A stretch of 57,155 nucleotides of DNA, filler included, from Nemertoderma westbladi (Eukaryota; Animalia; Xenacoelomorpha), in NCBI GenBank assembly GCA_032718475.1. It is 3 parts of 3 records of this genome, joined end to end, with 100 filler letters (N's around TTAATTAATTAA, not from the genome) between each part and the next. Parts side by side here need not be neighbours in the genome. Positions count along the whole stretch, not along the records: positions 1 to 29,148 come from JAUCBJ010004838.1; 2 more parts are not named here. One strand, 5' to 3'. Both the position numbers and the translations under genes were made by a program. The notes below the pieces were generated by a model. That model saw only the letters and a program-made list of their open reading frames with translations. It was not told the origin of the DNA and did no database searches. Positions 1 to 57,155 of the stretch are shown piece after piece (position 1 is the stretch's first letter; the number at the start of each line of letters is the position of its first letter).

Positions 1-420
1 TGCTGATATGGCACAGCATTCTTAAAAATGCAGCATGCCGATCCTAGTAGTACGTAGCTGATCGCGAAATGTGAACGTGTTCCGTTACTGGGACGGCCGG
101 ACATGCATCCTGGGGGTGTTGTCGATATGTATATGTGTGAATACTGATAGCGAGCGGGGGGGGGGTTACTTCAATTCTTGACTAACAATAACATATATAA
201 CTAATTTAATGATGATTTCTAAAGTAAAGAATTATTAAATATGATCGATTTTATACTAAATTGATCTGGAGACAAAATATATTTCATTTCAGACTAATTT
301 TATTTCATTTATAGTTTCTTTATTCATTTCACTTGATAGAGTGTAAGGAAGTATGAAATAAAATAAAGATCGCCGACGGCGGTGAACAGGAATTTATTCC
401 ACCTGATTTTAAATTATTAA

Positions 421-450
421 TTTCATTTCATTTCATTTCATTTCATTTCA
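421..450. repeat. (TTTCA)n microsatellite forming the pyrimidine tract of an acceptor
   Basis: About 6 perfect copies immediately before tag| at 451-453. Confidence 0.9.
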
Positions 451-453
451 TAG

Positions 454-668
454 ATATTTGTGATGATGAATGTTTTTATGATGCTGTCTGTGAGTTGAGA
501 CCTTCTGGGCCATTCATCATGCATGTGTTATCATCAGTGCATAACTCGAGTCCGCCTCAATCTGTATGCGCACTGATCTCAATACTTACGAATCAAACTG
601 CCACGCTTGGAACGCAATGTGTGAACGTCAGACTCCATTGGAGATACTGCACACCGGCGAGTGTAGAG
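454..668 (+). CDS. AGRN: Agrin follistatin/Kazal exon, frameshifted as assembled
   Basis: catag| acceptor and AGAG|gtaact donor. Pieces CDDECFYDAVC, SCMCYHQC, VC and TDLNTYESNCHAWNAMCERQTPLEILHTGEC lie in different frames. Length 215 is 1 nt short of a phase 1-1 exon. Confidence 0.65.
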
Positions 669-3600
669 GTAACTAAAGCCAATTTAATGGCAGTATTTCA
701 ATACTTTTGTGTAAAAAATTGTTTCAGAAATATTACAATATTTAGACGACCTATCTTGTTTCCATTTCCAAAAAAAGTTGTAAGGTGACCAACCAACTTA
801 TTCATAGGGGAATGAAATTTATCCGTATAGGAGATGAAGTTAGTGACGTATGCCCTCCTGGAATGGTTCCAACACAGTCTAGGGACGGTAGCGAGGGGAT
901 ATATCTATGCGACGAGAGAAACAGATGCCCAACCCACAACCAGACGTGTTACAAACAACCAGACCAACCATTCTCAGTTTGCTGTTACGGTGTGCCTCGT
1001 GAGTTCACCTTTTCATATACACCTGGGATCTCAACGGTATTTAAATTCGGTTGTCTGTCTGTCTGTCTCTCCCCAGTACCTCGTTGCTGTACTACCCCCC
1101 CCCCCCTCCCCCTCCCCTAGTACCAGTGGCGTCACTATGGGGAGGGGGTGGCGGCCTGATTGTGGGGGGAGTCTCCTCGTGGGTCTCAGCATACGAAATT
1201 TTATTGATGATGAACATCGCCATAGGTTTAGGATGATACATATTTTAATAACACGAGTGAAATACACAATCTGAAATACAAAATAATGAAAATAATTTTG
1301 GATATTTTATATTTGATTACCCGCGGGCCGCCAGTACCTACGTGACGCCACTTCCCAATAGCTCCTTTTCGGTTGTTTGTTTACAGTTGCGACGCCCCCA
1401 TTGTGCTCTATCCCCCCAGTACCGCGTTCTTTGTTTACAGTTGCGACGCCCCCATTGTGCTCTATCTTCCCAGTACCCCGCGTTCTTTGTTTACAGTTGC
1501 TTCGCCCCCATTGTGCTCTATCCCCCCAGTACCGCGTTCTTTGTTTACAGTTGCGACGCCCCCATTGTGCTCTATCTCCCCAGTACCGCGTTCTTTGGTT
1601 ACAGTTGCGACGCCCCCATTGTGCTCTATCTTCCCAGTACCGCGTTCTTTGTTTACAGTTGCTTCGCCCCCATTGTGCTCTATCCCCCAGTACCGCGTTC
1701 TTTGTTTACAGTTGCGACGCCCCCATTGTGCTCTATCTTCCCAGTACCGCGTTCTTTGTTTACAGTTGCTTCGCCCCCATTGTGCTCTATCCCCCCAGTA
1801 CCGCGTTCTTTGTTTACAGTTGCGACGCCCCCATTGTGCTCTATCTCCCCAGTACCGCGTTCTTTGGTTACAGTTGCGACGCCCCCATTGTGCTCTATCT
1901 TCCCAGTACCGCGTTCTTTGTTTACAGTTGCTTCGCCCCCATTGTGCTCTATCCCCCCAGTACCGCGTTCTTTGTTTACAGTTGCGACGCCCCCATTGTG
2001 CTCTATCTTCCCAGTACCGCGTTCTTTGTTTACAGTTGCTTCGCCCCCATTGTGCTCTATCCCCCCAGTACCGCGTTCTTTGTTTACAGTTGCGACGCCC
2101 CCATTGTGCTCTATCCCCCCAGTACCGCGTTCTTTGTTTACAGTTGCGACGCCCCCATTGTGCTCTATCTCCCCAGTACCGCGTTCTTTGGTTACAGTTG
2201 CGACGCCCCCATTGTGCTATATCTCCCCAGTACCGCGTTCTTTGTTTACAGTTGCGACGCCCCCATTGTGCTCTATCCCCCAGTACCGCGTTCTTTGTTT
2301 ACAGTTGCGACGCCCCCATTGTGCTCTATCCCCCCAGTACCGCGTTCTTTGTTTACAGTTGCGACGCCCCCATTGTGCTCTATCTCCCCAGTACCGCGTT
2401 CTTTGTTTACAGTTGCGACGCCCCCATTGTGCTCTATCCCCCCAGTACCGCGTTCTTTGTTTACAGTTGCGACGCCCCCATTGTGCTCTATCCCCCCAGT
2501 ACCGCGTTCTTTGTTTACAGTTGCGACGCCCCCATTGTGCTCTATCTCCCCAGTACCGCGTTCTTTGGTTACAGTTGCGACGCCCCCATTGTGCTATATC
2601 TCCCCAGTACCGCGTTCTTTGTTTACAGTTGCGACGCCCCCATTGTGCTCTATCCCCCCAGTACCGCGTTCTTTGTTTACAGTTGCGACGCCCCCATTGT
2701 GCTCTATCCCCCCAGTACCGCGTTCTTTGTTTACAGTTGCGACGCCCCCATTGTGCTCTATCTCCCCAGTACCGCGTTCTTTGGTTACAGTTGCGACGCC
2801 CCCATTGTGCTATATCTCCCCAGTACCGCGTTCTTTGTTTACAGTTGCGACGCCCCCATTGTGCTATATCTCCCCAGTACCGCGTTCTTTGTTTACAGTT
2901 GCGACGCCCCCATTGTGCTCTATCCCCCAGTACCGCGTTCTTTGTTTACAGTTGCGACGCCCCCATTGTGCTCTATCCCCCCAGTACCGCGTTCTTTGTT
3001 TACAGTTGCGACGCCCCCAACTCCGTTGTGCTCTATTTCCCCATTCGGGTGCTGCCCTGACGGAGTAACTCCGGCCTCGAACGCCCTCTTTGACGGATGT
3101 CCACGCATCGTGCCGTGTAACTGCAGCGTTATTGGCTCCTACGATCTGACCACCTGCACACGAGATACCGGCCAGTGTGCGTGTCGCAGTGGTGTAGCTG
3201 GTGTTGCTTGCGATCGCTGTGAACTCGGATTCTGGAATTTTCGCGGAATAATTAATTCTACTGATGCCGGTATTGGATGCCTCCGTAAGTTAAGTTGACC
3301 TTTGATTATGTTTTACATACAGTTATAGGTCGCCTTTTATGAGTTTTGTTTTGTTTGTCGGACCTTTTGATTTAGTAATGTTCCCATTATACTTACGATT
3401 GTTACATTCCTATTGCTGAGGCACAATCAATTATCTGTTCATAAAATATCCCGGTATTATTCCCCAGTGATTTAAAATTTAAGAATGTTCCAACACTAGG
3501 TAGTTATAGACACAAGGACGACCACATCTCTCCAGAACAATCAACTCCAATTGATCTATCATCACAACCTATTTCTGGGCTAAATAATAATAATAATTGT

Positions 3601-6600
3601 AATAGTACTGTATGAAAAAATTATTATATCCAATCTATATATTTTATGTTAATCACCCTTCCATACAACACCAGCGTGCTGCTTTGACTTATGACGGATA
3701 CCTGTAGTATGTAAAAGCAGTATTATTAGTATTATTAAGATCATAATACAAGAACAATTTCGCAGATTTTTGAGAAATGTTCTTCTTTTAATTATATTCA
3801 CCTATTCGTAAAAGTGCCCTTTCCGGCAAAACAAATAAAGTTACATTAGCAGCTACATAGAACAGTTAGGATTCACATTATCCCAGTGCCAATGTGCTTT
3901 AAAAAGTACCCCACACATTTCGATGTGTGATCGAGTGGATTGGATCCAACAGTCGTACAACCCGAGTCCCTGTCGCTTCTCTTAAGTAATCTTCATATAG
4001 GGCCTACCAAATTAATTAACCAATTATGAAGATAGCCACATATAATGCAAACTCTGCACGAACGTTATCCAGTGAACACGTGATCTCGACTTTAGCCAAA
4101 TCCTGCGACATTATTCTCCTACAGGAGACTTTGTTACCTAAACAGGAACTCCACTAAAGCGGCTTCACCGGGATTTCTATGCTACTGGTTATTCTCCTGT
4201 TGATTTCCAAAACGGCATCCTAACCGGTCATCCTTTTGGGGATCTGGGAGTTTTGTGGAGAATGAGCCACGGTGCTGATTGTGTTAAAGTTATTGATGAT
4301 TCTGATCCACGGATCATGGTCCTAAAGGTTTCTCCCGCGAGTTCTGGGAAAGATTTTATACTTATTAATGTTTACTTACCATATGAAACGTGTGAGAATC
4401 TTGATGATTATATGAATTACTTAGCAAAGTTAACCACTATAGTTTAAGCTATCAATCACTATGATATATGCATAGTGGGAGATTTTAATGCGCACCCCTT
4501 GAGGCGATTCTTCGAGGAACTAACTCAATCGTGTTCGGATGTAGGCCTAACAATCCTGGATACATCCAGACTCCCAAGTGATACTTTCACTTTCGTCAGC
4601 TCTGCCAACAACTCAGTATCATGGTTAGATCACTGCGTATGTTCAGGGAGCATGTGCGATCGGGTGAACAACATTGTTGTTGAGTACTCAACTACTTTCG
4701 ACGATCATTTACCTATGATAATCGACGTTGATACCTCAAGTTCAATAAATCCTCCCAACTCGAATGAGCAGGAAATACCGGCCCGCTCAAAGCTGCCTCG
4801 CTGGAATAAGGCGACAGATTACCATCTCTCCGGGTACCAGTCTTATACGGGCCTCCTACTCGGGGACTGCGCTATCCCACACGATGCACTATCGTGTCGG
4901 GACCCTCAATGTGATAACGAGTCACACTGTGCCGATCTGGCAGAATTTTACTCCCGTATAAGGTCATCACTTCTCACAGCTGCAACAACCCATATCCCAT
5001 GTACAGAGAGTTCCTCCGACGTGCGAATTGACTCACACAATATCCCTGGTTGGAGTGACGAGGTCGAACAACTGCACCGAATTGCACGGGAGTCATTTCT
5101 CTGCTGGCGCTCACTTGGGAGCCCCCGGGCGGGAGGGTCCCCAGTTTCGCCTCATGAGTATATCTAGGGCGCAATTTAAACGGCGCCTACGATCGATCAA
5201 GCGTAACTCGGATAAGATAAAAGCGGACCGGATCGCGCAATCCCTATATGACAAGGACTGTTATAAGTTCTGGTCTAACGTGCGTCGCATTAACAATCAG
5301 CAGGTACCTCTTCCACCTACTGATAGCCATTCCACTTCCACATACATAGCTGATATGTAGGGAGTTCATTATGAAGGGGTTTTCAACATGTTCCCGGAGG
5401 AGGAGGACTCGCAAGAGGAGGAACCCAAGCCAACATACAAAGACGTGTTTGAACACATTGATTACTCCGCGGACATGATATTCTCCTCCGCCGAGTTAAC
5501 TGAAGCCCTAGCTAAGTTGGAGCGCAATAAAGCTGCCGGACCGGATAATCTAACTGCGGAGCATCTAAAATTCGCCAGTGGCCGTATCATTGTCTGTCTA
5601 TCCTTATTGCTCAGTGCGTGTAATGTACATGGGGTTCTCCCAAAGGATCTTATAACGTCAGTTATTTACCCTATAATAAAGGATAAATGTGGCGATACTA
5701 AGGATAAGTCCAACTACAGGCCCATTGCCGTTAGCAATATAATATGTAAACTTTTCGAGCACTTAATTTTAATGTGAATAATTAACTTTTTGTCAACAAC
5801 AGCCAATCAGTTTGGTTTCAAAAAAGGATGTGGTACTGAGCTCTGTGCTTACACCATTAAGGAAATTATTAACTATTATTTGAATCATGGTAATTATGTT
5901 TATGTATGTTTTCTGGACGCTTCCAAAGCATTCGATTGTGTACAGTACAGCATAGTATATTATTTACGAAATTAGTTAAGAGTAAAGTACCAGTTTTTAT
6001 TATTCGAATTTTATCCTATATGTACGCTCAGCAGTCAATGTTTGTCAGATGGGGGGGATATACCTCCCCCAGTTTTAATTGCACTAATGGTGTTAAACAG
6101 GGCAGCCCGATTTCACCTCTTTTATTTAACTTTTTTATTGATAACCTAAGTAAAGATTTAACTTCATCCGAGTTAGGTTGTACACTAAATGGCTCAGTTA
6201 TTAATCACTTGATATACGCTGATGATATTTGCCTCATAACCCGTAAACCCACATTCGTTACAGTCTCTTGTTAATATTTGTGTAAACTTTGCTAAGGATA
6301 ATAGCATCAACGCAAAAAAATCTAAATGTATGTTTTTTCGTAGTAAATTAAGGAAAGGTACAATTGGCCCGCCGTCCATTAACCTAGATTGTAAACAGTT
6401 GAGTAATGTTGAATGTTTTAAATACTTAGGGCATATTATTTCCAGGATTTTTCTGATGACTGTGATATATTGGCACAAACTAGACTTTTTTATGCTAGAG
6501 CCAATTCCTTGATTAGACGCTTCAGTAACTGTTCTGATAAAGTTAAGAAAGTACTATTTAACAGTTACTGTTCGTCAATCTATTGTTGTGCGTTGTGCTC

Positions 6601-9600
6601 TGACGTATATTTTTTACAGTCAAGTTTTAACAAACTTCACATTGCCATTAATAAATCTGTCCGGTCGTTATTTAATATTAAATTATACAATAAGGAGACC
6701 GACGAGATTAATAGTGCGAGTCAAATGTTGGTAAATCTTAATATCCGCTCTCTTAAAGAGATTTTTAGAATATCACTTTTTAGTTTGCATACTCATGTAA
6801 ATTTGTCATCTAATTCTGTTTTAATATGTGTACGTAACACTTGCCGACCATTGTCTACAATGTACGATACTTTTAAGCGGTGGTGTTACTCACGTGCAAC
6901 TTTTGCGCTCACGCGCTCAACTCACGCGCTTTTTATTTCACCTATGTTTCATTTTTTAGACCCATTTTACTTATTGTGCAGAAATTCCCTACCATTAGTG
7001 TTTTTATAGATATGGCACTGATATTTAATGTATATAATATGAATATTTGATGCTGAAATAAATAAAAAAAATAAAAAATAAAATTTCGTATCAGGCTTCA
7101 GATCATCCATAATTTCACGCTATAATATATTTGTAGCTTGCAGCATAATTTCACGCTATATTATATTTGTAGCTTGCAGCATAATTTCACGCTATATTAT
7201 ATTTGTAGCTTGCAGCATAATTTCACGCCATATTATATTTGTAGCTTGCAGCATAATTTCACGCCATATTATATTTGTAGCTTGCAGCATAATTTCACGC
7301 TACATTATATTTGTAGCTTGCAGCATAATTTCACGCTATATTATATTTGTAGCTTGCAGCATAATTTCACGCTATATTATATTTGTAGCTTGCAGCATAA
7401 TTTCACGCCATATTATATTTGTAGCTTGCAGCATAATTTCACGCCATATTATATTTGTAGCTTGCAGCATAATTTCACGCTACATTATATTTGTAGCTTG
7501 CAGCATAATTTCACGCTATATTATATTTGTAGCTTGCAGCATAATTTCACGCTATATTATATTTGTAGCTTGCAGCATAATTTCACGCTATATTATATTT
7601 GTAGCTTGCAGCATAATGTCACGCTATATTATATTTGTAGCTTGGAGCATAATTTCACGCTATATTATATTTGTAGCCTGCAGCATAATTTCACGCTATA
7701 TTATATTTGTAGCTTGCAGCATAATTTCACGCTATATTATATTTGTAGCTTGCAGCATAATTTCACGCTATATTATATTTGTAGCTTGAAGCATAATTTC
7801 ACGCTATATTATATTTGTAGCTTGCAGCATAATTTCACGCTATATTATATTTGTAACTTGCAGCATAATTTCACGCTATATTATATTTGTAGCTTGCAGC
7901 ATAATTTCACGCTATATTATATTTGTAGCTTGCAGCATAATTTTACGCTATAATATATTTGTAGCTTGCAGCATAATTTTACGCTATAATATATTTGTAG
8001 CTTGCAGCATAATTTCACGCTATATTATATTTGTAGCTTGGAGCATAATTTCACGCTATATTATATTTGTAGCCTGCAGCATAATTTCACGCTATATTAT
8101 ATTTGTAGCTTGCAGCATAATTTCACGCTATATTATATTTGTAGCTTGCAGCATAATTTCACGCTATATTATATTTGTAGCTTGCAGCATAATTTCACAC
8201 TATATTATATTTGTAGCTTGCAGCATAATTTCACGCTATATTATATTTGTAGCTTGCAGCATAATTTCACGCTATATTATATTTGTAGCTTGCAGCATAA
8301 TTTCACGCTATATTATATTTGTAGCTTGCAGCATAATTTCACGCTATATTATATTTGTAGCTTGCAGCATAATTTTACGCTATAATATATTTGTAGCTTG
8401 CAGCATAATTTAACGCTATAATATATTTGTAGCTTGCAGTTGTTCACTTTTGGGAGCGGCGAGACAAGATTGCGACCAAATGACAGGTGTTTGTGACTGT
8501 CTACCTGGAATAAGAGGCGACAAATGCTCGTTGTGTAACAACGGCAATATATTATCAGCAAGCGGCTGTAACCAAGGTGTGTACCGGTATAACTGTAGGC
8601 CTAATGTTTTTTCTTTCATATTATTCCAAATAAGTGTCTGTCAATTTAGTTAACATTTTTTGTACCGAAACGCTTCACTGCTACCGCTATATATATTACA
8701 TTACTTTGATTAAATCATTATTTAGCTATAATGCAGCCTATTCTATAAACGCTGTTAGCAATATTATCGTTTATCTTACAGTACTCGTCCGTTTTACAAA
8801 TATCGTGGCTTGAAGGATTATAAAAAACCCTGTAATATCCTAAAGTTATAGATTATTCGCCATGAACTACATAGTCATACTTTTGTTTATTAAGGAGAAA
8901 CCGTGGTTAATAATAATGATACTAAGAAGTTGTTAGATGATACTGGTGGTATGGCTACTGAAGCCATTAGTCAACCATACAGTCACACAATCATTAGTAA
9001 TGTCCAATCAACAACAATTGAGCTACCGCCTACAGGGGTAAGTCGGTGTTCAACAATTTAAAGATCAACTAACCAACCAACACCCATCTAATCAATAAAT
9101 CGTATAATATATAATTTTCGATATTATTTGTGCGGTACAGCTTATGTAAGTTGGTTGAAGAAGTGACATGGAAGTCCAGTGTAAGATACCGTCAACATCT
9201 TTTATGATTGGTCGGTCTCTTAAACCTATAGCGGATTTCCAAATTCGTATTCTATATAACTAGAAGTAAATCAAAATATGAAATATATTACCTGCTGTGT
9301 ATTTCAGGTAATTGATTTGACCACAACTTACTTTTTTTATGTTATTTTTAGGGTTGTAAAGTTGATAACAACATTTGCAAACATGGGGGAACTTGTTGGA
9401 TAAGTGAGAAGAGTAAATCACCATACTGTCTCTGTCCTCTGGGTAAAGGAGGACCAACTTGCGAGGATAGAGTAACATTTACTGTTCCCTCGTTCAGTAA
9501 TACAAGTTATTTATCGTTTCCCAAGGTTTATTAACGTTATATTATAATCGGCATGTCGCATTGCAGTTGTATTCGATTTATATAGATATATTAAATATCA

Positions 9601-12600
9601 TGACGGGGTAGCTCAGTTGGTTGAGCGCGGGGTTTACAAACCCCGCGTTTTGGATTCGAACCCCGCCAGGGTCCACTCAGTCTTTAATTCACTGTTGTCG
9701 ATAAAATGAGGACCAGTTTAATTTATTTCACGACCAAAAATTGCATCGCAATAAATGCATTCACAATAGAATCTAGTAAAAATTATTTAAAGTTAATTGT
9801 AGAGTTTATTATTAACTAAATTAGAATCTATAAAATTCTAAAGTAATACAAGTTGATTCCAAAATATCCTTAAATATAAAAGCGCGCGGAGAATCGTTGA
9901 GCCAAATATGAAAACAATGTAATCTAAAGTAATGTAATGTAGTGTAATGTAATTTAAATAAAGCAAAAACATTACAATAATGTATTTACGATTACCTGAC
10001 TAAATTAATAAACATTAAAACTATATATATACTGTAATGTATTACCTAATAATAGTTATATTATTGTGAAGAAACAAATGTGAAAAAGAGAAAACTAAAA
10101 GGTATGAGCAAATGCGAAATACATTTAATAAGTGGGTTGGATTGAATTCCCGTATATTATATCCTGGGCTGCATGATTTGTCCGGAATGCTGCCCAAAAA
10201 TTTGTCCAATTTCAGACCGACAACACCAAAACTGTTCTCCGTTAAAGTTGTTATTATAGCCGAAGCAAGTGATTTAAGGGGCAGGAGCACACAAAAACGG
10301 CCCACTGTTGTTTTAAAAGTAGTTATTATGTTGTGATCAGTAAGATTTGGAATTTTGTTATGCAATGTTTTCCAGATATTATTAGGTATCTTTTCTCGGC
10401 GCCTTTAAAACCAATTAAAATATTGAATAACTTTAAATTAACTTTATATAATTATTTCCCATTCCACATTGATAATTTTATTTTTACATTTTTTGTTAAT
10501 TATGAATCGTTGTCTAAAGTTATACCATTAACGCCTAGATTGGGGCGTATTTGAAACTCGATATTGAGATTCAGTTTCGAGCTGACAATCCAGATGGTGT
10601 ACTCCTCTATAACGGACAGTTCCGGCAAGGAACAGGTGACTACTTCTCCTTGTCAATAAATCAAGGATTCTTAGAATTTAGGTGAGTTAATCTAAAATGA
10701 TGTATAAACAAATTGCATAGTTTTTTTATTCAGTACAAAACCAATTAGGCTCTTGAACATATTAAATGGTTGTTAATCCATTCTTAACATACCCCCATCC
10801 TCCCCAAAAACCCACTTTCTCTTGGAACTAATTAGTATCAATTATTGCAATATTTCTTTCTTTAGATACGATCTTGGCTCTGGTGATATCGTTATGAAAT
10901 ATCCGCAACCAGTGGTTCTATCTAAGTGGCACCGGGTTACGGCTGGTAGACGCCACTCTGAGGGTTACCTAAGGATGGACGGGGGTGTCGTTATAGAAGC
11001 GTCCAGTCCTGGGAGACTCAGTGGACTGAATCTGGACGATGACTTGTATGTAGGAGGGATACCCTACATTACCAGAAACGTTAGTTGCATTGCCAACGGT
11101 ACACATACTGGTACTTCACGGGAACTGACACGGCACCCACTGGATCCACATGTTTAACATTAACAAAGACTGCCTGTCTAGTACGATTTAACTTAAAATA
11201 ATAATACTACTTGGTCGAGCGAGCTCGGACAGTGGAAGTGAGTTCCTTCCAGACTTCACCAATTCTCCATGGTTGTTCAATTTCGTTTCTGCAAAACCAG
11301 GATCCCTTTTAAATTGGTCTATATAAATATGTCATAGCTGGTCGTCCAGGCAACGCCCACCATATGTTGGTTGCCAGTAAAGTAGATCTGGTATGACCTA
11401 ACTGTAGTTTTTACTTCTTCAACCAACAGTGGCAACAGAATTGTAATCCGCTTTCAAGGGGAGTGGTTGATAGAGGTAGTATACCATGAACTCGGTGTTT
11501 GACATGTTTGTCTCCAGCTGATGGTTAGTTAGGGCTGCTTAGAAATAGATACAATCTGCAAATCAGACTCTCCCGTCCCATGAAGACAAAGTTATTTCGA
11601 GCCACAGTGGAAAGTGTACGTCTATATACCATGTCCTGGAAAATAAAGTCTACATTCTTCACCCCCTCCCCCAAATTGTTCTACGTCGTACAAATCTTAA
11701 CGAGATTGCATGAAATTTGAAACAGAGATTGTTTCACCTCCCTCCTCGAAGTTTCACCTTCCTAGTGTCTACAAATGGGTTTGTCCCAAGCTAGATCCGT
11801 GGGACAAGGCCACCAAGGACATTCCCTCCACACGTCTCTCAACTCCTCGACAAAGACCCGGCGGCTCGAGAAAGGATGGGATATCACAGCTATAGCTAAT
11901 GCCAGTTCTTTTATTACATAATCATAGTTCCGAGGTATTCTGCCACCACTACGCCGACTGGAAAGGCCGTTGGGACCATTTGCCCATGCTGTAGAGCAGC
12001 ACCTGCTGCTGGAATTGAGGCGCTTGTAGCTAAAAAATGCTGTTTCAAATTTCATGCAAAGTTACCTTAATAATGACACTATATTCCAGAACATGGTGTA
12101 AGGGGGGTGGTGCGTGGGTGTGTGGAGTGAGAACTTCACATTGACAAAATCACTTGAACAACGAATTGATGGTTGTCACACAAGACTACTTAACTTAATT
12201 ATTAGAGATATAATTAATTAATTATAGATATATTCTAATGTTGGTACATGGAACGGATTCTCAGGGTGTATCCGCCTTCTTACAATGAACGGCGTTGGTT
12301 TTGACCTCTCCAGCGGTGGCGCAAACGTTCTGTACGGCGGGCATGTGGGAGAATGTGGTAAGAGACCGTGCGACACAAATCCTTGTCTCAACGGCGCAAA
12401 GTGCATTGATATTGACACGGAAACATACAGGTGGGTCAATAATGAAAAATGCAAGACAAAATCGGTCGCATGATACTCAGAAAAAAATATAACAGTTTAT
12501 ACCCTAAATATGATATAATTAACTAATATAATACAGTTATTCTTTTAAGAACATGTGCCGCCTCCGTCACTAATGTGTTCTTGCCTTATATTTGAGTAAT

Positions 12601-15600
12601 AAATAAATTAATACTTATTTGTGTGTATGAATCTGGTTTTATTTTTATATTAGTTGTGACTGTGTACCTGTTTTGTTTTATTTAGTTGTGAGTGTGTATC
12701 TGGTTTTCACGGCGTTCTCTGCGCTTCAGCGGAATCTCCATGTGACCCGAATCCATGCGAATCCAGTGAATGCGAGGCTCTGAGTCATGGGGGTTTCCGG
12801 TGCCTTTGTGCTGCTGGTAGGAAGGGAGACCTATGTCTGGAAGGTGAGTTTCTTTCAAATAATGTTGTCGAACTGTCTGCACCTAGTGTCCGTCATTTAA
12901 AATGCGTGCAATCCATCTTTTTACATTCATGTTATATTTATTTAAGCAGTTGTGGACTTTAAAGAAGCTCATGAACTCTTTATTCCGAGATTCGATGGTC
13001 ACGCCTACCTAAGATTCCCTTCTATATCAGCTCTCAACAAACTCACAATATCGGCTGATATAATGGCCACAAATACCGACGGTATGTTACTGTACCTCGG
13101 CCACCCAATATCTAACAATTCCGAAGCGAAAATAGTAAAAAACGATTTTATTTCACTTAACATTATTGATGGCTTCGTTGAATTTCGTTTTGATTTGGGG
13201 TCAGGAGTTGGAGAAATCAGGTACAGTGGATCTACGATGTGTATAATATCTACCATGTAAAGGGTAATAATCAAATCCGACATCTAACTATTACACTTTA
13301 AGTACATAGTGTTCTAAAGTGAGTTTGACACCGAAGCCGTCAAGTTTTTGTTAAGCTGTCATCTATAAGGTTAACTTATACGCTAAGATAAACTAGCTTT
13401 AACCCACCCAGATGAAATTGGTACCCTGCCTATAAGAGTGAGTAAATAACATTGTTGGATTTGGATAGTGAGAGTATTTAAACTGATAGTTTTTGTGATT
13501 CCCTTCCTGCCTTACAGGTAACAAGAGGGGGGATGAGTCTTCTTGTTGACTCAGATGTTTTACGTTGACCTTCAACTTTACTTACTTAACAGTTCATCTA
13601 CTACTACTATTAATGTCATCTACATCCCGAGGTATTGTTATATTTACATAACATTCCTCAATTTACTGTCACATTGAGTTACACGTAACTTTTTCAGGAG
13701 TTCAGAGAAGTTGAAGCTGGGAAAATGGTACGAAATATACGCTTCTAGAGAAGGGAAGCAGGGCTTCCTATCGGTTAATGGAGTCGTTGTACCTGGAGTG
13801 TCCCCGGTAAGTTACAGGGAGGGGAGCAGGGATTCCTAGCAGTTATTGGGGAGAGGAGCTAGGATTCCCAGCAGTTATTGGGGAGGGGAGCAGGGATTTA
13901 GAGCAGTTATTGGGGAGGGGAGCAGGGATTCCCAGCAGTTATTGGGGAGGGGGGCAGGGATTTCTAGCAGTTATTGGGGACGGGAGCAGGGATTCCTAGA
14001 AGTTATTGGGGAGGGGAGAAGGGAGTCCTAGAAGTTATTGGGGAGGGGAGAAGGGATTCCTAGAAGTTATTGGGGAGGGGAGCAGGGATTCCTAGAAGTT
14101 ATTGGGGCGGGGAGCAGGAATTCCTAGAAGTTATTGGGGCGGGGAGCAGGGATTCCTAGCTGTTATTGGGGAGGGGAGCAGGGATTCCTAGAAGTTATTG
14201 GGGAGGGGAGCAGGGATTCCTAGAAGTTATTGGGGAGGGGAGAAGGGATTCCTATAAGTTATTGGGGAGGGGATCAGGGATTCCTAGAAGATATTGGGGA
14301 GGGGAGCAGGGATTCCTAGAAGTTATTGGGGAGGGGAGCAGGGATTCCTAGAAGTTATTGGGGAGGTGAGCAGGGATTCCTATAAGTTATTGGGGAGGGA
14401 TGGGATCAGGGATTCCTAGAAGTTATTGGGGAGGGGATCAGGGATTCCTAGAAGATATTGGGGAGGGGAGCAAGGATTCCTAGAAGTTATTGGGGAGGGA
14501 GCAGGGATTCCTAGAAGTTATTAGGGAGGGGAGAAGGGATTCCTAGAAGTTATTAGGGAGGGGAGAAGGGATTCCTATAAGTTATTGGGGAGGGGATCAG
14601 GGATTCCTAGAAGATATTGGGGAGGGGAGCAGGGATTCCTAGAAGTTATTGGGGAGGGGAGCAGGGATTCCTAGAAGTTATTGGGGAGGTGAGCAGGGAT
14701 TCCTATAAGTTATTGGGGAGGGATGGGATCAGGGATTCCTAGAAGATATTGGGGAGGGGATCAGGGATTCCTAGAAGTTAAGAGGATGGGGAGCAGGGAT
14801 TCCTAGCAGTTATTGGGGAGGGGAGCAGGGATTCCTAGCAGTTATTGAGGAGGGGGGAAGGGATTCCTAGAAGTTATTGGGGAGGGGAGAAGGGATTCCT
14901 AGACGTTATTGGGGAGGGGATCAGGGATTCCTAGAAGATATTGGGGAGAGGAGCAGGGATTCCTAGAATTTATTGGGGAAGGGAGCAGGGATTCCTAGAA
15001 GTTATTGGGGAGGGATGGGATCAGGGATTCCTAGAAGATATTGGGGAGGGGATCAGGGATTCCTAGAAGTTAAGATGATGGGGAGCAGGGATTCCTAGCA
15101 GTTATTGGGGAGGGGAGCAGGGATTCCTAGCAGTTATTGAGGAGGGGGGAAGGGATTCCTAGAAGTTATTGGGGAGGGGAGCAGGGATTCATAGAAGTTA
15201 TTGGGGAGGGGAGCAGGGATTCCTAGACGTTATTGGGGGAGGGGATCAGGGATTCCTAGAAGATATTGGGGAGGGGAGCAGAGATTCCTAGATGTTAAGA
15301 GGATGGGGAGCAGGGATTCCTAGAAGTTATTGGGGAGGGGATCAGTGATTCCTAGAAGTTATTGGGGAGGAGAGCAGGGATTCCAAGAAGTTATTGGGGA
15401 GGGGAGAAGGGATTGCTAGAAGTTATTGGGGAGGGGATCAGGTATTCCTAGAAGACATTGGGGAGGGGATCAGGGATTCCTAGACGTTAAGAGGATCGGG
15501 ACCAGGGATTCCTAGCAGTTATTGGGGAGGGGAGAAGGGATTCCTAGAAGTTATTGGGGAGGGGATCAAGGATTCCTAGAAGTTATTGGGGAGGGGAGCA

Positions 15601-18600
15601 GGGATTCCTAGAAGTTATTGGGGAGGGGAGAAGGGATTCCTAGAAGTTATTGGGGAGGGGATCATGGATTCCTAGAAAATATTGGGGAGGGGAGCAGGGA
15701 TTCCTAGAAGTTAAAAGTATGGGGAGCAGGGATTCCTAGAAGTTATTGGGGAGGGGAGAAGGGATTCCTAGAAGTTATTGGGGAGGGGATCAGGGATTCC
15801 TAGAAGTTATTGGGGAGGGTAGCAGGGATTCCTATAAGTTATTGGGGAGGGGAGAAGGGATTTCTAGAAGTTATTCGGGAGGGGATCAGGGATTTATAGA
15901 AGATATTGGGGAGGGGAGCAGAAATTCCTAGAAGTTAAGATGATGGGGAGCAGGGATTCCTAGCAGTTATTAGGGAGAGGAGAAGGGATTCCTAGAAGTT
16001 ATTGGGGAGGGGATCAGGGATTCCTAGAAGTTATTGGGGAGGGGAGCAGGGATTCCTAGAAGTAAAGAGGATGGGGAGCAGGTATTCCTAGCAGTTATTG
16101 GGGAGGGGAGAAGGGATTACTAGAAGTTATTTGGGAGGAGATCAGGGATTCCTAGAAGATATTGGGGAGGGGAGCAGGGATTCCTAGACGTTATTGAGGA
16201 GGGGAGAAGGGATTCCTAGACGTTATTGGGGAGGGGATCAGGGATTCCTAGAAGATATTGGGGAGAGGAGCAGGGATTCCTAGAATTTATTGGGGAGGGG
16301 AGCAGGGATTCCTAGAAGTAATTGGGGAGGGGATCAAGGATTCTTAGATGTTATTGGGGAGGGGAGCAGGGATTCCTAGCAGTTATTGGGGAGGGGAGCA
16401 GGGATTCCTAGAAGTTATTGGGGAGAGGATCGGGGATTCCTAGAAGATATTGGGGAGGGGAGCAGGGATTCCTAGAAGTTATTGGGGAGGGGAGCAGGGA
16501 TTCCTAGACGTTATTGGGGAGGGGAGAAGGGATTCCTAGACGTTATTGGGGAGGGGATCAGGGATTCCTAGAAGATATTGGGGAGAGGAGCAGGGATTCC
16601 TAGAATTTATTGGGGAAGGGAGCAGGGATTCCTAGAAGTTATTGGGGAGGGAGGGGATCAGGGATTCCTAGAAGATATTGGGGAGGGGATCAGGGATTCC
16701 TAGAAGTTTAGAGGATGGGGAGCAGGGATTCCTAGCAGTTATTGGGGAGGGGAGCAGGGATTCCTAGCAGTTATTGAGGAGGGGGGAAGGGATTCCTAGA
16801 AGTTATTGGGGAGGGGAGCAGGGATTCATAGAAGTTATTGGGGAGGGGAGCAGGGATTCCTAGACGTTATTGGGGGAGGGGATCAGGGATTCCTAGAAGA
16901 TATTGGGGAGGGGAGCAGAGATTCCTAGTAGTTAAGAGGATGGGGAGCAGGGATTCCTAGAAGTTATTGGGGAGGGGATCAGGGATTCCTAGAAGTTATT
17001 GGGGAGGAGAGCAGGGATTCCTAGAAGTTATTGGGGAGGGGAGAAGGGATTGCTAGAAGTTATTGGGGAGGGGATCAGGGATCCCTAAAAGATATTGGGG
17101 AGGGGATCAGGGATTCCTAGACGTTAAGAGGATCGGGACCAGGGATTCCTAGCAGTTATTGGGGAGGGGAGAAGGGATTCCTAGAAGTTATTGGGGAGGG
17201 GATCATGGATTCCTAGAAAATATTGGGGAGGGGAGCAGGGATTCCTAGAAGTTAAAAGTATGGGGAGCAGGGATTCCTAGAAGTTATTGGGGAGGGGAGA
17301 AGGGATTCCTAGAAGTTATTGGGGAGGGGATCAGGGATTCCTAGAAGTTATTGGGGAGGGTAGCAGGGATTCCTATAAGTTATTGGGGAGGGGAGAAGGG
17401 ATTCCTAGAAGTTATTCGGGAGGGGATCAGGGATTTCTAGAAGATATTGGGGAGGGGAGCAGAGATTCCTAGAAGTTAAGATGATGGGGAGCAGTGATTC
17501 CTAGCAGTTATTAGGGAGAGGAGAAGGGATTCCTAGAAGTTATTGGGGAGGGGATCAGGGATTCCTATAAGTTATTGGGGAGGGGAGAAGGGATTACTAT
17601 AAGTTATTGGGGAGGAGATCAGGGATTCCTAGAAGATATTGGGGAGGGGAGCAGGGATTCCTAGAAGTAATGGGGGGGGGGATCAAGGATTCCTAGAAGT
17701 TATTGGGGAGGGGAGCAGGGATTCCTAGCAGTTATTGGGGAGGGGAGCAGGGATTCCTAGAAGTTATTGGGGAGAGGATCGGGGATTCCTAGAAGATATT
17801 GGGGAGGGGAGCAGGGATTCCTAGAAGTTATTGAGGAGGGGAGAAGGGATTCCTAGAAGTTATTGGGGAGGGGATCAGGGATCCCTAAAAGATATTGGCG
17901 AGGGGATCAGGGATTCCTATAAGTTATTGGGGAGGGGATCAAGGATTCCTATAAGTTATTGGGAAGGGGAGCAGGGATTCCTAGAAGTTATTGGGGAGGA
18001 GAGCAGGGATTCCTAGAAGATATTGGGGAGGGGAGCAGGGATTCCTATAAGTTATTGAGGAGGGGAGAAGGGATTCCTAGAAGTTATTGGGGAGGGGAGC
18101 AGGGATTCCTAGAAGTTAAGAGGATGGGGAGCAGGGATTCCTAGAAGATATTGGGGAGGGGAGCAGGGATTTCTAGCAGTTATTGGGGAGGGGAGCAGGG
18201 ATTCCTAGAAGTTATTGGGGAGGGGATCAGGGATTCCTAGAAGATATTGGGGAGGGGAGCAGGGATTCCTATAAGTTATTGAGGAGGGGAGAAGGGATTC
18301 CTAGAAGTTATTGGGGAGGGGAGCAGGGATTACTATAAGTTATTGGGGAGGAGATCAGGGATTCCTAGAAGATATTGGGGAGGGGAGCAGGGATTCCTAG
18401 AAGTAATGGGGGGGGGATCAAGGATTCCTAGAAGTTATTGGGGAGGGGAGCAGGGATTCCTAGCAGTTATTGGGGAGGGGAGCAGGGATTCCTAGAAGTT
18501 ATTGGGGAGAGGATCGGGGATTCCTAGAAGATATTGGGGAGGGGAGCAGGGATTCCTAGAAGTAATGGGGGGGGGGGATCAAGGATTCCTAGAAGTTATT

Positions 18601-21600
18601 GGGGAGGGGAGCAGGGATTCCTAGCAGTTATTGGGGAGGGGAGCAGGGATTCCTAGAAGTTATTGGGGAGAGGATCGGGGATTCCTAGAAGATATTGGGG
18701 AGGGGAGCAGGGATTCCTAGAAGTAATGGGGGGGGGATCAAGGATTCCTAGAAGTTATTGGGGAGGGGAGCAGGGATTCCTAGCAGTTATTGGGGAGGGG
18801 AGAAGGGATTACTATAAGTTATTGGGGAGGAGATCAGGGATTCCTAGAAGATATTGGGGAGGGGAGCAGGGATTCCTAGAAGTAATGGGGGGGGGGATCA
18901 AGGATTCCTAGAAGTTATTGGGGAGGGGAGCAGGGATTCCTAGCAGTTATTGGGGAGGGGAGCAGGGATTCCTAGAAGTTATTGGGGAGAGGATCGGGGA
19001 TTCCTAGAAGATATTGGGGAGGGGAGCAGGGATTCCTAGAAGTTATTGAGGAGGGGAGAAGGGATTCCTAGAAGTTATTGGGGAGGGGATCAGGGATCCC
19101 TAAAAGATATTGGCGAGGGGAGCAGGGATTCCTATAAGTTATTGGGGAGGGGATCAAGGATTCCTATAAGTTATTGGGAAGGGGAGCAGGGATTCCTAGA
19201 AGTTATTGGGGAGGAGAGCAGGGATTCCTAGAAGATATTGGGGAGGGGAGCAGGGATTCCTATAAGTTATTGAGGAGGGGAGAAGGGATTCCTATAAGTT
19301 ATTGGGGAGGGGATCAAGGATTCCTATAAGTTATTGGGAAGGGGAGCAGGGATTCCTAGAAGTTATTGGGGAGGAGAGCAGGGATTCCTAGAAGATATTG
19401 GGGAGGGGAGCAGGGATTCCTATAAGTTATTGAGGAGGGGAGAAGGGATTCCTAGAAGTTATTGAGGAGGGGAGAAGGGATTCCTATAAGTTATTGGGGA
19501 GGGGATCAAGGATTCCTATAAGTTATTGGGAAGGGGAGCAGGGATTCCTAGAAGTTATTGGGGAGGAGAGCAGGGATTCCTAGAAGATATTGGGGAGGGG
19601 AGCAGGGATTCCTATAAGTTATTGAGGAGGGGAGAAGGGATTCCTAGAAGTTATTGGGGAGGGGAGCAGGGATTCCTAGAAGTTAAGAGGATGGGGAGCA
19701 GGGATTCCTAGAAGATATTGGGGAGGGGAGCAGGGATTTCTAGCAGTTATTGGGGAGGGGAGCAGGGATTCCTAGAAGTTATTGGGGAGGGGATCAGGGA
19801 TTCCTAGAAGATATTGGGGAGGGGAGCAGGGATTCCTATAAGTTATTGAGGAGGGGAGAAGGGATTCCTAGAAGTTATTGGGGAGGGGAGCAGGGATTAC
19901 TATAAGTTATTGGGGAGGAGATCAGGGATTCCTAGAAGATATTGGGGAGGGGAGCAGGGATTCCTAGAAGTAATGGGGGGGGGATCAAGGATTCCTAGAA
20001 GTTATTGGGGAGGGGAGCAGGGATTCCTAGCAGTTATTGGGGAGGGGAGCAGGGATTCCTAGAAGTTATTGGGGAGAGGATCGGGGATTCCTAGAAGATA
20101 TTGGGGAGGGGAGCAGGGATTCCTAGAAGTAATGGGGGGGGGGGGGATCAAGGATTCCTAGAAGTTATTGGGGAGGGGAGCAGGGATTCCTAGCAGTTAT
20201 TGGGGAGGGGAGCAGGGATTCCTAGAAGTTATTGGGGAGAGGATCGGGGATTCCTAGAAGATATTGGGGAGGGGAGCAGGGATTCCTAGAAGTAATGGGG
20301 GGGGGATCAAGGATTCCTAGAAGTTATTGGGGAGGGGAGCAGGGATTCCTAGCAGTTATTGGGGAGGGGAGAAGGGATTACTATAAGTTATTGGGGAGGA
20401 GATCAGGGATTCCTAGAAGATATTGGGGAGGGGAGCAGGGATTCCTAGAAGTAATGGGGGGGGGGATCAAGGATTCCTAGAAGTTATTGGGGAGGGGAGC
20501 AGGGATTCCTAGCAGTTATTGGGGAGGGGAGCAGGGATTCCTAGAAGTTATTGGGGAGAGGATCGGGGATTCCTAGAAGATATTGGGGAGGGGAGCAGGG
20601 ATTCCTAGAAGTTATTGAGGAGGGGAGAAGGGATTCCTAGAAGTTATTGGGGAGGGGATCAGGGATCCCTAAAAGATATTGGCGAGGGGAGCAGGGATTC
20701 CTATAAGTTATTGGGGAGGGGATCAAGGATTCCTATAAGTTATTGGGAAGGGGAGCAGGGATTCCTAGAAGTTATTGGGGAGGAGAGCAGGGATTCCTAG
20801 AAGATATTGGGGAGGGGAGCAGGGATTCCTATAAGTTATTGAGGAGGGGAGAAGGGATTCCTATAAGTTATTGGGGAGGGGATCAAGGATTCCTATAAGT
20901 TATTGGGAAGGGGAGCAGGGATTCCTAGAAGTTATTGGGGAGGAGAGCAGGGATTCCTAGAAGATATTGGGGAGGGGAGCAGGGATTCCTATAAGTTATT
21001 GAGGAGGGGAGAAGGGATTCCTAGAAGTTATTGAGGAGGGGAGAAGGGATTCCTATAAGTTATTGGGGAGGGGATCAAGGATTCCTATAAGTTATTGGGA
21101 AGGGGAGCAGGGATTCCTAGAAGTTATTGGGGAGGAGAGCAGGGATTCCTAGAAGATATTGGGGAGGGGAGCAGGGATTCCTATAAGTTATTGAGGAGGG
21201 GAGAAGGGATTCCTAGAAGTTATTGGGGAGGGGAGCAGGGATTCCTAGAAGTTAAGAGGATGGGGAGCAGGGATTCCTAGAAGATATTGGGGAGGGGAGC
21301 AGGGATTTCTAGCAGTTATTGGGGAGGGGAGCAGGGATTCCTAGAAGTTATTGGGGAGGGGATCAGGGATTCCTAGAAGATATTGGGGAGGGGAGCAGGG
21401 ATTCCTATAAGTTATTGAGGAGGGGAGAAGGGATTCCTAGAAGTTATTGGGGAGGGGAGCAGGGATTCCTAGAAGTTAAGAGGATGGGGAGCAGGGATTC
21501 CTAGCAGTTATTGGGGAGGGGAGAAGGGATTCATAGAGGTTAAGAGGATGGGGAGCAGGGATTCCTAGAAGTTAAGAGGATGGGGAGCAGGGATTCCTAG

Positions 21601-24600
21601 CAGTTATTGGGGAGGGGAGAAGGGATTCCTAGAAGATATTGGGGAGGGGAGCAGGGATTCCTAGAAGTTATTGGGGAGGGGAGCAGGGATTCCTAGAAGT
21701 TAAGAGGATGGGGAGCAGGGAATCCTAGCAGTTATTGGGGAGGGGAGCAGGGATTCCTAGCAGTTATTGAGAAGGGGAGCAGGGTTTCCTAGAAGTTAAG
21801 AGGATGGGGAGCAGGGATTCCTAGCAGTTATTGGGAAGGGGAGCAGGGATTCCTAGCAGTTATTGGGGAGGGGAGCAGGGTTTCCTAGAAGTTATTGGGG
21901 AGGGGAGCAGGGATTCCTAGAAGATATTGGGGAGGGGAGCAGGGATTCCTAGAAGTAAAGAGGATGGGGAGCAGGGATTCCTAGCAGTTATTGGGGAGGG
22001 GAGCAGGGATTCCTAGCAGTTATTGAGGAGGGGGGAAGGAATTCCTAGACGTTATTGGGGAGGTTGAGCAGGGATTCTTAGAAGTTATTGGGGAGGGGAG
22101 CAGGGATTCCTAGACTTTATTGGGGGAGGGGATCAGGGATTCCTAGAAGATATTGGGGAGGGGAGCAGAGATTCCTAGAAGTTAAGAGGATGGGGAGCAG
22201 GGATTCCTAAAAGTTATTGGGGAGGGGAGAAGGGATTCCTAGAGGTTAATGGGGAGGGGATCAGGGATTCCTAGAAGATATTGGGGAGGGGAGCAGGGAT
22301 TCCTAGAGGTTAAGAGGGTGGGGAGCACGGATTCCTAGCAGTTATTGGGGAAGGGAGAAGGGATTCCTAGAAGTTATTGGGGAGGGGATCAGGGATTCCT
22401 AGAAGTTATTGGGGAGGAGAGAAGGGATTCCTAGAAGTTATTGAGGAGGGGGGAAGGGATTCCTAGAAGTTATTGGGGAGGTGAGCAGGGATTCCTATAA
22501 GTTATTGGGGAGGGGATCATGGATTTCTAGAAGTTATTGGGAAGGGGAGCAGGGATTCCTAGCAGTTATTGGGGAGGGGAGCAGGGATTCCTAGAAGTTA
22601 TTGAGGAGGGGGGAAGGGATTCCTAGAAGTTATTGGGGAGGTGAGCAGGGATTCCTATAAGTTATTGGGGAGGGGATCAAGGATTTCTAGAAGTTATTGG
22701 GAAGGGGAGCAGGGATTCCTAGAAGATATTGGGGAGGGGAGCAGGGATTCCTAGAAGTTATTGGGGAGGGGATCGGGGATTCCTAGAAGATATTGGGGAG
22801 GGGAGCAGGGATTCCTAGAAGTTATTGAGGAGGGGAGAAGGGATTCCTAGAAGTTATTGGGGAGGGGGGGAGCAGGGATGCAGTTATTGGGGAGGGGAGC
22901 AGGGATTTCTAGCAGTTATTGGGGAGGGGAGCAGGGATTCCTAGCAGTTATTGGGGAGGGGATCAGGGTTTCCTAGAAGTTATTGGGGAGGTGAGCAGGG
23001 ATTCCTATAAGTTATTGGGGAGGGGATCAAGGATTTCTAGAAGTTATTGGGAAGGGGAGCAGGGATTCCTAGAAGATATTGGGGAGGGGAGCAGGGATTC
23101 CTAGAAGTTATTGGGGAGGGGATCGGGGATTCCTAGAAGATATTGGGGAGGGGAGCAGGGATTCCTAGAAGTTATTGGGGAGGGGAGCAGGGATTCCTAG
23201 AATTTAAGAGGATGGGGAGCAGGGATTACTAGCAGTTATTGGGGAGGGGAGCAGGGATTCCAAGCAGTTATTGAGGAGGGGAGCAGAGTTTCCTAGAAGT
23301 TAAGAGGATGGGGAGCAGGGATTCGTAGCAATTATTGGGGAGGGGAGCAGGGATTCCTCGCAGTTATTGGGGAGGGGAGCAGGGTTTCCTAGAAGTTATT
23401 GGGGAGGGGAGCAGGGATTCCTAGAAGTTATTGGGGAGGGGAGCAGGGATTCCTAGAAGTTAAAGAGGATGGGGAGCAGGGATTCCTAGCAGTTATTGGG
23501 GAGGGGAGCAGGGATTTCTAGCAGTTATTGGGGAGGGGAGCAGGGATTCCTAGCAGTTATTGGGGAGGGGATCAGGGTTTCCTAGAAGTTATTGGGGAGG
23601 GGAGCAGCGATTCCTAGAAGTTATTGGGGAGGGGAGCAGGGATTCCTTGCAGTTATTGGGGAGGGGAGCAGGGTTTCCTAGAGTTATTGGGGAGGGAAGC
23701 AGGGATTCATCTTGGTTAATGGAGTCGTTGTACCTGGAGTGTCCCCGGTAAGTTACAGGGATTCCTAGAAGTTATTGGTGAGTGAAGATGTGATTCCTAG
23801 TAGTTGCAGTGTTGCTGTAGCATATGTACCGGTATCTATGTAATATGTACCGTAATTGTCTGCATCATTTCTTTAATTTATTTAGTTCAACTTTGTAACA
23901 TTTTGTAAATTTGCATCACGTTTTACGTTTTAGCTAGCACGGATGCAAGCTTTACTAATGGTAAGTTAGATAATCGTTTATTTTATTGGAACTTTGGCAG
24001 CTTATTTCGGACGGAGTTCTACTCAAATGCAAATGGAATGTCAAAGTAGTGTATTATTTTGCTTGGAGATAAACTGCTACTGTAACTTGCGCATTTTCTA
24101 TAATATAAAATTTTATAAATACACAATAAGAATAACATGTCTTTATTGCAACCCCCCATTGCAAGGCCTACACAACACATTGAGCAACATGTTGCGCAAA
24201 GTACAAAAATGGGTATACCCGTACCATGTTTACCGTACGGGTATATTACACACGTTGGCTGTCATGTTATCGAGTTTTACTGGTAAATATGTATCGTTTT
24301 ACAATAAAATTCCAAAAATAATTAATTAATTAAATCATTTTAATTATTTATTGTGTATTTAGGGGAAATTGAATCAGTTGAATACAAAGAGCGACCTATA
24401 TATCGGAGGAATAGGAAATATTGCCGCGGTTGATAGACGAACTCGAATAACGGACAACTTCTACGGAGCAATTCAAAGAGTAAGTGCCAAAGCTGAGATT
24501 TAATATCATATGTTTATTATGCAATAACTATGAAGACGACCTATTACTACTTACTGCTAAGTATTTTACTGTAATCATCCTATCTTTATTGGAACTACCT

Positions 24601-27600
24601 CACTCACGCGCTACTTACAACTTTACACTACAACCTGATACTTTACACAACGATGTAAATAATGTATGAATGAATATACGTCCGTTTCCTATTTTTTTTC
24701 ATTGTAGATCACTTTTACTTTTCAGTTTGTGGTTAACAATGTAACCTACATTGGCGACAACGTGACATATGAACGGATAGTAAACAAAACATCCCTGGCG
24801 GCGGTGGGACTGTCTCCCTACAAACAACACCCGTGCACCAGGGATGGGTACAGTCATTGTAGCAATGGGGGTGCGTGTTTACCCAGAATGGAGGGGTGGT
24901 TGTGCCGTTGCCATGGTGACTACAAGGGTGATAGATGCCAGCAGTCTATGGTGCAAAGAGAGCAGGGGGGAGGATCGATTAGAGTGGACGGATTGACGCC
25001 ATTAATGTATAAAAATGGTGTAACATCTGTGTAAGTTACTCTATAAGTACTATTGTTGGAGTTAGCACATGCTTGTTCTAGAGTTCTTACAGTTTATCAT
25101 GGTGTTACCGAGAATAAATATCCTTATACACACTCACTAAAACCGTACCATTCAACCACAATTATTAGTCTCTCATTAGTTCCACACCATATACAGTAAT
25201 AACTAGTTCCACGACAGCAGTAAATACTAGGAGTTTGTATACACAGAAATTTATCTTGGAAAACTCATGACACCCACCTACTTTCTTAATAAAATATCAA
25301 AATCTACAGGTATATTTTATAAACTCAGATATATTTCGCTTCCATGTATTCATTTTACGGTAACTGTTGTACTAGACCTATACTCACTAGTTCACGAGTT
25401 CACCTATTTACATCAATATTGTTTCATCTCTGGGGTGGGACTGGGACAAACTCTACTACTACTATTTATACAAAAAATTATCCGACCTTTAAATAATAAT
25501 AATAAAATCAGAGTAAATCCTCAGTTATTCTATATTTTTCAATCTAATTATTAGGATCAATTCGGCATTAGTGACCGAGTGGTTGATTAAGTTACGAACT
25601 ACATCAACTTCCGGCCTGATATTCTACTCGGGGCCGCTAGAGGGCGCTGTTGGGGACTACCTTGCTGTGTATTTAGCTGGCAGAGGAACTCTTGTACTGC
25701 AATACAATCTCGGTAGCGGATTTATCAAAGTTGTTTCCAAAGTGATATTGGCTGATGGCAAATGGCACACCGTGCATATTCACAGGTAAACAGACCGTTT
25801 ATAACTTCCCTAGTGTTGTCTAAATGAACAAAATCCTTCTTCTTCCATTGTCATTTATTTGGATCATCTGTATAATTGTATAATCTGTATATATCATTAT
25901 GTTTACCATTTAGTTGGGTTTCTTTACATTATTCACAAAATACACTTTACACCTCATGATTAGTTCATACCTCATTCCCAGGCTAGTTAAAATACAGTTT
26001 ACGTAGACTGGAAAAAAATTACGGTTTGTTTAGTACCACTATGAGTAAAGAAACAAATTTGCATCAGGTAGTAATAGGCCCTGCGACTATGCGATTAAAT
26101 TGAAGTTCTTGGTTTTTCAAAAAGTTAATGAAGGCATTTTCCACTGAAACCAATAAAATGAAGAAAATTGCCAAGAATAGTTGTGGCGCTACTCGTGAAA
26201 TTTTGTTTTAACCTAGAACATATTGCTAGAATTTTGTTTTATTTGTAACCTAGAACATATTGTTAGAGTTTTGTTTTATATGTAACCTAGAACATATTGC
26301 TAGAATTTTGTTTTATATGTAACCTAGAACATACTGCTAGAATTTTGTTTTATATGTAACCTAGAACATATTGCTAGAATTGTGTTTTATTTGTAACCTA
26401 GAACATATTGTTAGAGATTTGTTTTATATGTAACCTAGAACATATTGCTAGAATTTTGTTTTATATGTAACCTAGAACATATTGCTAGAATTTTGTTTTA
26501 TATGTAACCTAGAACATATTGCTAGAATTTTGTTTTATATGTAACCTAGAACATATTGCTAGAATTGTGTTTTATTTGTAACCTAGAACATATTGTTAGA
26601 GTTTTGTTTTATATGTAACCTAGAACATATTGCTAGAATTGTGTTTTATTTGTAACCTAGAACATATTGTTAGAGTTTTGTTTTATATGTAACCTAGAAC
26701 ATATTGCTAGAATTTTGTTTTATATGTAACCTAGAACATATTGCTAGAATTTTGTTTTATATGTAACCTAGAACATATTGTTAGAGTTTTGTTTTATATG
26801 TAACCTAGAACATATTGCTAGAATTGTGTTTTATTTGTAACCTAGAACATATTGTTAGAGTTTTGTTTTATATGTAACCTAGAACATATTGCTAGAATTT
26901 TGTTTTATATGTAACCTAGAACATATTGCTAGAATTTTGTTTTATATGTAACCTAGAACATATTGTTAGAGTTTTGTTTTATATGTAACCTAGAACATAT
27001 TGCTAGAATTTTGTTTTATATGTAACCTAGAACATACTGCTAGAAATTTGTTTTATATGTAACCTAGAACATATTGCTAGAATTTTGTTTTATATGTAAC
27101 CTAGAACATATTGCTAGAATTTTGTTTTATATGTAACCTAGAACATACTGCTAGAATTTTGTTTTATATGTAACCTAGAACATATTGTTAGAGTTTTGTT
27201 TTATATGTAACCTAGAACATATTGCTAGAATTTTGTTTTATATGTAACCTAGAACATACTGCTAGAATTTTGTTTTATATGTAACCTAGAACATATTGCT
27301 AGAATTTTGTTTTATATGTAACCTAGAACATATTGTTAGAGTTTTGTTTTATATGTAACCTAGAACATATTGCTAGAATTTTGTTTTATATGTAACCTAG
27401 AACATATTGTTAGAGTTTTGTTTTATATGTAACCTAGAACATATTGTTAGAGTTTTGTTTTATATGTAACCTAGAACATATTGCTAGAATTTTGTTTTAT
27501 ATGTAACCTAGAACATACTGCTAGAGTTTTGTTTTATATGTAACCTAGAACATATTGTTAGAGTTTTGTTTTCTTTCTAACCTAGAACATAGCGTGACCC

Positions 27601-27922
27601 TTGTCGTACAAAACTATTACCATTGTTCCAGGTGTCTCATTAATAAAATAATATCACTTTTTTCAGGCATAGAAACCACAGTAGAGTGGAAGTTGATGGA
27701 GTTACTGTTGGTACGGGTTCGAGCCCTGGGAAAGCCACTCACCTAGACACCCAGGGGATTGTGTATGTCGGAGGACTATCCAAGGATTATGTGCCGGACT
27801 TTCTGCCCTACACCAACGGACTTCCAGCCTGTATATCAGAGATACAAATTCACAGACGTCAATTAAACCTGATATCTAACTTACTCGATGGGAGTACCAC
27901 TGTTTACAAATGTCACACATAA
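454..27922 (+). CDS. AGRN: Agrin, multi-exon, 5' part outside the window. Exons: 454-668, 831-998, 3006-3284, 8433-8576, 8895-9037, 9352-9525, 10539-10681, 10866-11079, 12228-12430, 12686-12843, 12950-13220, 13698-13806, (23934-23960 optional), 24363-24479, 24726-25030, 25555-25785, 27667-27922
   Basis: All introns are GT-AG with matching phases from 831 to TAA at 27920-27922. Domain order is Kazal, CSISPFGCCPDG motif, laminin-EGF ([14 protein letters not shown]), laminin-EGF, S/T linker, EGF, LamG, EGF, EGF, LamG, EGF, LamG. This is the agrin architecture. Confidence 0.88.
831..998 (+). CDS. AGRN: Agrin exon encoding a lustrin-type Cys-rich domain
   Basis: gtatag|...CCTC|gtgagt, 168 nt, phase 1-1. 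Pattern CPPG...C...CP...C...VCC. Confidence 0.75.
1124..1353. mobile_element. Short MITE-like element (hAT-like termini)
   Basis: Terminal inverted repeat AGTGGCGTCAC at 1125-1135 and GTGACGCCACT at 1342-1352. No clean TSD. Confidence 0.5.
1373..3020 (+). repeat. 54-bp tandem array, about 30 copies, made of a 3' splice site plus exon start
   Basis: Unit ttctttgtttacag|TTGCGACGCCCCCATTGTGCTCTATCYCCCCAgtaccgcg. The last copy runs into the real exon at 3006. Confidence 0.97.
3006..3284 (+). CDS. AGRN: Agrin exon: GCCPDG motif and laminin-EGF 1
   Basis: ttacag|TTGCGACG...CTCC|gtaagt. Encodes CNCSVIGS...[28 protein letters not shown]. Confidence 0.9.
4026..7083 (+). mobile_element. Degenerate non-LTR retrotransposon (CR1/L2 group, Daphne-like), APE endonuclease + RT, sense orientation in an agrin intron
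   Basis: MKIATYN..CDIILLQET, GDFN, WLDH, KAAGPDNL, NYRPIA, FLDASKAFD, GVKQG..SP, YADD. Several stops and frameshifts. AATAAA-rich tail at about 7056-7083. Confidence 0.9.
7108..8439 (+). repeat. 36-bp tandem array, 37 copies, made of a 3' splice site plus the first 7 exon bases
   Basis: Unit cataatttcacgctatattatatttgtag|CTTGCAG. The last copy continues into the exon at 8433. Confidence 0.97.
8433..8576 (+). CDS. AGRN: Agrin exon: laminin-EGF 2
   Basis: ttgtag|CTTGCAGTTGT, phase 1-1. Encodes [32 protein letters not shown]. Confidence 0.88.
8895..9037 (+). CDS. AGRN: Agrin S/T-rich linker exon
   Basis: ttaag|GAGAAACC...ACAGGG|gtaagt. Open, phase 1-0, bridges the flanking exons. Confidence 0.75.
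9352..9525 (+). CDS. AGRN: Agrin exon: EGF 1 and start of LamG1
   Basis: GCKVDNNICKHGGTC...CLCPLGKGGPTC...VPSFSNTSYLSFPK, phase 0-0. Confidence 0.88.
9602..9720 (+). mobile_element. tRNA-derived SINE with a Nin/Deu-domain-like core
   Basis: A box TAGCTCAGTTGG and B box GGATTCGAACCC, followed by GTCCACTCAG...GTCGATAAAATGAGGACCAG, which resembles the Nin-domain core. No tRNA acceptor stem or terminator. Confidence 0.65.
10140..10420 (-). mobile_element. CR1-type LINE 3' remnant
   Basis: Minus-strand peptide ENSFGVVG..KLDKFLGSIPD..PGY resembles a CR1 ORF2 C-terminus. Confidence 0.5.
10539..11079 (+). CDS. AGRN: Agrin LamG1 exons (10539-10681, 10866-11079)
   Basis: FRADNPDGVLLYNG...DYFSLSINQGFLEFR|YDLGSG...WHRV...LNLDDDLYVGG, with canonical splice sites. 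Confidence 0.9.
11195..12190. mobile_element. RTE-type LINE remnant, apparently with an internal inversion
   Basis: Plus strand gives LSRPMKTKLFRATVESV and SENFTLTKSLEQRIDGCHTRLL. An RTE-like 3' end with a TAG/TAT tail lies on the minus strand at about 11200-11300. Confidence 0.5.
11627..12098. mobile_element. MITE with TA target duplication, inserted in the RTE remnant
   Basis: Imperfect TIR of about 24 bp (taccatgtcctggaaaataaagtc / gacactatattccagaacatggtg) with TA on both sides. Internal perfect 19-bp IR tgcatgaaatttgaaacag / ctgtttcaaatttcatgca. Confidence 0.65.
12228..13806 (+). CDS. AGRN: Agrin exons for the end of LamG1, EGF2/3 and LamG2 (12228-12430, 12686-12843, 12950-13220, 13698-13806)
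   Basis: GFSGCI...PCLNGAKC; CECVSGFHG...CDPNPC; PRFDGHAYL...DFISLNIIDGFVEFRFDLGSG; WYEIYASREGKQGFLSVNG...GVSP. Phases are consistent. Confidence 0.9.
12614..12707 (+). repeat. Three degenerate 32-35-bp copies of acceptor plus exon start
   Basis: ttgtgtgtatgaatctggtttt (12619), ag|ttgtgactgtgtacctgtttt (12654), ag|TTGTGAGTGTGTATCTGGTTTT (12686, real exon). Confidence 0.7.
13807..23780 (+). repeat. 32-bp G-rich satellite, about 310 copies (about 9.9 kb), bracketed by two copies of an exon end plus donor
   Basis: Unit gttattggggaggggagcagggattcctagaa. 13773-13820 is identical to 23714-23761 (48 bp, including CCG|gtaagt). Confidence 0.98.
23934..23960 (+). CDS. AGRN: Candidate 27-nt alternative microexon (LARMQALLM) in LamG2
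   Basis: ttttacgttttag|CTAGCACGGATGCAAGCTTTACTAATG|gtaagt. Phase 0-0 with no stop, inside a phase-0 intron. Confidence 0.5.
24363..27922 (+). CDS. AGRN: Agrin 3' exons (24363-24479, 24726-25030, 25555-25785, 27667-27922): end of LamG2, EGF4, LamG3
   Basis: LNTKSDLYIGG; CSNGGAC...CRC; YKNGVTSV|INSAL..LRTTSTSGLIFYSG...YNLGSG...DGKWHTV; LDTQGIVYVGG...LPACI...KCHT*. Confidence 0.9.
26198..27590 (+). repeat. 37-bp AT-rich tandem array, about 37 copies, in the last agrin intron
   Basis: Unit aattttgttttatatgtaacctagaacatattgctag. Ends about 76 nt before the terminal exon. Confidence 0.96.
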
Positions 27923-29148
27923 ACGAAGTTATAATGTCGTAGTAATACAGTGGTAAAATCAATTAACTATTTATATACGTATTTGTAAAATAGAACTTTA
28001 CGACTACAGTTTTATGATCCGAGTGGTTCATTTCACAACCGAACGTAATGTTTGAGGGAGTTTTATTCCAAAATTGTGACATTACAACTGTTAAATGTTT
28101 GGGGGAATTCGAACTCGAAAGCAGTAGCGGGGGAAGGGGGGGGGGGGGGGGGGCATCAGATGTGGGAAAAATCTATTATCTTTTTAGAATTACATTGTAA
28201 ACAAAAGGTGGGGAAGGTACTCATGATAGTTGATTGATTATTATGATGGGGAGGGAGGGGGTGGGGGGGGGGGGGGGGGGGGGAATTATGTCTGCTTAAA
28301 AATATTTTTAACTCCACCCTGTAGAAATTAGGACATTAAATTAAAAAAAAATCCTCACAAAACATGAATGATAGCAATATAGTCGGTACCGGCAATATTT
28401 GCAAGCTAGGAATCTTTGCCGCTTTCATTATTTTTCATACATACATTTTTCACCAAATAAAAACTGGCTGAAATTTGGATAAGTTTCTCTACTTAGCCAT
28501 ACCCCACAGCTACAAGTCAAAGTAACGCATAATAGCCAGATGGAATTCGTTTTTTTGTCACGACTGAAATATTGTGATAAAAACGCTCTAATTAATAGTC
28601 TAATTAAGGCATAATATAAGTAATGTTATCATTTTGGAATAAATTACTTTACATTTAAAAATAAATGTAAAAATAAATTACTTAACCTATGTGCGTTTTG
28701 TTAATGATTATGAGAACGATGTAATTATTCCTGTATTAAAATAATTATAGAATAGTTTATATTATAATTGTATATATATCAGCCAGGCTATCTACAGTAA
28801 TAATATATACATCAAAATATACGGCCCCCTGATTTCTAACGATATCGCAAGAAATTTGAGACAACGGGGGTGTGTGGTAATTTAAGCAAATCCCGCGAAT
28901 TAATATTGATGAATTAACAATTCTAATTATTAATGACGGAAAATAGCATGTTTACAGCGGTAGGTTATTCTAACCAAAACAATAAACGAAAGTAACTTCA
29001 ATAGCTCAGTTTAACGTTTAATTTTTCCTCGTAATTCCCAGTTATTTTCGTTGATTTTTCCCCTAGAGAGGTCGAATCTTGATTGCGTCCTATATGGAAA
29101 TTGGAACTGAGATCGTTGAACATTTTATAGAAATATCATGCAAATAAA

Positions 29149-29248
29149 NNNNNNNNNNNNNNNNNNNNNNNNNNNNNNNNNNNNNNNNNNNNTTAATTAA
29201 TTAANNNNNNNNNNNNNNNNNNNNNNNNNNNNNNNNNNNNNNNNNNNN
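29149..29248. other. Artificial contig spacer or gap
   Basis: 44 N + TTAATTAATTAA (stops in all frames) + 44 N = exactly 100 bp, identical to the second spacer. Confidence 0.97.
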
Positions 29249-32099
29249 TGGGGAGTAATCACTACACAAAGCGGTGCGCTTTCAGTGAAGTGTTACGTAC
29301 AGGACACTAAAACAAATAATACTAATTTACCTAAGTTACTTAATACTACAAATTACGTACAATTCGGGTTGAGATTACAATCTCTAAATAAACACAAAAA
29401 TTTACAAAAACACAAATACGAAATTTTAGGGTAATTTTACAAGAAGTCTACAAACCAGCCTAACAAAGGGTTAGAAAACCGGTTATTACAACGGACAGGG
29501 TACTACGGTATTTGAAATAATAAGTAGTAGTAAATACACTGCGTTGTCTAGATAGAAAAATACCACCGCCTGACGACCTATAGCCATATCGCTATAGGTT
29601 CTACGTTATGTATCACGGAGTGTTCCTACCTAGAAGTTAATAGAGCTAATCGAATGTGCCTATCAACCACTTTACAACACAAATATAATGCCTACACTAA
29701 TTACTTCGGAAAGTACTGTACACTAAACCCTAAATTAGGTACGAGTACTTGTACAACAGATAATCAGTAGTTAAATATACTTGAACAGCTAAAAGAACCA
29801 CGGCATCTGCTGGAGTGACCGATGCACAAAATCACCAGTCTTTACCTTCGCCGAGCAGCCCGTGTAGTACCGGGGTTAATTTAACTATAGCGGTATGTAT
29901 AACAAACACAATTACTGTAGGAACAAACTTAGGGAATGAATGTTGCGGATAATCGCATAAACTCTGAATAATAAATATTACGCTACGCGTACAAACTACT
30001 CAAACAAAATACAGACAGAACACTGACAGACTACTATCAAGCCTAAACAAACTACGGTATATGCAGACTCCGAAATGATTAGGGAGTATGCGCTCTAACC
30101 CAGTAGTGCGACTTATTCTTTAGTTGGGGGTTTACCTTACTGCGTTCGCTGCCCCTACTGCCTAACCGTACTTAATCGGACAGATGATCTACACACGCGG
30201 CAATCCGTTCAGACCTAATAACAGCCAGACAACTATCCAGCCTACAAATTATTTAAATGAAATTATACGCTACCCGTACAGACTTACACAAACAAAGTAC
30301 AGACTAAACGATGGCAGACTACTCTCAAGCCTAAATAAACCACAGGACATGCAGACTCCGAAATGATTAGGGAGTATGCGCTCTAACCCAGTAGTGCGAC
30401 TTATTCTTTAGTTGGGGGTTTACCTTACCGCATTGGCTGCCCCTACTTCCTAACCGTACTTAATCGGACAAGTGCTCTACACACACTGCAATTCGTTCGG
30501 ACTTAACAGCAATCAGACAACAGCTCAGCCTACAAATCGTCTGTACAATCTGATCAGGCTTACACGCCTTCTGTTCAATACTGGCCTACAAATAAATAAA
30601 ACTTGACAGAAATAAGTAAAATCTCAATAAAAAATCAGGGCGGCCGTTCCCTGATTAAGTACTAAGACCTACCGGTATACAACTATCAAAATCGAATAAT
30701 ACTGCTGTACCTGTACTGCTGTAGGTACCGGTCCGGGTGGTTAGGTAGTCAGGCCTACTGGTACCGGTTCTGGCAGTTGGGCCTACTGACCTACAGATGT
30801 ACCGGTTGACCGGTACTTTCAACTTTATTGCTTACTGCAACAAAGAAGCTATATCCTTTAATGTTCGCGCTTTCAGACCTTTGGCAGTTTAACCCACCAA
30901 ATTAAGATGTCTTCTAGATATTAAATCAGTTTTTAGTCTATGACAAGTATTTGATTCACTACACTAGTCGAAACCAATCCGTGCGCGACCATTCACCCGC
31001 TGGAGATTCCCGGGAGATTGGGTTCGACGGTTTAATTTTATGGCTATGTAAGCCTAATGTATTATTCGACTGACAGTATTATATAATCTCTGACAATATT
31101 ATTCACCTTCGGGAATATTAACAGTTCCTTTAGGACGTGGCGCTTTATCTATATAAACAGAGTTATGACTTAAACTACTCACAACGATATGGCTTAATTA
31201 TAATTCACATATATGGCGCATTCTTTAGGAATTGCTTCTTTAACAGACTCACTCATACACAATGCTGCACAATACTGCACACTAATCTGCCAATCTTCAC
31301 TGATTTTAGTCACATATAAAAGGAACACAGACTGAATCATGTAGGGTCTATCAAATAACATTAGATTCACTTCAAACCACTTTAACATAAGTCACAATCG
31401 TTATGTATAACCCTTCTCTCTTACCTTCGGTATATCAAGAATATTGGGTTTCGGGGTTATTTATCGTTATTCCAAATATAATAATTCATCAACCATGTTA
31501 TGAAGAACTGACAGTAAATAGCAGTATAAAACAACAACTGAACACTGATTGTTACGAGTTTGCAATGTTTCAGCAGTCAGCATGTATGATCAGTTAGCAG
31601 TGATTCCATGAGTCAGGTAGTTAAAGGATATATGTCCTTGTAATTAAACCTACTATTGTAAGACTAAAAACAGTAAAGCACAAAAAATACTTCCAAGCCG
31701 TTCTTTCTTGGGCTCAGGACTGAATGTAAACACTGCACATAGGCATTGCGTCATTTCTCGGAAATTTTCTGTACAAGGAGCCACAAAAACGCTCTAATTG
31801 GCTGACTGAACTGAGAGACGCCGTAGAACAAAGGAAATCAACACGTATGAATGTCAGCTGTTAACCGTAGTCATAGTAACTACTGTTCAAGAGTAGCTAT
31901 CACCCCTTTGCGTCACGAATTGCCATAGAATCATAAAATATGCCTTTCACAGTACACATACGGAGGAAATAGGTCTTAGATCCTCTAAAAACACCGATAC
32001 AGCAATAATACGGTCTCTTACACTTATTAAATCAACTACAGAGTATTTTAATGTAAAAGATAATAAAAATAACGGGGCAATTCAGCAAAGGCTTTTACA
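29249..32099 (-). mobile_element. 5' LTR (32099-30862, about 1.24 kb) and at least 1.6 kb of non-coding leader of an LTR retrotransposon, same family as the LTRs in segment 3
   Basis: On the minus strand it starts TGTAAAAGC and ends GCGCGAACA, like 45675-46905. Near-identical to 46905-48280 plus 53712-53813 in reverse. Truncates the LINE ORF at 32100. Confidence 0.8.
29975..30540. repeat. Two tandem direct repeats of about 289 bp in the LTR-element leader
   Basis: atgcagactccgaaatgattagggag...ccttac is identical at 30061 and 30350. The flanks have diverged. Confidence 0.85.
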
Positions 32100-33364
32100 G
32101 TTGAACCCTCCAGTTATCCATGTTATTGCAATAACTGAAACTAAACTAGATGATTCAATAACAAACCAACAAGTAAATATTGATGGATATGATATATATA
32201 GGAGAGACAGAACTGGGAATGGAGGGGGGGTTGCACTCTATGTACGTAAACACTTACCATTTGAGGTGAAGCCCCAGTCATATGACACTCCTTCTGAACT
32301 GTTAATTGGCGAATTATACCTTCCTAAGACGAAACCGATACTCATTGGAGTAATTTATAGACCCGATGCTGACTATTCTATATTCGAAAACCTCGAAATA
32401 ACTGCAGGTGATTTATCACGCTATAAAGAGGTAATAATAATGGGTGATACTAATACAAATATGATGTCTGTGATAAATCCATTAACGGGTGAGATAGTCA
32501 AAAATCCACTAGGAATACAACATATCGATAACAACCTGAAACAACTATTGCAATTCTGTGAGTCGAACAGTATAGTTCAATTAATACGGGAGCCAACTCG
32601 AGTAACTTCAACAACTGCTACACTATTGGACCATATCTTTGTTTCAAACCCAAATATGGTAATTACTTCTGGAGTAATTAAGGATACGTTAAGTGATCAT
32701 TACATGGTGTTTGCAACTAGAAAACGTAAAAAATGTTGTCCTAAGGAACCAAAATATATCAAGTGTAGATCCTATAATGAATATACTGCTGAGAAACTTA
32801 TATTCGAATTGCATAACAATAGAGAAATAGATAAGATAGCAACTACTACCGATGTGGATGAGGCAACCAATATTTTAACGTTAGCTCTAAATACTGCTCT
32901 AGATAAACTAGCACCCAAACGCGAGTATCGAGTTCGATGTCATTCTCAGCCCTGGGTGGATACTGAGGTCAAAGAAGCCATTATTAATAGAAATAAACAA
33001 ACCCATAGATTCCAAGAGACACGCAGCCATAATGATGAACAACTTCTAAAACAAACCCGCAATGAAACTACAACTATAATTAGAAAGAAGAAGACTGCGT
33101 ATATCAAAGAGAAAATTGCATTGGCTGGTAAAGACAGTAAAAAACTTTGGAAAGCATTGAAAGACATTGGCCCCCATTCAAAAAAAATAAAAGAGGATCC
33201 CTCAACTCCTACCGTTCTTAAAATAGACGGAAATATATGTAGCAACACCGAAGATGTATGTAATTATTTTAATGATTACTTTTTAACAATAGCAGATGAG
33301 CTCGTAAGTAAGTTGCCGCCACCTAGTGGAAACTACGATATTCCGAAGGTGGTGGACTATTACA

Positions 33365-33615
33365 TATTATTATTATTAATGTAATCCTAGTAGATATTAT
33401 GTGTTATTATAAAAGTCTGGTATTGTATAATAATATTAGTTATAAATTTAAATTGATTGGGTTTTCACGGTTTCTTTTTTCGGTACCTATGCATACATTA
33501 TAACCTACTGTATGTTCATTATTATGTTAAGTATTCTGTGCACAATCTGAACCGGGCAATTTTCAACTATAGCGCTTTGTGCGCATGTTGTTATGAAATA
33601 TTAATAATAATAATA
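33365..33615. mobile_element. 251-bp insertion with 9-bp TSD and 16-bp inverted termini
   Basis: ACTATTACA at 33356-33364 and 33616-33624. Ends are TATTATTATTATTAAT and ATTAATAATAATAATA. Removing it restores the LINE frame (VVDYYKKLG...KATGSDEIPAKIIKD). Confidence 0.85.
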
Positions 33616-35547
33616 ACTATTACAAAAAACTGGGAGTTGTGGAAAATTCTTTCGAATTACACCCTACGACATATGACGAGGTTTACAAAATATGTTCTAG
33701 GGTTGATGTTTCTAAAGCCACTGGATCGGATGAGATACCGGCAAAGATAATAAAGGATGGGTTATCAGTCATTATATCTGCATATTATTAACCTGCATAT
33801 TATTAACCAATCTATAATAACCACTAAGTACCCTACAAGTTACAAGATTGCTCGTGTAAAGACTGCATATAAAAGCAGTGGTTCGCGACTAGAGAGAGGA
33901 AACTTTCGCCCGCTCTCATTACTTCCAATAATGTCTAAAATACTTGAAAGAGTTGCATTTAACCAGCTACAAGACCACTATATCAATAACAAACTAATAA
34001 ATAAACTTCAGTCGGGCTTTCGGGAGGGATATTCAACTGAAACGGCATTAATCTTTGTAGATAGCGCTATTTGAAATGGTATGGACAATGGCAAACTCAC
34101 TGGTATGGTTACTATAGACTTTCGAAAAGCCTTTGACTGTGTGAATCACAATATATTGTTAGAAAAACTAAAGGCTATGGGCGCTACCGATAAAACAAAA
34201 GATTGGTTCGAATCATATCTTTCTGGTAGACAACAGTTCGTTGCTATTGGCAACACACGATCGGAGACTAAACCTATTAAAAATGGTGTTCCCCAGGGAT
34301 CTATCTTGGGAGTTCTACTGTACCAAGGAGACACTAACGACTTCCACATGGTAATAGAGGATGACACCCTGGACCCAACCTTTGCCGATGACACAAACTT
34401 AATAAAAACCAATGATGACTCAGAATTAATTTCTAAAAGTTTGAGTTCAACAATGGACAGAGTATTCGACTGGTGTGTACAAAATAAACTGACAATAAAC
34501 TTTGATAAGACCTACAGCATACTCATGGAACACACCAAAAGATAGCTTCCTCTCCTGAACTAGAAGTCTATTGTGGTGGGCAACGTATAAAAAATGCAAA
34601 ATCGGTCACTTACCTTGGCTCCGTGCTAGACCAACATCTAAGTGGGACCGAGATGGCCACAAAGGTAATAAAGAAATGTAACAATAGATTGAAGTTTTTA
34701 CATAGATATGGCGGATTACTAGACTACTATACAAGACGTTTGCTATGCAATACACTGATACAACCACATATCGATTACGCCGCAGCAACTTGGTTTTACA
34801 GCATAACTCAACGCCTTCGTAAGCAATTGGAAGCACTACAGAGGAAATGTGTCAGATATTGCCTTGGTTACGGTCCTCGTGAACATATCGGAATCCAACA
34901 CTTCAAAGAAATAAATTGGCTCCCTCTAAACGAAAGAATAAAGGCAGTTATAGCATCACATATGTTCAAAATTGTTAACAACATATCACCCGATTACATG
35001 TCAGACCTCGTTAACCTTCGTTGTCAAACACACTCACTGCGTTCTACTGAGTCATCAGCTGCGCTCCCCCATTGTACGACAGTTTGCGGCAAGAAAGCGT
35101 TCACTTACTTGGGCCCAAAAATTTGGAACGAACTGCCTCAAAGCTTAACGAACGTGAAAACTTTAGAAGTGTTCAAACACAACCTCAAAGGCTACTACCT
35201 GCAGCAGCTGCTAACCGAAAATGCAAATGAATACATTTATTATGATTATTAATTAACATAACAAACATTGTATTTTATTGAACTTCATAATTATTTATTT
35301 TATAGGCTATATTTTATATATTACAGTGTTTTTATTATTGCATTTATTGCTATTTTTTATTGTATTTTTCAGTTACTTTTAGCATTTCATTGGCGCCATT
35401 CCATTTTCATTACAATTTTGGTGCAAATAATATTGTCTGCCGCATAGAGCACAGGGACCCTTATGGAAACGAGGTGAAACCTCATAAGGCTATCCCTCCA
35501 TTTTAATCGAATATTGCACATTTTCTACTTGTTTTTTATTTTAAGGT

Positions 35548-35760
35548 TCTGCTTGTTTTATTTTTGTCTACCTTGTTTTATTGATGTCTACCTTGTTTTA
35601 TTTTGTCTACCTTGTTTTATTTTTGTCTACCTTGTTTTATTGATGTCTACCTTGTTTTATTGATGTCTACCTTGTTTTATTTTGTCTACCTTGTTTTATT
35701 TTTGTCTACCTTGTTTTATTGATGTCTACCTTGTTTTATTTTGTATACCTTGTTTTATTG
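35548..35760. repeat. Minisatellite of about 20 bp in the LINE 3' UTR
   Basis: About 10 copies of ccttgttttattgatgtcta and variants. Confidence 0.9.
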
Positions 35761-36216
35761 TATAAAATTATACTGAGACTCCAAGTTAATTTTACTGTAC
35801 ATATGTGATAAGTTTTAAACTATGTGTTCGTATTTTATTGTACCTTGTTAAATAAATTTTATTGCACCTTGTTAAATAAATTTTACTGTACGTATGTGAT
35901 ACTACTTTTTAAACTGTAGCTACGTAACAGATATATTTTAAACTGTAAATTTTATTTTATTTCAAGTTTAATGTATGTATATACGGTACACGTGATTTAT
36001 TGTAAACTACTGTACAGAGTTAGACCATTTATGATACCTAGGCAAGACAATTTTATTATATAATTTCAAACAAATGTATTACCATCCATTAATTTACATA
36101 ATTTACATAAAACAATGTAAAATAAATTACCGGTAAATTGTGATTTATATATATTATTTCAGTATTGTGCAGTATGTATTTTTTATATGGGAAAAAATTC
36201 AATCAATCAATCAATC

Positions 36217-37000
36217 AAAGGACGACAGGACGCTGTCCGACTATAATATCAACTACGGAGACGTACACTTGGTGTTGCATCGTACTGGTGGCAACATTGA
36301 AATACAAATTAAAACTCTCACCGGGAAGACCATGAGATTCTATGCGGAACCTGATGACACCGTGGCTATAGTGAAGGCAATGATTCAATCCAGGGAGGGA
36401 ATAACCCCGAGCGAGCAAAGACTCATCCTTAACAAACAGTTGCCGGATGATTTCAAAATATTGGAATGGCCCGAAGTGGCTGAGAACAAACGCGAACTTA
36501 CTTTAGCATTGCGTCTGCGGGGAGGAGGTTCAACTAGTGTAAATGTGCAGACCCTCTCGGGCTGTGTCGTTCAGGTTCCATTTAATGACGAGTATTGTAG
36601 ACCAGTAACGGTAGGATCCTTGAAGATCACCCTTGAGTTTAAACTTTGGATACCAGCAGACCACCAGGAACTCATGTTCAAAGGGAAGGTTTTGGAAGAT
36701 GAATATTCGGTAACGCAATGCGGTATTGTGGACGGTTCCACTGTTTATTTGGGGTTGAAAACAAAGGAAAGTATGATTATTGTAATTAAAATTAAATGGG
36801 ATTCAAAGAAGTCAACCATAGCACTGCAAACAGATCCTAATGATACGGTTTTGAGCGTAAAAGATCAGTTGGAATCGAATATAGGGGTCCCCGTACCGAA
36901 ACAAAGTCTAACGTTTTTTCTAACGCCTTTAGAAGATGTAAAGAAACTGTCTCAATATAACATTTACAACGGTTGTGTCCTCCGATGTCAATGTTCCTAA
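36217..37000 (+). pseudogene. 5'-disrupted, intronless multi-ubiquitin-like-domain gene (one partial and three full divergent UBL domains)
   Basis: DDRTLSDYNI..VHLVLHRTGG; IKTLTGKT...EGITPSEQRLI...LALRLRGG; QELMFKGKVLED; LEDVKKLSQYNI. Homology begins abruptly after the LINE tail, so the ORF-track N-terminus is spurious. Confidence 0.8.
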
Positions 37001-37480
37001 ATAATGATAGATAATAAGTTCCAGTAGTGGCTCTGTAATATGATCGGAATTATCACGTTTCATTTAATTTCTATGCCTAAATGACGTTCAAATAATATTT
37101 ATTTTAAACGAGGTGAACCTTGTGTGTAGAGTAAGTGTAGTAGGAGATATAGAAGAATCGTTTATGATAAACTAAATTAATTTTTTGCATGTGACCCAAA
37201 GATCGTTTGTTCTATATGGACTGAAATTTTCAGTGCCTTGGAATTATGATAAAATATTGTGTCTGCGCTATTTATGTATATTTATACGGGACTGTTATAA
37301 TTTATTGTTTTATATAACCCTTTGTTGTTGTGAGATTAATTGTAGTAAAATGACATATTAGCTAGTTGCCAATTTATTAGTTAGTTATTTAATATGGACT
37401 GGACAGATGACTATTACGAGTAAATTATTTGTCGCGGTAATTTTGTTTTGGTTATTTATTTATTTACGCTCTCGGGGCAG

Positions 37481-37625
37481 GTACCACACCCTGGTTTGCC
37501 AGTCCACAGGGTGGGTGTTGCAGTGGGGTTACAATGGGCCCATCTCCCAAAGCTCCCCTGGTACATATGGCCCACCATTGGCAAGTGGCTCATCTGCCAG
37601 GCCATATACTACACCCCTGCTACAG
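37481..37625 (+). CDS. Possible exon or pseudo-exon encoding an RCC1-like repeat
   Basis: cag|G TAC...CAG|gt. YHTLVCQSTGWVLQWGYNG fits HxLxLxxxGxVxxWGxN. The next acceptor at 37950 gives in-phase GIPV. Confidence 0.4.
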
Positions 37626-37944
37626 GTGCCGCTGTGGATTTATTTATTTAACATTTATTTAATATTCATCGATCAATAAATAATATATATATAGTGTAAA
37701 GAATATATAATTAGAGTTTAAACGAAAATATAAGAGAGTTGTGGAGAACATTCAATCGGTAGAGTAGATAATTACATTGAGTATTGATCCCAATTAAATT
37801 ATCTTAATTAAGTACACATTTAAACACAGTTTGTTATTAATAAATTATTATAATTATAAATTATATTATTATATTATATTTTTTTATTCCTTACAAATCA
37901 GACAATTGTTATATAAGAATGTCAGAATCTTTTACCTCCATCAA

Positions 37945-38575
37945 TCCAGGGAATACCTGTCCACCACCAAGGGTGATCTTCCACAGTAAACCCTTCCCCC
38001 TTCCACTCTGGTTCCTAAAGGAATGCCTGTTCACCACCATGGATGATCTTCTACAGTAAACCCTTCCACTTTGTTTCCTAAAGGAATGCCTGTTCACCAC
38101 CATGGGTGATCTTCCACAGTAAACCCTTCCACTTTGTTTCCCAAAGGAATGCCTGTTCAGAACCATGGGTGATCTTCCACAGCAAACCCTTCCACTCTGT
38201 TTCTCAAAGGAATGTCTGTTCACCACCATGGGTGATCTTCCACAGTAAACCCTTCCATTCTGTTTCCTAAAGGAATGCCAGTTCACCACCATGGGTGATC
38301 TTCCACAGTAAACCATTCCACTCTGTTTCCTAAAGGAATGCCTGTTCACCACCATGGGTGATCTTCCACAGTAAACCCTTCCACTCTGTTTCCTAAAGGA
38401 ATGCCTGTTCAGAACCATGGGTGATCTTCCACAGTAAACCCTTCCACTCTGTTTCCTAAAGGAATGCCTGTTCACCACCATGGGTGATCTTCCACAGTAA
38501 ACCCGTCCACTCTGTTTCCTATAAGAATCCCTGTTCACCACCTTGAGTGATCTGATCTTCCACAGCGAACCATTC
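37945..38575. repeat. 63-bp tandem array, about 10 copies
   Basis: Unit ctctgtttcctaaaggaatgcctgttcaccaccatgggtgatcttccacagtaaacccttcca. Confidence 0.95.
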
Positions 38576-40559
38576 CAGTGGCGTATCCAGGGGTATTGGC
38601 GCCCCGGGGCGAGAGTTGTTAAGCCGCCCCCCACCCACCCCCAGTAGTCTTTTAGCGAAATTGTTTAAATCTGACGCTGGCCGATAGGGGCCGCCAAAAA
38701 AAATTTTCTTCAAATTTTTATTTACTTTAGTCTCCCTCCCACCCACCCCGGCACCATAAATTACATTTCTGATTTTGTTATTAATTATGGTAAAATATAG
38801 GAAGTCGAGCTGGGATGTAAAAAGTATTATTTACAATGTATCCACTAATTATTATTATCTTTGTGAAGTGGCAATATGACTTAATACAATGAAATATAAT
38901 TACCGATAATATAAGGTATGGAATAAATACCGGTATATATACTGTATAAAATACTGAGCCATGGATCAAAACCAAAAGAAATTCCTTACATGGATGTGGT
39001 ACAGTAGATGTATAAGCTAAATCGAGTGCTAAATAAAGTAGCCGTATTAGCTATTGATTTAGTTGGTTGTAATGAGACTACCTCAGCACTGTTTGTATGC
39101 AAAGTATTTTTAGACTAAAAATTCTTATTATTTTGAAAGAGTGTGAAAATACATAAAACTTATTTATGTGTTTTCAATTTGCTGTACAGTACATGTTTGC
39201 AATAATTGTTGTTGTTTGTGAAAATACTGCGTGCAACAGTGAAATAATTTACTTTATTTACCGTATTATATTTGACAGGTGAATGAATGACTGAGTGTGA
39301 CATGGCAAAAGGTGTCTCTCCAAGTGTCAACATAAATTAATGTACTACCTATTAAGTATAGGGCACCAGGGTTGTGTGTGGGTGAGGGGTGGGAGCTGGG
39401 AGGGTTGGTCTGGCAGGGTATAGCTGGGTGCCATGTCTGGCTACAATGTACCCACCCACTTACAGTCAACACTATTTGATTTGGCAGTGGTAACTTAATT
39501 TCAACTGCAGAAAACGACTTTGTGACGTAAAAATATAGGCTTGCACACCCAGTGGAACGGGACTAATAATAAGTTATAACTAAAATCTAATACATAGAAT
39601 AATTAATAGTTAAACCAAATATAGTAAAAAAAAAATAACATAATACTCTCTATAACGTAGTACAGCACTGGATTGAGATATTTATATTTCCTACAATGTA
39701 AAACTCGACACAATAAGACGACGATACAACATTTACTTCGCAATATTATGTACTTTTATTGATATGAGAAAGGTTTCATCTGTGTAATAAAGGATATCGA
39801 TAAATAATTATATGTATCTGGCACAAACAATGGATTCCTAACAAACCTTCATCTCAATGATAAAGTCAAACAAATACAACACAAACACCCCAACGTTAAG
39901 TCTGCGAGAAGATATACATTGAACTAATTAATTTATTAATTAATTAATTAAGGGGGGGGGGGGGGGGGGGGGGGTTACCGCCATTTTAACACAGTCAATG
40001 AAAACCAATACTAACAGGGCAAGACTTTGTCCAAAATGAATAATTTTTGGTATTAGGGTCAATCAATAACTGAAGGTTGTTTAAAAAAAATTTTCGTAAT
40101 ATAGTTATTATAATTTAGAGCTATTTAGTAGCATAAAATTATTACTATTACTAAAAACACTACTCTTCGTACAAACATTAGTTAAATAACTAGTTATTTC
40201 GTATATATATTAGGATATAGTGTTGAATAAAAGTTTTGGTCAAAATTTTTTGATATTAAATATTTCCAACTTTATTATCCAATTAATTAATTATTTTCCA
40301 ATTTTTAAAAAAAAATTAGAATTTTTCACATTTCGAAGCCAATAAAATGAGTTAGGATCAAAATTTTAAAATACCAACCAATTCTTTTGAAGACACCAAG
40401 TTTGTGATTACTGTGTCCAAATTTCATGAAAAAAATATTAAAAAATTGGCAGAGAAGTTTGCATTTTTAATATCGTAGGAATGAAAAAATACCATTCCTC
40501 GATTAATGCCTTTAAAGTTTGAACCTTCCCGCGCAAAATATGTCTGTTAATATGTGAAA

Positions 40560-41050
40560 ATGTCTGTCAATATTTAGCAACAAGAAAGCATAAACTCATG
40601 CTTAGATTTTTGCAATGGGGGTTTTCCTGGTCGCTGATTTCATTTCTGAGGTCAGTTTTCACTTTTAATAAAATCTAGTTTATGTCTGTATGTCTGTCTG
40701 TCGGTCTTTCTGACTATCCGACTCTGTCTGTCAAATATAAGAAAAAGGCACACCATTGAGCTAAAAGGTAAGCTATTTTCCTGGTCGCATAATTAATTTC
40801 GAGTGTCAATTTTAACATTTGATGACTTCCAAATTGTCTGTTTGGCAGTCAGTCTGTCGGTTATATTTTGAAGGACAGACTGACAGGCATACAGACAGAA
40901 ACGACGAGCTCAAAATTGAATACCGACATAAGAAATGTCGTCACCGACCACGAAAACCAATACAGGGAATTTTTTAGACAAATAGTATGCTTTTTATTGA
41001 TGGACAGACATACTGACGGACAAACCGACAGTAATACGGACAGACAAACA
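40560..41050. repeat. Degenerate fold-back or MITE-like region
   Basis: ttttcctggtcgc motifs at about 40622 and 40777 face cgaccacgaaaa at about 40946. tgtctgtc runs are opposed by gacagaca runs. Confidence 0.35.
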
Positions 41051-41549
41051 CCCCCCCCCCCCCCCCAATTCTGCACACCTTCCTTTACAACTCAACTATA
41101 TTATGATCGTGATGAACAACAGCTATTCGCCAATCTCTGGAATCAGAAGGATATTAATCAGCCTCACATCTTAGTACAACAGAGCCGAAGTAGAAGCGTA
41201 CGAGATACAATGTGCGCATGCGCAGAACAGCGGTGTTACAACCTTTAAGTTCTACCAACAAAACGGACTCGGATTGCAAAAAATTGAATTTGTTTAGTGA
41301 AATCGAGGTACCGAAAAATAAACAAATAACAACCATTCCGGAGGTAAAAGATACAATAACGATTGAAAATCAATACTTTGTTCATCACAGAAAACAAACC
41401 CAAAAACTAACAGATGAGAATAGCGGTACAAAAAGTAAACCTCTGAGTTTCTATTTAGTCTACAGTTGTGAACTGAAACACAGAGGTTGCGCTGTTGCGC
41501 ACCTTGGCGGTGTCTCCCAACAAACTGCGCCGCGTAATTATTAATGTGA

Positions 41550-42163
41550 TGTAACCATAGCAGCAGGATGGTATGAAAGAACTGATGACGTCATTTATTA
41601 AAGTTAATATCGGAGGCGGAGAATGACGAAGAAGAAGCTAAGTTGGTTACGGGTTGGGGGAACCTCATTGGTCGGTTTTGTGACGCCACCAAGCGGTCCT
41701 CTATGGATTGCCGCGCCAGGATATCCGCTTCGGTTTCTGGCCGCATAAAGTCCCATATAAGAATTGTGTCGTCGTGACTCGAACTAACTATCTGGAACTC
41801 GTCGAATTGGAGCCGAAATACCCGGCCAGTGTGTTCCTAAGGAGACGGGCAAACAAATAAAATTATATATTTTTTAGTACCCTGATATGGGATCTCATGT
41901 TTTTTCACAAAGAAAGTCAATAAAATATTAGCGAAATGTCGAAAAAATAAAAAAAAACGTAAAAATTAGCCTGGAATGTAATTCAGCGCACATAAGTTAT
42001 CTTATATAAACCAGCACGCCTGATATTTATACTACACGAAATGGTTGGTACAACTGGCGGCGGTGGGTTTTACGTAACTAATTAATCGCTCTTACAGTTA
42101 GAGTCTTCAAACACAGCATCGGAGAAGGTGAACGAGGATCTAACGCGGCCGTTAGATCCCAAA
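41550..42163 (+). mobile_element. 5' LTR (41550-42052) with a tRNA-Leu-type PBS and start of leader, cut by the contig end
   Basis: TGTA...TACA termini, then ac, then TGGCGGCGGTGGG (42055-42067), which matches the complement of a tRNA-Leu 3' end (TGGCAGCGGTGGG). AATAAA is present inside the LTR. Confidence 0.6.
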
Positions 42164-42263
42164 NNNNNNNNNNNNNNNNNNNNNNNNNNNNNNNNNNNNN
42201 NNNNNNNTTAATTAATTAANNNNNNNNNNNNNNNNNNNNNNNNNNNNNNNNNNNNNNNNNNNN
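42164..42263. other. Artificial contig spacer or gap
   Basis: 44 N + TTAATTAATTAA + 44 N. Confidence 0.97.
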
Positions 42264-42521
42264 CTGATAGATACTCCAGGCTGGTTAGGTGGACCCGACT
42301 CCCTAAGTAAAGAAGAAGATGAATGGCCTCCCCACCTTAACCCGGCTGAGATTAGACAGGCCAAGGGAGCGGAGAAAGTAACACGACAACCCAATCACCC
42401 AGCTGGTCGTTTATGTTTACTGGAAAGAGACCAAAAACTGTCCGGAAACTATGGAAGGCAAGATACTCTTCCTACGACCACTTCCCTAATCCGACAAATA
42501 TCTAGGGACTCCATAACGTAA
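42264..42521 (+). pseudogene. Internally deleted BEL/Pao pol remnant
   Basis: Frame from 42264 reads WLGGPDSLSKEEDEWP (the BEL WxxGPxFL..WP motif after RNase H), fused directly to AEIR...HPAGRLCLLE (a BEL integrase-tail RPxxKLxxLE-like motif). Confidence 0.6.
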
Positions 42522-43071
42522 TAACATATGGAGTGGGTGTGTGACTATATCATTTTATATTTGTTTTTATTTTATATTTATGTATGTATTATTATGTAAT
42601 ATTATTATAATCGTTTTCTTTAATTTTATTTGGTAGAATGTTATTTTAGGGATTATTTAGTAGATTAGTGCAATATATTAGTGTTTATTACGTACGTAAT
42701 TATTTATAATATATATTTAGTGCGACGGCAAGAAATAATTATTTTTTCTCTTTCCTTACTGTCCGTATCATATTATAAATACGTGACTACAGTAAGATGA
42801 AATGTCCGTACTTATTAAAGTACAATAAAGCTCCTACTATATTTAAGTATTATTGGTAGGCAGAGTATTAGGAATGCAAAGTTCAGATCCTCGTGTCTCG
42901 GCTAAACCAAGCTCTGGGTAGACCTTGGAAACGACTTGCCTCTTCACACTGACATTGCTTCGTGCGATATTGCTCTTCTACCTTATATTAAATAATACAT
43001 ATAGTAGCGTGATGTCCCTCTAACAGTGGCGTAAATCGCAAATAAATCTGTTAAACTTTTTGACCATCTGT

Positions 43072-43345
43072 AATTCTAGTCGATTAAGATATCGTGGCAC
43101 CCACCGATATACTTGAAAGACAAATTCTAGAATCAGTGGTTAACGTCCCCAGACAAGTTCTGGAATAAATCGGTGCCCATCCTAAATATTAATTTAATAT
43201 TTATTAAAATCTGTAAAATTCAGATCCGTTAACAATTCTAGTCGATTAAGATATCGTAGCCCTTACCGATACTCTTAAAAGACAAATTTCATAGAATTAA
43301 GGATCCTATGTCCCCAGACCTGCTCTGGAATCAAATTGTGTCAAT
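43072..43345. repeat. Two diverged direct repeats, period about 162 bp
   Basis: aattctagtcgattaagatatcgt...aaagacaaatt...gtccccagac...tctggaat occurs twice. Confidence 0.8.
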
Positions 43346-44147
43346 TTTAACATCAAATAATAAAATTCACGGGAATAAATTAAATTCATATTCAAATGAA
43401 TTTCATAAATTGTCATTTTGTGCAATTTATAACATTCCCAAAATTCCAGTAATTAATAGATCATGGGAGCGGAGATTCATATTGAGTGTACTAGAGTGCG
43501 AGAATCTCCAATATATAGTCAATAACCGATAAATTTTATAAAATCATGCATAAAGAGGATATTGACAATTAAAGAATTACTATTAAATAACATCCCAGAT
43601 CTGTATGCATGAGAATTACCCTAATTCTACCGCTAGTTTTCCATAATATCACCATGGCAACACCCACGCTAGAATTAGAAGCAAGTTAACTGAACAATAA
43701 AAAGCTTGCCCCATTGCGTAGCATAAAAGTATACATAGCACCCTATTAGTATCCAAGGATACATAGTAATAACGTGACATTCTGGAAGACACTGACTAAC
43801 GGACAAATGGCCTGCATGTGTGCAGTAAGTAATGATTGTATGGAATTTGTGCGTTTATAGGTGAATGTTACTACTAAAGTGTGTTTACAGTAGCTAATCG
43901 CAATTGTAAAATAGCCCTAACTCTACCGAGATAACCTCAAGTGGATTCAAGCCTTTGGGACGGACAGTGGTGGGACTTGTGCCGGTTATCGTTGTCGTGC
44001 TGTTGCTACATGTTAGCGTAAACACTGCGACAGCGGTACATCGGCGCTGAGAAACCCACTGTCCGGGGGCAAAAGCCTAGTAGGCAGCGACGCCCGCTTG
44101 CCTAAAATATTAACTTATATTGATATTAATAAACTCAGATAGCAGAT

Positions 44148-45596
44148 ATGACGGAATTGATAGAAGATGACCTTGGTATTAGAGAGTGATATACTCTACC
44201 TTTACAAGCGTTTGTGGATAGCTTGATGCGCGGTGAAGCCGATCCGACTATTACGGAGGACGATGGTCGTTATATCGAACCGCCGATGTCCCAAGAGCAA
44301 CTTACGCGTGAATTGGACTATCGAAAATTAACCGCTCGCTATACGCATCGTAATGGTACGTATATGGACTTCTTAACTACCGGCCATCCTATCGATTTAC
44401 ATGATACGGACGATGTAGACACCGAAAGGGAAATGGTTCTATTTAAATATCATACCCAGCGGCGTCGTATCGATAAACCGAGAATAGATCACGAAAATTC
44501 TATTCGTAACAGACTGGGAAGACGAACCAATATGTCTAGAATCTGAGGAGATTCAGCCTATCGCGCTCGGAACAGCGACAACGATTACATCCTAGAATGG
44601 CATCAAAGTCCACAGTGTCTCACTGCGTACGATTATCTCCATGCCAACTATGTTTCTCGGCAACGTTGTCGGTTATGCGCATCGAGAGACCATGTTACGC
44701 CCATGGACACAAACGTCCGCTGTTCCTATTTCCACGAACAACCGGCGATGGAAATTTATTGCGCGTATTGCAGATTTAATAATTTGCACATTTTTGCTGT
44801 CTGCCCCCAATTTATGACTCAATGCCATCATTGTCAATTAAAAGGACACGCCAGCTTTGATTGTCCCTTTAACCATGATTTAGAGAGCGTAGATGAAATG
44901 ATTGTACTACGTTATATCAGAGCTTGGGAAGCGAACGCTGATTTACATTGTGATTCACGCCATCGCTATTATCCTGGACGCGCCTACGAAGGAGTTTATG
45001 CGTTCCATCCATATTTGTTTGCCTCCGTCGAGCAGAAATCGCGCCTATCAAGTTATGAACTATTGAAGCGCGTTGGAGAATGTATTTCAACCAAATATGT
45101 ACGCAAATTCCTCAGGAGCATTAATCCGAGTGACATCAATTCGTATAACTTAATAAACTTTATCCGTCAAGATCCGGCCTATGGAGACTTATTTGTCAAC
45201 TCACACCCTGAGTTACAGGAAGTATATCGACGGCCTTACGAGTACAGAGCCCGCGAACGCGAGTTGGAAAGAACCATTAAACCAAGGAAGTTTCTAACTG
45301 CCTATGGTCCACCCACGGCCCTCGTTCAGACCACTCGTAAAGGACCCGTAAGAGCGGCTGTCTTGAAACGAGCTCTCAAAGCCGTTAGACCCCTCTCCCC
45401 GGACGTTGATGTCAATCAACCCGGTACTTCGACCGGCGGATATACCGATCGCAATCCCATACCTTCTGATGCAATCATATTGCACCCTTCACCCAGGCGT
45501 TATAGCCCTCCTTGTAAAGTGGCTCGCCCCAAAGAGAAAAGGACTCTTGCTAGCTTTAAAAAACTGCGTAAACGCCGTCCGCGCATGAAAGACTAA
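44148..45596 (+). pseudogene. Accessory ORF (about 482 codons, two in-frame TGA) encoding three CCHC-type zinc knuckles and a basic C-terminus
   Basis: ATG 44148, ORF 44214-44546 and ORF 44703-45596 share one frame, broken only by TGA at 44187 and 44544. Motifs CRLCASRDHx9C, CAYCRFNNLHIFAVC, CHHCQLKGHASFDC; tail KKLRKRRPR. Confidence 0.75.
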
Positions 45597-45674
45597 CTGT
45601 TTAGAGTATTTTCGTATTTGAGAAACTGTGATTTTGTATATTTTATAGACTTAAATCCCATTTTCTGGGAGCGG

Positions 45675-46905
45675 TGTAAAAGCTTCTGTGGGATATAACT
45701 GGCCCCTTTTGCTTCGCAATCCAGTTTCCCCCCAGGCGCTGGAATACTCTAAAAAGGTTCTCTAACTGTATATATATTCCCCTCGCCCGCAAGGTACCGT
45801 TACAGGTGTTTTAACGGACATAAAAGTCATTCTGCTATATACGTGTTTTAGCGGACATGGTAAGGCAAAAAACCTGCAATGCACCAAATACCTTTCACAG
45901 CTTAGCCGTGATGATTCATATTACGACATCTAACAGCTGGTTGCTGACATGGAAACAGCCATTGGATGCATGGTTCTTTGTTTGGCTTGAGCCAATCAGA
46001 GCGTTTTTTCCTGTCGACGTGTAGCTTTTCGGCCGATCATAAGGAGAGTGTTCAGTCTTACTGTTTTTACTTGATACTTTGTTGTTATTGCTGTCTAAGC
46101 CAGAAACACCGGCTCTAAGAACTCTAGCAAAAACTGCTTAGATTATAGAAAGTATAACTGTTACCGGCGGTGTTACCTCACTTAATTTAACTGCACTAAT
46201 CATATTGTTTGTACTGCTATTTACCGTCAGTTATTAATTGTATCTATTTGTTGATGGAAATATTGCTCTTTGGAGAATACGGATAAATCACCCAAAATTC
46301 CCAATTTTCTTGATACACTACAGGTTAGAGAGGCGGGCTATATATAACAATTGCGATTTATATCAATGTGGTGTGTATTGAATCTAATGTTATTTAGTAG
46401 ACACTACCTGAGTCAATTGCTGTTCTCTTTATGTGTGATCAAATATACTGACGGTCGGCAGAATAGTGTGCATGATTGTGAGTGTGATGTGACTGGTAAC
46501 AAAGCATTTCCTAAAGAATGCGACTTATACTTTAATCATAAGCCTTATCGTTGCGTTTAGTATAAGTCCTAGCTCTGTTTAAATAGATAGAGCGCCACGT
46601 CCTAAAGGAACTGTTAATATTTCCCGAAAGTTAATAATATCTGTCAGAAATTACATATTAGCGATCAATCGAATAATACAGTAGGCTTACACTGCAACCT
46701 TACACTGCAATAATAAAATCTAAGCATCCGAATTCAGCCTCCCGGGTGTAGATCCATCGGGTGAATGATCGCGCATGGGCTGGCTTCGGCTAATGTTTTG
46801 TTTATTAGCATAAAATATTGTCGTATGCTAAAGGTGTGTTAATTAACTAAAAGACATATAAATTTTGGCAGGTTAAACTGCTAAAGGTCTTCAAAAGCGC
46901 GAACA
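45675..46905 (+). mobile_element. 3' LTR (about 1.23 kb) of the BEL/Pao-type element, preceded by a polypurine tract
   Basis: GGGAGCGG|TGTAAAAGC...AAAGCGCGAACA. Diverged homologue of 30862-32099 with matching termini. AATAAA at about 46712. Confidence 0.75.
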
Positions 46906-49900
46906 GGATCTAAGACCTATTTCCTCCGTATGTGTACTGTGAAAGGCATATTTTATGATTCTATGGCAATTCGTGACGCAAAGGGGTGATAGCTACTCTT
47001 GAACAGTAGTTACTATGACTACGGTTAACAGCTGACATTCATACATGTTGATTTCCTTTGTTCTACGGCGTCTCTCAGTTCAGTCAGCCAATTAGAGCGT
47101 TTTTGTGGCTCCTTGTACAGAAAATTTCCGAGAAATGACGCAATGCCTATGTGCAGTGTTTATATTCAGTCTTGAGCCAGAGAAAGAACGGCTTGGAAGT
47201 ATTTTGTGCTGTACTGCTTTTTAGTCTTACACTAGTAGGTTTAATTATAAAGGGCATATATCCTTTAACTTGAATATCTCACTGTAAATATCTCACTGCT
47301 GACATACCGGTACTGATGTACCGATCTACCTAACTGTTCAGTTGTTGTTTGATACTGCTATTTACTGTCAGTTCTTCATAATATGGTTGATGAATTATTA
47401 TATTTGGAATACCGATAAATAACCCCGCAACCCAATATTCTTGATATACCGAAGGTAAGAGAGAAAGGTTACCAATAACGATTGTGACTTATGTTAAAGT
47501 GGTTTGAAGTGAATCTAATGTTATTTGATAGACCCTACATGAGTCAGCCTGTGTTCCTTTTATATGTGACTAAAATCAGTGAAGATTGGCAGATTAGTGT
47601 GCAGTATTGTGCAGCATAGTGTATGAGTGAGTCTGTTAAAGAAGCAATTCCTAAAGAATGCGCCATATATGTGAATTATAATTAAGCCATATCGTTGTGA
47701 GTAGTTTAAGTCATAACTCTGTTTATATAGATAAAGCGCCACGTCCTAAAGGAACTGTTAATATTACCGAAGGTGAATAATATTGTCAGAGATTATATAA
47801 TACTGTCAGTCGAATAATACATTAGGCTTACATAGCAATAAAAATTAAACCGTCGAACCCAATCTCCCGGGAATATCCAGCGGGTGAATGGTCGCGCACG
47901 GATTGGTTTCGACTAGTGTAGTGAATCAAATACTTGTCATAGACTAAAAAGCGATTTATTATCTAGAAGACATTCTAATTTGGCGGGTTAAACTGCCAAA
48001 GGTCTGAAAGCGCGAACATTAAAGGATATAGCTTCTTTATTGCAGTAAGCAATAAAGTCGAAAGTATAGGTCGACCGGTAACCAGTAGGCCTGACTGCCT
48101 GATCATCCGGACCGGTACCTACTTCCGTATAAGTACAGCAGTATTATTCGATTTGATTATATATGCCGGTAGGTCTTAATAATTAATCGGGGACGCCTGG
48201 TTTTTATTGGGATTTTACTTAGGCCTATTTCTGTCAGTTTTATTTATTTGTAGGCCAGTATTGAACAGAAGGCGTGTAAACCCTATAAGCATTTGACGTC
48301 TATTTTTACACCTTAACAGGTATGTGGACGTCATTTTACGTCAATTATGTTTGTTGCAAGAACTCATCGTTTTGATGGTTGATGTAATTACGTAAAATTA
48401 CGTCTTGAACACGTCTTGTTGACACGTTCCTGTATGAGATTTATACATGGTGGATATAATTACCTAAAATGACGTGTTGAACACGTCTTGATGGCACGTA
48501 TCTGTGTGATACTTTTCATGGTGGAAATAATTACCTAAAATGACGTCTTGACGGCACGTATCTGTGTGATGCTTTTCATGGTGGAAATAATTACCTAAAA
48601 TTACGTCTTGAACACATGTCTTAATGACACATCTACTTACCACTTACAGACTTACCTACTGACTGACTACAGTACGAGTACAGTATATTTATATTAGTAG
48701 TACCGGCAGACCGGTGCGGTACTACAGTACTACATACTAGACTCAGGCTACTGCTGGAGCTGGAGTACAGCTGACAGGATTGTAATTTCACGTTTGAACC
48801 ACCTGGCTGCTGACCTGCCTGGCCTAACATATCCTGCAGTCCTGTTTGGCAGGTTGGTGGCCTCCTGGCTGCCTGGCCTCCAACCTGCAACCTCTGGACT
48901 CTTAAATAAGGCCCTAACCTTATGTAGTACAGTTGTGCAGTAGTAGGCCTACACCTACAGTACCGCAGTATCCCTATTGAAAAGTTTTACCTGTACGCCG
49001 ACAGCAGGCAGGCTGAACACGTTCGGAAGTTCGGCACAGCTTTTCAACTTGCAGACTCTAAACACCCAAATCACACAAAATTGACCAAATCTGCAAATCA
49101 CACCAACAGACGATGAGCTGGGCGATAGACACAGGGGGTTGAGAAGAAAAAAGGGTATTGATTACAGGCAACTCGATACTGGTAATGCTAGTGATGGAGA
49201 CGATTTGGAAAGTGACAATGTAAGTAAAATGAGTGAGTAACGTTGATGCTAATTAATACATGTTTATATTTTAGGGCTGTAGGGGTCAGCCATAAATGAC
49301 GTCCGAGGTCAGAGGGGGGCGAGGGGGTCTTCGAAATCCGGACATCTTCGGTCAGAAGTTGGATGGGGTTGGCTAAATTAGGATGTCCGATTTTCACTTT
49401 TCTTTATTTAGATTAATATAAATTTATCACTACTGTAATAAACGGGTTACCTAATTGGTTGAGGGCAGACCTTCTTCATTATTTTTCACAATATTTTGAG
49501 TTTATAGGTAGAATACAGTCCATATGTCTAACACAATTGTTCTTTACGTTCATCTAATAATGTACCGTCATCATAATGTTCCCACTTCCCACACTATTTT
49601 TTTTACAGTGCCAATCCTCATTTTATCAATCCTCACTTCCCACACTATACTGTAGTATTCACACATTTTTCGTTCGTATATTTGCTATTTAGGACATCTT
49701 AGTGTCGGGCATCAAGCCTTCTTCAAAATTCCATTCGATACAGCGGCCACATCCTACCCCATCACCGCTCGACGTTGGTTATTTTAGAAATTGCGACAAT
49801 ATTTCTGTAAGTCATTATTTTCAAAATGTCACCGAGACTGTCTGATGTGTGTGTCTGTATATATACAATAATATTTACTTAATAAAATTACTTTACTTAA

Positions 49901-50577
49901 AATGACTCATGCAATATCAGGTCTCCGTCAAATAAGGGGACAACTGACAAAGCAGTGCAAATTATATTTATACAAAACACTAGTATTACCACACCATAAC
50001 TATTGCTGCGAAATTTTAATATCACTCCATAATATTCATGGTTTCAAAGAACAACTATATTCTCTAGAAAAAATACAAGTGGGTAGTACACATAGCAAAA
50101 AAATACGAGACTTAACAGTCGAACAGAGTTACGGTCACAATCAAAGTTGCCTACACTACTAAAGGCTCTATTATAAAATTTATTTATTTATTAAATTATC
50201 TTTAGGGGCGTAGTAACTGGGTAATGTAGGGTCTGGTGCTTCAAAAGTACTGTGGTTGCCGACGCTTAATTAATCTCAGCCAATCATAAGCTACGGTTGG
50301 CCATTCCCTCCAGGCTTCCACGATTGTTTTCTCAATTGTTGAGTTTTGAGATTAAAAGATAGAATAATAATAATAATAATACTTATATATATATATATTG
50401 AATTGCCCGTGGGAAAATTTAGACAGTATAAAAATAGATTCAGTTTCGGTTCAGTACCGAACCTATACTTATTTTTTCAATTGGAATCAAATGGATCTGG
50501 TTCGATTCCTCGATTCCGTACCTCTCATCAGTTATTAGTTTGTATAAAAATCACCTTTTTGTTTATTTTTGTTTTAG

Positions 50578-51852
50578 GAAGATCGTATACTAGAGGCAGT
50601 ACAGGTTCTAGATGCTTGGGATAGGGATAATATGCAGATGCAGACAATTAACCAGGAACAGTTGAGGACATTAACTACTGATCCCGGATTCCAGTTATCG
50701 GTTAATCCAGGGACTGTCGGGACGCTTAATCCTGGTTGTAACTCGGGGTCGCTTACTCCAGGAACTGTCGGCGCGCTTAATCCTGGTTGTAACTCGGGGT
50801 CGCTTACTCAAGGAACTGTCGGGGCGCTTAATCCTGGTTGTAACTCGGGGTCGCTTACTCAAGGAACTGTCGGGGCGCTTAGTCCTGGTTGTAACTCGGG
50901 GTCGCTTACTCAAGTAACTCTCGGGGCGCTTAATCCTGGTTGTAACTCGGGGTCGCTTACTCAAGGAACTGTCGGGGCGCTTAATCCTGGTTGTAACTCG
51001 GGGTCGCTTACTCAAGGAACTGTCGGGGCGCTTAGTCCTGGTTGTAACTCGGGGTCGCTTACTCAAGTAACTGTCGGGGCGCTTAATCCTGGTTGTAACT
51101 CGGGGTCGCTTACTCAAGGAACTGTCGGGGCGCTTAATCCTGGTTGTAACTCGGGGTCGCTTACTCAAGGAACTGTCGGGGCGCTTAATCCTGGTTGTAA
51201 CTCGGGGTCGCTTACACCAGGAACTATCGGTCCGCTTAATCCCGGTTGTAACTCGGGGTCTCTTACTCCTCCAGGAACTGGAGATGTGAATGAGGGCGCA
51301 CGTACGGAGGCCCGTCGAAAGCCGTATGAAATATTAATGGATAAACTAAATACCATAATTGAGACACAGAAGTTTCACAGTAAACTGTTTAGTAACATCA
51401 TAAATCCGGCAGCAGTCATGCCCCCTGATAATAATATTAATGAATATATACATCTACCAGTTGCCACTGTTGCTGAACTCGAGGATTTGAACAAGGTACT
51501 CATCAATGATTCTTCTTATAAAGCCACGATGAATCGACTGAAACTAGTTGGTGGCTCAACTTTGACTGGTTCCGCTACTGCTATTCTAAAGGCCACAATC
51601 ACTGAAGAACTCGCTTCAAAACTTAGCTGGTGCGGATTTGATCGAAAAAACAATGCAGGTGTTCAGAAAACTGCAATTAAAGAAACTTTATTTGTTCAAC
51701 TGGTAACTGAATCTGTTTTGTCATCTCCTCTGTTTCAGGAGGAACGTTGTATCGGTGTGAAAATCGTTCACAATCGCATCAAAGAGTGGCTTAAACATGC
51801 CCCAGCACGATTCAAACGTAAATGCATTGCTGTTGATGTTGAATGTGACTAA
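50578..51852 (+). CDS. DUF4806-like protein (transposon accessory ORF) with an 11 x 17-aa internal repeat; probable terminal exon
   Basis: Acceptor ttttgttttag|GAAGAT is in frame with the ORF from 50632. C-terminus LKLVGG...ITEELASKLSWCG..K...IKEWLKHAPAR is typical of DUF4806. Candidate upstream exon 49110-49219 ends in phase 0 with gtaagt. Confidence 0.7.
   Translation, partial: EDRILEAVQVLDAWDRDNMQMQTINQEQLRTLTTDPGFQLSVNPGTVGTLNPGCNSGSLTPGTVGALNPGCNSGSLTQGTVGALNPGCNSGSLTQGTVGALSPGCNSGSLTQVTLGALNPGCNSGSLTQGTVGALNPGCNSGSLTQGTVGALSPGCNSGSLTQVTVGALNPGCNSGSLTQGTVGALNPGCNSGSLTQGTVGALNPGCNSGSLTPGTIGPLNPGCNSGSLTPPGTGDVNEGARTEARRKPYEILMDKLNTIIETQKFHSKLFSNIINPAAVMPPDNNINEYIHLPVATVAELEDLNKVLINDSSYKATMNRLKLVGGSTLTGSATAILKATITEELASKLSWCGFDRKNNAGVQKTAIKETLFVQLVTESVLSSPLFQEERCIGVKIVHNRIKEWLKHAPARFKRKCIAVDVECD
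50710..51270 (+). repeat. 51-bp coding tandem repeat, 11 copies (GTVGALNPGCNSGSLTQ)
   Basis: Direct reading; frame-preserving. Confidence 0.95.
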
Positions 51853-51853
51853 A

Positions 51854-52848
51854 GTGGGTATGAAGGTAATGAGGTGGGTGTGAGTGGGTATGAAGGTAAT
51901 GAGGTGGGTGTGAGTGGGTGGGTAGGAGTAATATGGTGGGTGTGAGTGGGTAGGAAGGTAATATGGTGGGTGTGAGTGGGTAGGAAGGTAATATGGTGGG
52001 TGTGAGTGGGTGGGTAGGAAGGTAATATGGTGGGTGTGAGTGGGTAGGAAGGTAATATGGTAGGTGTGAGTGGGTAGGAAGGTAATATGGTGGGTGTGAG
52101 TGGGTAGGAAGGTAATATGGTGGGTGTGAGTGGGTAGGAAGGTAATATGGTGGGTGTGAGTGGTTAGGAAGGTAATATGGTGGGTGTGAGTGGGTAGGAG
52201 GGTAATATGGAGGGTGTGAGTGGGTAGGAAGGTAATATGGTGGGTGTGAGTGGGTAGGAAGGTAATGAGGTGGGTGTGAGTGGGTGGGTAGGAAGGTAAT
52301 GTGGTGGGTGTGAGTGGGTAGGAGGGTAATATGGTGGGTGTGAGTGGGTAGGAAGGTAATGAGGTGGGTGTGAGTGGGAATGAAGGTAATATGGTGGGTG
52401 TGAGTGGGTAGGAGGGTAATATGGTGGGTGTGAGTGGGTAGGAAGGTAATATGGTGGGTGTGAGTGGGTAGGAAGGTAATGAGGTGGGTGTGAGTGGGTG
52501 GGTAGGAAGGTAATATGGTGGGTGTGAGTGGGTAGGAAGGTAATATGGTGGGTGTGAGTGGGAAGGAAGGTAATATGGTGGGTGTGAGTGGGTAGGAAGG
52601 TAATATGGTGGGTGTGAGTGGGTGGGTAGGAAGGTAATATGGTGGGTGTGAGTGGGTAGGAAGGTAATATGGTGGGTGTGAGTGGGTATGAGGGTATTAT
52701 GGTGGGTGTGAGTGGGTAGGAAGGTAATTAGGTGGGTGTGAGTGGGTTGGTAGGAAGGTAATATGGTGGGTGTGAGTGGGTAGGAGGGTAATATGGTGGG
52801 TGTGAGTGGGTAGGAAGGTAATATGGTGGGTGTGAGTGGGTAGGAAGT
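51854..52848 (+). repeat. 30-bp G-rich tandem array, about 33 copies
   Basis: Unit gagtgggtaggaaggtaatatggtgggtgt, starting right after the stop codon. Confidence 0.96.
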
Positions 52849-53808
52849 AACTCATGTCATATTGTAATGTCATATACTATTTTACACAACTATTGCTCCC
52901 ATTAATGCTCATTCATTATAAATATTCAAATATTTTAAAAATTACATTTTTTGACATTTATGTGGTCATTTTCAGTTTATCTACCCAAAAAAAAAGTATT
53001 TTAGTACTTTATATAAGTAAAAATAATCCGAGCAGGAAAGGGATAAGATAAATACAGTTTTATATTTTTACTGAATTTTTTACTGTATTTTTACTTGATT
53101 CTCTTGATTTTACATTTCCTCTCCATCTTGTAATTTTTATATTCATTTCCAAATCAAACTTGTGCTAAATATATCAGTGCTATTTTAATTTGTGTTTATT
53201 AGTTGATAATTAACAATTTATTCGGATATTAAATTTATCGTACATTGGTCACATTATATAATAATGTTTTTCTTTATTATAGTATCAACAAACACCGTCA
53301 AGAAAGTAAAATCAATTTCAATCATAACTGTCACGGATCTAAGCGATGTAAAAAGCGACGCGTACGTGCTTGTGTGGTGTAGTTATTTGGCGTCTGTTAT
53401 TGGTACGTGTCTAGCACGTCATTTGACGTGCTTGTGTGGTGTAGTTATTTGGCGTCTGTTATTGGTACGTGTCTAGCACGTCGTTTGACGTGCTTGTGTG
53501 GTGTTCCAGTGTAGTATTTGACGTCTGATGACGTAATTGACACGTGTCTAGCAAGTCATTTGACGTAAACTGTAGCACGTCATGGTTTGTCGTGCTAAAA
53601 CACGTGTTTGACACTTCCAAAATACACGTAGCCAGGACGTCATTTTCAACACGTTGACGTCAAATAATTACGTCGTATCCACGTGTTTTAGACGTGTTGA
53701 TGCTTATAGGGAACCTGATCAGATTGTACAGACAATTTGTAGGCTGAGCTGTTGTCTGATTGCTGTTAAGTCCGAACGAATTGCAGTGTGTGTAGAGCAC
53801 TTGTCCGA

Positions 53809-56025
53809 TTAAGGAACGATTTTAGCGCGTTGACAATGTTCGCATTCCCGTACCCACTGCTGAATGTCCCTCTTTGCCTTGGGCCAAAAGTAGCGAGATA
53901 ATATTAGGCGTTGTGTCGCTGTCCGACCTGGGTGAGCTACATTGTGAGCTTGTTGAAAAATTGAAAATCTGAGATTTTCTGTAATATAGGGTCGAGGATA
54001 AGAAGAATTTGTGTCACATGCGATTGTAAGAGAACCAAAGGGAAGTTTTGTGAGGGTTGAAGGAAGTTCTACTCCCTCTTGGGATTGTTGTATAGCCGGT
54101 AAGTCGCAAACGGCAGTAGAAATACTGGCAATAAGCGGTGTCGGGCCTTCCATTTCTGGTAATATCTGATCTGCCATTGGTTGGTTGGATGAGTCGGGTG
54201 GTCGGGATAATAAATCGGCTACAATATTTTCACGGCCAGGAATATAGCGAACTTCATCCACATATTCCGCTATTGTGGCAAATCGATGATTTTGCCAATG
54301 AGAATTGGCGTTAGTTCTTTTATGGATCGCAGAAACCAACGGTTTATGGTCTGTAAGTGCAATGGTTTGCAGCGATTCTATATATGGCCTGAAATGCAAC
54401 ACAGCACTGGAGAGGGCGAGGAGTTCACGCTCAAATGCTGATCGTTGTGAATCCGTTGTACTTAAACGCTTGGAAAAGAATGACAAGGGTTGGTCATTGA
54501 CTGATAAAACGCCTCCTATTGCCAAATCGGAAGCATCTGTAGTTAATATGAATTCCTTGGCATCTGGTGGTGGATGTGTAAGAATGACTCGTTGTTGTAA
54601 TACTTCGAGGATTCTTGTGTATGAGTCTTGGTGATGTTGGAGCCAGTTAAACTGAGGACTGACTCCTTTGCAGGGTTGAGTGTCGTTTAATAGTTCTTGG
54701 AGTGGAATTAAAATCTCTGCAGCACGAGGTAGGAAACGGCGATAAAAGTTTATGGCCCCTAGTCGGCTTCTAAGTTCCTTGTAAGAAGTGGGGATGGACA
54801 GTGCGCAAATTTCACTCACTTTAGATGTCGAGGGCGATATTCCATCTGAACTAATGTTAAATCCGAGAAAATCGAGATCCGGAACGGCGAATACGCATTT
54901 GTTGGGATTTACGTGTAAACTGTAACAATCTAGACGCTGAAATAATTGAATAAGATCGGCTTTGTGAGTTTCCATATCAGGAGAACCGCAGATAACGTCG
55001 TCGTAAAATGGGAAGGTTCTCTCTCCTAGTCCATGAAGAGCCTTGTGGACATGGCGGTTGAAGTGGGGTCCAGCGTTTTTCATCCCGAAGGGCATACGGA
55101 TAAACTCAAAGAGTCCAAATGGAGTTGTTATTGCCGTTTTAGGGATATCACTATCCTTAACGGGGATAACATGGTACGCTTTGACTAAATCTATCTTGGA
55201 AAAGACGGTACATCCGTGTAAGAATGCGTTGGCGTCACGAGGGTCCGGTGTCGGATAACTATCTTTCTTTGTTACAGAGTTTAGACGGCGGTAATCACCA
55301 CAGGGTCGGTACGTCCGATCTTTCTTTGTTACCATGTGTAATGGTGATGACCATTCAGAGGCCGATGGACGAATAATTCCAAGCTTTAACAGTTCGTTAA
55401 AATAGTTCTTGGCAGTTGCTAACTTATCTGGCGCTAAACGTCGAGGTTTACTTTGTATCGGTGGGCCTTCTGTTTCAATAGAAAATTCTATCGTTGATTG
55501 GGGAGTTTCAGTATAATCTGGTAACTTGAATAGATGTTGGAAGGGCTCCATAGAAACAAGAATCGATGTAGGGAGTTCTGGAAGGGACGACTTTACCAAA
55601 GGAGTTGGGGGTGCTCGTTGCAGTTGCAGGGAAGCAACCAATCCTGTGATGCTGTCTTGGAGTACAGACAAATTACAATTGACTAACAGTTTATTCTTTG
55701 CCAAAAAATCGGCACCAAGTATCGCCTGGGTAACGTCAGCAATTATAAACTGGTGAAAGTATTCCCGTCGTAGACGTTTCAGTTTAATAACCATATTCGC
55801 TCGGCCATATGTCTGAATTGGATGGCCATCTGCAGCACATAATTCATCTGTAGAGAGTTCAATAATATGTGAGTCGGCGAGTTGTGGGGGCAGAACACTG
55901 TAACAAGCTCCGGTATCGATCAGGAAACGGGTGAGTTTGTTACCAACTTTGGCCTCCACAGTGGGCGATTTGTGAAACGCCCCCGGTGCTGAAATCGCTG
56001 CAACAGAGGGGGAGTCTAGTTTCCC
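53809..56025 (-). CDS. pol: Pol (protease, RT, RNase H, integrase zinc finger only), entered by -1 frameshift
   Basis: LIDTGA; YRPCGDYRRLN, KIDLVKAY, FYDD; TDAS, ERELLA, TDHKPL, NIVADLLSR; H..H..CEHC, then a stop supplied by the adjacent repeat. Confidence 0.92.
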   Translation of the reverse strand, partial: GKLDSPSVAAISAPGAFHKSPTVEAKVGNKLTRFLIDTGACYSVLPPQLADSHIIELSTDELCAADGHPIQTYGRANMVIKLKRLRREYFHQFIIADVTQAILGADFLAKNKLLVNCNLSVLQDSITGLVASLQLQRAPPTPLVKSSLPELPTSILVSMEPFQHLFKLPDYTETPQSTIEFSIETEGPPIQSKPRRLAPDKLATAKNYFNELLKLGIIRPSASEWSSPLHMVTKKDRTYRPCGDYRRLNSVTKKDSYPTPDPRDANAFLHGCTVFSKIDLVKAYHVIPVKDSDIPKTAITTPFGLFEFIRMPFGMKNAGPHFNRHVHKALHGLGERTFPFYDDVICGSPDMETHKADLIQLFQRLDCYSLHVNPNKCVFAVPDLDFLGFNISSDGISPSTSKVSEICALSIPTSYKELRSRLGAINFYRRFLPRAAEILIPLQELLNDTQPCKGVSPQFNWLQHHQDSYTRILEVLQQRVILTHPPPDAKEFILTTDASDLAIGGVLSVNDQPLSFFSKRLSTTDSQRSAFERELLALSSAVLHFRPYIESLQTIALTDHKPLVSAIHKRTNANSHWQNHRFATIAEYVDEVRYIPGRENIVADLLSRPPDSSNQPMADQILPEMEGPTPLIASISTAVCDLPAIQQSQEGVELPSTLTKLPFGSLTIACDTNSSYPRPYITENLRFSIFQQAHNVAHPGRTATQRLILSRYFWPKAKRDIQQWVRECEHCQRAKIVP
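55965..56025 (-). promoter_or_regulatory. -1 ribosomal frameshift signal (slippery G GGA AAC plus predicted pseudoknot)
   Basis: GGGAAAC immediately precedes the gag TAG, and the -1 frame reads open into protease. CCCC/GGGG stem, with loop GCGATTT complementary to downstream AAATCGC. Confidence 0.85.
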
Positions 56026-56879
56026 TGATCCGGCGAGTTGTCCCTTGAGTTCTCACGAGAAACGTCACGAGAAAAGATGCGTGGTCGATGGCTGTCACTC
56101 TTGGGAAACTGACACCAAGTTGTACAGTTTTTAGCTGCTCTGCCGAAGAATATATGAGAACGGCAGATTTTTGGACGCTGGTTGCGGGAGAATGGAGTAA
56201 TGGTACGTTGGTAGCTACGATTTGGGTAAGATGATGAACCGGCTGAGTCGTCCGAATATCGATTGGATCGGTACCGCGGCGGGGACTTGTGATCCGGCGA
56301 GCGGCCCCTGTAATATGAATCGGGTGAACCAGGACGATCACGGGAATATGAATTGGTTGAACGAGGATTATCACGTGAATATGAACCAACAGAATAAATC
56401 GGCATCTTGTTGACCGTGGCAGCGATGACGGTATCCGCAATCTTCAGGAATTCCTCCAGTGGATTCTTCGCTTGGGTGGCGAGAGCTGACTTCGCTGCCT
56501 CTGTGGGCATTGCTTCTATTACTCGAGCGATCAGTTCTTGTTCGCTACGCTGCGGCATGTCCGCGGCGTTTGCCAGAAGTTTCAGGCGGTGAACTGCCTG
56601 TGAAGGACGCTCTCCTTCGTGTAGAGAGAATGTTGCGATAGCCCGGCGAATAAGATCGTACTGCGATTCACCCAACGTGTTTTTAAGCATATCTTTTGCC
56701 TCGTCATACGTTTTAACGTCGGCAGTGGCAATAAGAGCGGCTTGTTCGGTAGGAAGGAGCGTCAGTAGAAGATTAACCTGGTCTTCTGCCTTGGTTTTCT
56801 CCAGAACGAAATAAGCCTCTAGTTGGCGGAACCATATACTTGGGTGTTGGAGTGAAAAAGGTGGAAGACGGCTTGCCAT
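56016..56879 (-). CDS. gag: Gag (287 aa)
   Basis: N-terminus LPPFSLQHPSIWFRQLEAYF and CHCC knuckle CRSHIFFGRAAKNCTTWC. Confidence 0.9.
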   Translation of the reverse strand: MASRLPPFSLQHPSIWFRQLEAYFVLEKTKAEDQVNLLLTLLPTEQAALIATADVKTYDEAKDMLKNTLGESQYDLIRRAIATFSLHEGERPSQAVHRLKLLANAADMPQRSEQELIARVIEAMPTEAAKSALATQAKNPLEEFLKIADTVIAATVNKMPIYSVGSYSRDNPRSTNSYSRDRPGSPDSYYRGRSPDHKSPPRYRSNRYSDDSAGSSSYPNRSYQRTITPFSRNQRPKICRSHIFFGRAAKNCTTWCQFPKSDSHRPRIFSRDVSRENSRDNSPDQGN

Positions 56880-57155
56880 AATATCCAGATAGTGTAAAGA
56901 GTATTATTATAGTTCAGAATAAACTTACAGTTCAACAGTTTTTATTTATTTATCGAGTCAGGTCACCAATGTAATGGTGCGTGCAGTCAGGGTACAGCAG
57001 TACCGGTGTCCGGTAGTACTGATGGTAGTACCGGTTATAAAGAGATGACTGCTTTCACTCACTACTACTGACTGACGTCAGTACCGGTATGTATATTGTA
57101 TATCCTTATATCGGTACTCTTTCCTACACGTAGGCCACCACACACCTACACGTAG

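What the first reader, a model, noticed from the sequence alone, without database searches (positions are those of the whole stretch)
1373..27590. Introns repeatedly expanded by satellites made from the gene's own splice junctions
Seen: four agrin introns carry unrelated tandem arrays whose unit overlaps an exon-intron boundary. These are the 54-bp acceptor array, the 36-bp acceptor array, the 3-copy acceptor repeat at 12614-12707, and the 32-bp array between duplicated donors. A fifth array (37 bp) is acceptor-like, and a sixth acceptor sits on (TTTCA)n. The arrays total about 14 kb of a span of about 27.5 kb. In each junction-derived case only the exon-proximal site (last acceptor, first donor) gives the normal protein, and the reading frame is intact. 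Inference: a recurrent mutational process targets splice junctions or survives preferentially there, and strict exon definition lets the spliceosome ignore dozens of near-identical decoy sites. Individual VNTRs overlapping splice sites are known; this density in one gene looks unusual.
Basis: partly seen in the sequence, partly recalled or inferred. Interest (0 to 1): 0.8.

Follow-up and report, generated by a model that had tools for sequence, protein, structure and literature searches.

The report
Splice-junction "mirage" repeats in agrin gene
In an animal's agrin gene, short pieces spanning an intron end and the start of the next exon are copied head-to-tail up to 37 times into the intron; this repeat type is already known from lancelets and human genes, and the spare splice signals are likely ignored, so it is a clear example of a known oddity.

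Summary
Partly confirmed. The window holds 16 exons of an agrin gene; five arrays fill 14.3 of 27.5 kb. Two arrays are true acceptor copies: 54 bp x31 and 36 bp x37. The '3-copy' repeat has only one spare acceptor. The 32-bp array (9.9 kb) lies between two copies of a donor, but its unit holds no donor. The 37-bp array is not junction-derived. Exons 2-16 read through 970 codons; three exon-1 frameshifts are assembly errors by an independent contig. Two spliced contigs use the exon-adjacent site at exons 10 and 12. No RNA was seen at the two big acceptor arrays. These are 'mirage' minisatellites (amphioxus; human F7, CBS, LMNB2). The scan found the same pattern before in many other pieces of this genome and in other invertebrates (unchecked notes). 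Junction placement exceeds a uniform null (4 of 6; P 0.0006-0.004), but the test is post hoc and only 0.05-0.12 for the large arrays alone. Open point: the 54-bp copies have no stop codons and the penultimate one is in frame, so its use would add 18 residues.

The parts
420..451 (+). (TTTCA)x6.4 microsatellite forming the pyrimidine tract of the exon-1 acceptor; not a junction copy
454..668 (+). Agrin exon 1 of the window (follistatin/Kazal); three single-base assembly errors
   Evidence: Pfam Kazal_1; X2 contig differences at 507, 542, 570; open frame after applying them
831..998 (+). Exon 2 (Lustrin-like cysteine-rich repeat)
   Evidence: PF14625 E 7e-4, below the curated cut-off
1372..3019 (+). 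54-bp acceptor mirage array: 30 spare acceptors plus the true one; no stop codon in any + frame
   Evidence: joins seen in X1 and X2
3006..3284 (+). Exon 3 (Pro-rich linker, cysteine motif, laminin EGF 1)
   Evidence: PF00053 E 1e-11; 51% identity to platypus agrin
7108..8439 (+). 36-bp acceptor mirage array: 36 upstream copies (35 with AG); the last copy alone has TTAAC at -23..-19, which is also an in-frame stop for upstream use
   Evidence: X1 contig 8400-11234 with 0 differences
8433..8576 (+). Exon 4 (laminin EGF 2)
   Evidence: PF00053 E 3e-9
8895..11079 (+). Exons 5-8 (8895-9037, 9352-9525, 10539-10681, 10866-11079): short Ser/Thr stretch, EGF, laminin G1; no junction repeats
12190..12233 (+). 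20-22-base duplication of the exon-9 acceptor (one spare, out of frame); marginal, AT-rich
   Evidence: score 8 against control 95th percentile 5 and 99th 11
12228..12430 (+). Exon 9
12611..12707 (+). 32-34-base acceptor repeat at exon 10: one intact spare acceptor (12654, out of frame) and one degenerate copy
12686..13220 (+). Exons 10 (12686-12843) and 11 (12950-13220); a spliced contig enters at the last acceptor and skips the 106-base intron
   Evidence: X4 record 22
13698..13806 (+). Exon 12; its first donor is the one used in a spliced-looking contig
   Evidence: X5 record 30 matches 13729-13807, then runs on in 120 unlike letters
13817..23708 (+). 32-bp G-rich array, about 309 copies, derived from exon-12 and intron-start sequence; unit has no donor; 1,332-base perfect internal duplicate at lag 1,569
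   Evidence: X1 unit join
23684..23762 (+). Second copy of the exon-12 end plus donor (GT at 23748)
   Evidence: not tested with reads
24363..25785 (+). Exons 13-15 (24363-24479, 24726-25030, 25555-25785): end of laminin G2, EGF, laminin G3
26209..27591 (+). 37-bp intronic array, 37.4 copies; not junction-derived
27667..27922 (+). Last coding exon with stop codon

Best explanation
These are 'mirage' minisatellites in an intact, transcribed agrin gene: short pieces spanning a splice junction sit in tandem in the neighbouring intron, and they are likely neutral products of local duplication and repeat expansion whose spare splice signals are likely skipped. Step 1 (inferred): a 20-80-base local duplication, probably by slippage or break repair, crosses an exon edge; short shared sequence flanks the exon-10 and exon-12 cases (shown). 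Step 2 (follows from the geometry): the extra copy falls on the intron side and the exon stays whole. Step 3 (inferred from block patterns that are shown): unequal exchange expands the unit to 30-300 copies, as it also does for repeats unrelated to junctions in this window. Step 4 (shown at 2 small sites, inferred at the 2 big arrays): the spliceosome uses the site next to the true exon. Step 5 (predicted): most errors shift the frame or meet a stop and would be removed by nonsense-mediated decay. A modest bias of duplications toward exon edges is likely but not established.
For: Units align to this gene's own junctions. Exons 2-16 are open for 970 codons and align to platypus agrin (33% over 734 columns, E 4e-117). 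X4 record 22 and X5 record 30 show exon-adjacent splicing. All 36 upstream 36-bp copies meet a stop, and the single spares at exons 9 and 10 shift the frame. Variant units recur in blocks, and the 32-bp array has a 1,332-base perfect internal duplicate. Non-junction arrays are just as dense elsewhere in the window (0.49 per kb). Published mirages behave the same way: amphioxus globins and Adh3 do not disturb splicing (PMC3087553 passages; PMC3902484 passages), and in F7 IVS7 only the first site is used (PMC1557585).
Against: No RNA contig covered the exon 2/3 or exon 3/4 junctions (X4 and X5 laid 0 records on 300-1480; depth 0 at 8400-8581), so skipping of the 30 and 35 spare acceptors is untested. 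The true 54-bp acceptor has the same intron-side 30 bases as many spares and no consensus branch pentamer, whereas the first copy keeps the native intron end. The 54-bp copies are stop-free and 5 of 30 are in frame. In human 6-16 and CBS the two nearest spare donors are used (PMC1557585 Introduction). RNA support is one low-depth contig per site (depth 4.9 and 3.6), and the unmatched letters were not displayed.
Confidence: 0.75

Rival explanations
1. Junction-targeted mutation: in this lineage DNA just outside exons is a hotspot for breaks or duplications (for example linker DNA beside exon nucleosomes, or transcription-linked R-loops), so arrays arise at junctions well above chance. This can hold together with neutrality of the arrays.
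For: 4 of 6 intronic repeats with period of 20 or more overlap a junction against 0.51-0.85 expected (P 6e-4 to 4e-3); 5 of 6 if the 79-base donor duplication is counted (P 5e-5 to 6e-4). An independent local scan finds 3 of 31 junctions against 4 of 400 masked intron positions (binomial P 0.004). Three duplicated acceptors begin within about 25 bases of a mobile-element end. Unchecked notes list many other genes of this genome with such arrays.
Against: The window was picked for this pattern, so the P values are post hoc. For the four large arrays alone the strict count is 2 of 4 (P 0.05-0.12). The 20-base case is marginal. The control masks the non-junction arrays, which favours enrichment. 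An unchecked note on an annelid genome found no excess over chance in a wider sample.
Confidence: 0.4
2. Pure chance in short introns: in a repeat-prone genome with a median collapsed intron of 388 bases, a 30-80-base duplication touches a junction often, and this gene is a selected extreme.
For: Given the intron in which each lies, the chance of junction overlap is about 0.2 for three of the six repeats. Array density matches the intergenic part of the window.
Against: For the 36-bp array the conditional chance is only 0.016. Intron interiors hold 1 array against 4.7 expected (P 0.05).
Confidence: 0.3
3. Functional alternative acceptors: the 54-bp array is read in part, adding 18-residue proline-rich units to the linker before the laminin-EGF pair, so repeat number or site choice tunes agrin length.
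For: Unit length is a multiple of three; no stop in any + frame; the penultimate acceptor (2952) is in frame and stop-free; the three 53-base units are C-run shortenings in a region with proven single-base assembly errors; the junction aligns to a proline-rich linker of platypus agrin.
Against: No RNA evidence. The 36-bp array is also a multiple of three yet is closed by a stop. Variants among 54-bp units mostly change the amino acid (read). No protein with this exon at near-identity was found in three searches, so no spliced product of the species could be examined.
Confidence: 0.1
4. Assembly artefact or dead gene: the arrays are inflated by the assembler, or the gene is a relaxed pseudogene.
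For: The first 1.3 kb carries nine single-base indel differences from X2 contigs. The 1,332-base perfect duplicate could be an assembly error. Contig depth over array units in X2 is far below copy number times single-copy depth, although the tool says depth is no copy number.
Against: Tandem joins are present in short-read contigs. Exon-1 frameshifts vanish in X2. 970 codons are open, and spliced contigs occur in runs of two samples.
Confidence: 0.05

Closest known systems
Amphioxus 'mirage' minisatellites (Adh3, globins BflGb6 and BflGb9, troponin C, PGBD5). Seen: passages of PMC3087553 and PMC3902484; the original Adh3 paper (PMC117041) was not held.
   Same: Tandem copies of an intron-exon boundary, acceptor or donor side, carrying splice signals; unit 10-160 bp; normal splicing reported; more than one such repeat in a gene (PGBD5); end copies differ from the interior.
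   Different: Copy numbers here are higher (31 and 37, against 2-7 in the globin and PGBD5 cases read). One donor duplication has a 9.9-kb array of a donor-free sub-piece between its two copies. The host is another animal; its lineage was not determined.
Human minisatellites whose first unit spans an exon-intron boundary: F7 IVS7 (37 bp, 5-9 copies), 6-16/IFI6, CBS IVS13, LMNB2, PDGF. Seen: abstract, Introduction and Discussion of PMC1557585.
   Same: Identical spare splice sites repeated in the intron; the exon-adjacent one is preferred.
   Different: Those are donor arrays, explained by 5'-to-3' scanning. The two big arrays here are acceptors, where first-AG scanning from an upstream branch point would not by itself pick the last copy (inference). 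In 6-16 and CBS the two nearest spares are used.
[quoted passage not shown] Seen: passages of PMC2891723; Zhuo 2007 and Gao and Lynch 2009 as reference-list titles only.
   Same: Local duplication across AG/GT sequence turns exon-derived DNA into intron.
   Different: No new intron is made here; existing introns are lengthened.
Agrin (platypus, UniRef F7CAL5_ORNAN)
   Same: Kazal, laminin EGF x2, EGF, LG, EGF, EGF, LG, EGF, LG order; 33-42% identity.
   Different: Only about 48 residues lie between laminin EGF 2 and the first EGF, where platypus has about 430 (Pfam SEA is listed for the platypus protein); a Lustrin-like exon precedes the linker.

Membership tests
Mirage minisatellite | Tandem repeat whose unit spans an exon-intron boundary of the host gene | tested here: met
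   Met for the 54-bp, 36-bp and exon-10 repeats
Mirage minisatellite (32-bp and 37-bp arrays) | Tandem repeat whose unit spans an exon-intron boundary of the host gene | tested here: not met
   The 32-bp unit has no donor and only the bracketing 79-base duplication spans the junction; the 37-bp unit does not match the exon-16 junction. These two are not filed as mirages.
Mirage minisatellite | Extra copies carry AG or GT splice signals | tested here: met
   30 of 30 spare 54-bp copies, 35 of 36 spare 36-bp copies, 1 spare at exon 10
Mirage minisatellite | Host gene stays intact | tested here: met
   970 open codons; exon 1 open after X2 differences
Mirage minisatellite | mRNA is spliced at the authentic, exon-adjacent site | tested here: inconclusive
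   One contig each supports it at exon 10 and exon 12; no RNA cover at the 54- and 36-bp arrays
Mirage minisatellite | Length polymorphism or somatic instability | not testable with these tools
   Only short-read contigs were available; they cannot size the arrays
Agrin | Kazal / laminin-EGF x2 / EGF and three laminin-G domains in agrin order, with homology to a named agrin | tested here: met
   the N-terminal part lies outside the window
Recursive-splicing ladder | Acceptor followed at once by a regenerated donor (AG|GT) | tested here: not met
   Acceptor copies continue AG|TT and AG|CT

The most novel reading that the evidence does not exclude
This lineage has a duplication process aimed at exon edges, and some of its products are read: the stop-free, in-frame 54-bp acceptor copies act as alternative 3' splice sites that add 18-residue proline-rich units to agrin's linker, while the 36-bp array is locked by one base in its last copy that both makes the best branch-point match and puts a stop in front of every upstream acceptor.
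Probability: 0.1. Interest if true: 0.7.

Novelty: new member of a known kind. Interest (0 to 1): 0.3.

Why it matters
As it stands, this is a dense but modest-sized example of a named, little-studied repeat class. Its use is as test material. Most published mechanistic work that I read concerns donor arrays (F7); here 30-35 near-identical acceptors precede a true exon, in one case with no intron-side difference for 30 bases and in the other with a single distinguishing base. Deep RNA data would show how an animal spliceosome picks the last 3' splice site. If a genome-wide count confirmed the excess at exon edges, it would point to a mutational bias tied to gene architecture, which bears on intron growth and intron gain by tandem duplication. 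Eight literature searches (listings only, open-licence library) showed no genome-wide count of this kind, but subscription papers are not covered.

Tried and rejected
Whole-genome enrichment test: no genome is held for this window. Run search: no RNA holder listed; X4 and X5 are labelled DNA by guess and are treated as RNA only because their contigs skip an intron or leave an exon at its donor. Laying X4 and X5 on 300-1480 gave 0 records, which is no evidence either way. Contig depth as a measure of copy number was rejected on the tool's own caveat. Searches for the species' own spliced agrin across the 54-bp array found none: 2 platypus hits among 48 candidates, no candidate at near length, and best 150 of 1,452 hits all at 36-53% identity. 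The 37-bp unit as a decayed exon-16 acceptor: rejected. The 32-bp unit as a donor stack: rejected. Recursive splicing: rejected, no AG|GT. Pseudogene: rejected. A local-duplication scan of all 31 junctions found nothing beyond the acceptors of exons 3, 4, 10 and, weakly, 9; it cannot see the exon-12 donor copy 9.9 kb away. ARAGORN found no tRNA. The organism was not identified. Supplements of the papers were not read; PMC3087553's mirage alignments (Additional files 4-7) could bear on the comparison of end copies.
Full report
Gene. I read 1-16000, 22500-57155 directly and the rest by script. Sixteen + strand exons from 454 to 27922 join through GT-AG introns (exon 15 corrected to 25555). Exons 2-16 give 970 codons and one terminal stop. 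Pfam on 14 exon translations gives Kazal, a weak Lustrin repeat, two laminin EGF, EGF and three laminin G domains. Exon 3 hits platypus agrin at 51%, and the joined model aligns at 33% over 734 columns, E 4e-117. This is the C-terminal half of an agrin. Exon 1 is frameshifted as assembled, but a contig of run X2 differs by single bases at 507, 542 and 570, and with these the exon is 216 bases and open. Six more single-base indels lie in the same 1.2 kb, so this end of the assembly is poorly polished.

Arrays. TRF gives 54 bp x30.5 (1372-3019), 36 bp x37 (7108-8439), 32 bp x2.2 (12633-12707), 32 bp x308.6 (13817-23708), 37 bp x37.4 (26209-27591), and a 20-22-base pair of copies at 12190-12233. 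The 54-bp unit is 15 intron bases plus the start of exon 3 with a 6-base deletion and a 7-base filler; all 30 spare copies keep the AG. The 36-bp unit is 29 intron bases plus 7 exon bases; 35 of 36 spare copies keep the AG. The exon-10 repeat has one intact spare acceptor and one degenerate copy. The large 32-bp array is different: a 79-base piece (exon-12 end plus donor) occurs at 13743-13821 and again at 23684-23762, and what expanded between them is a donor-free sub-piece that resembles both exon 12 (13752-13781) and the intron start; the array has 0 GTAAG and 5 AGGTGAGC sites. The 37-bp array ends 75 bases before exon 16 and scores below shuffles against that junction. The (TTTCA)n run is an ordinary microsatellite in a pyrimidine tract.

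Are they real? Six runs were listed, three holding half or more of the words, from two studies; one may be the source of the assembly. Short-read contigs show the 54-bp unit-to-unit join (X2) and last-unit-to-exon join (X1), the 36-bp unit-to-unit join and a 32-bp join (X1). Lengths are not confirmed.

Which site is used? X4 record 22 (216 letters, depth 4.9) matches 12684-12841 and 12948-12996, skipping exactly the 106-base intron; its first 9 letters do not match the genomic bases before 12684, which fits a join from exon 9 to the last acceptor. X5 record 30 (depth 3.6) matches 13729-13807 without a difference and then runs on in 120 letters unlike the intron, which fits the first donor. In both cases the unmatched letters were not displayed, so the partner exon is inferred. 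Neither run covered exons 2-4 where I looked, so the two big acceptor arrays are untested.

What would mis-splicing give? At the 36-bp array all 36 upstream copies are in frame but all meet a stop. The stop comes from a base found only in the last copy, and the same base makes the only TTAAC branch-like pentamer among 37 copies, with the A at -20; X1 confirms this stretch with 0 differences. This may simply be the ancestral base kept in an end copy, as end copies of BflGb6 escape homogenisation (PMC3087553). At exons 9 and 10 the spare shifts the frame. At the 54-bp array there is no stop in any + frame. As assembled, 5 of 30 spares are in frame, including the penultimate one (+18 residues). 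The three 53-base units are C-run shortenings and may be errors, so more may be in frame. The true acceptor has no consensus branch pentamer and a second AG 22 bases upstream, while the first copy keeps the native intron end. The junction aligns to a proline-rich linker in platypus agrin. This is the most open point of the locus.

More than chance? With arrays collapsed, the 15 introns total 10,064 bases (5,807 without approximate mobile elements; median 388). Under uniform seeding with wholly exonic seeds removed, 4 of 6 repeats overlap a junction against 0.51-0.85 expected (P 6e-4 to 4e-3). Counting the 79-base donor duplication it is 5 of 6 (P 5e-5 to 6e-4). For the four large arrays it is 2 of 4 strictly (P 0.05-0.12) or 3 of 4 (P 0.007-0.03). 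A separate local scan finds 3 of 31 junctions above a score reached by 4 of 400 intron positions, with arrays masked, which favours enrichment (P 0.004). All of this is post hoc on a window picked for the pattern. Array density in the introns (about 0.6 per kb) is like that in the gene-poor half of the window (13 loci, 0.49 per kb), so it is the placement, not the number, that stands out. Survival alone cannot explain an excess over intron interiors; a mutational bias or selection of the window must.

Mechanism. Shown: junction-derived units, short shared sequence flanking the exon-10 and exon-12 duplications, recurring blocks of variant units and a 1,332-base perfect duplicate in the 32-bp array, an intact transcribed gene. 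Inferred: origin by slippage or break repair, growth by unequal exchange, choice of the exon-adjacent site by exon definition or scanning, and decay of mis-spliced RNA. The 32-bp unit is G-run rich on the sense strand (174 loose G4-like matches); from my own knowledge such minisatellites are unstable, which may explain why it grew most. Three duplicated acceptors start within about 25 bases of a mobile-element end: a 228-base element with 11-base inverted ends, a LINE with an RT hit, and a high-copy 1-kb element flanked by a direct repeat. A shared fragile zone just upstream of acceptors would fit, but n is small and native introns are short.

Known kin. Earlier notes of this scan gave the lead to 'mirages', which I checked. 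[quoted passage not shown] PMC3902484 (passages) adds troponin C and two such repeats in PGBD5. PMC1557585 (abstract, Introduction, Discussion) covers human F7, 6-16, CBS, LMNB2 and PDGF; only the first site is used in F7, LMNB2 and PDGF, and the two nearest spares as well in 6-16 and CBS. The 54-bp, 36-bp and exon-10 repeats meet the structural definition; the 32-bp and 37-bp arrays do not. In the same genome 73 of 79 notes fit my search words, several describing arrays of 200-2,100 copies; these are unchecked AI notes on selected windows and are not counted as evidence. Notes from other invertebrates disagree on whether placement exceeds chance.

Verdict. A real, partly overstated observation: a new and medium-sized member of a known kind, likely neutral. 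Interest 0.3. The novel reading (targeted duplication plus in-frame use of the 54-bp copies) is not excluded, at about 0.1.

Noticed in passing
1125-1352; about 3990-7082; about 11197-12190: Three mobile-element insertions end within about 25 bases of the start of an acceptor duplication: a 228-base element with 11-base perfect inverted ends, a broken LINE (RT hit at 5894-6271, A-rich tail), and a very high-copy 1-kb element with a direct repeat on both sides.
   Followed up: partly
8410-8414: One base unique to the last 36-bp copy gives both the only TTAAC branch-like motif and an in-frame stop for all upstream acceptors.
   Followed up: partly
23934-23960: Possible 27-base in-frame microexon (AG before, GTAAGT after) in the intron that aligns to platypus ESP/VPH, which I recall as the vertebrate agrin y splice site. 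No RNA test; may be chance.
   Followed up: partly
25030/25555 junction: This intron aligns to platypus VTS/SEK, which I recall as the agrin z splice site.
   Followed up: no
831-998; 8895-9037: This agrin has a Lustrin-like exon before the linker and only about 48 residues between laminin EGF 2 and the first EGF, where platypus has about 430.
   Followed up: partly
within 13817-23708: A 1,332-base perfect duplicate at lag 1,569: a very recent block duplication or an assembly error.
   Followed up: no
300-1300: Nine single-base indel differences against X2 contigs; the start of the window is poorly polished.
   Followed up: yes
366-398 and 37998-38553: An X1 contig matching 366-398 continues into the reverse complement of the 63-bp array unit, so that unit has dispersed relatives.
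   Followed up: no
36137-37000: Intronless ORF with three ubiquitin-like domains (PF00240, 3 stretches).
   Followed up: partly
50578-52847: ORF with DUF4806 holding an in-frame 51-bp x11 coding repeat, followed right after its stop by a 30-bp x32 G-rich array.
   Followed up: no
31897-35252; 53809-56903: A broken LINE (endonuclease, RT) and, on the minus strand, an LTR-retrotransposon-like gag-pol region (protease, RT, RNase H, integrase zinc finger).
   Followed up: partly
44190-45596: 349-residue ORF with no Pfam hit, preceded by a 118-residue ORF in the same frame across one stop.
   Followed up: no
about 30560-31990 and 46850-48280: The two stretches read as inverted copies of each other by eye, flanking the gene-poor region; possibly long terminal inverted repeats of a large element.
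   Followed up: no
29150-29249; 42164-42263: Two 100-base scaffold gaps, each with a TTAA-repeat spacer in the middle of the N run.
   Followed up: no
about 9590-9760: High-copy tRNA-like short element in intron 6 (depth); ARAGORN calls no tRNA.
   Followed up: no

What the first reader, a model, noticed from the sequence alone, without database searches (positions are those of the whole stretch)
47257..48030. Candidate self-priming LTR retrotransposon: the non-tRNA 'PBS' is exactly complementary to a 12-mer inside its own LTR
Seen: the LTR ends ...GCGCGAACA (48018) and is followed by TTAAAGGATATA (48019-48030) rather than a TGG tRNA PBS. Its exact reverse complement TATATCCTTTAA lies at 47257-47268 in the same LTR, downstream of CCAAT/TGACG-type motifs and upstream of the AATAAA. 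The independent copy in segment 2 keeps both 12-mers (30850-30861 and 31621-31632), although the sequence just 3' of the LTR motif differs between the two copies. Established: Tf1-type Gypsy elements prime reverse transcription by annealing the first ~11 nt of their RNA to the PBS. Inference: this family, linked here to a BEL/Pao pol remnant, may self-prime; I do not know of that being described for BEL/Pao. The diverged LTR (45675-46905) has TATAACTGTTAC at the equivalent place (about 46153), which predicts a covarying PBS near GTAACAGTTATA in that subfamily.
Basis: partly seen in the sequence, partly recalled or inferred. Interest (0 to 1): 0.82.

Follow-up and report, generated by a model that had tools for sequence, protein, structure and literature searches.

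The report
Self-priming signature in BEL/Pao retrotransposon
Where a host tRNA normally lands to start DNA copying, this animal jumping gene has 12 bases that pair exactly with its own terminal repeat, and a diverged sister subfamily keeps the pairing with different letters, so the family, likely of the BEL/Pao group, likely primes its own replication as yeast Tf1 does.

Summary
Observation confirmed. The 12 nt directly behind the LTR (48019-48030) are the exact complement of 47257-47268 in the same LTR; 4 of 20,000 shuffled LTRs match as well. Contigs of run X2 join the diverged LTR's end to the predicted 12-mer, and one X1 contig agrees: four paired changes, no cross-pairing. Folding keeps the helix only if the RNA starts near the motif. 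The upstream coding remnant is the best window match to a BEL/Pao RNase-H-end profile (E 3e-5). Of 32 control BEL/Pao elements, 28 have tRNA-type sites and at most 7 nt of self-complement. Likely mechanism: Tf1-like self-priming. Not shown: transcription start, cleavage, an intact element. A third primer-site variant found no matching motif. ICTV lists Belpaoviridae as tRNA-primed, and nine paper searches found no self-priming BEL/Pao. This scan has noted the same signature in other genomes, and two control elements reproduce its splice-junction form.

The parts
42264..42521 (+). BEL/Pao pol remnant at a contig start: end of the RNase H region (about 42264-42379), then, after an apparent internal deletion, a possible integrase C-terminus and stop
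   Evidence: Best of 971 window frames for a profile of 137 BEL/Pao RNase-H ends, E 3.3e-5; also best for an integrase-tail profile but not significant (E 2.5). Contigs of X2 and X5 continue differently behind 42379. No Pfam hit on its own.
44190..45596 (+). 3' accessory ORF with Cys/His knuckles, interrupted by one stop at 44544-44546
   Evidence: ORF list; weak zf-CCHC hit; best of 971 frames for a profile of the 3' ORF of BEL/Pao element L015 and five homologues, E 1.1e-4
45667..45674 (+). purine-rich tract (PPT-like) directly before LTR A
   Evidence: sequence; similar G-rich tracts precede the 3' LTRs of the control BEL/Pao elements
45675..46905 (+). LTR A (1231 nt, TG...CA), read as the 3' LTR of the BEL/Pao remnant; 73.6% identical to LTR B over 716 nt
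46153..46164 (+). predicted self-primer of subfamily A; its complement follows type-A LTR ends in public contigs
   Evidence: table 5c; table 7
46906..48018 (+). LTR B, a 5' LTR lacking its first 39 nt, fused to the end of LTR A
47088..47092 (+). CCAAT box, kept in LTR A and both B copies
47257..47268 (+). predicted self-primer of subfamily B (predicted 5' end of the RNA)
47271..47335 (+). hypervariable patch directly behind the predicted primer
   Evidence: 25 of 75 columns identical between B copies that are 97% identical on both sides; contig depth on LTR A also drops behind its 12-mer
47455..47461 (+). splice-donor-like site kept in A and both B copies; a matching acceptor-like site ends at 48253; untested
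   Evidence: motif scan
47837..47849 (+). poly(A) signal candidates (AATAAA, ATTAAA); would make R about 600 nt long
   Evidence: the R length is inferred
47979..48000 (+). predicted U5 hairpin; all 8 pairs kept in 3 of 3 LTRs, with one-sided changes in 3 pairs
48019..48030 (+). non-tRNA primer-binding site, offset 0 from the LTR end
48035..48057 (+). predicted 9-bp leader hairpin that hides an AATAAA
48031..48280 (+). non-coding leader; interrupted at 48281 by a DNA transposon and resumed at 53714-53813
30862..32022 (-). second, complete type-B LTR (1161 nt), inserted at the start of a LINE endonuclease frame
31621..31632 (-). predicted self-primer in the second B copy
30850..30861 (-). primer-binding site of the second B copy; its non-coding leader appears to run on to the contig end at 29249

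Best explanation
This is a high-copy LTR retrotransposon family, likely BEL/Pao, whose primer-binding site is complementary to a 12-mer in its own LTR and covaries with it, and which likely primes reverse transcription with that piece of its own RNA. Shown: the pairing sits at offset 0 behind the LTR, and two subfamilies keep 12 of 12 pairs through four two-sided changes. Inferred from Tf1: transcription would start at or within a few bases of the 12-mer. The RNA 5' end would fold back about 750 nt onto the primer site, helped by a U5 stem that ends at the LTR border. The element's RNase H would cut behind the paired stretch, and RT would extend the freed 3' end straight into U5. Copying of the retained primer into the plus strand would rewrite the primer site each cycle, which would explain the tight covariation. 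Errors at the cut template end would explain the variable patch behind the motif. The copies in the window are defective remnants, so the enzymes would come from intact relatives.
For: Exact pairing in two copies, 4 of 20,000 shuffles. Blindly predicted type-A site found in X2 contigs (depth 304.5) and matched by one X1 contig. Cross-pairing between subfamilies is 5-6 nt; predicted duplex energies are -11.6 and -13.0 kcal/mol for cognate pairs against -0.5 and +0.6 for swapped pairs. The helix has probability 0.94-0.96 in 5 of 5 folds that start at the motif or, for copy B3, 17 nt upstream. It has 0.40 in the B2 fold starting 18 nt upstream and at most 0.02 in 4 of 4 folds starting 57 nt or more upstream. 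It meets the published criterion for a predicted self-primer, 10 bp or more at offset 0-5 (PMC6317226). 28 of 32 control BEL/Pao elements have TGG sites and at most 7 nt of self-complement; the window's own gypsy element has TGGTGACC and 5 nt. Two control BEL/Pao elements (L136, L164) also lack TGG and pair across a predicted splice junction with covariation. BEL/Pao profile matches to the remnant and to the 3' ORF.
Against: No RNA data, so neither the start site nor a cut is shown. No conserved TATA box lies 25-30 nt upstream of the motif; the motif itself begins with TATA and the CCAAT box is about 165 nt upstream, which would also fit another start site. A second type-A variant of the primer site in X2 (depth 262.4) pairs only 9 nt with the window's type-A motif, and no matching motif variant was listed at the 1% threshold. 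The BEL/Pao label rests on 37 residues (E 3e-5, from a profile of loci chosen by the same motif) and an E 1e-4 accessory-ORF match. No single contig spans pol to LTR, and Pfam alone did not name the remnant. L002 and L137, in the same pol clade as L015, carry tRNA-like TGGCGCCCAAC sites. Folding of 900-nt RNAs is unreliable.
Confidence: 0.74

Rival explanations
1. The 12-bp helix is a selected structural element of the RNA leader (packaging, poly(A) suppression or splicing control), and priming uses a host tRNA fragment or another RNA.
For: Other predicted hairpins flank the site and are kept between subfamilies. Half-tRNA priming exists in Ty1/copia (PMC6317226). No host tRNA set could be tested.
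Against: The helix ends exactly at the LTR border, where extension must start. The site differs at 4 of 12 positions between subfamilies, which one fixed tRNA would not tolerate. No TGG occurs in the 60 nt behind the LTR.
Confidence: 0.11
2. The LTRs self-prime but belong to a Ty3/gypsy (Tf1/sushi-like) or non-autonomous element, and the BEL/Pao remnant is only a neighbour.
For: 1.7 kb of non-coding DNA separates the pol remnant from the ORF and holds a second purine tract with TG near 42535-42548 and a TGG-starting stretch near 42855. No contig spans the whole. Self-priming in animals is described for the sushi group (PMC6317226).
Against: The ORF that ends 78 nt before LTR A matches, by itself, the 3' ORF of a Pfam-confirmed BEL/Pao element. 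All 30 bins from pol to leader are covered in 4 of 4 runs. No gypsy or chromodomain frame is collinear with these LTRs; the window's gypsy pol is on the other strand and has its own tRNA-type site.
Confidence: 0.09
3. The 12-mer is a promoter (TATA-like) element upstream of the start site, and it pairs with the primer site only from the 3' LTR copy, by circularising the RNA or in trans from the partner genome.
For: Both motifs begin with TATA, and no other conserved TATA box was found upstream.
Against: With 57 nt or more of U3 upstream the helix is predicted not to form. A cut in the 3' LTR would remove the acceptor for strand transfer in that molecule (inference).
Confidence: 0.05
4. The complementarity is chance.
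For: The sequence is AT-rich, and the two B copies are not independent.
Against: 2e-4 in shuffles, and a blind 12 of 12 prediction met in a second subfamily.
Confidence: 0.01

Closest known systems
Tf1/Tf2 of Schizosaccharomyces pombe, Tj1 of S. japonicus and the Tf1/sushi and Tcn1 groups (Ty3/gypsy)
   Same: No tRNA site; the primer site is complementary to an LTR segment. In Tf1 the first 11 bases pair and RNase H cuts between bases 11 and 12 (PMC7175516 passage; PMC4600332 and PMC5341516 passages). A U5 stem-loop is needed in Tf1 (title of a cited paper only).
   Different: The linked coding remnants match BEL/Pao, not gypsy. The LTRs are 1.16-1.23 kb and the motif lies about 750 nt from the primer site. 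Start site and cleavage are not shown here.
Belpaoviridae (BEL/Pao, Semotivirus)
   Same: RNase-H-end motif, LTR length near the top of the stated 0.2-1.2 kb range, short PPT, extra 3' ORF position (PMC8742986, whole text).
   Different: ICTV describes an 18-nt site for tRNA-Arg or tRNA-Gly and tRNA-primed replication; this family has no such site.
Ty1/copia TAR lineage (Houba, Osr-1)
   Same: Self-priming predicted from the same kind of LTR-to-PBS complementarity (PMC6317226 passages).
   Different: Plant copia elements, a different superfamily; no covariation test was seen in the passages read.
Dictyostelid Skipper elements
   Same: Lack the TGG signature (PMC5006619 passage).
   Different: No complementary region in their LTR; a polypyrimidine stretch instead.
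Splice-junction-type BEL/Pao elements
   Same: BEL/Pao, long LTR, no TGG, self-complementary primer site with covariation.
   Different: There the complement forms only across a predicted GT-AG junction; here it is contiguous in DNA and no splice-junction match was found.

Membership tests
LTR retrotransposon | TG...CA LTRs, PPT before the 3' LTR, primer site behind the 5' LTR | tested here: met
   LTR A and the segment-2 LTR run TG...CA; G-rich tract at 45667-45674; leader behind LTR B
LTR retrotransposon | two near-identical LTRs flanking one element, with target-site duplication | not testable with these tools
   all copies are cut by contig ends or insertions; no genome held
Belpaoviridae (BEL/Pao) | BEL/Pao-type pol sequence (Peptidase_A17 region) | tested here: met
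   remnant is best of 971 frames for a BEL/Pao RNase-H-end profile, E 3.3e-5; weak, 37 residues, and Pfam gave no hit
Belpaoviridae (BEL/Pao) | RT phylogeny and PR-RT-RH-IN order | not testable with these tools
   RT is not in the window; the tree holds only control loci
Belpaoviridae (BEL/Pao) | physical linkage of that pol to these LTRs in other copies | tested here: inconclusive
   collinear in the window and covered throughout in 4 runs, but no contig spans it
Belpaoviridae (BEL/Pao) | tRNA-Arg/Gly primer-binding site (ICTV description) | tested here: not met
   no TGG site; this departure is the finding, so it is filed as a variant related to BEL/Pao, not a textbook member
Self-priming elements (Tf1 mechanism) | 10 nt or more behind the 5' LTR complementary to the LTR | tested here: met
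   12 nt at offset 0 in B (2 of 2 copies) and in A
Self-priming elements (Tf1 mechanism) | covariation of primer and primer site | tested here: met
   4 two-sided changes between A and B; a third site variant unresolved
Self-priming elements (Tf1 mechanism) | primer is the 5' end of the transcript | not testable with these tools
   no RNA holder listed; only indirect folding support
Self-priming elements (Tf1 mechanism) | RNase H cleavage of the RNA duplex frees the primer | not testable with these tools
   needs biochemistry
Tf1/sushi chromoviruses (Ty3/gypsy) | gypsy-type pol with chromodomain between these LTRs | tested here: not met
   collinear coding remnants match BEL/Pao profiles; the window's gypsy pol is a separate antisense element with a TGG site
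Half-tRNA-primed elements | primer site complementary to an internal tRNA segment | tested here: inconclusive
   no host tRNA genes available; ARAGORN found 0 in the window and 3 doubtful ones in 165 loci, best match 7 of 12

The most novel reading that the evidence does not exclude
BEL/Pao retrotransposons have left tRNA priming more than once and in two designs: a contiguous 5'-end primer (this family) and a primer built by splicing (L136/L164). Because the primer is copied into the primer site each cycle, the 12-mer drifts freely as a subfamily-specific lock and key that blocks cross-priming and escapes control by tRNA fragments, and the cut leaves a mutational scar just behind it.
Probability: 0.3. 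Interest if true: 0.82.

Novelty: new variant of a known kind. Interest (0 to 1): 0.64.

Why it matters
Self-priming is shown for fungal Tf1 and predicted for the Tf1/sushi, Tcn1 and copia TAR lineages, while the ICTV profile describes Belpaoviridae as tRNA-primed. A BEL/Pao family with a blindly confirmed covarying self-primer would make this a third superfamily. It would imply that a BEL/Pao RNase H can cut an RNA duplex, and it bears on whether self-priming is ancestral or repeatedly re-invented. It gives exact, testable coordinates for the RNA start and the cut. It also means that annotation tools requiring a tRNA site will misjudge such abundant animal elements.

Tried and rejected
No genome is held for the window, so family members could not be collected. 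No RNA holder was listed; X5 is only guessed to be RNA, and no splice joint was among the joints shown for it. LTR pattern scans of metagenome and viral contigs found 0 matches. Protein searches with the 349-aa ORF found nothing at E 0.001 or below in the word-indexed database, one unrelated knuckle-repeat protein among cluster representatives, and only zf-CCHC-type look-alikes under 0.9 in the Atlas. The 85-aa remnant found nothing in the protein database, and its first 56 aa nothing meaningful in the Atlas. The second read-laying aimed at a motif variant for the third primer-site form was inconclusive: that form is near or under the 1% listing threshold. The X1 contig joining the type-A motif to the reverse complement of the LTR end could be a snap-back cDNA; I read it conservatively as the LTR-end/primer-site junction laid in reverse. 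The tRNA-fragment test had no usable tRNA set. Rfam found 0 families in 42264-57155. A splice-junction primer for this family was tested and not found. A search for primer sites in 26 control contigs, most without LTR pairs, was noisy and not used except for the two tRNA-like sites. The careful tree did not finish; the quick tree was used. BEL motif scans of viral contigs gave 1, 0 and 0 loci; that one locus was left out.

Full report
Setting. The window is three contigs joined by N spacers, from an animal by its laminin G/EGF exons, polyubiquitin, LINE and gypsy remnants. No genome is held.

Observation. The 12-mer and its complement occur exactly four times, at the coordinates given. In both copies the complement begins at offset 0 behind the LTR's terminal CA and stops at 12 nt. 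4 of 20,000 dinucleotide shuffles reach 12 nt, and 27 of 36,600 background positions do. The two type-B copies are about 97% identical in U3 and R-U5, so the second copy adds little by itself.

Anatomy. Segment 3 reads: pol remnant (42264-42521), 1.7 kb non-coding, a knuckle ORF with one stop (44190-45596), a G-rich tract, LTR A (45675-46905), LTR B lacking its first 39 nt (46906-48018), the 12-nt site, and a leader. A DNA transposon splits the leader at 48281-53711, and an antisense gypsy element ends it at 53813. Segment 2 holds a complete type-B LTR (32022-30862), the same site and a longer leader. A and B are 73.6% identical over 716 nt.

Covariation test. The window does not contain it. 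Laying 4 of the 11 listed runs showed, in run X2, a joint from 46906 through TAACAGTTATAGATC to 48037 at depth 304.5. That is the predicted 12 of 12 letters, followed by the leader shared with B. Only 12 of 44 rows of that table were shown. In a second laying, one contig of run X1, a different study, carries the reverse complement of LTR A's end directly behind 46164. This most simply is the same junction laid in reverse. A and B sites differ at 4 of 12 positions, each matched in the LTR motif. Cross-pairing is 5-6 nt, and predicted duplex energies fall from about -12 to about 0 kcal/mol. Against: X2 also shows a variant, TAACAGTTTATTATC (depth 262.4), that pairs only 9 nt with the window's A motif, and no matching motif variant was listed at the 1% threshold. 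It may be a decayed copy or a minor subfamily.

Start site. No RNA holder was listed. Ten folds were run. The helix has probability 0.94-0.96 in the five that start at the motif or, for B3, 17 nt upstream; 0.40 for B2 starting 18 nt upstream; and at most 0.02 in the four starting 57 nt or more upstream. This fits a start at the motif but is only a prediction on 900-nt RNAs. No conserved TATA box lies at -30, and the motif itself starts with TATA. A U5 stem and hairpin ending at the LTR border are kept in 3 of 3 LTRs; 2 of 30 predicted pairs change on both sides. The 65-75 nt behind the motif are only 25 of 75 columns identical between otherwise 97% identical copies, and contig depth on LTR A falls by a third to a half right behind its motif in 3 of 4 runs. 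I infer this marks the template end where RT jumps; that such ends are error-prone is recalled, not tested.

Superfamily. Pfam and the large protein searches did not name the remnant or the ORF. Three that were checked carry Pfam Peptidase_A17. A profile of 137 RNase-H ends ranks the remnant first of 971 window frames (E 3.3e-5); the loci were chosen by the same motif, so this is partly circular. Independently, the knuckle ORF resembles the 950-aa ORF 3' of pol in L015 (pairwise E 2e-4), and a profile of that ORF with five homologues ranks it first of 971 (E 1.1e-4). Both point to BEL/Pao, modestly. No contig spans pol to LTR.

Controls. 42 loci showed a direct repeat around pol. Ten were dropped as contig-end overlaps, unrelated repeats or a duplicate, leaving 32. 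28 of 32 have TGG within 8 nt of the LTR end and at most 7 nt of self-complement; 24 of these come from one assembly. Of the other four, L130 looks like a tRNA site with one mismatch (my reading) and L122 has an ill-defined LTR end. L136 and L164 pair 8 nt directly behind a T-rich AG acceptor plus 3 nt before a GTGAGTAT donor, and those 3 nt change together with the primer site. This reproduces, in two near relatives, the splice-junction form that earlier notes of this scan describe. In a quick tree of 62 rows these two lie apart from the L015 clade, in which L002 and L137 carry tRNA-like sites. If the ORF match reflects kinship, self-priming is patchy within BEL/Pao. The window's family is not in the tree.

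Mechanism. Most likely Tf1-like self-priming (0.74 together with the BEL/Pao label). Shown: position, pairing and covariation. Inferred: start at the motif, RNase H cut, extension into U5, and rewriting of the site from the retained primer (retention is known to me only from a cited title). Rivals: structural helix with another primer (0.11), self-priming but not BEL/Pao (0.09), pairing from the 3' LTR only (0.05), chance (0.01).

Literature. The ICTV Belpaoviridae profile (PMC8742986, whole text) gives tRNA-Arg/Gly priming. Passages read: PMC6317226 (self-priming in Tf1/sushi, Tcn1, TAR), PMC7175516 (Tf1 11-nt primer), PMC4600332, PMC5341516, PMC5006619, PMC3601003, PMC2774666, PMC13524379, PMC8220671. 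Term searches in the Sinbad and BEL/Pao survey papers found no text on primer sites or priming of these elements (PMC554778, PMC3118150). Nine library searches listed no paper on self-priming BEL/Pao. No supplements were read. Repbase, GyDB and subscription papers are not covered; I have a vague, unverified recollection of Repbase remarks on self-primed animal LTR elements, so prior mention is possible.

Verdict. A real, well-supported sequence signature of a known mechanism in a superfamily where I found it undescribed in print: new variant of a known kind, interest 0.64. The scan has seven earlier notes of the same kind from other genomes and none among those shown for this genome; they are not counted as evidence.

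Noticed in passing
L136 1001-1880 and L164 1001-1790: Two related BEL/Pao elements lack a TGG site; their primer site pairs across a predicted GT-AG junction inside the LTR (8 + 3 nt), and the 3 exon-end letters change together with the site.
   Followed up: partly
window 48281-53711: DNA transposon with 12-nt terminal inverted repeats starting CCC, an AA 2-bp duplication, subterminal repeats, a DUF4806 ORF with 17-codon repeats and a G-rich minisatellite; CMC/EnSpm-like by recall.
   Followed up: partly
window 46905-46906: A type-B 5' LTR lacking 39 nt is fused directly to the end of a type-A 3' LTR; deletion or aberrant reverse transcription, unexplained.
   Followed up: no
window 47455 and 48253: Conserved donor-like site in the LTR and acceptor-like site in the leader; such an intron would remove the poly(A) signal and the primer site from the mRNA.
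   Followed up: partly
L015 3461-6313; window 44190-45596: A family of long 3' accessory ORFs with Cys/His knuckles in BEL/Pao elements; no Pfam family for the L015 ORF, five database homologues.
   Followed up: partly
window 53812-57155: Antisense Ty3/gypsy element truncated in integrase, with DUF7041 gag and a TGGTGACC primer site; used as a control.
   Followed up: yes
window 29973-30537: Two tandem copies of about 280 nt, 86% identical, in the element's leader.
   Followed up: no
window 13688-24000: Array of about 300 copies of a 32-nt G-skewed satellite; further minisatellites at 7108-8439 (72 nt), 26199-27591 and 37950-38577 (63 nt).
   Followed up: no
window 36137-37000: Polyubiquitin-like ORF with three ubiquitin stretches, beside a broken LINE (31897-35252).
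   Followed up: no
L119-L165: Animal BEL/Pao-like elements occur in prokaryotic MAG records (L136 confirmed by Pfam), most likely host contamination.
   Followed up: no
L063 about 340-360: Control element in the same tree branch as L136/L164 with an 11-nt self-complement behind a CA; LTR border unclear.
   Followed up: no
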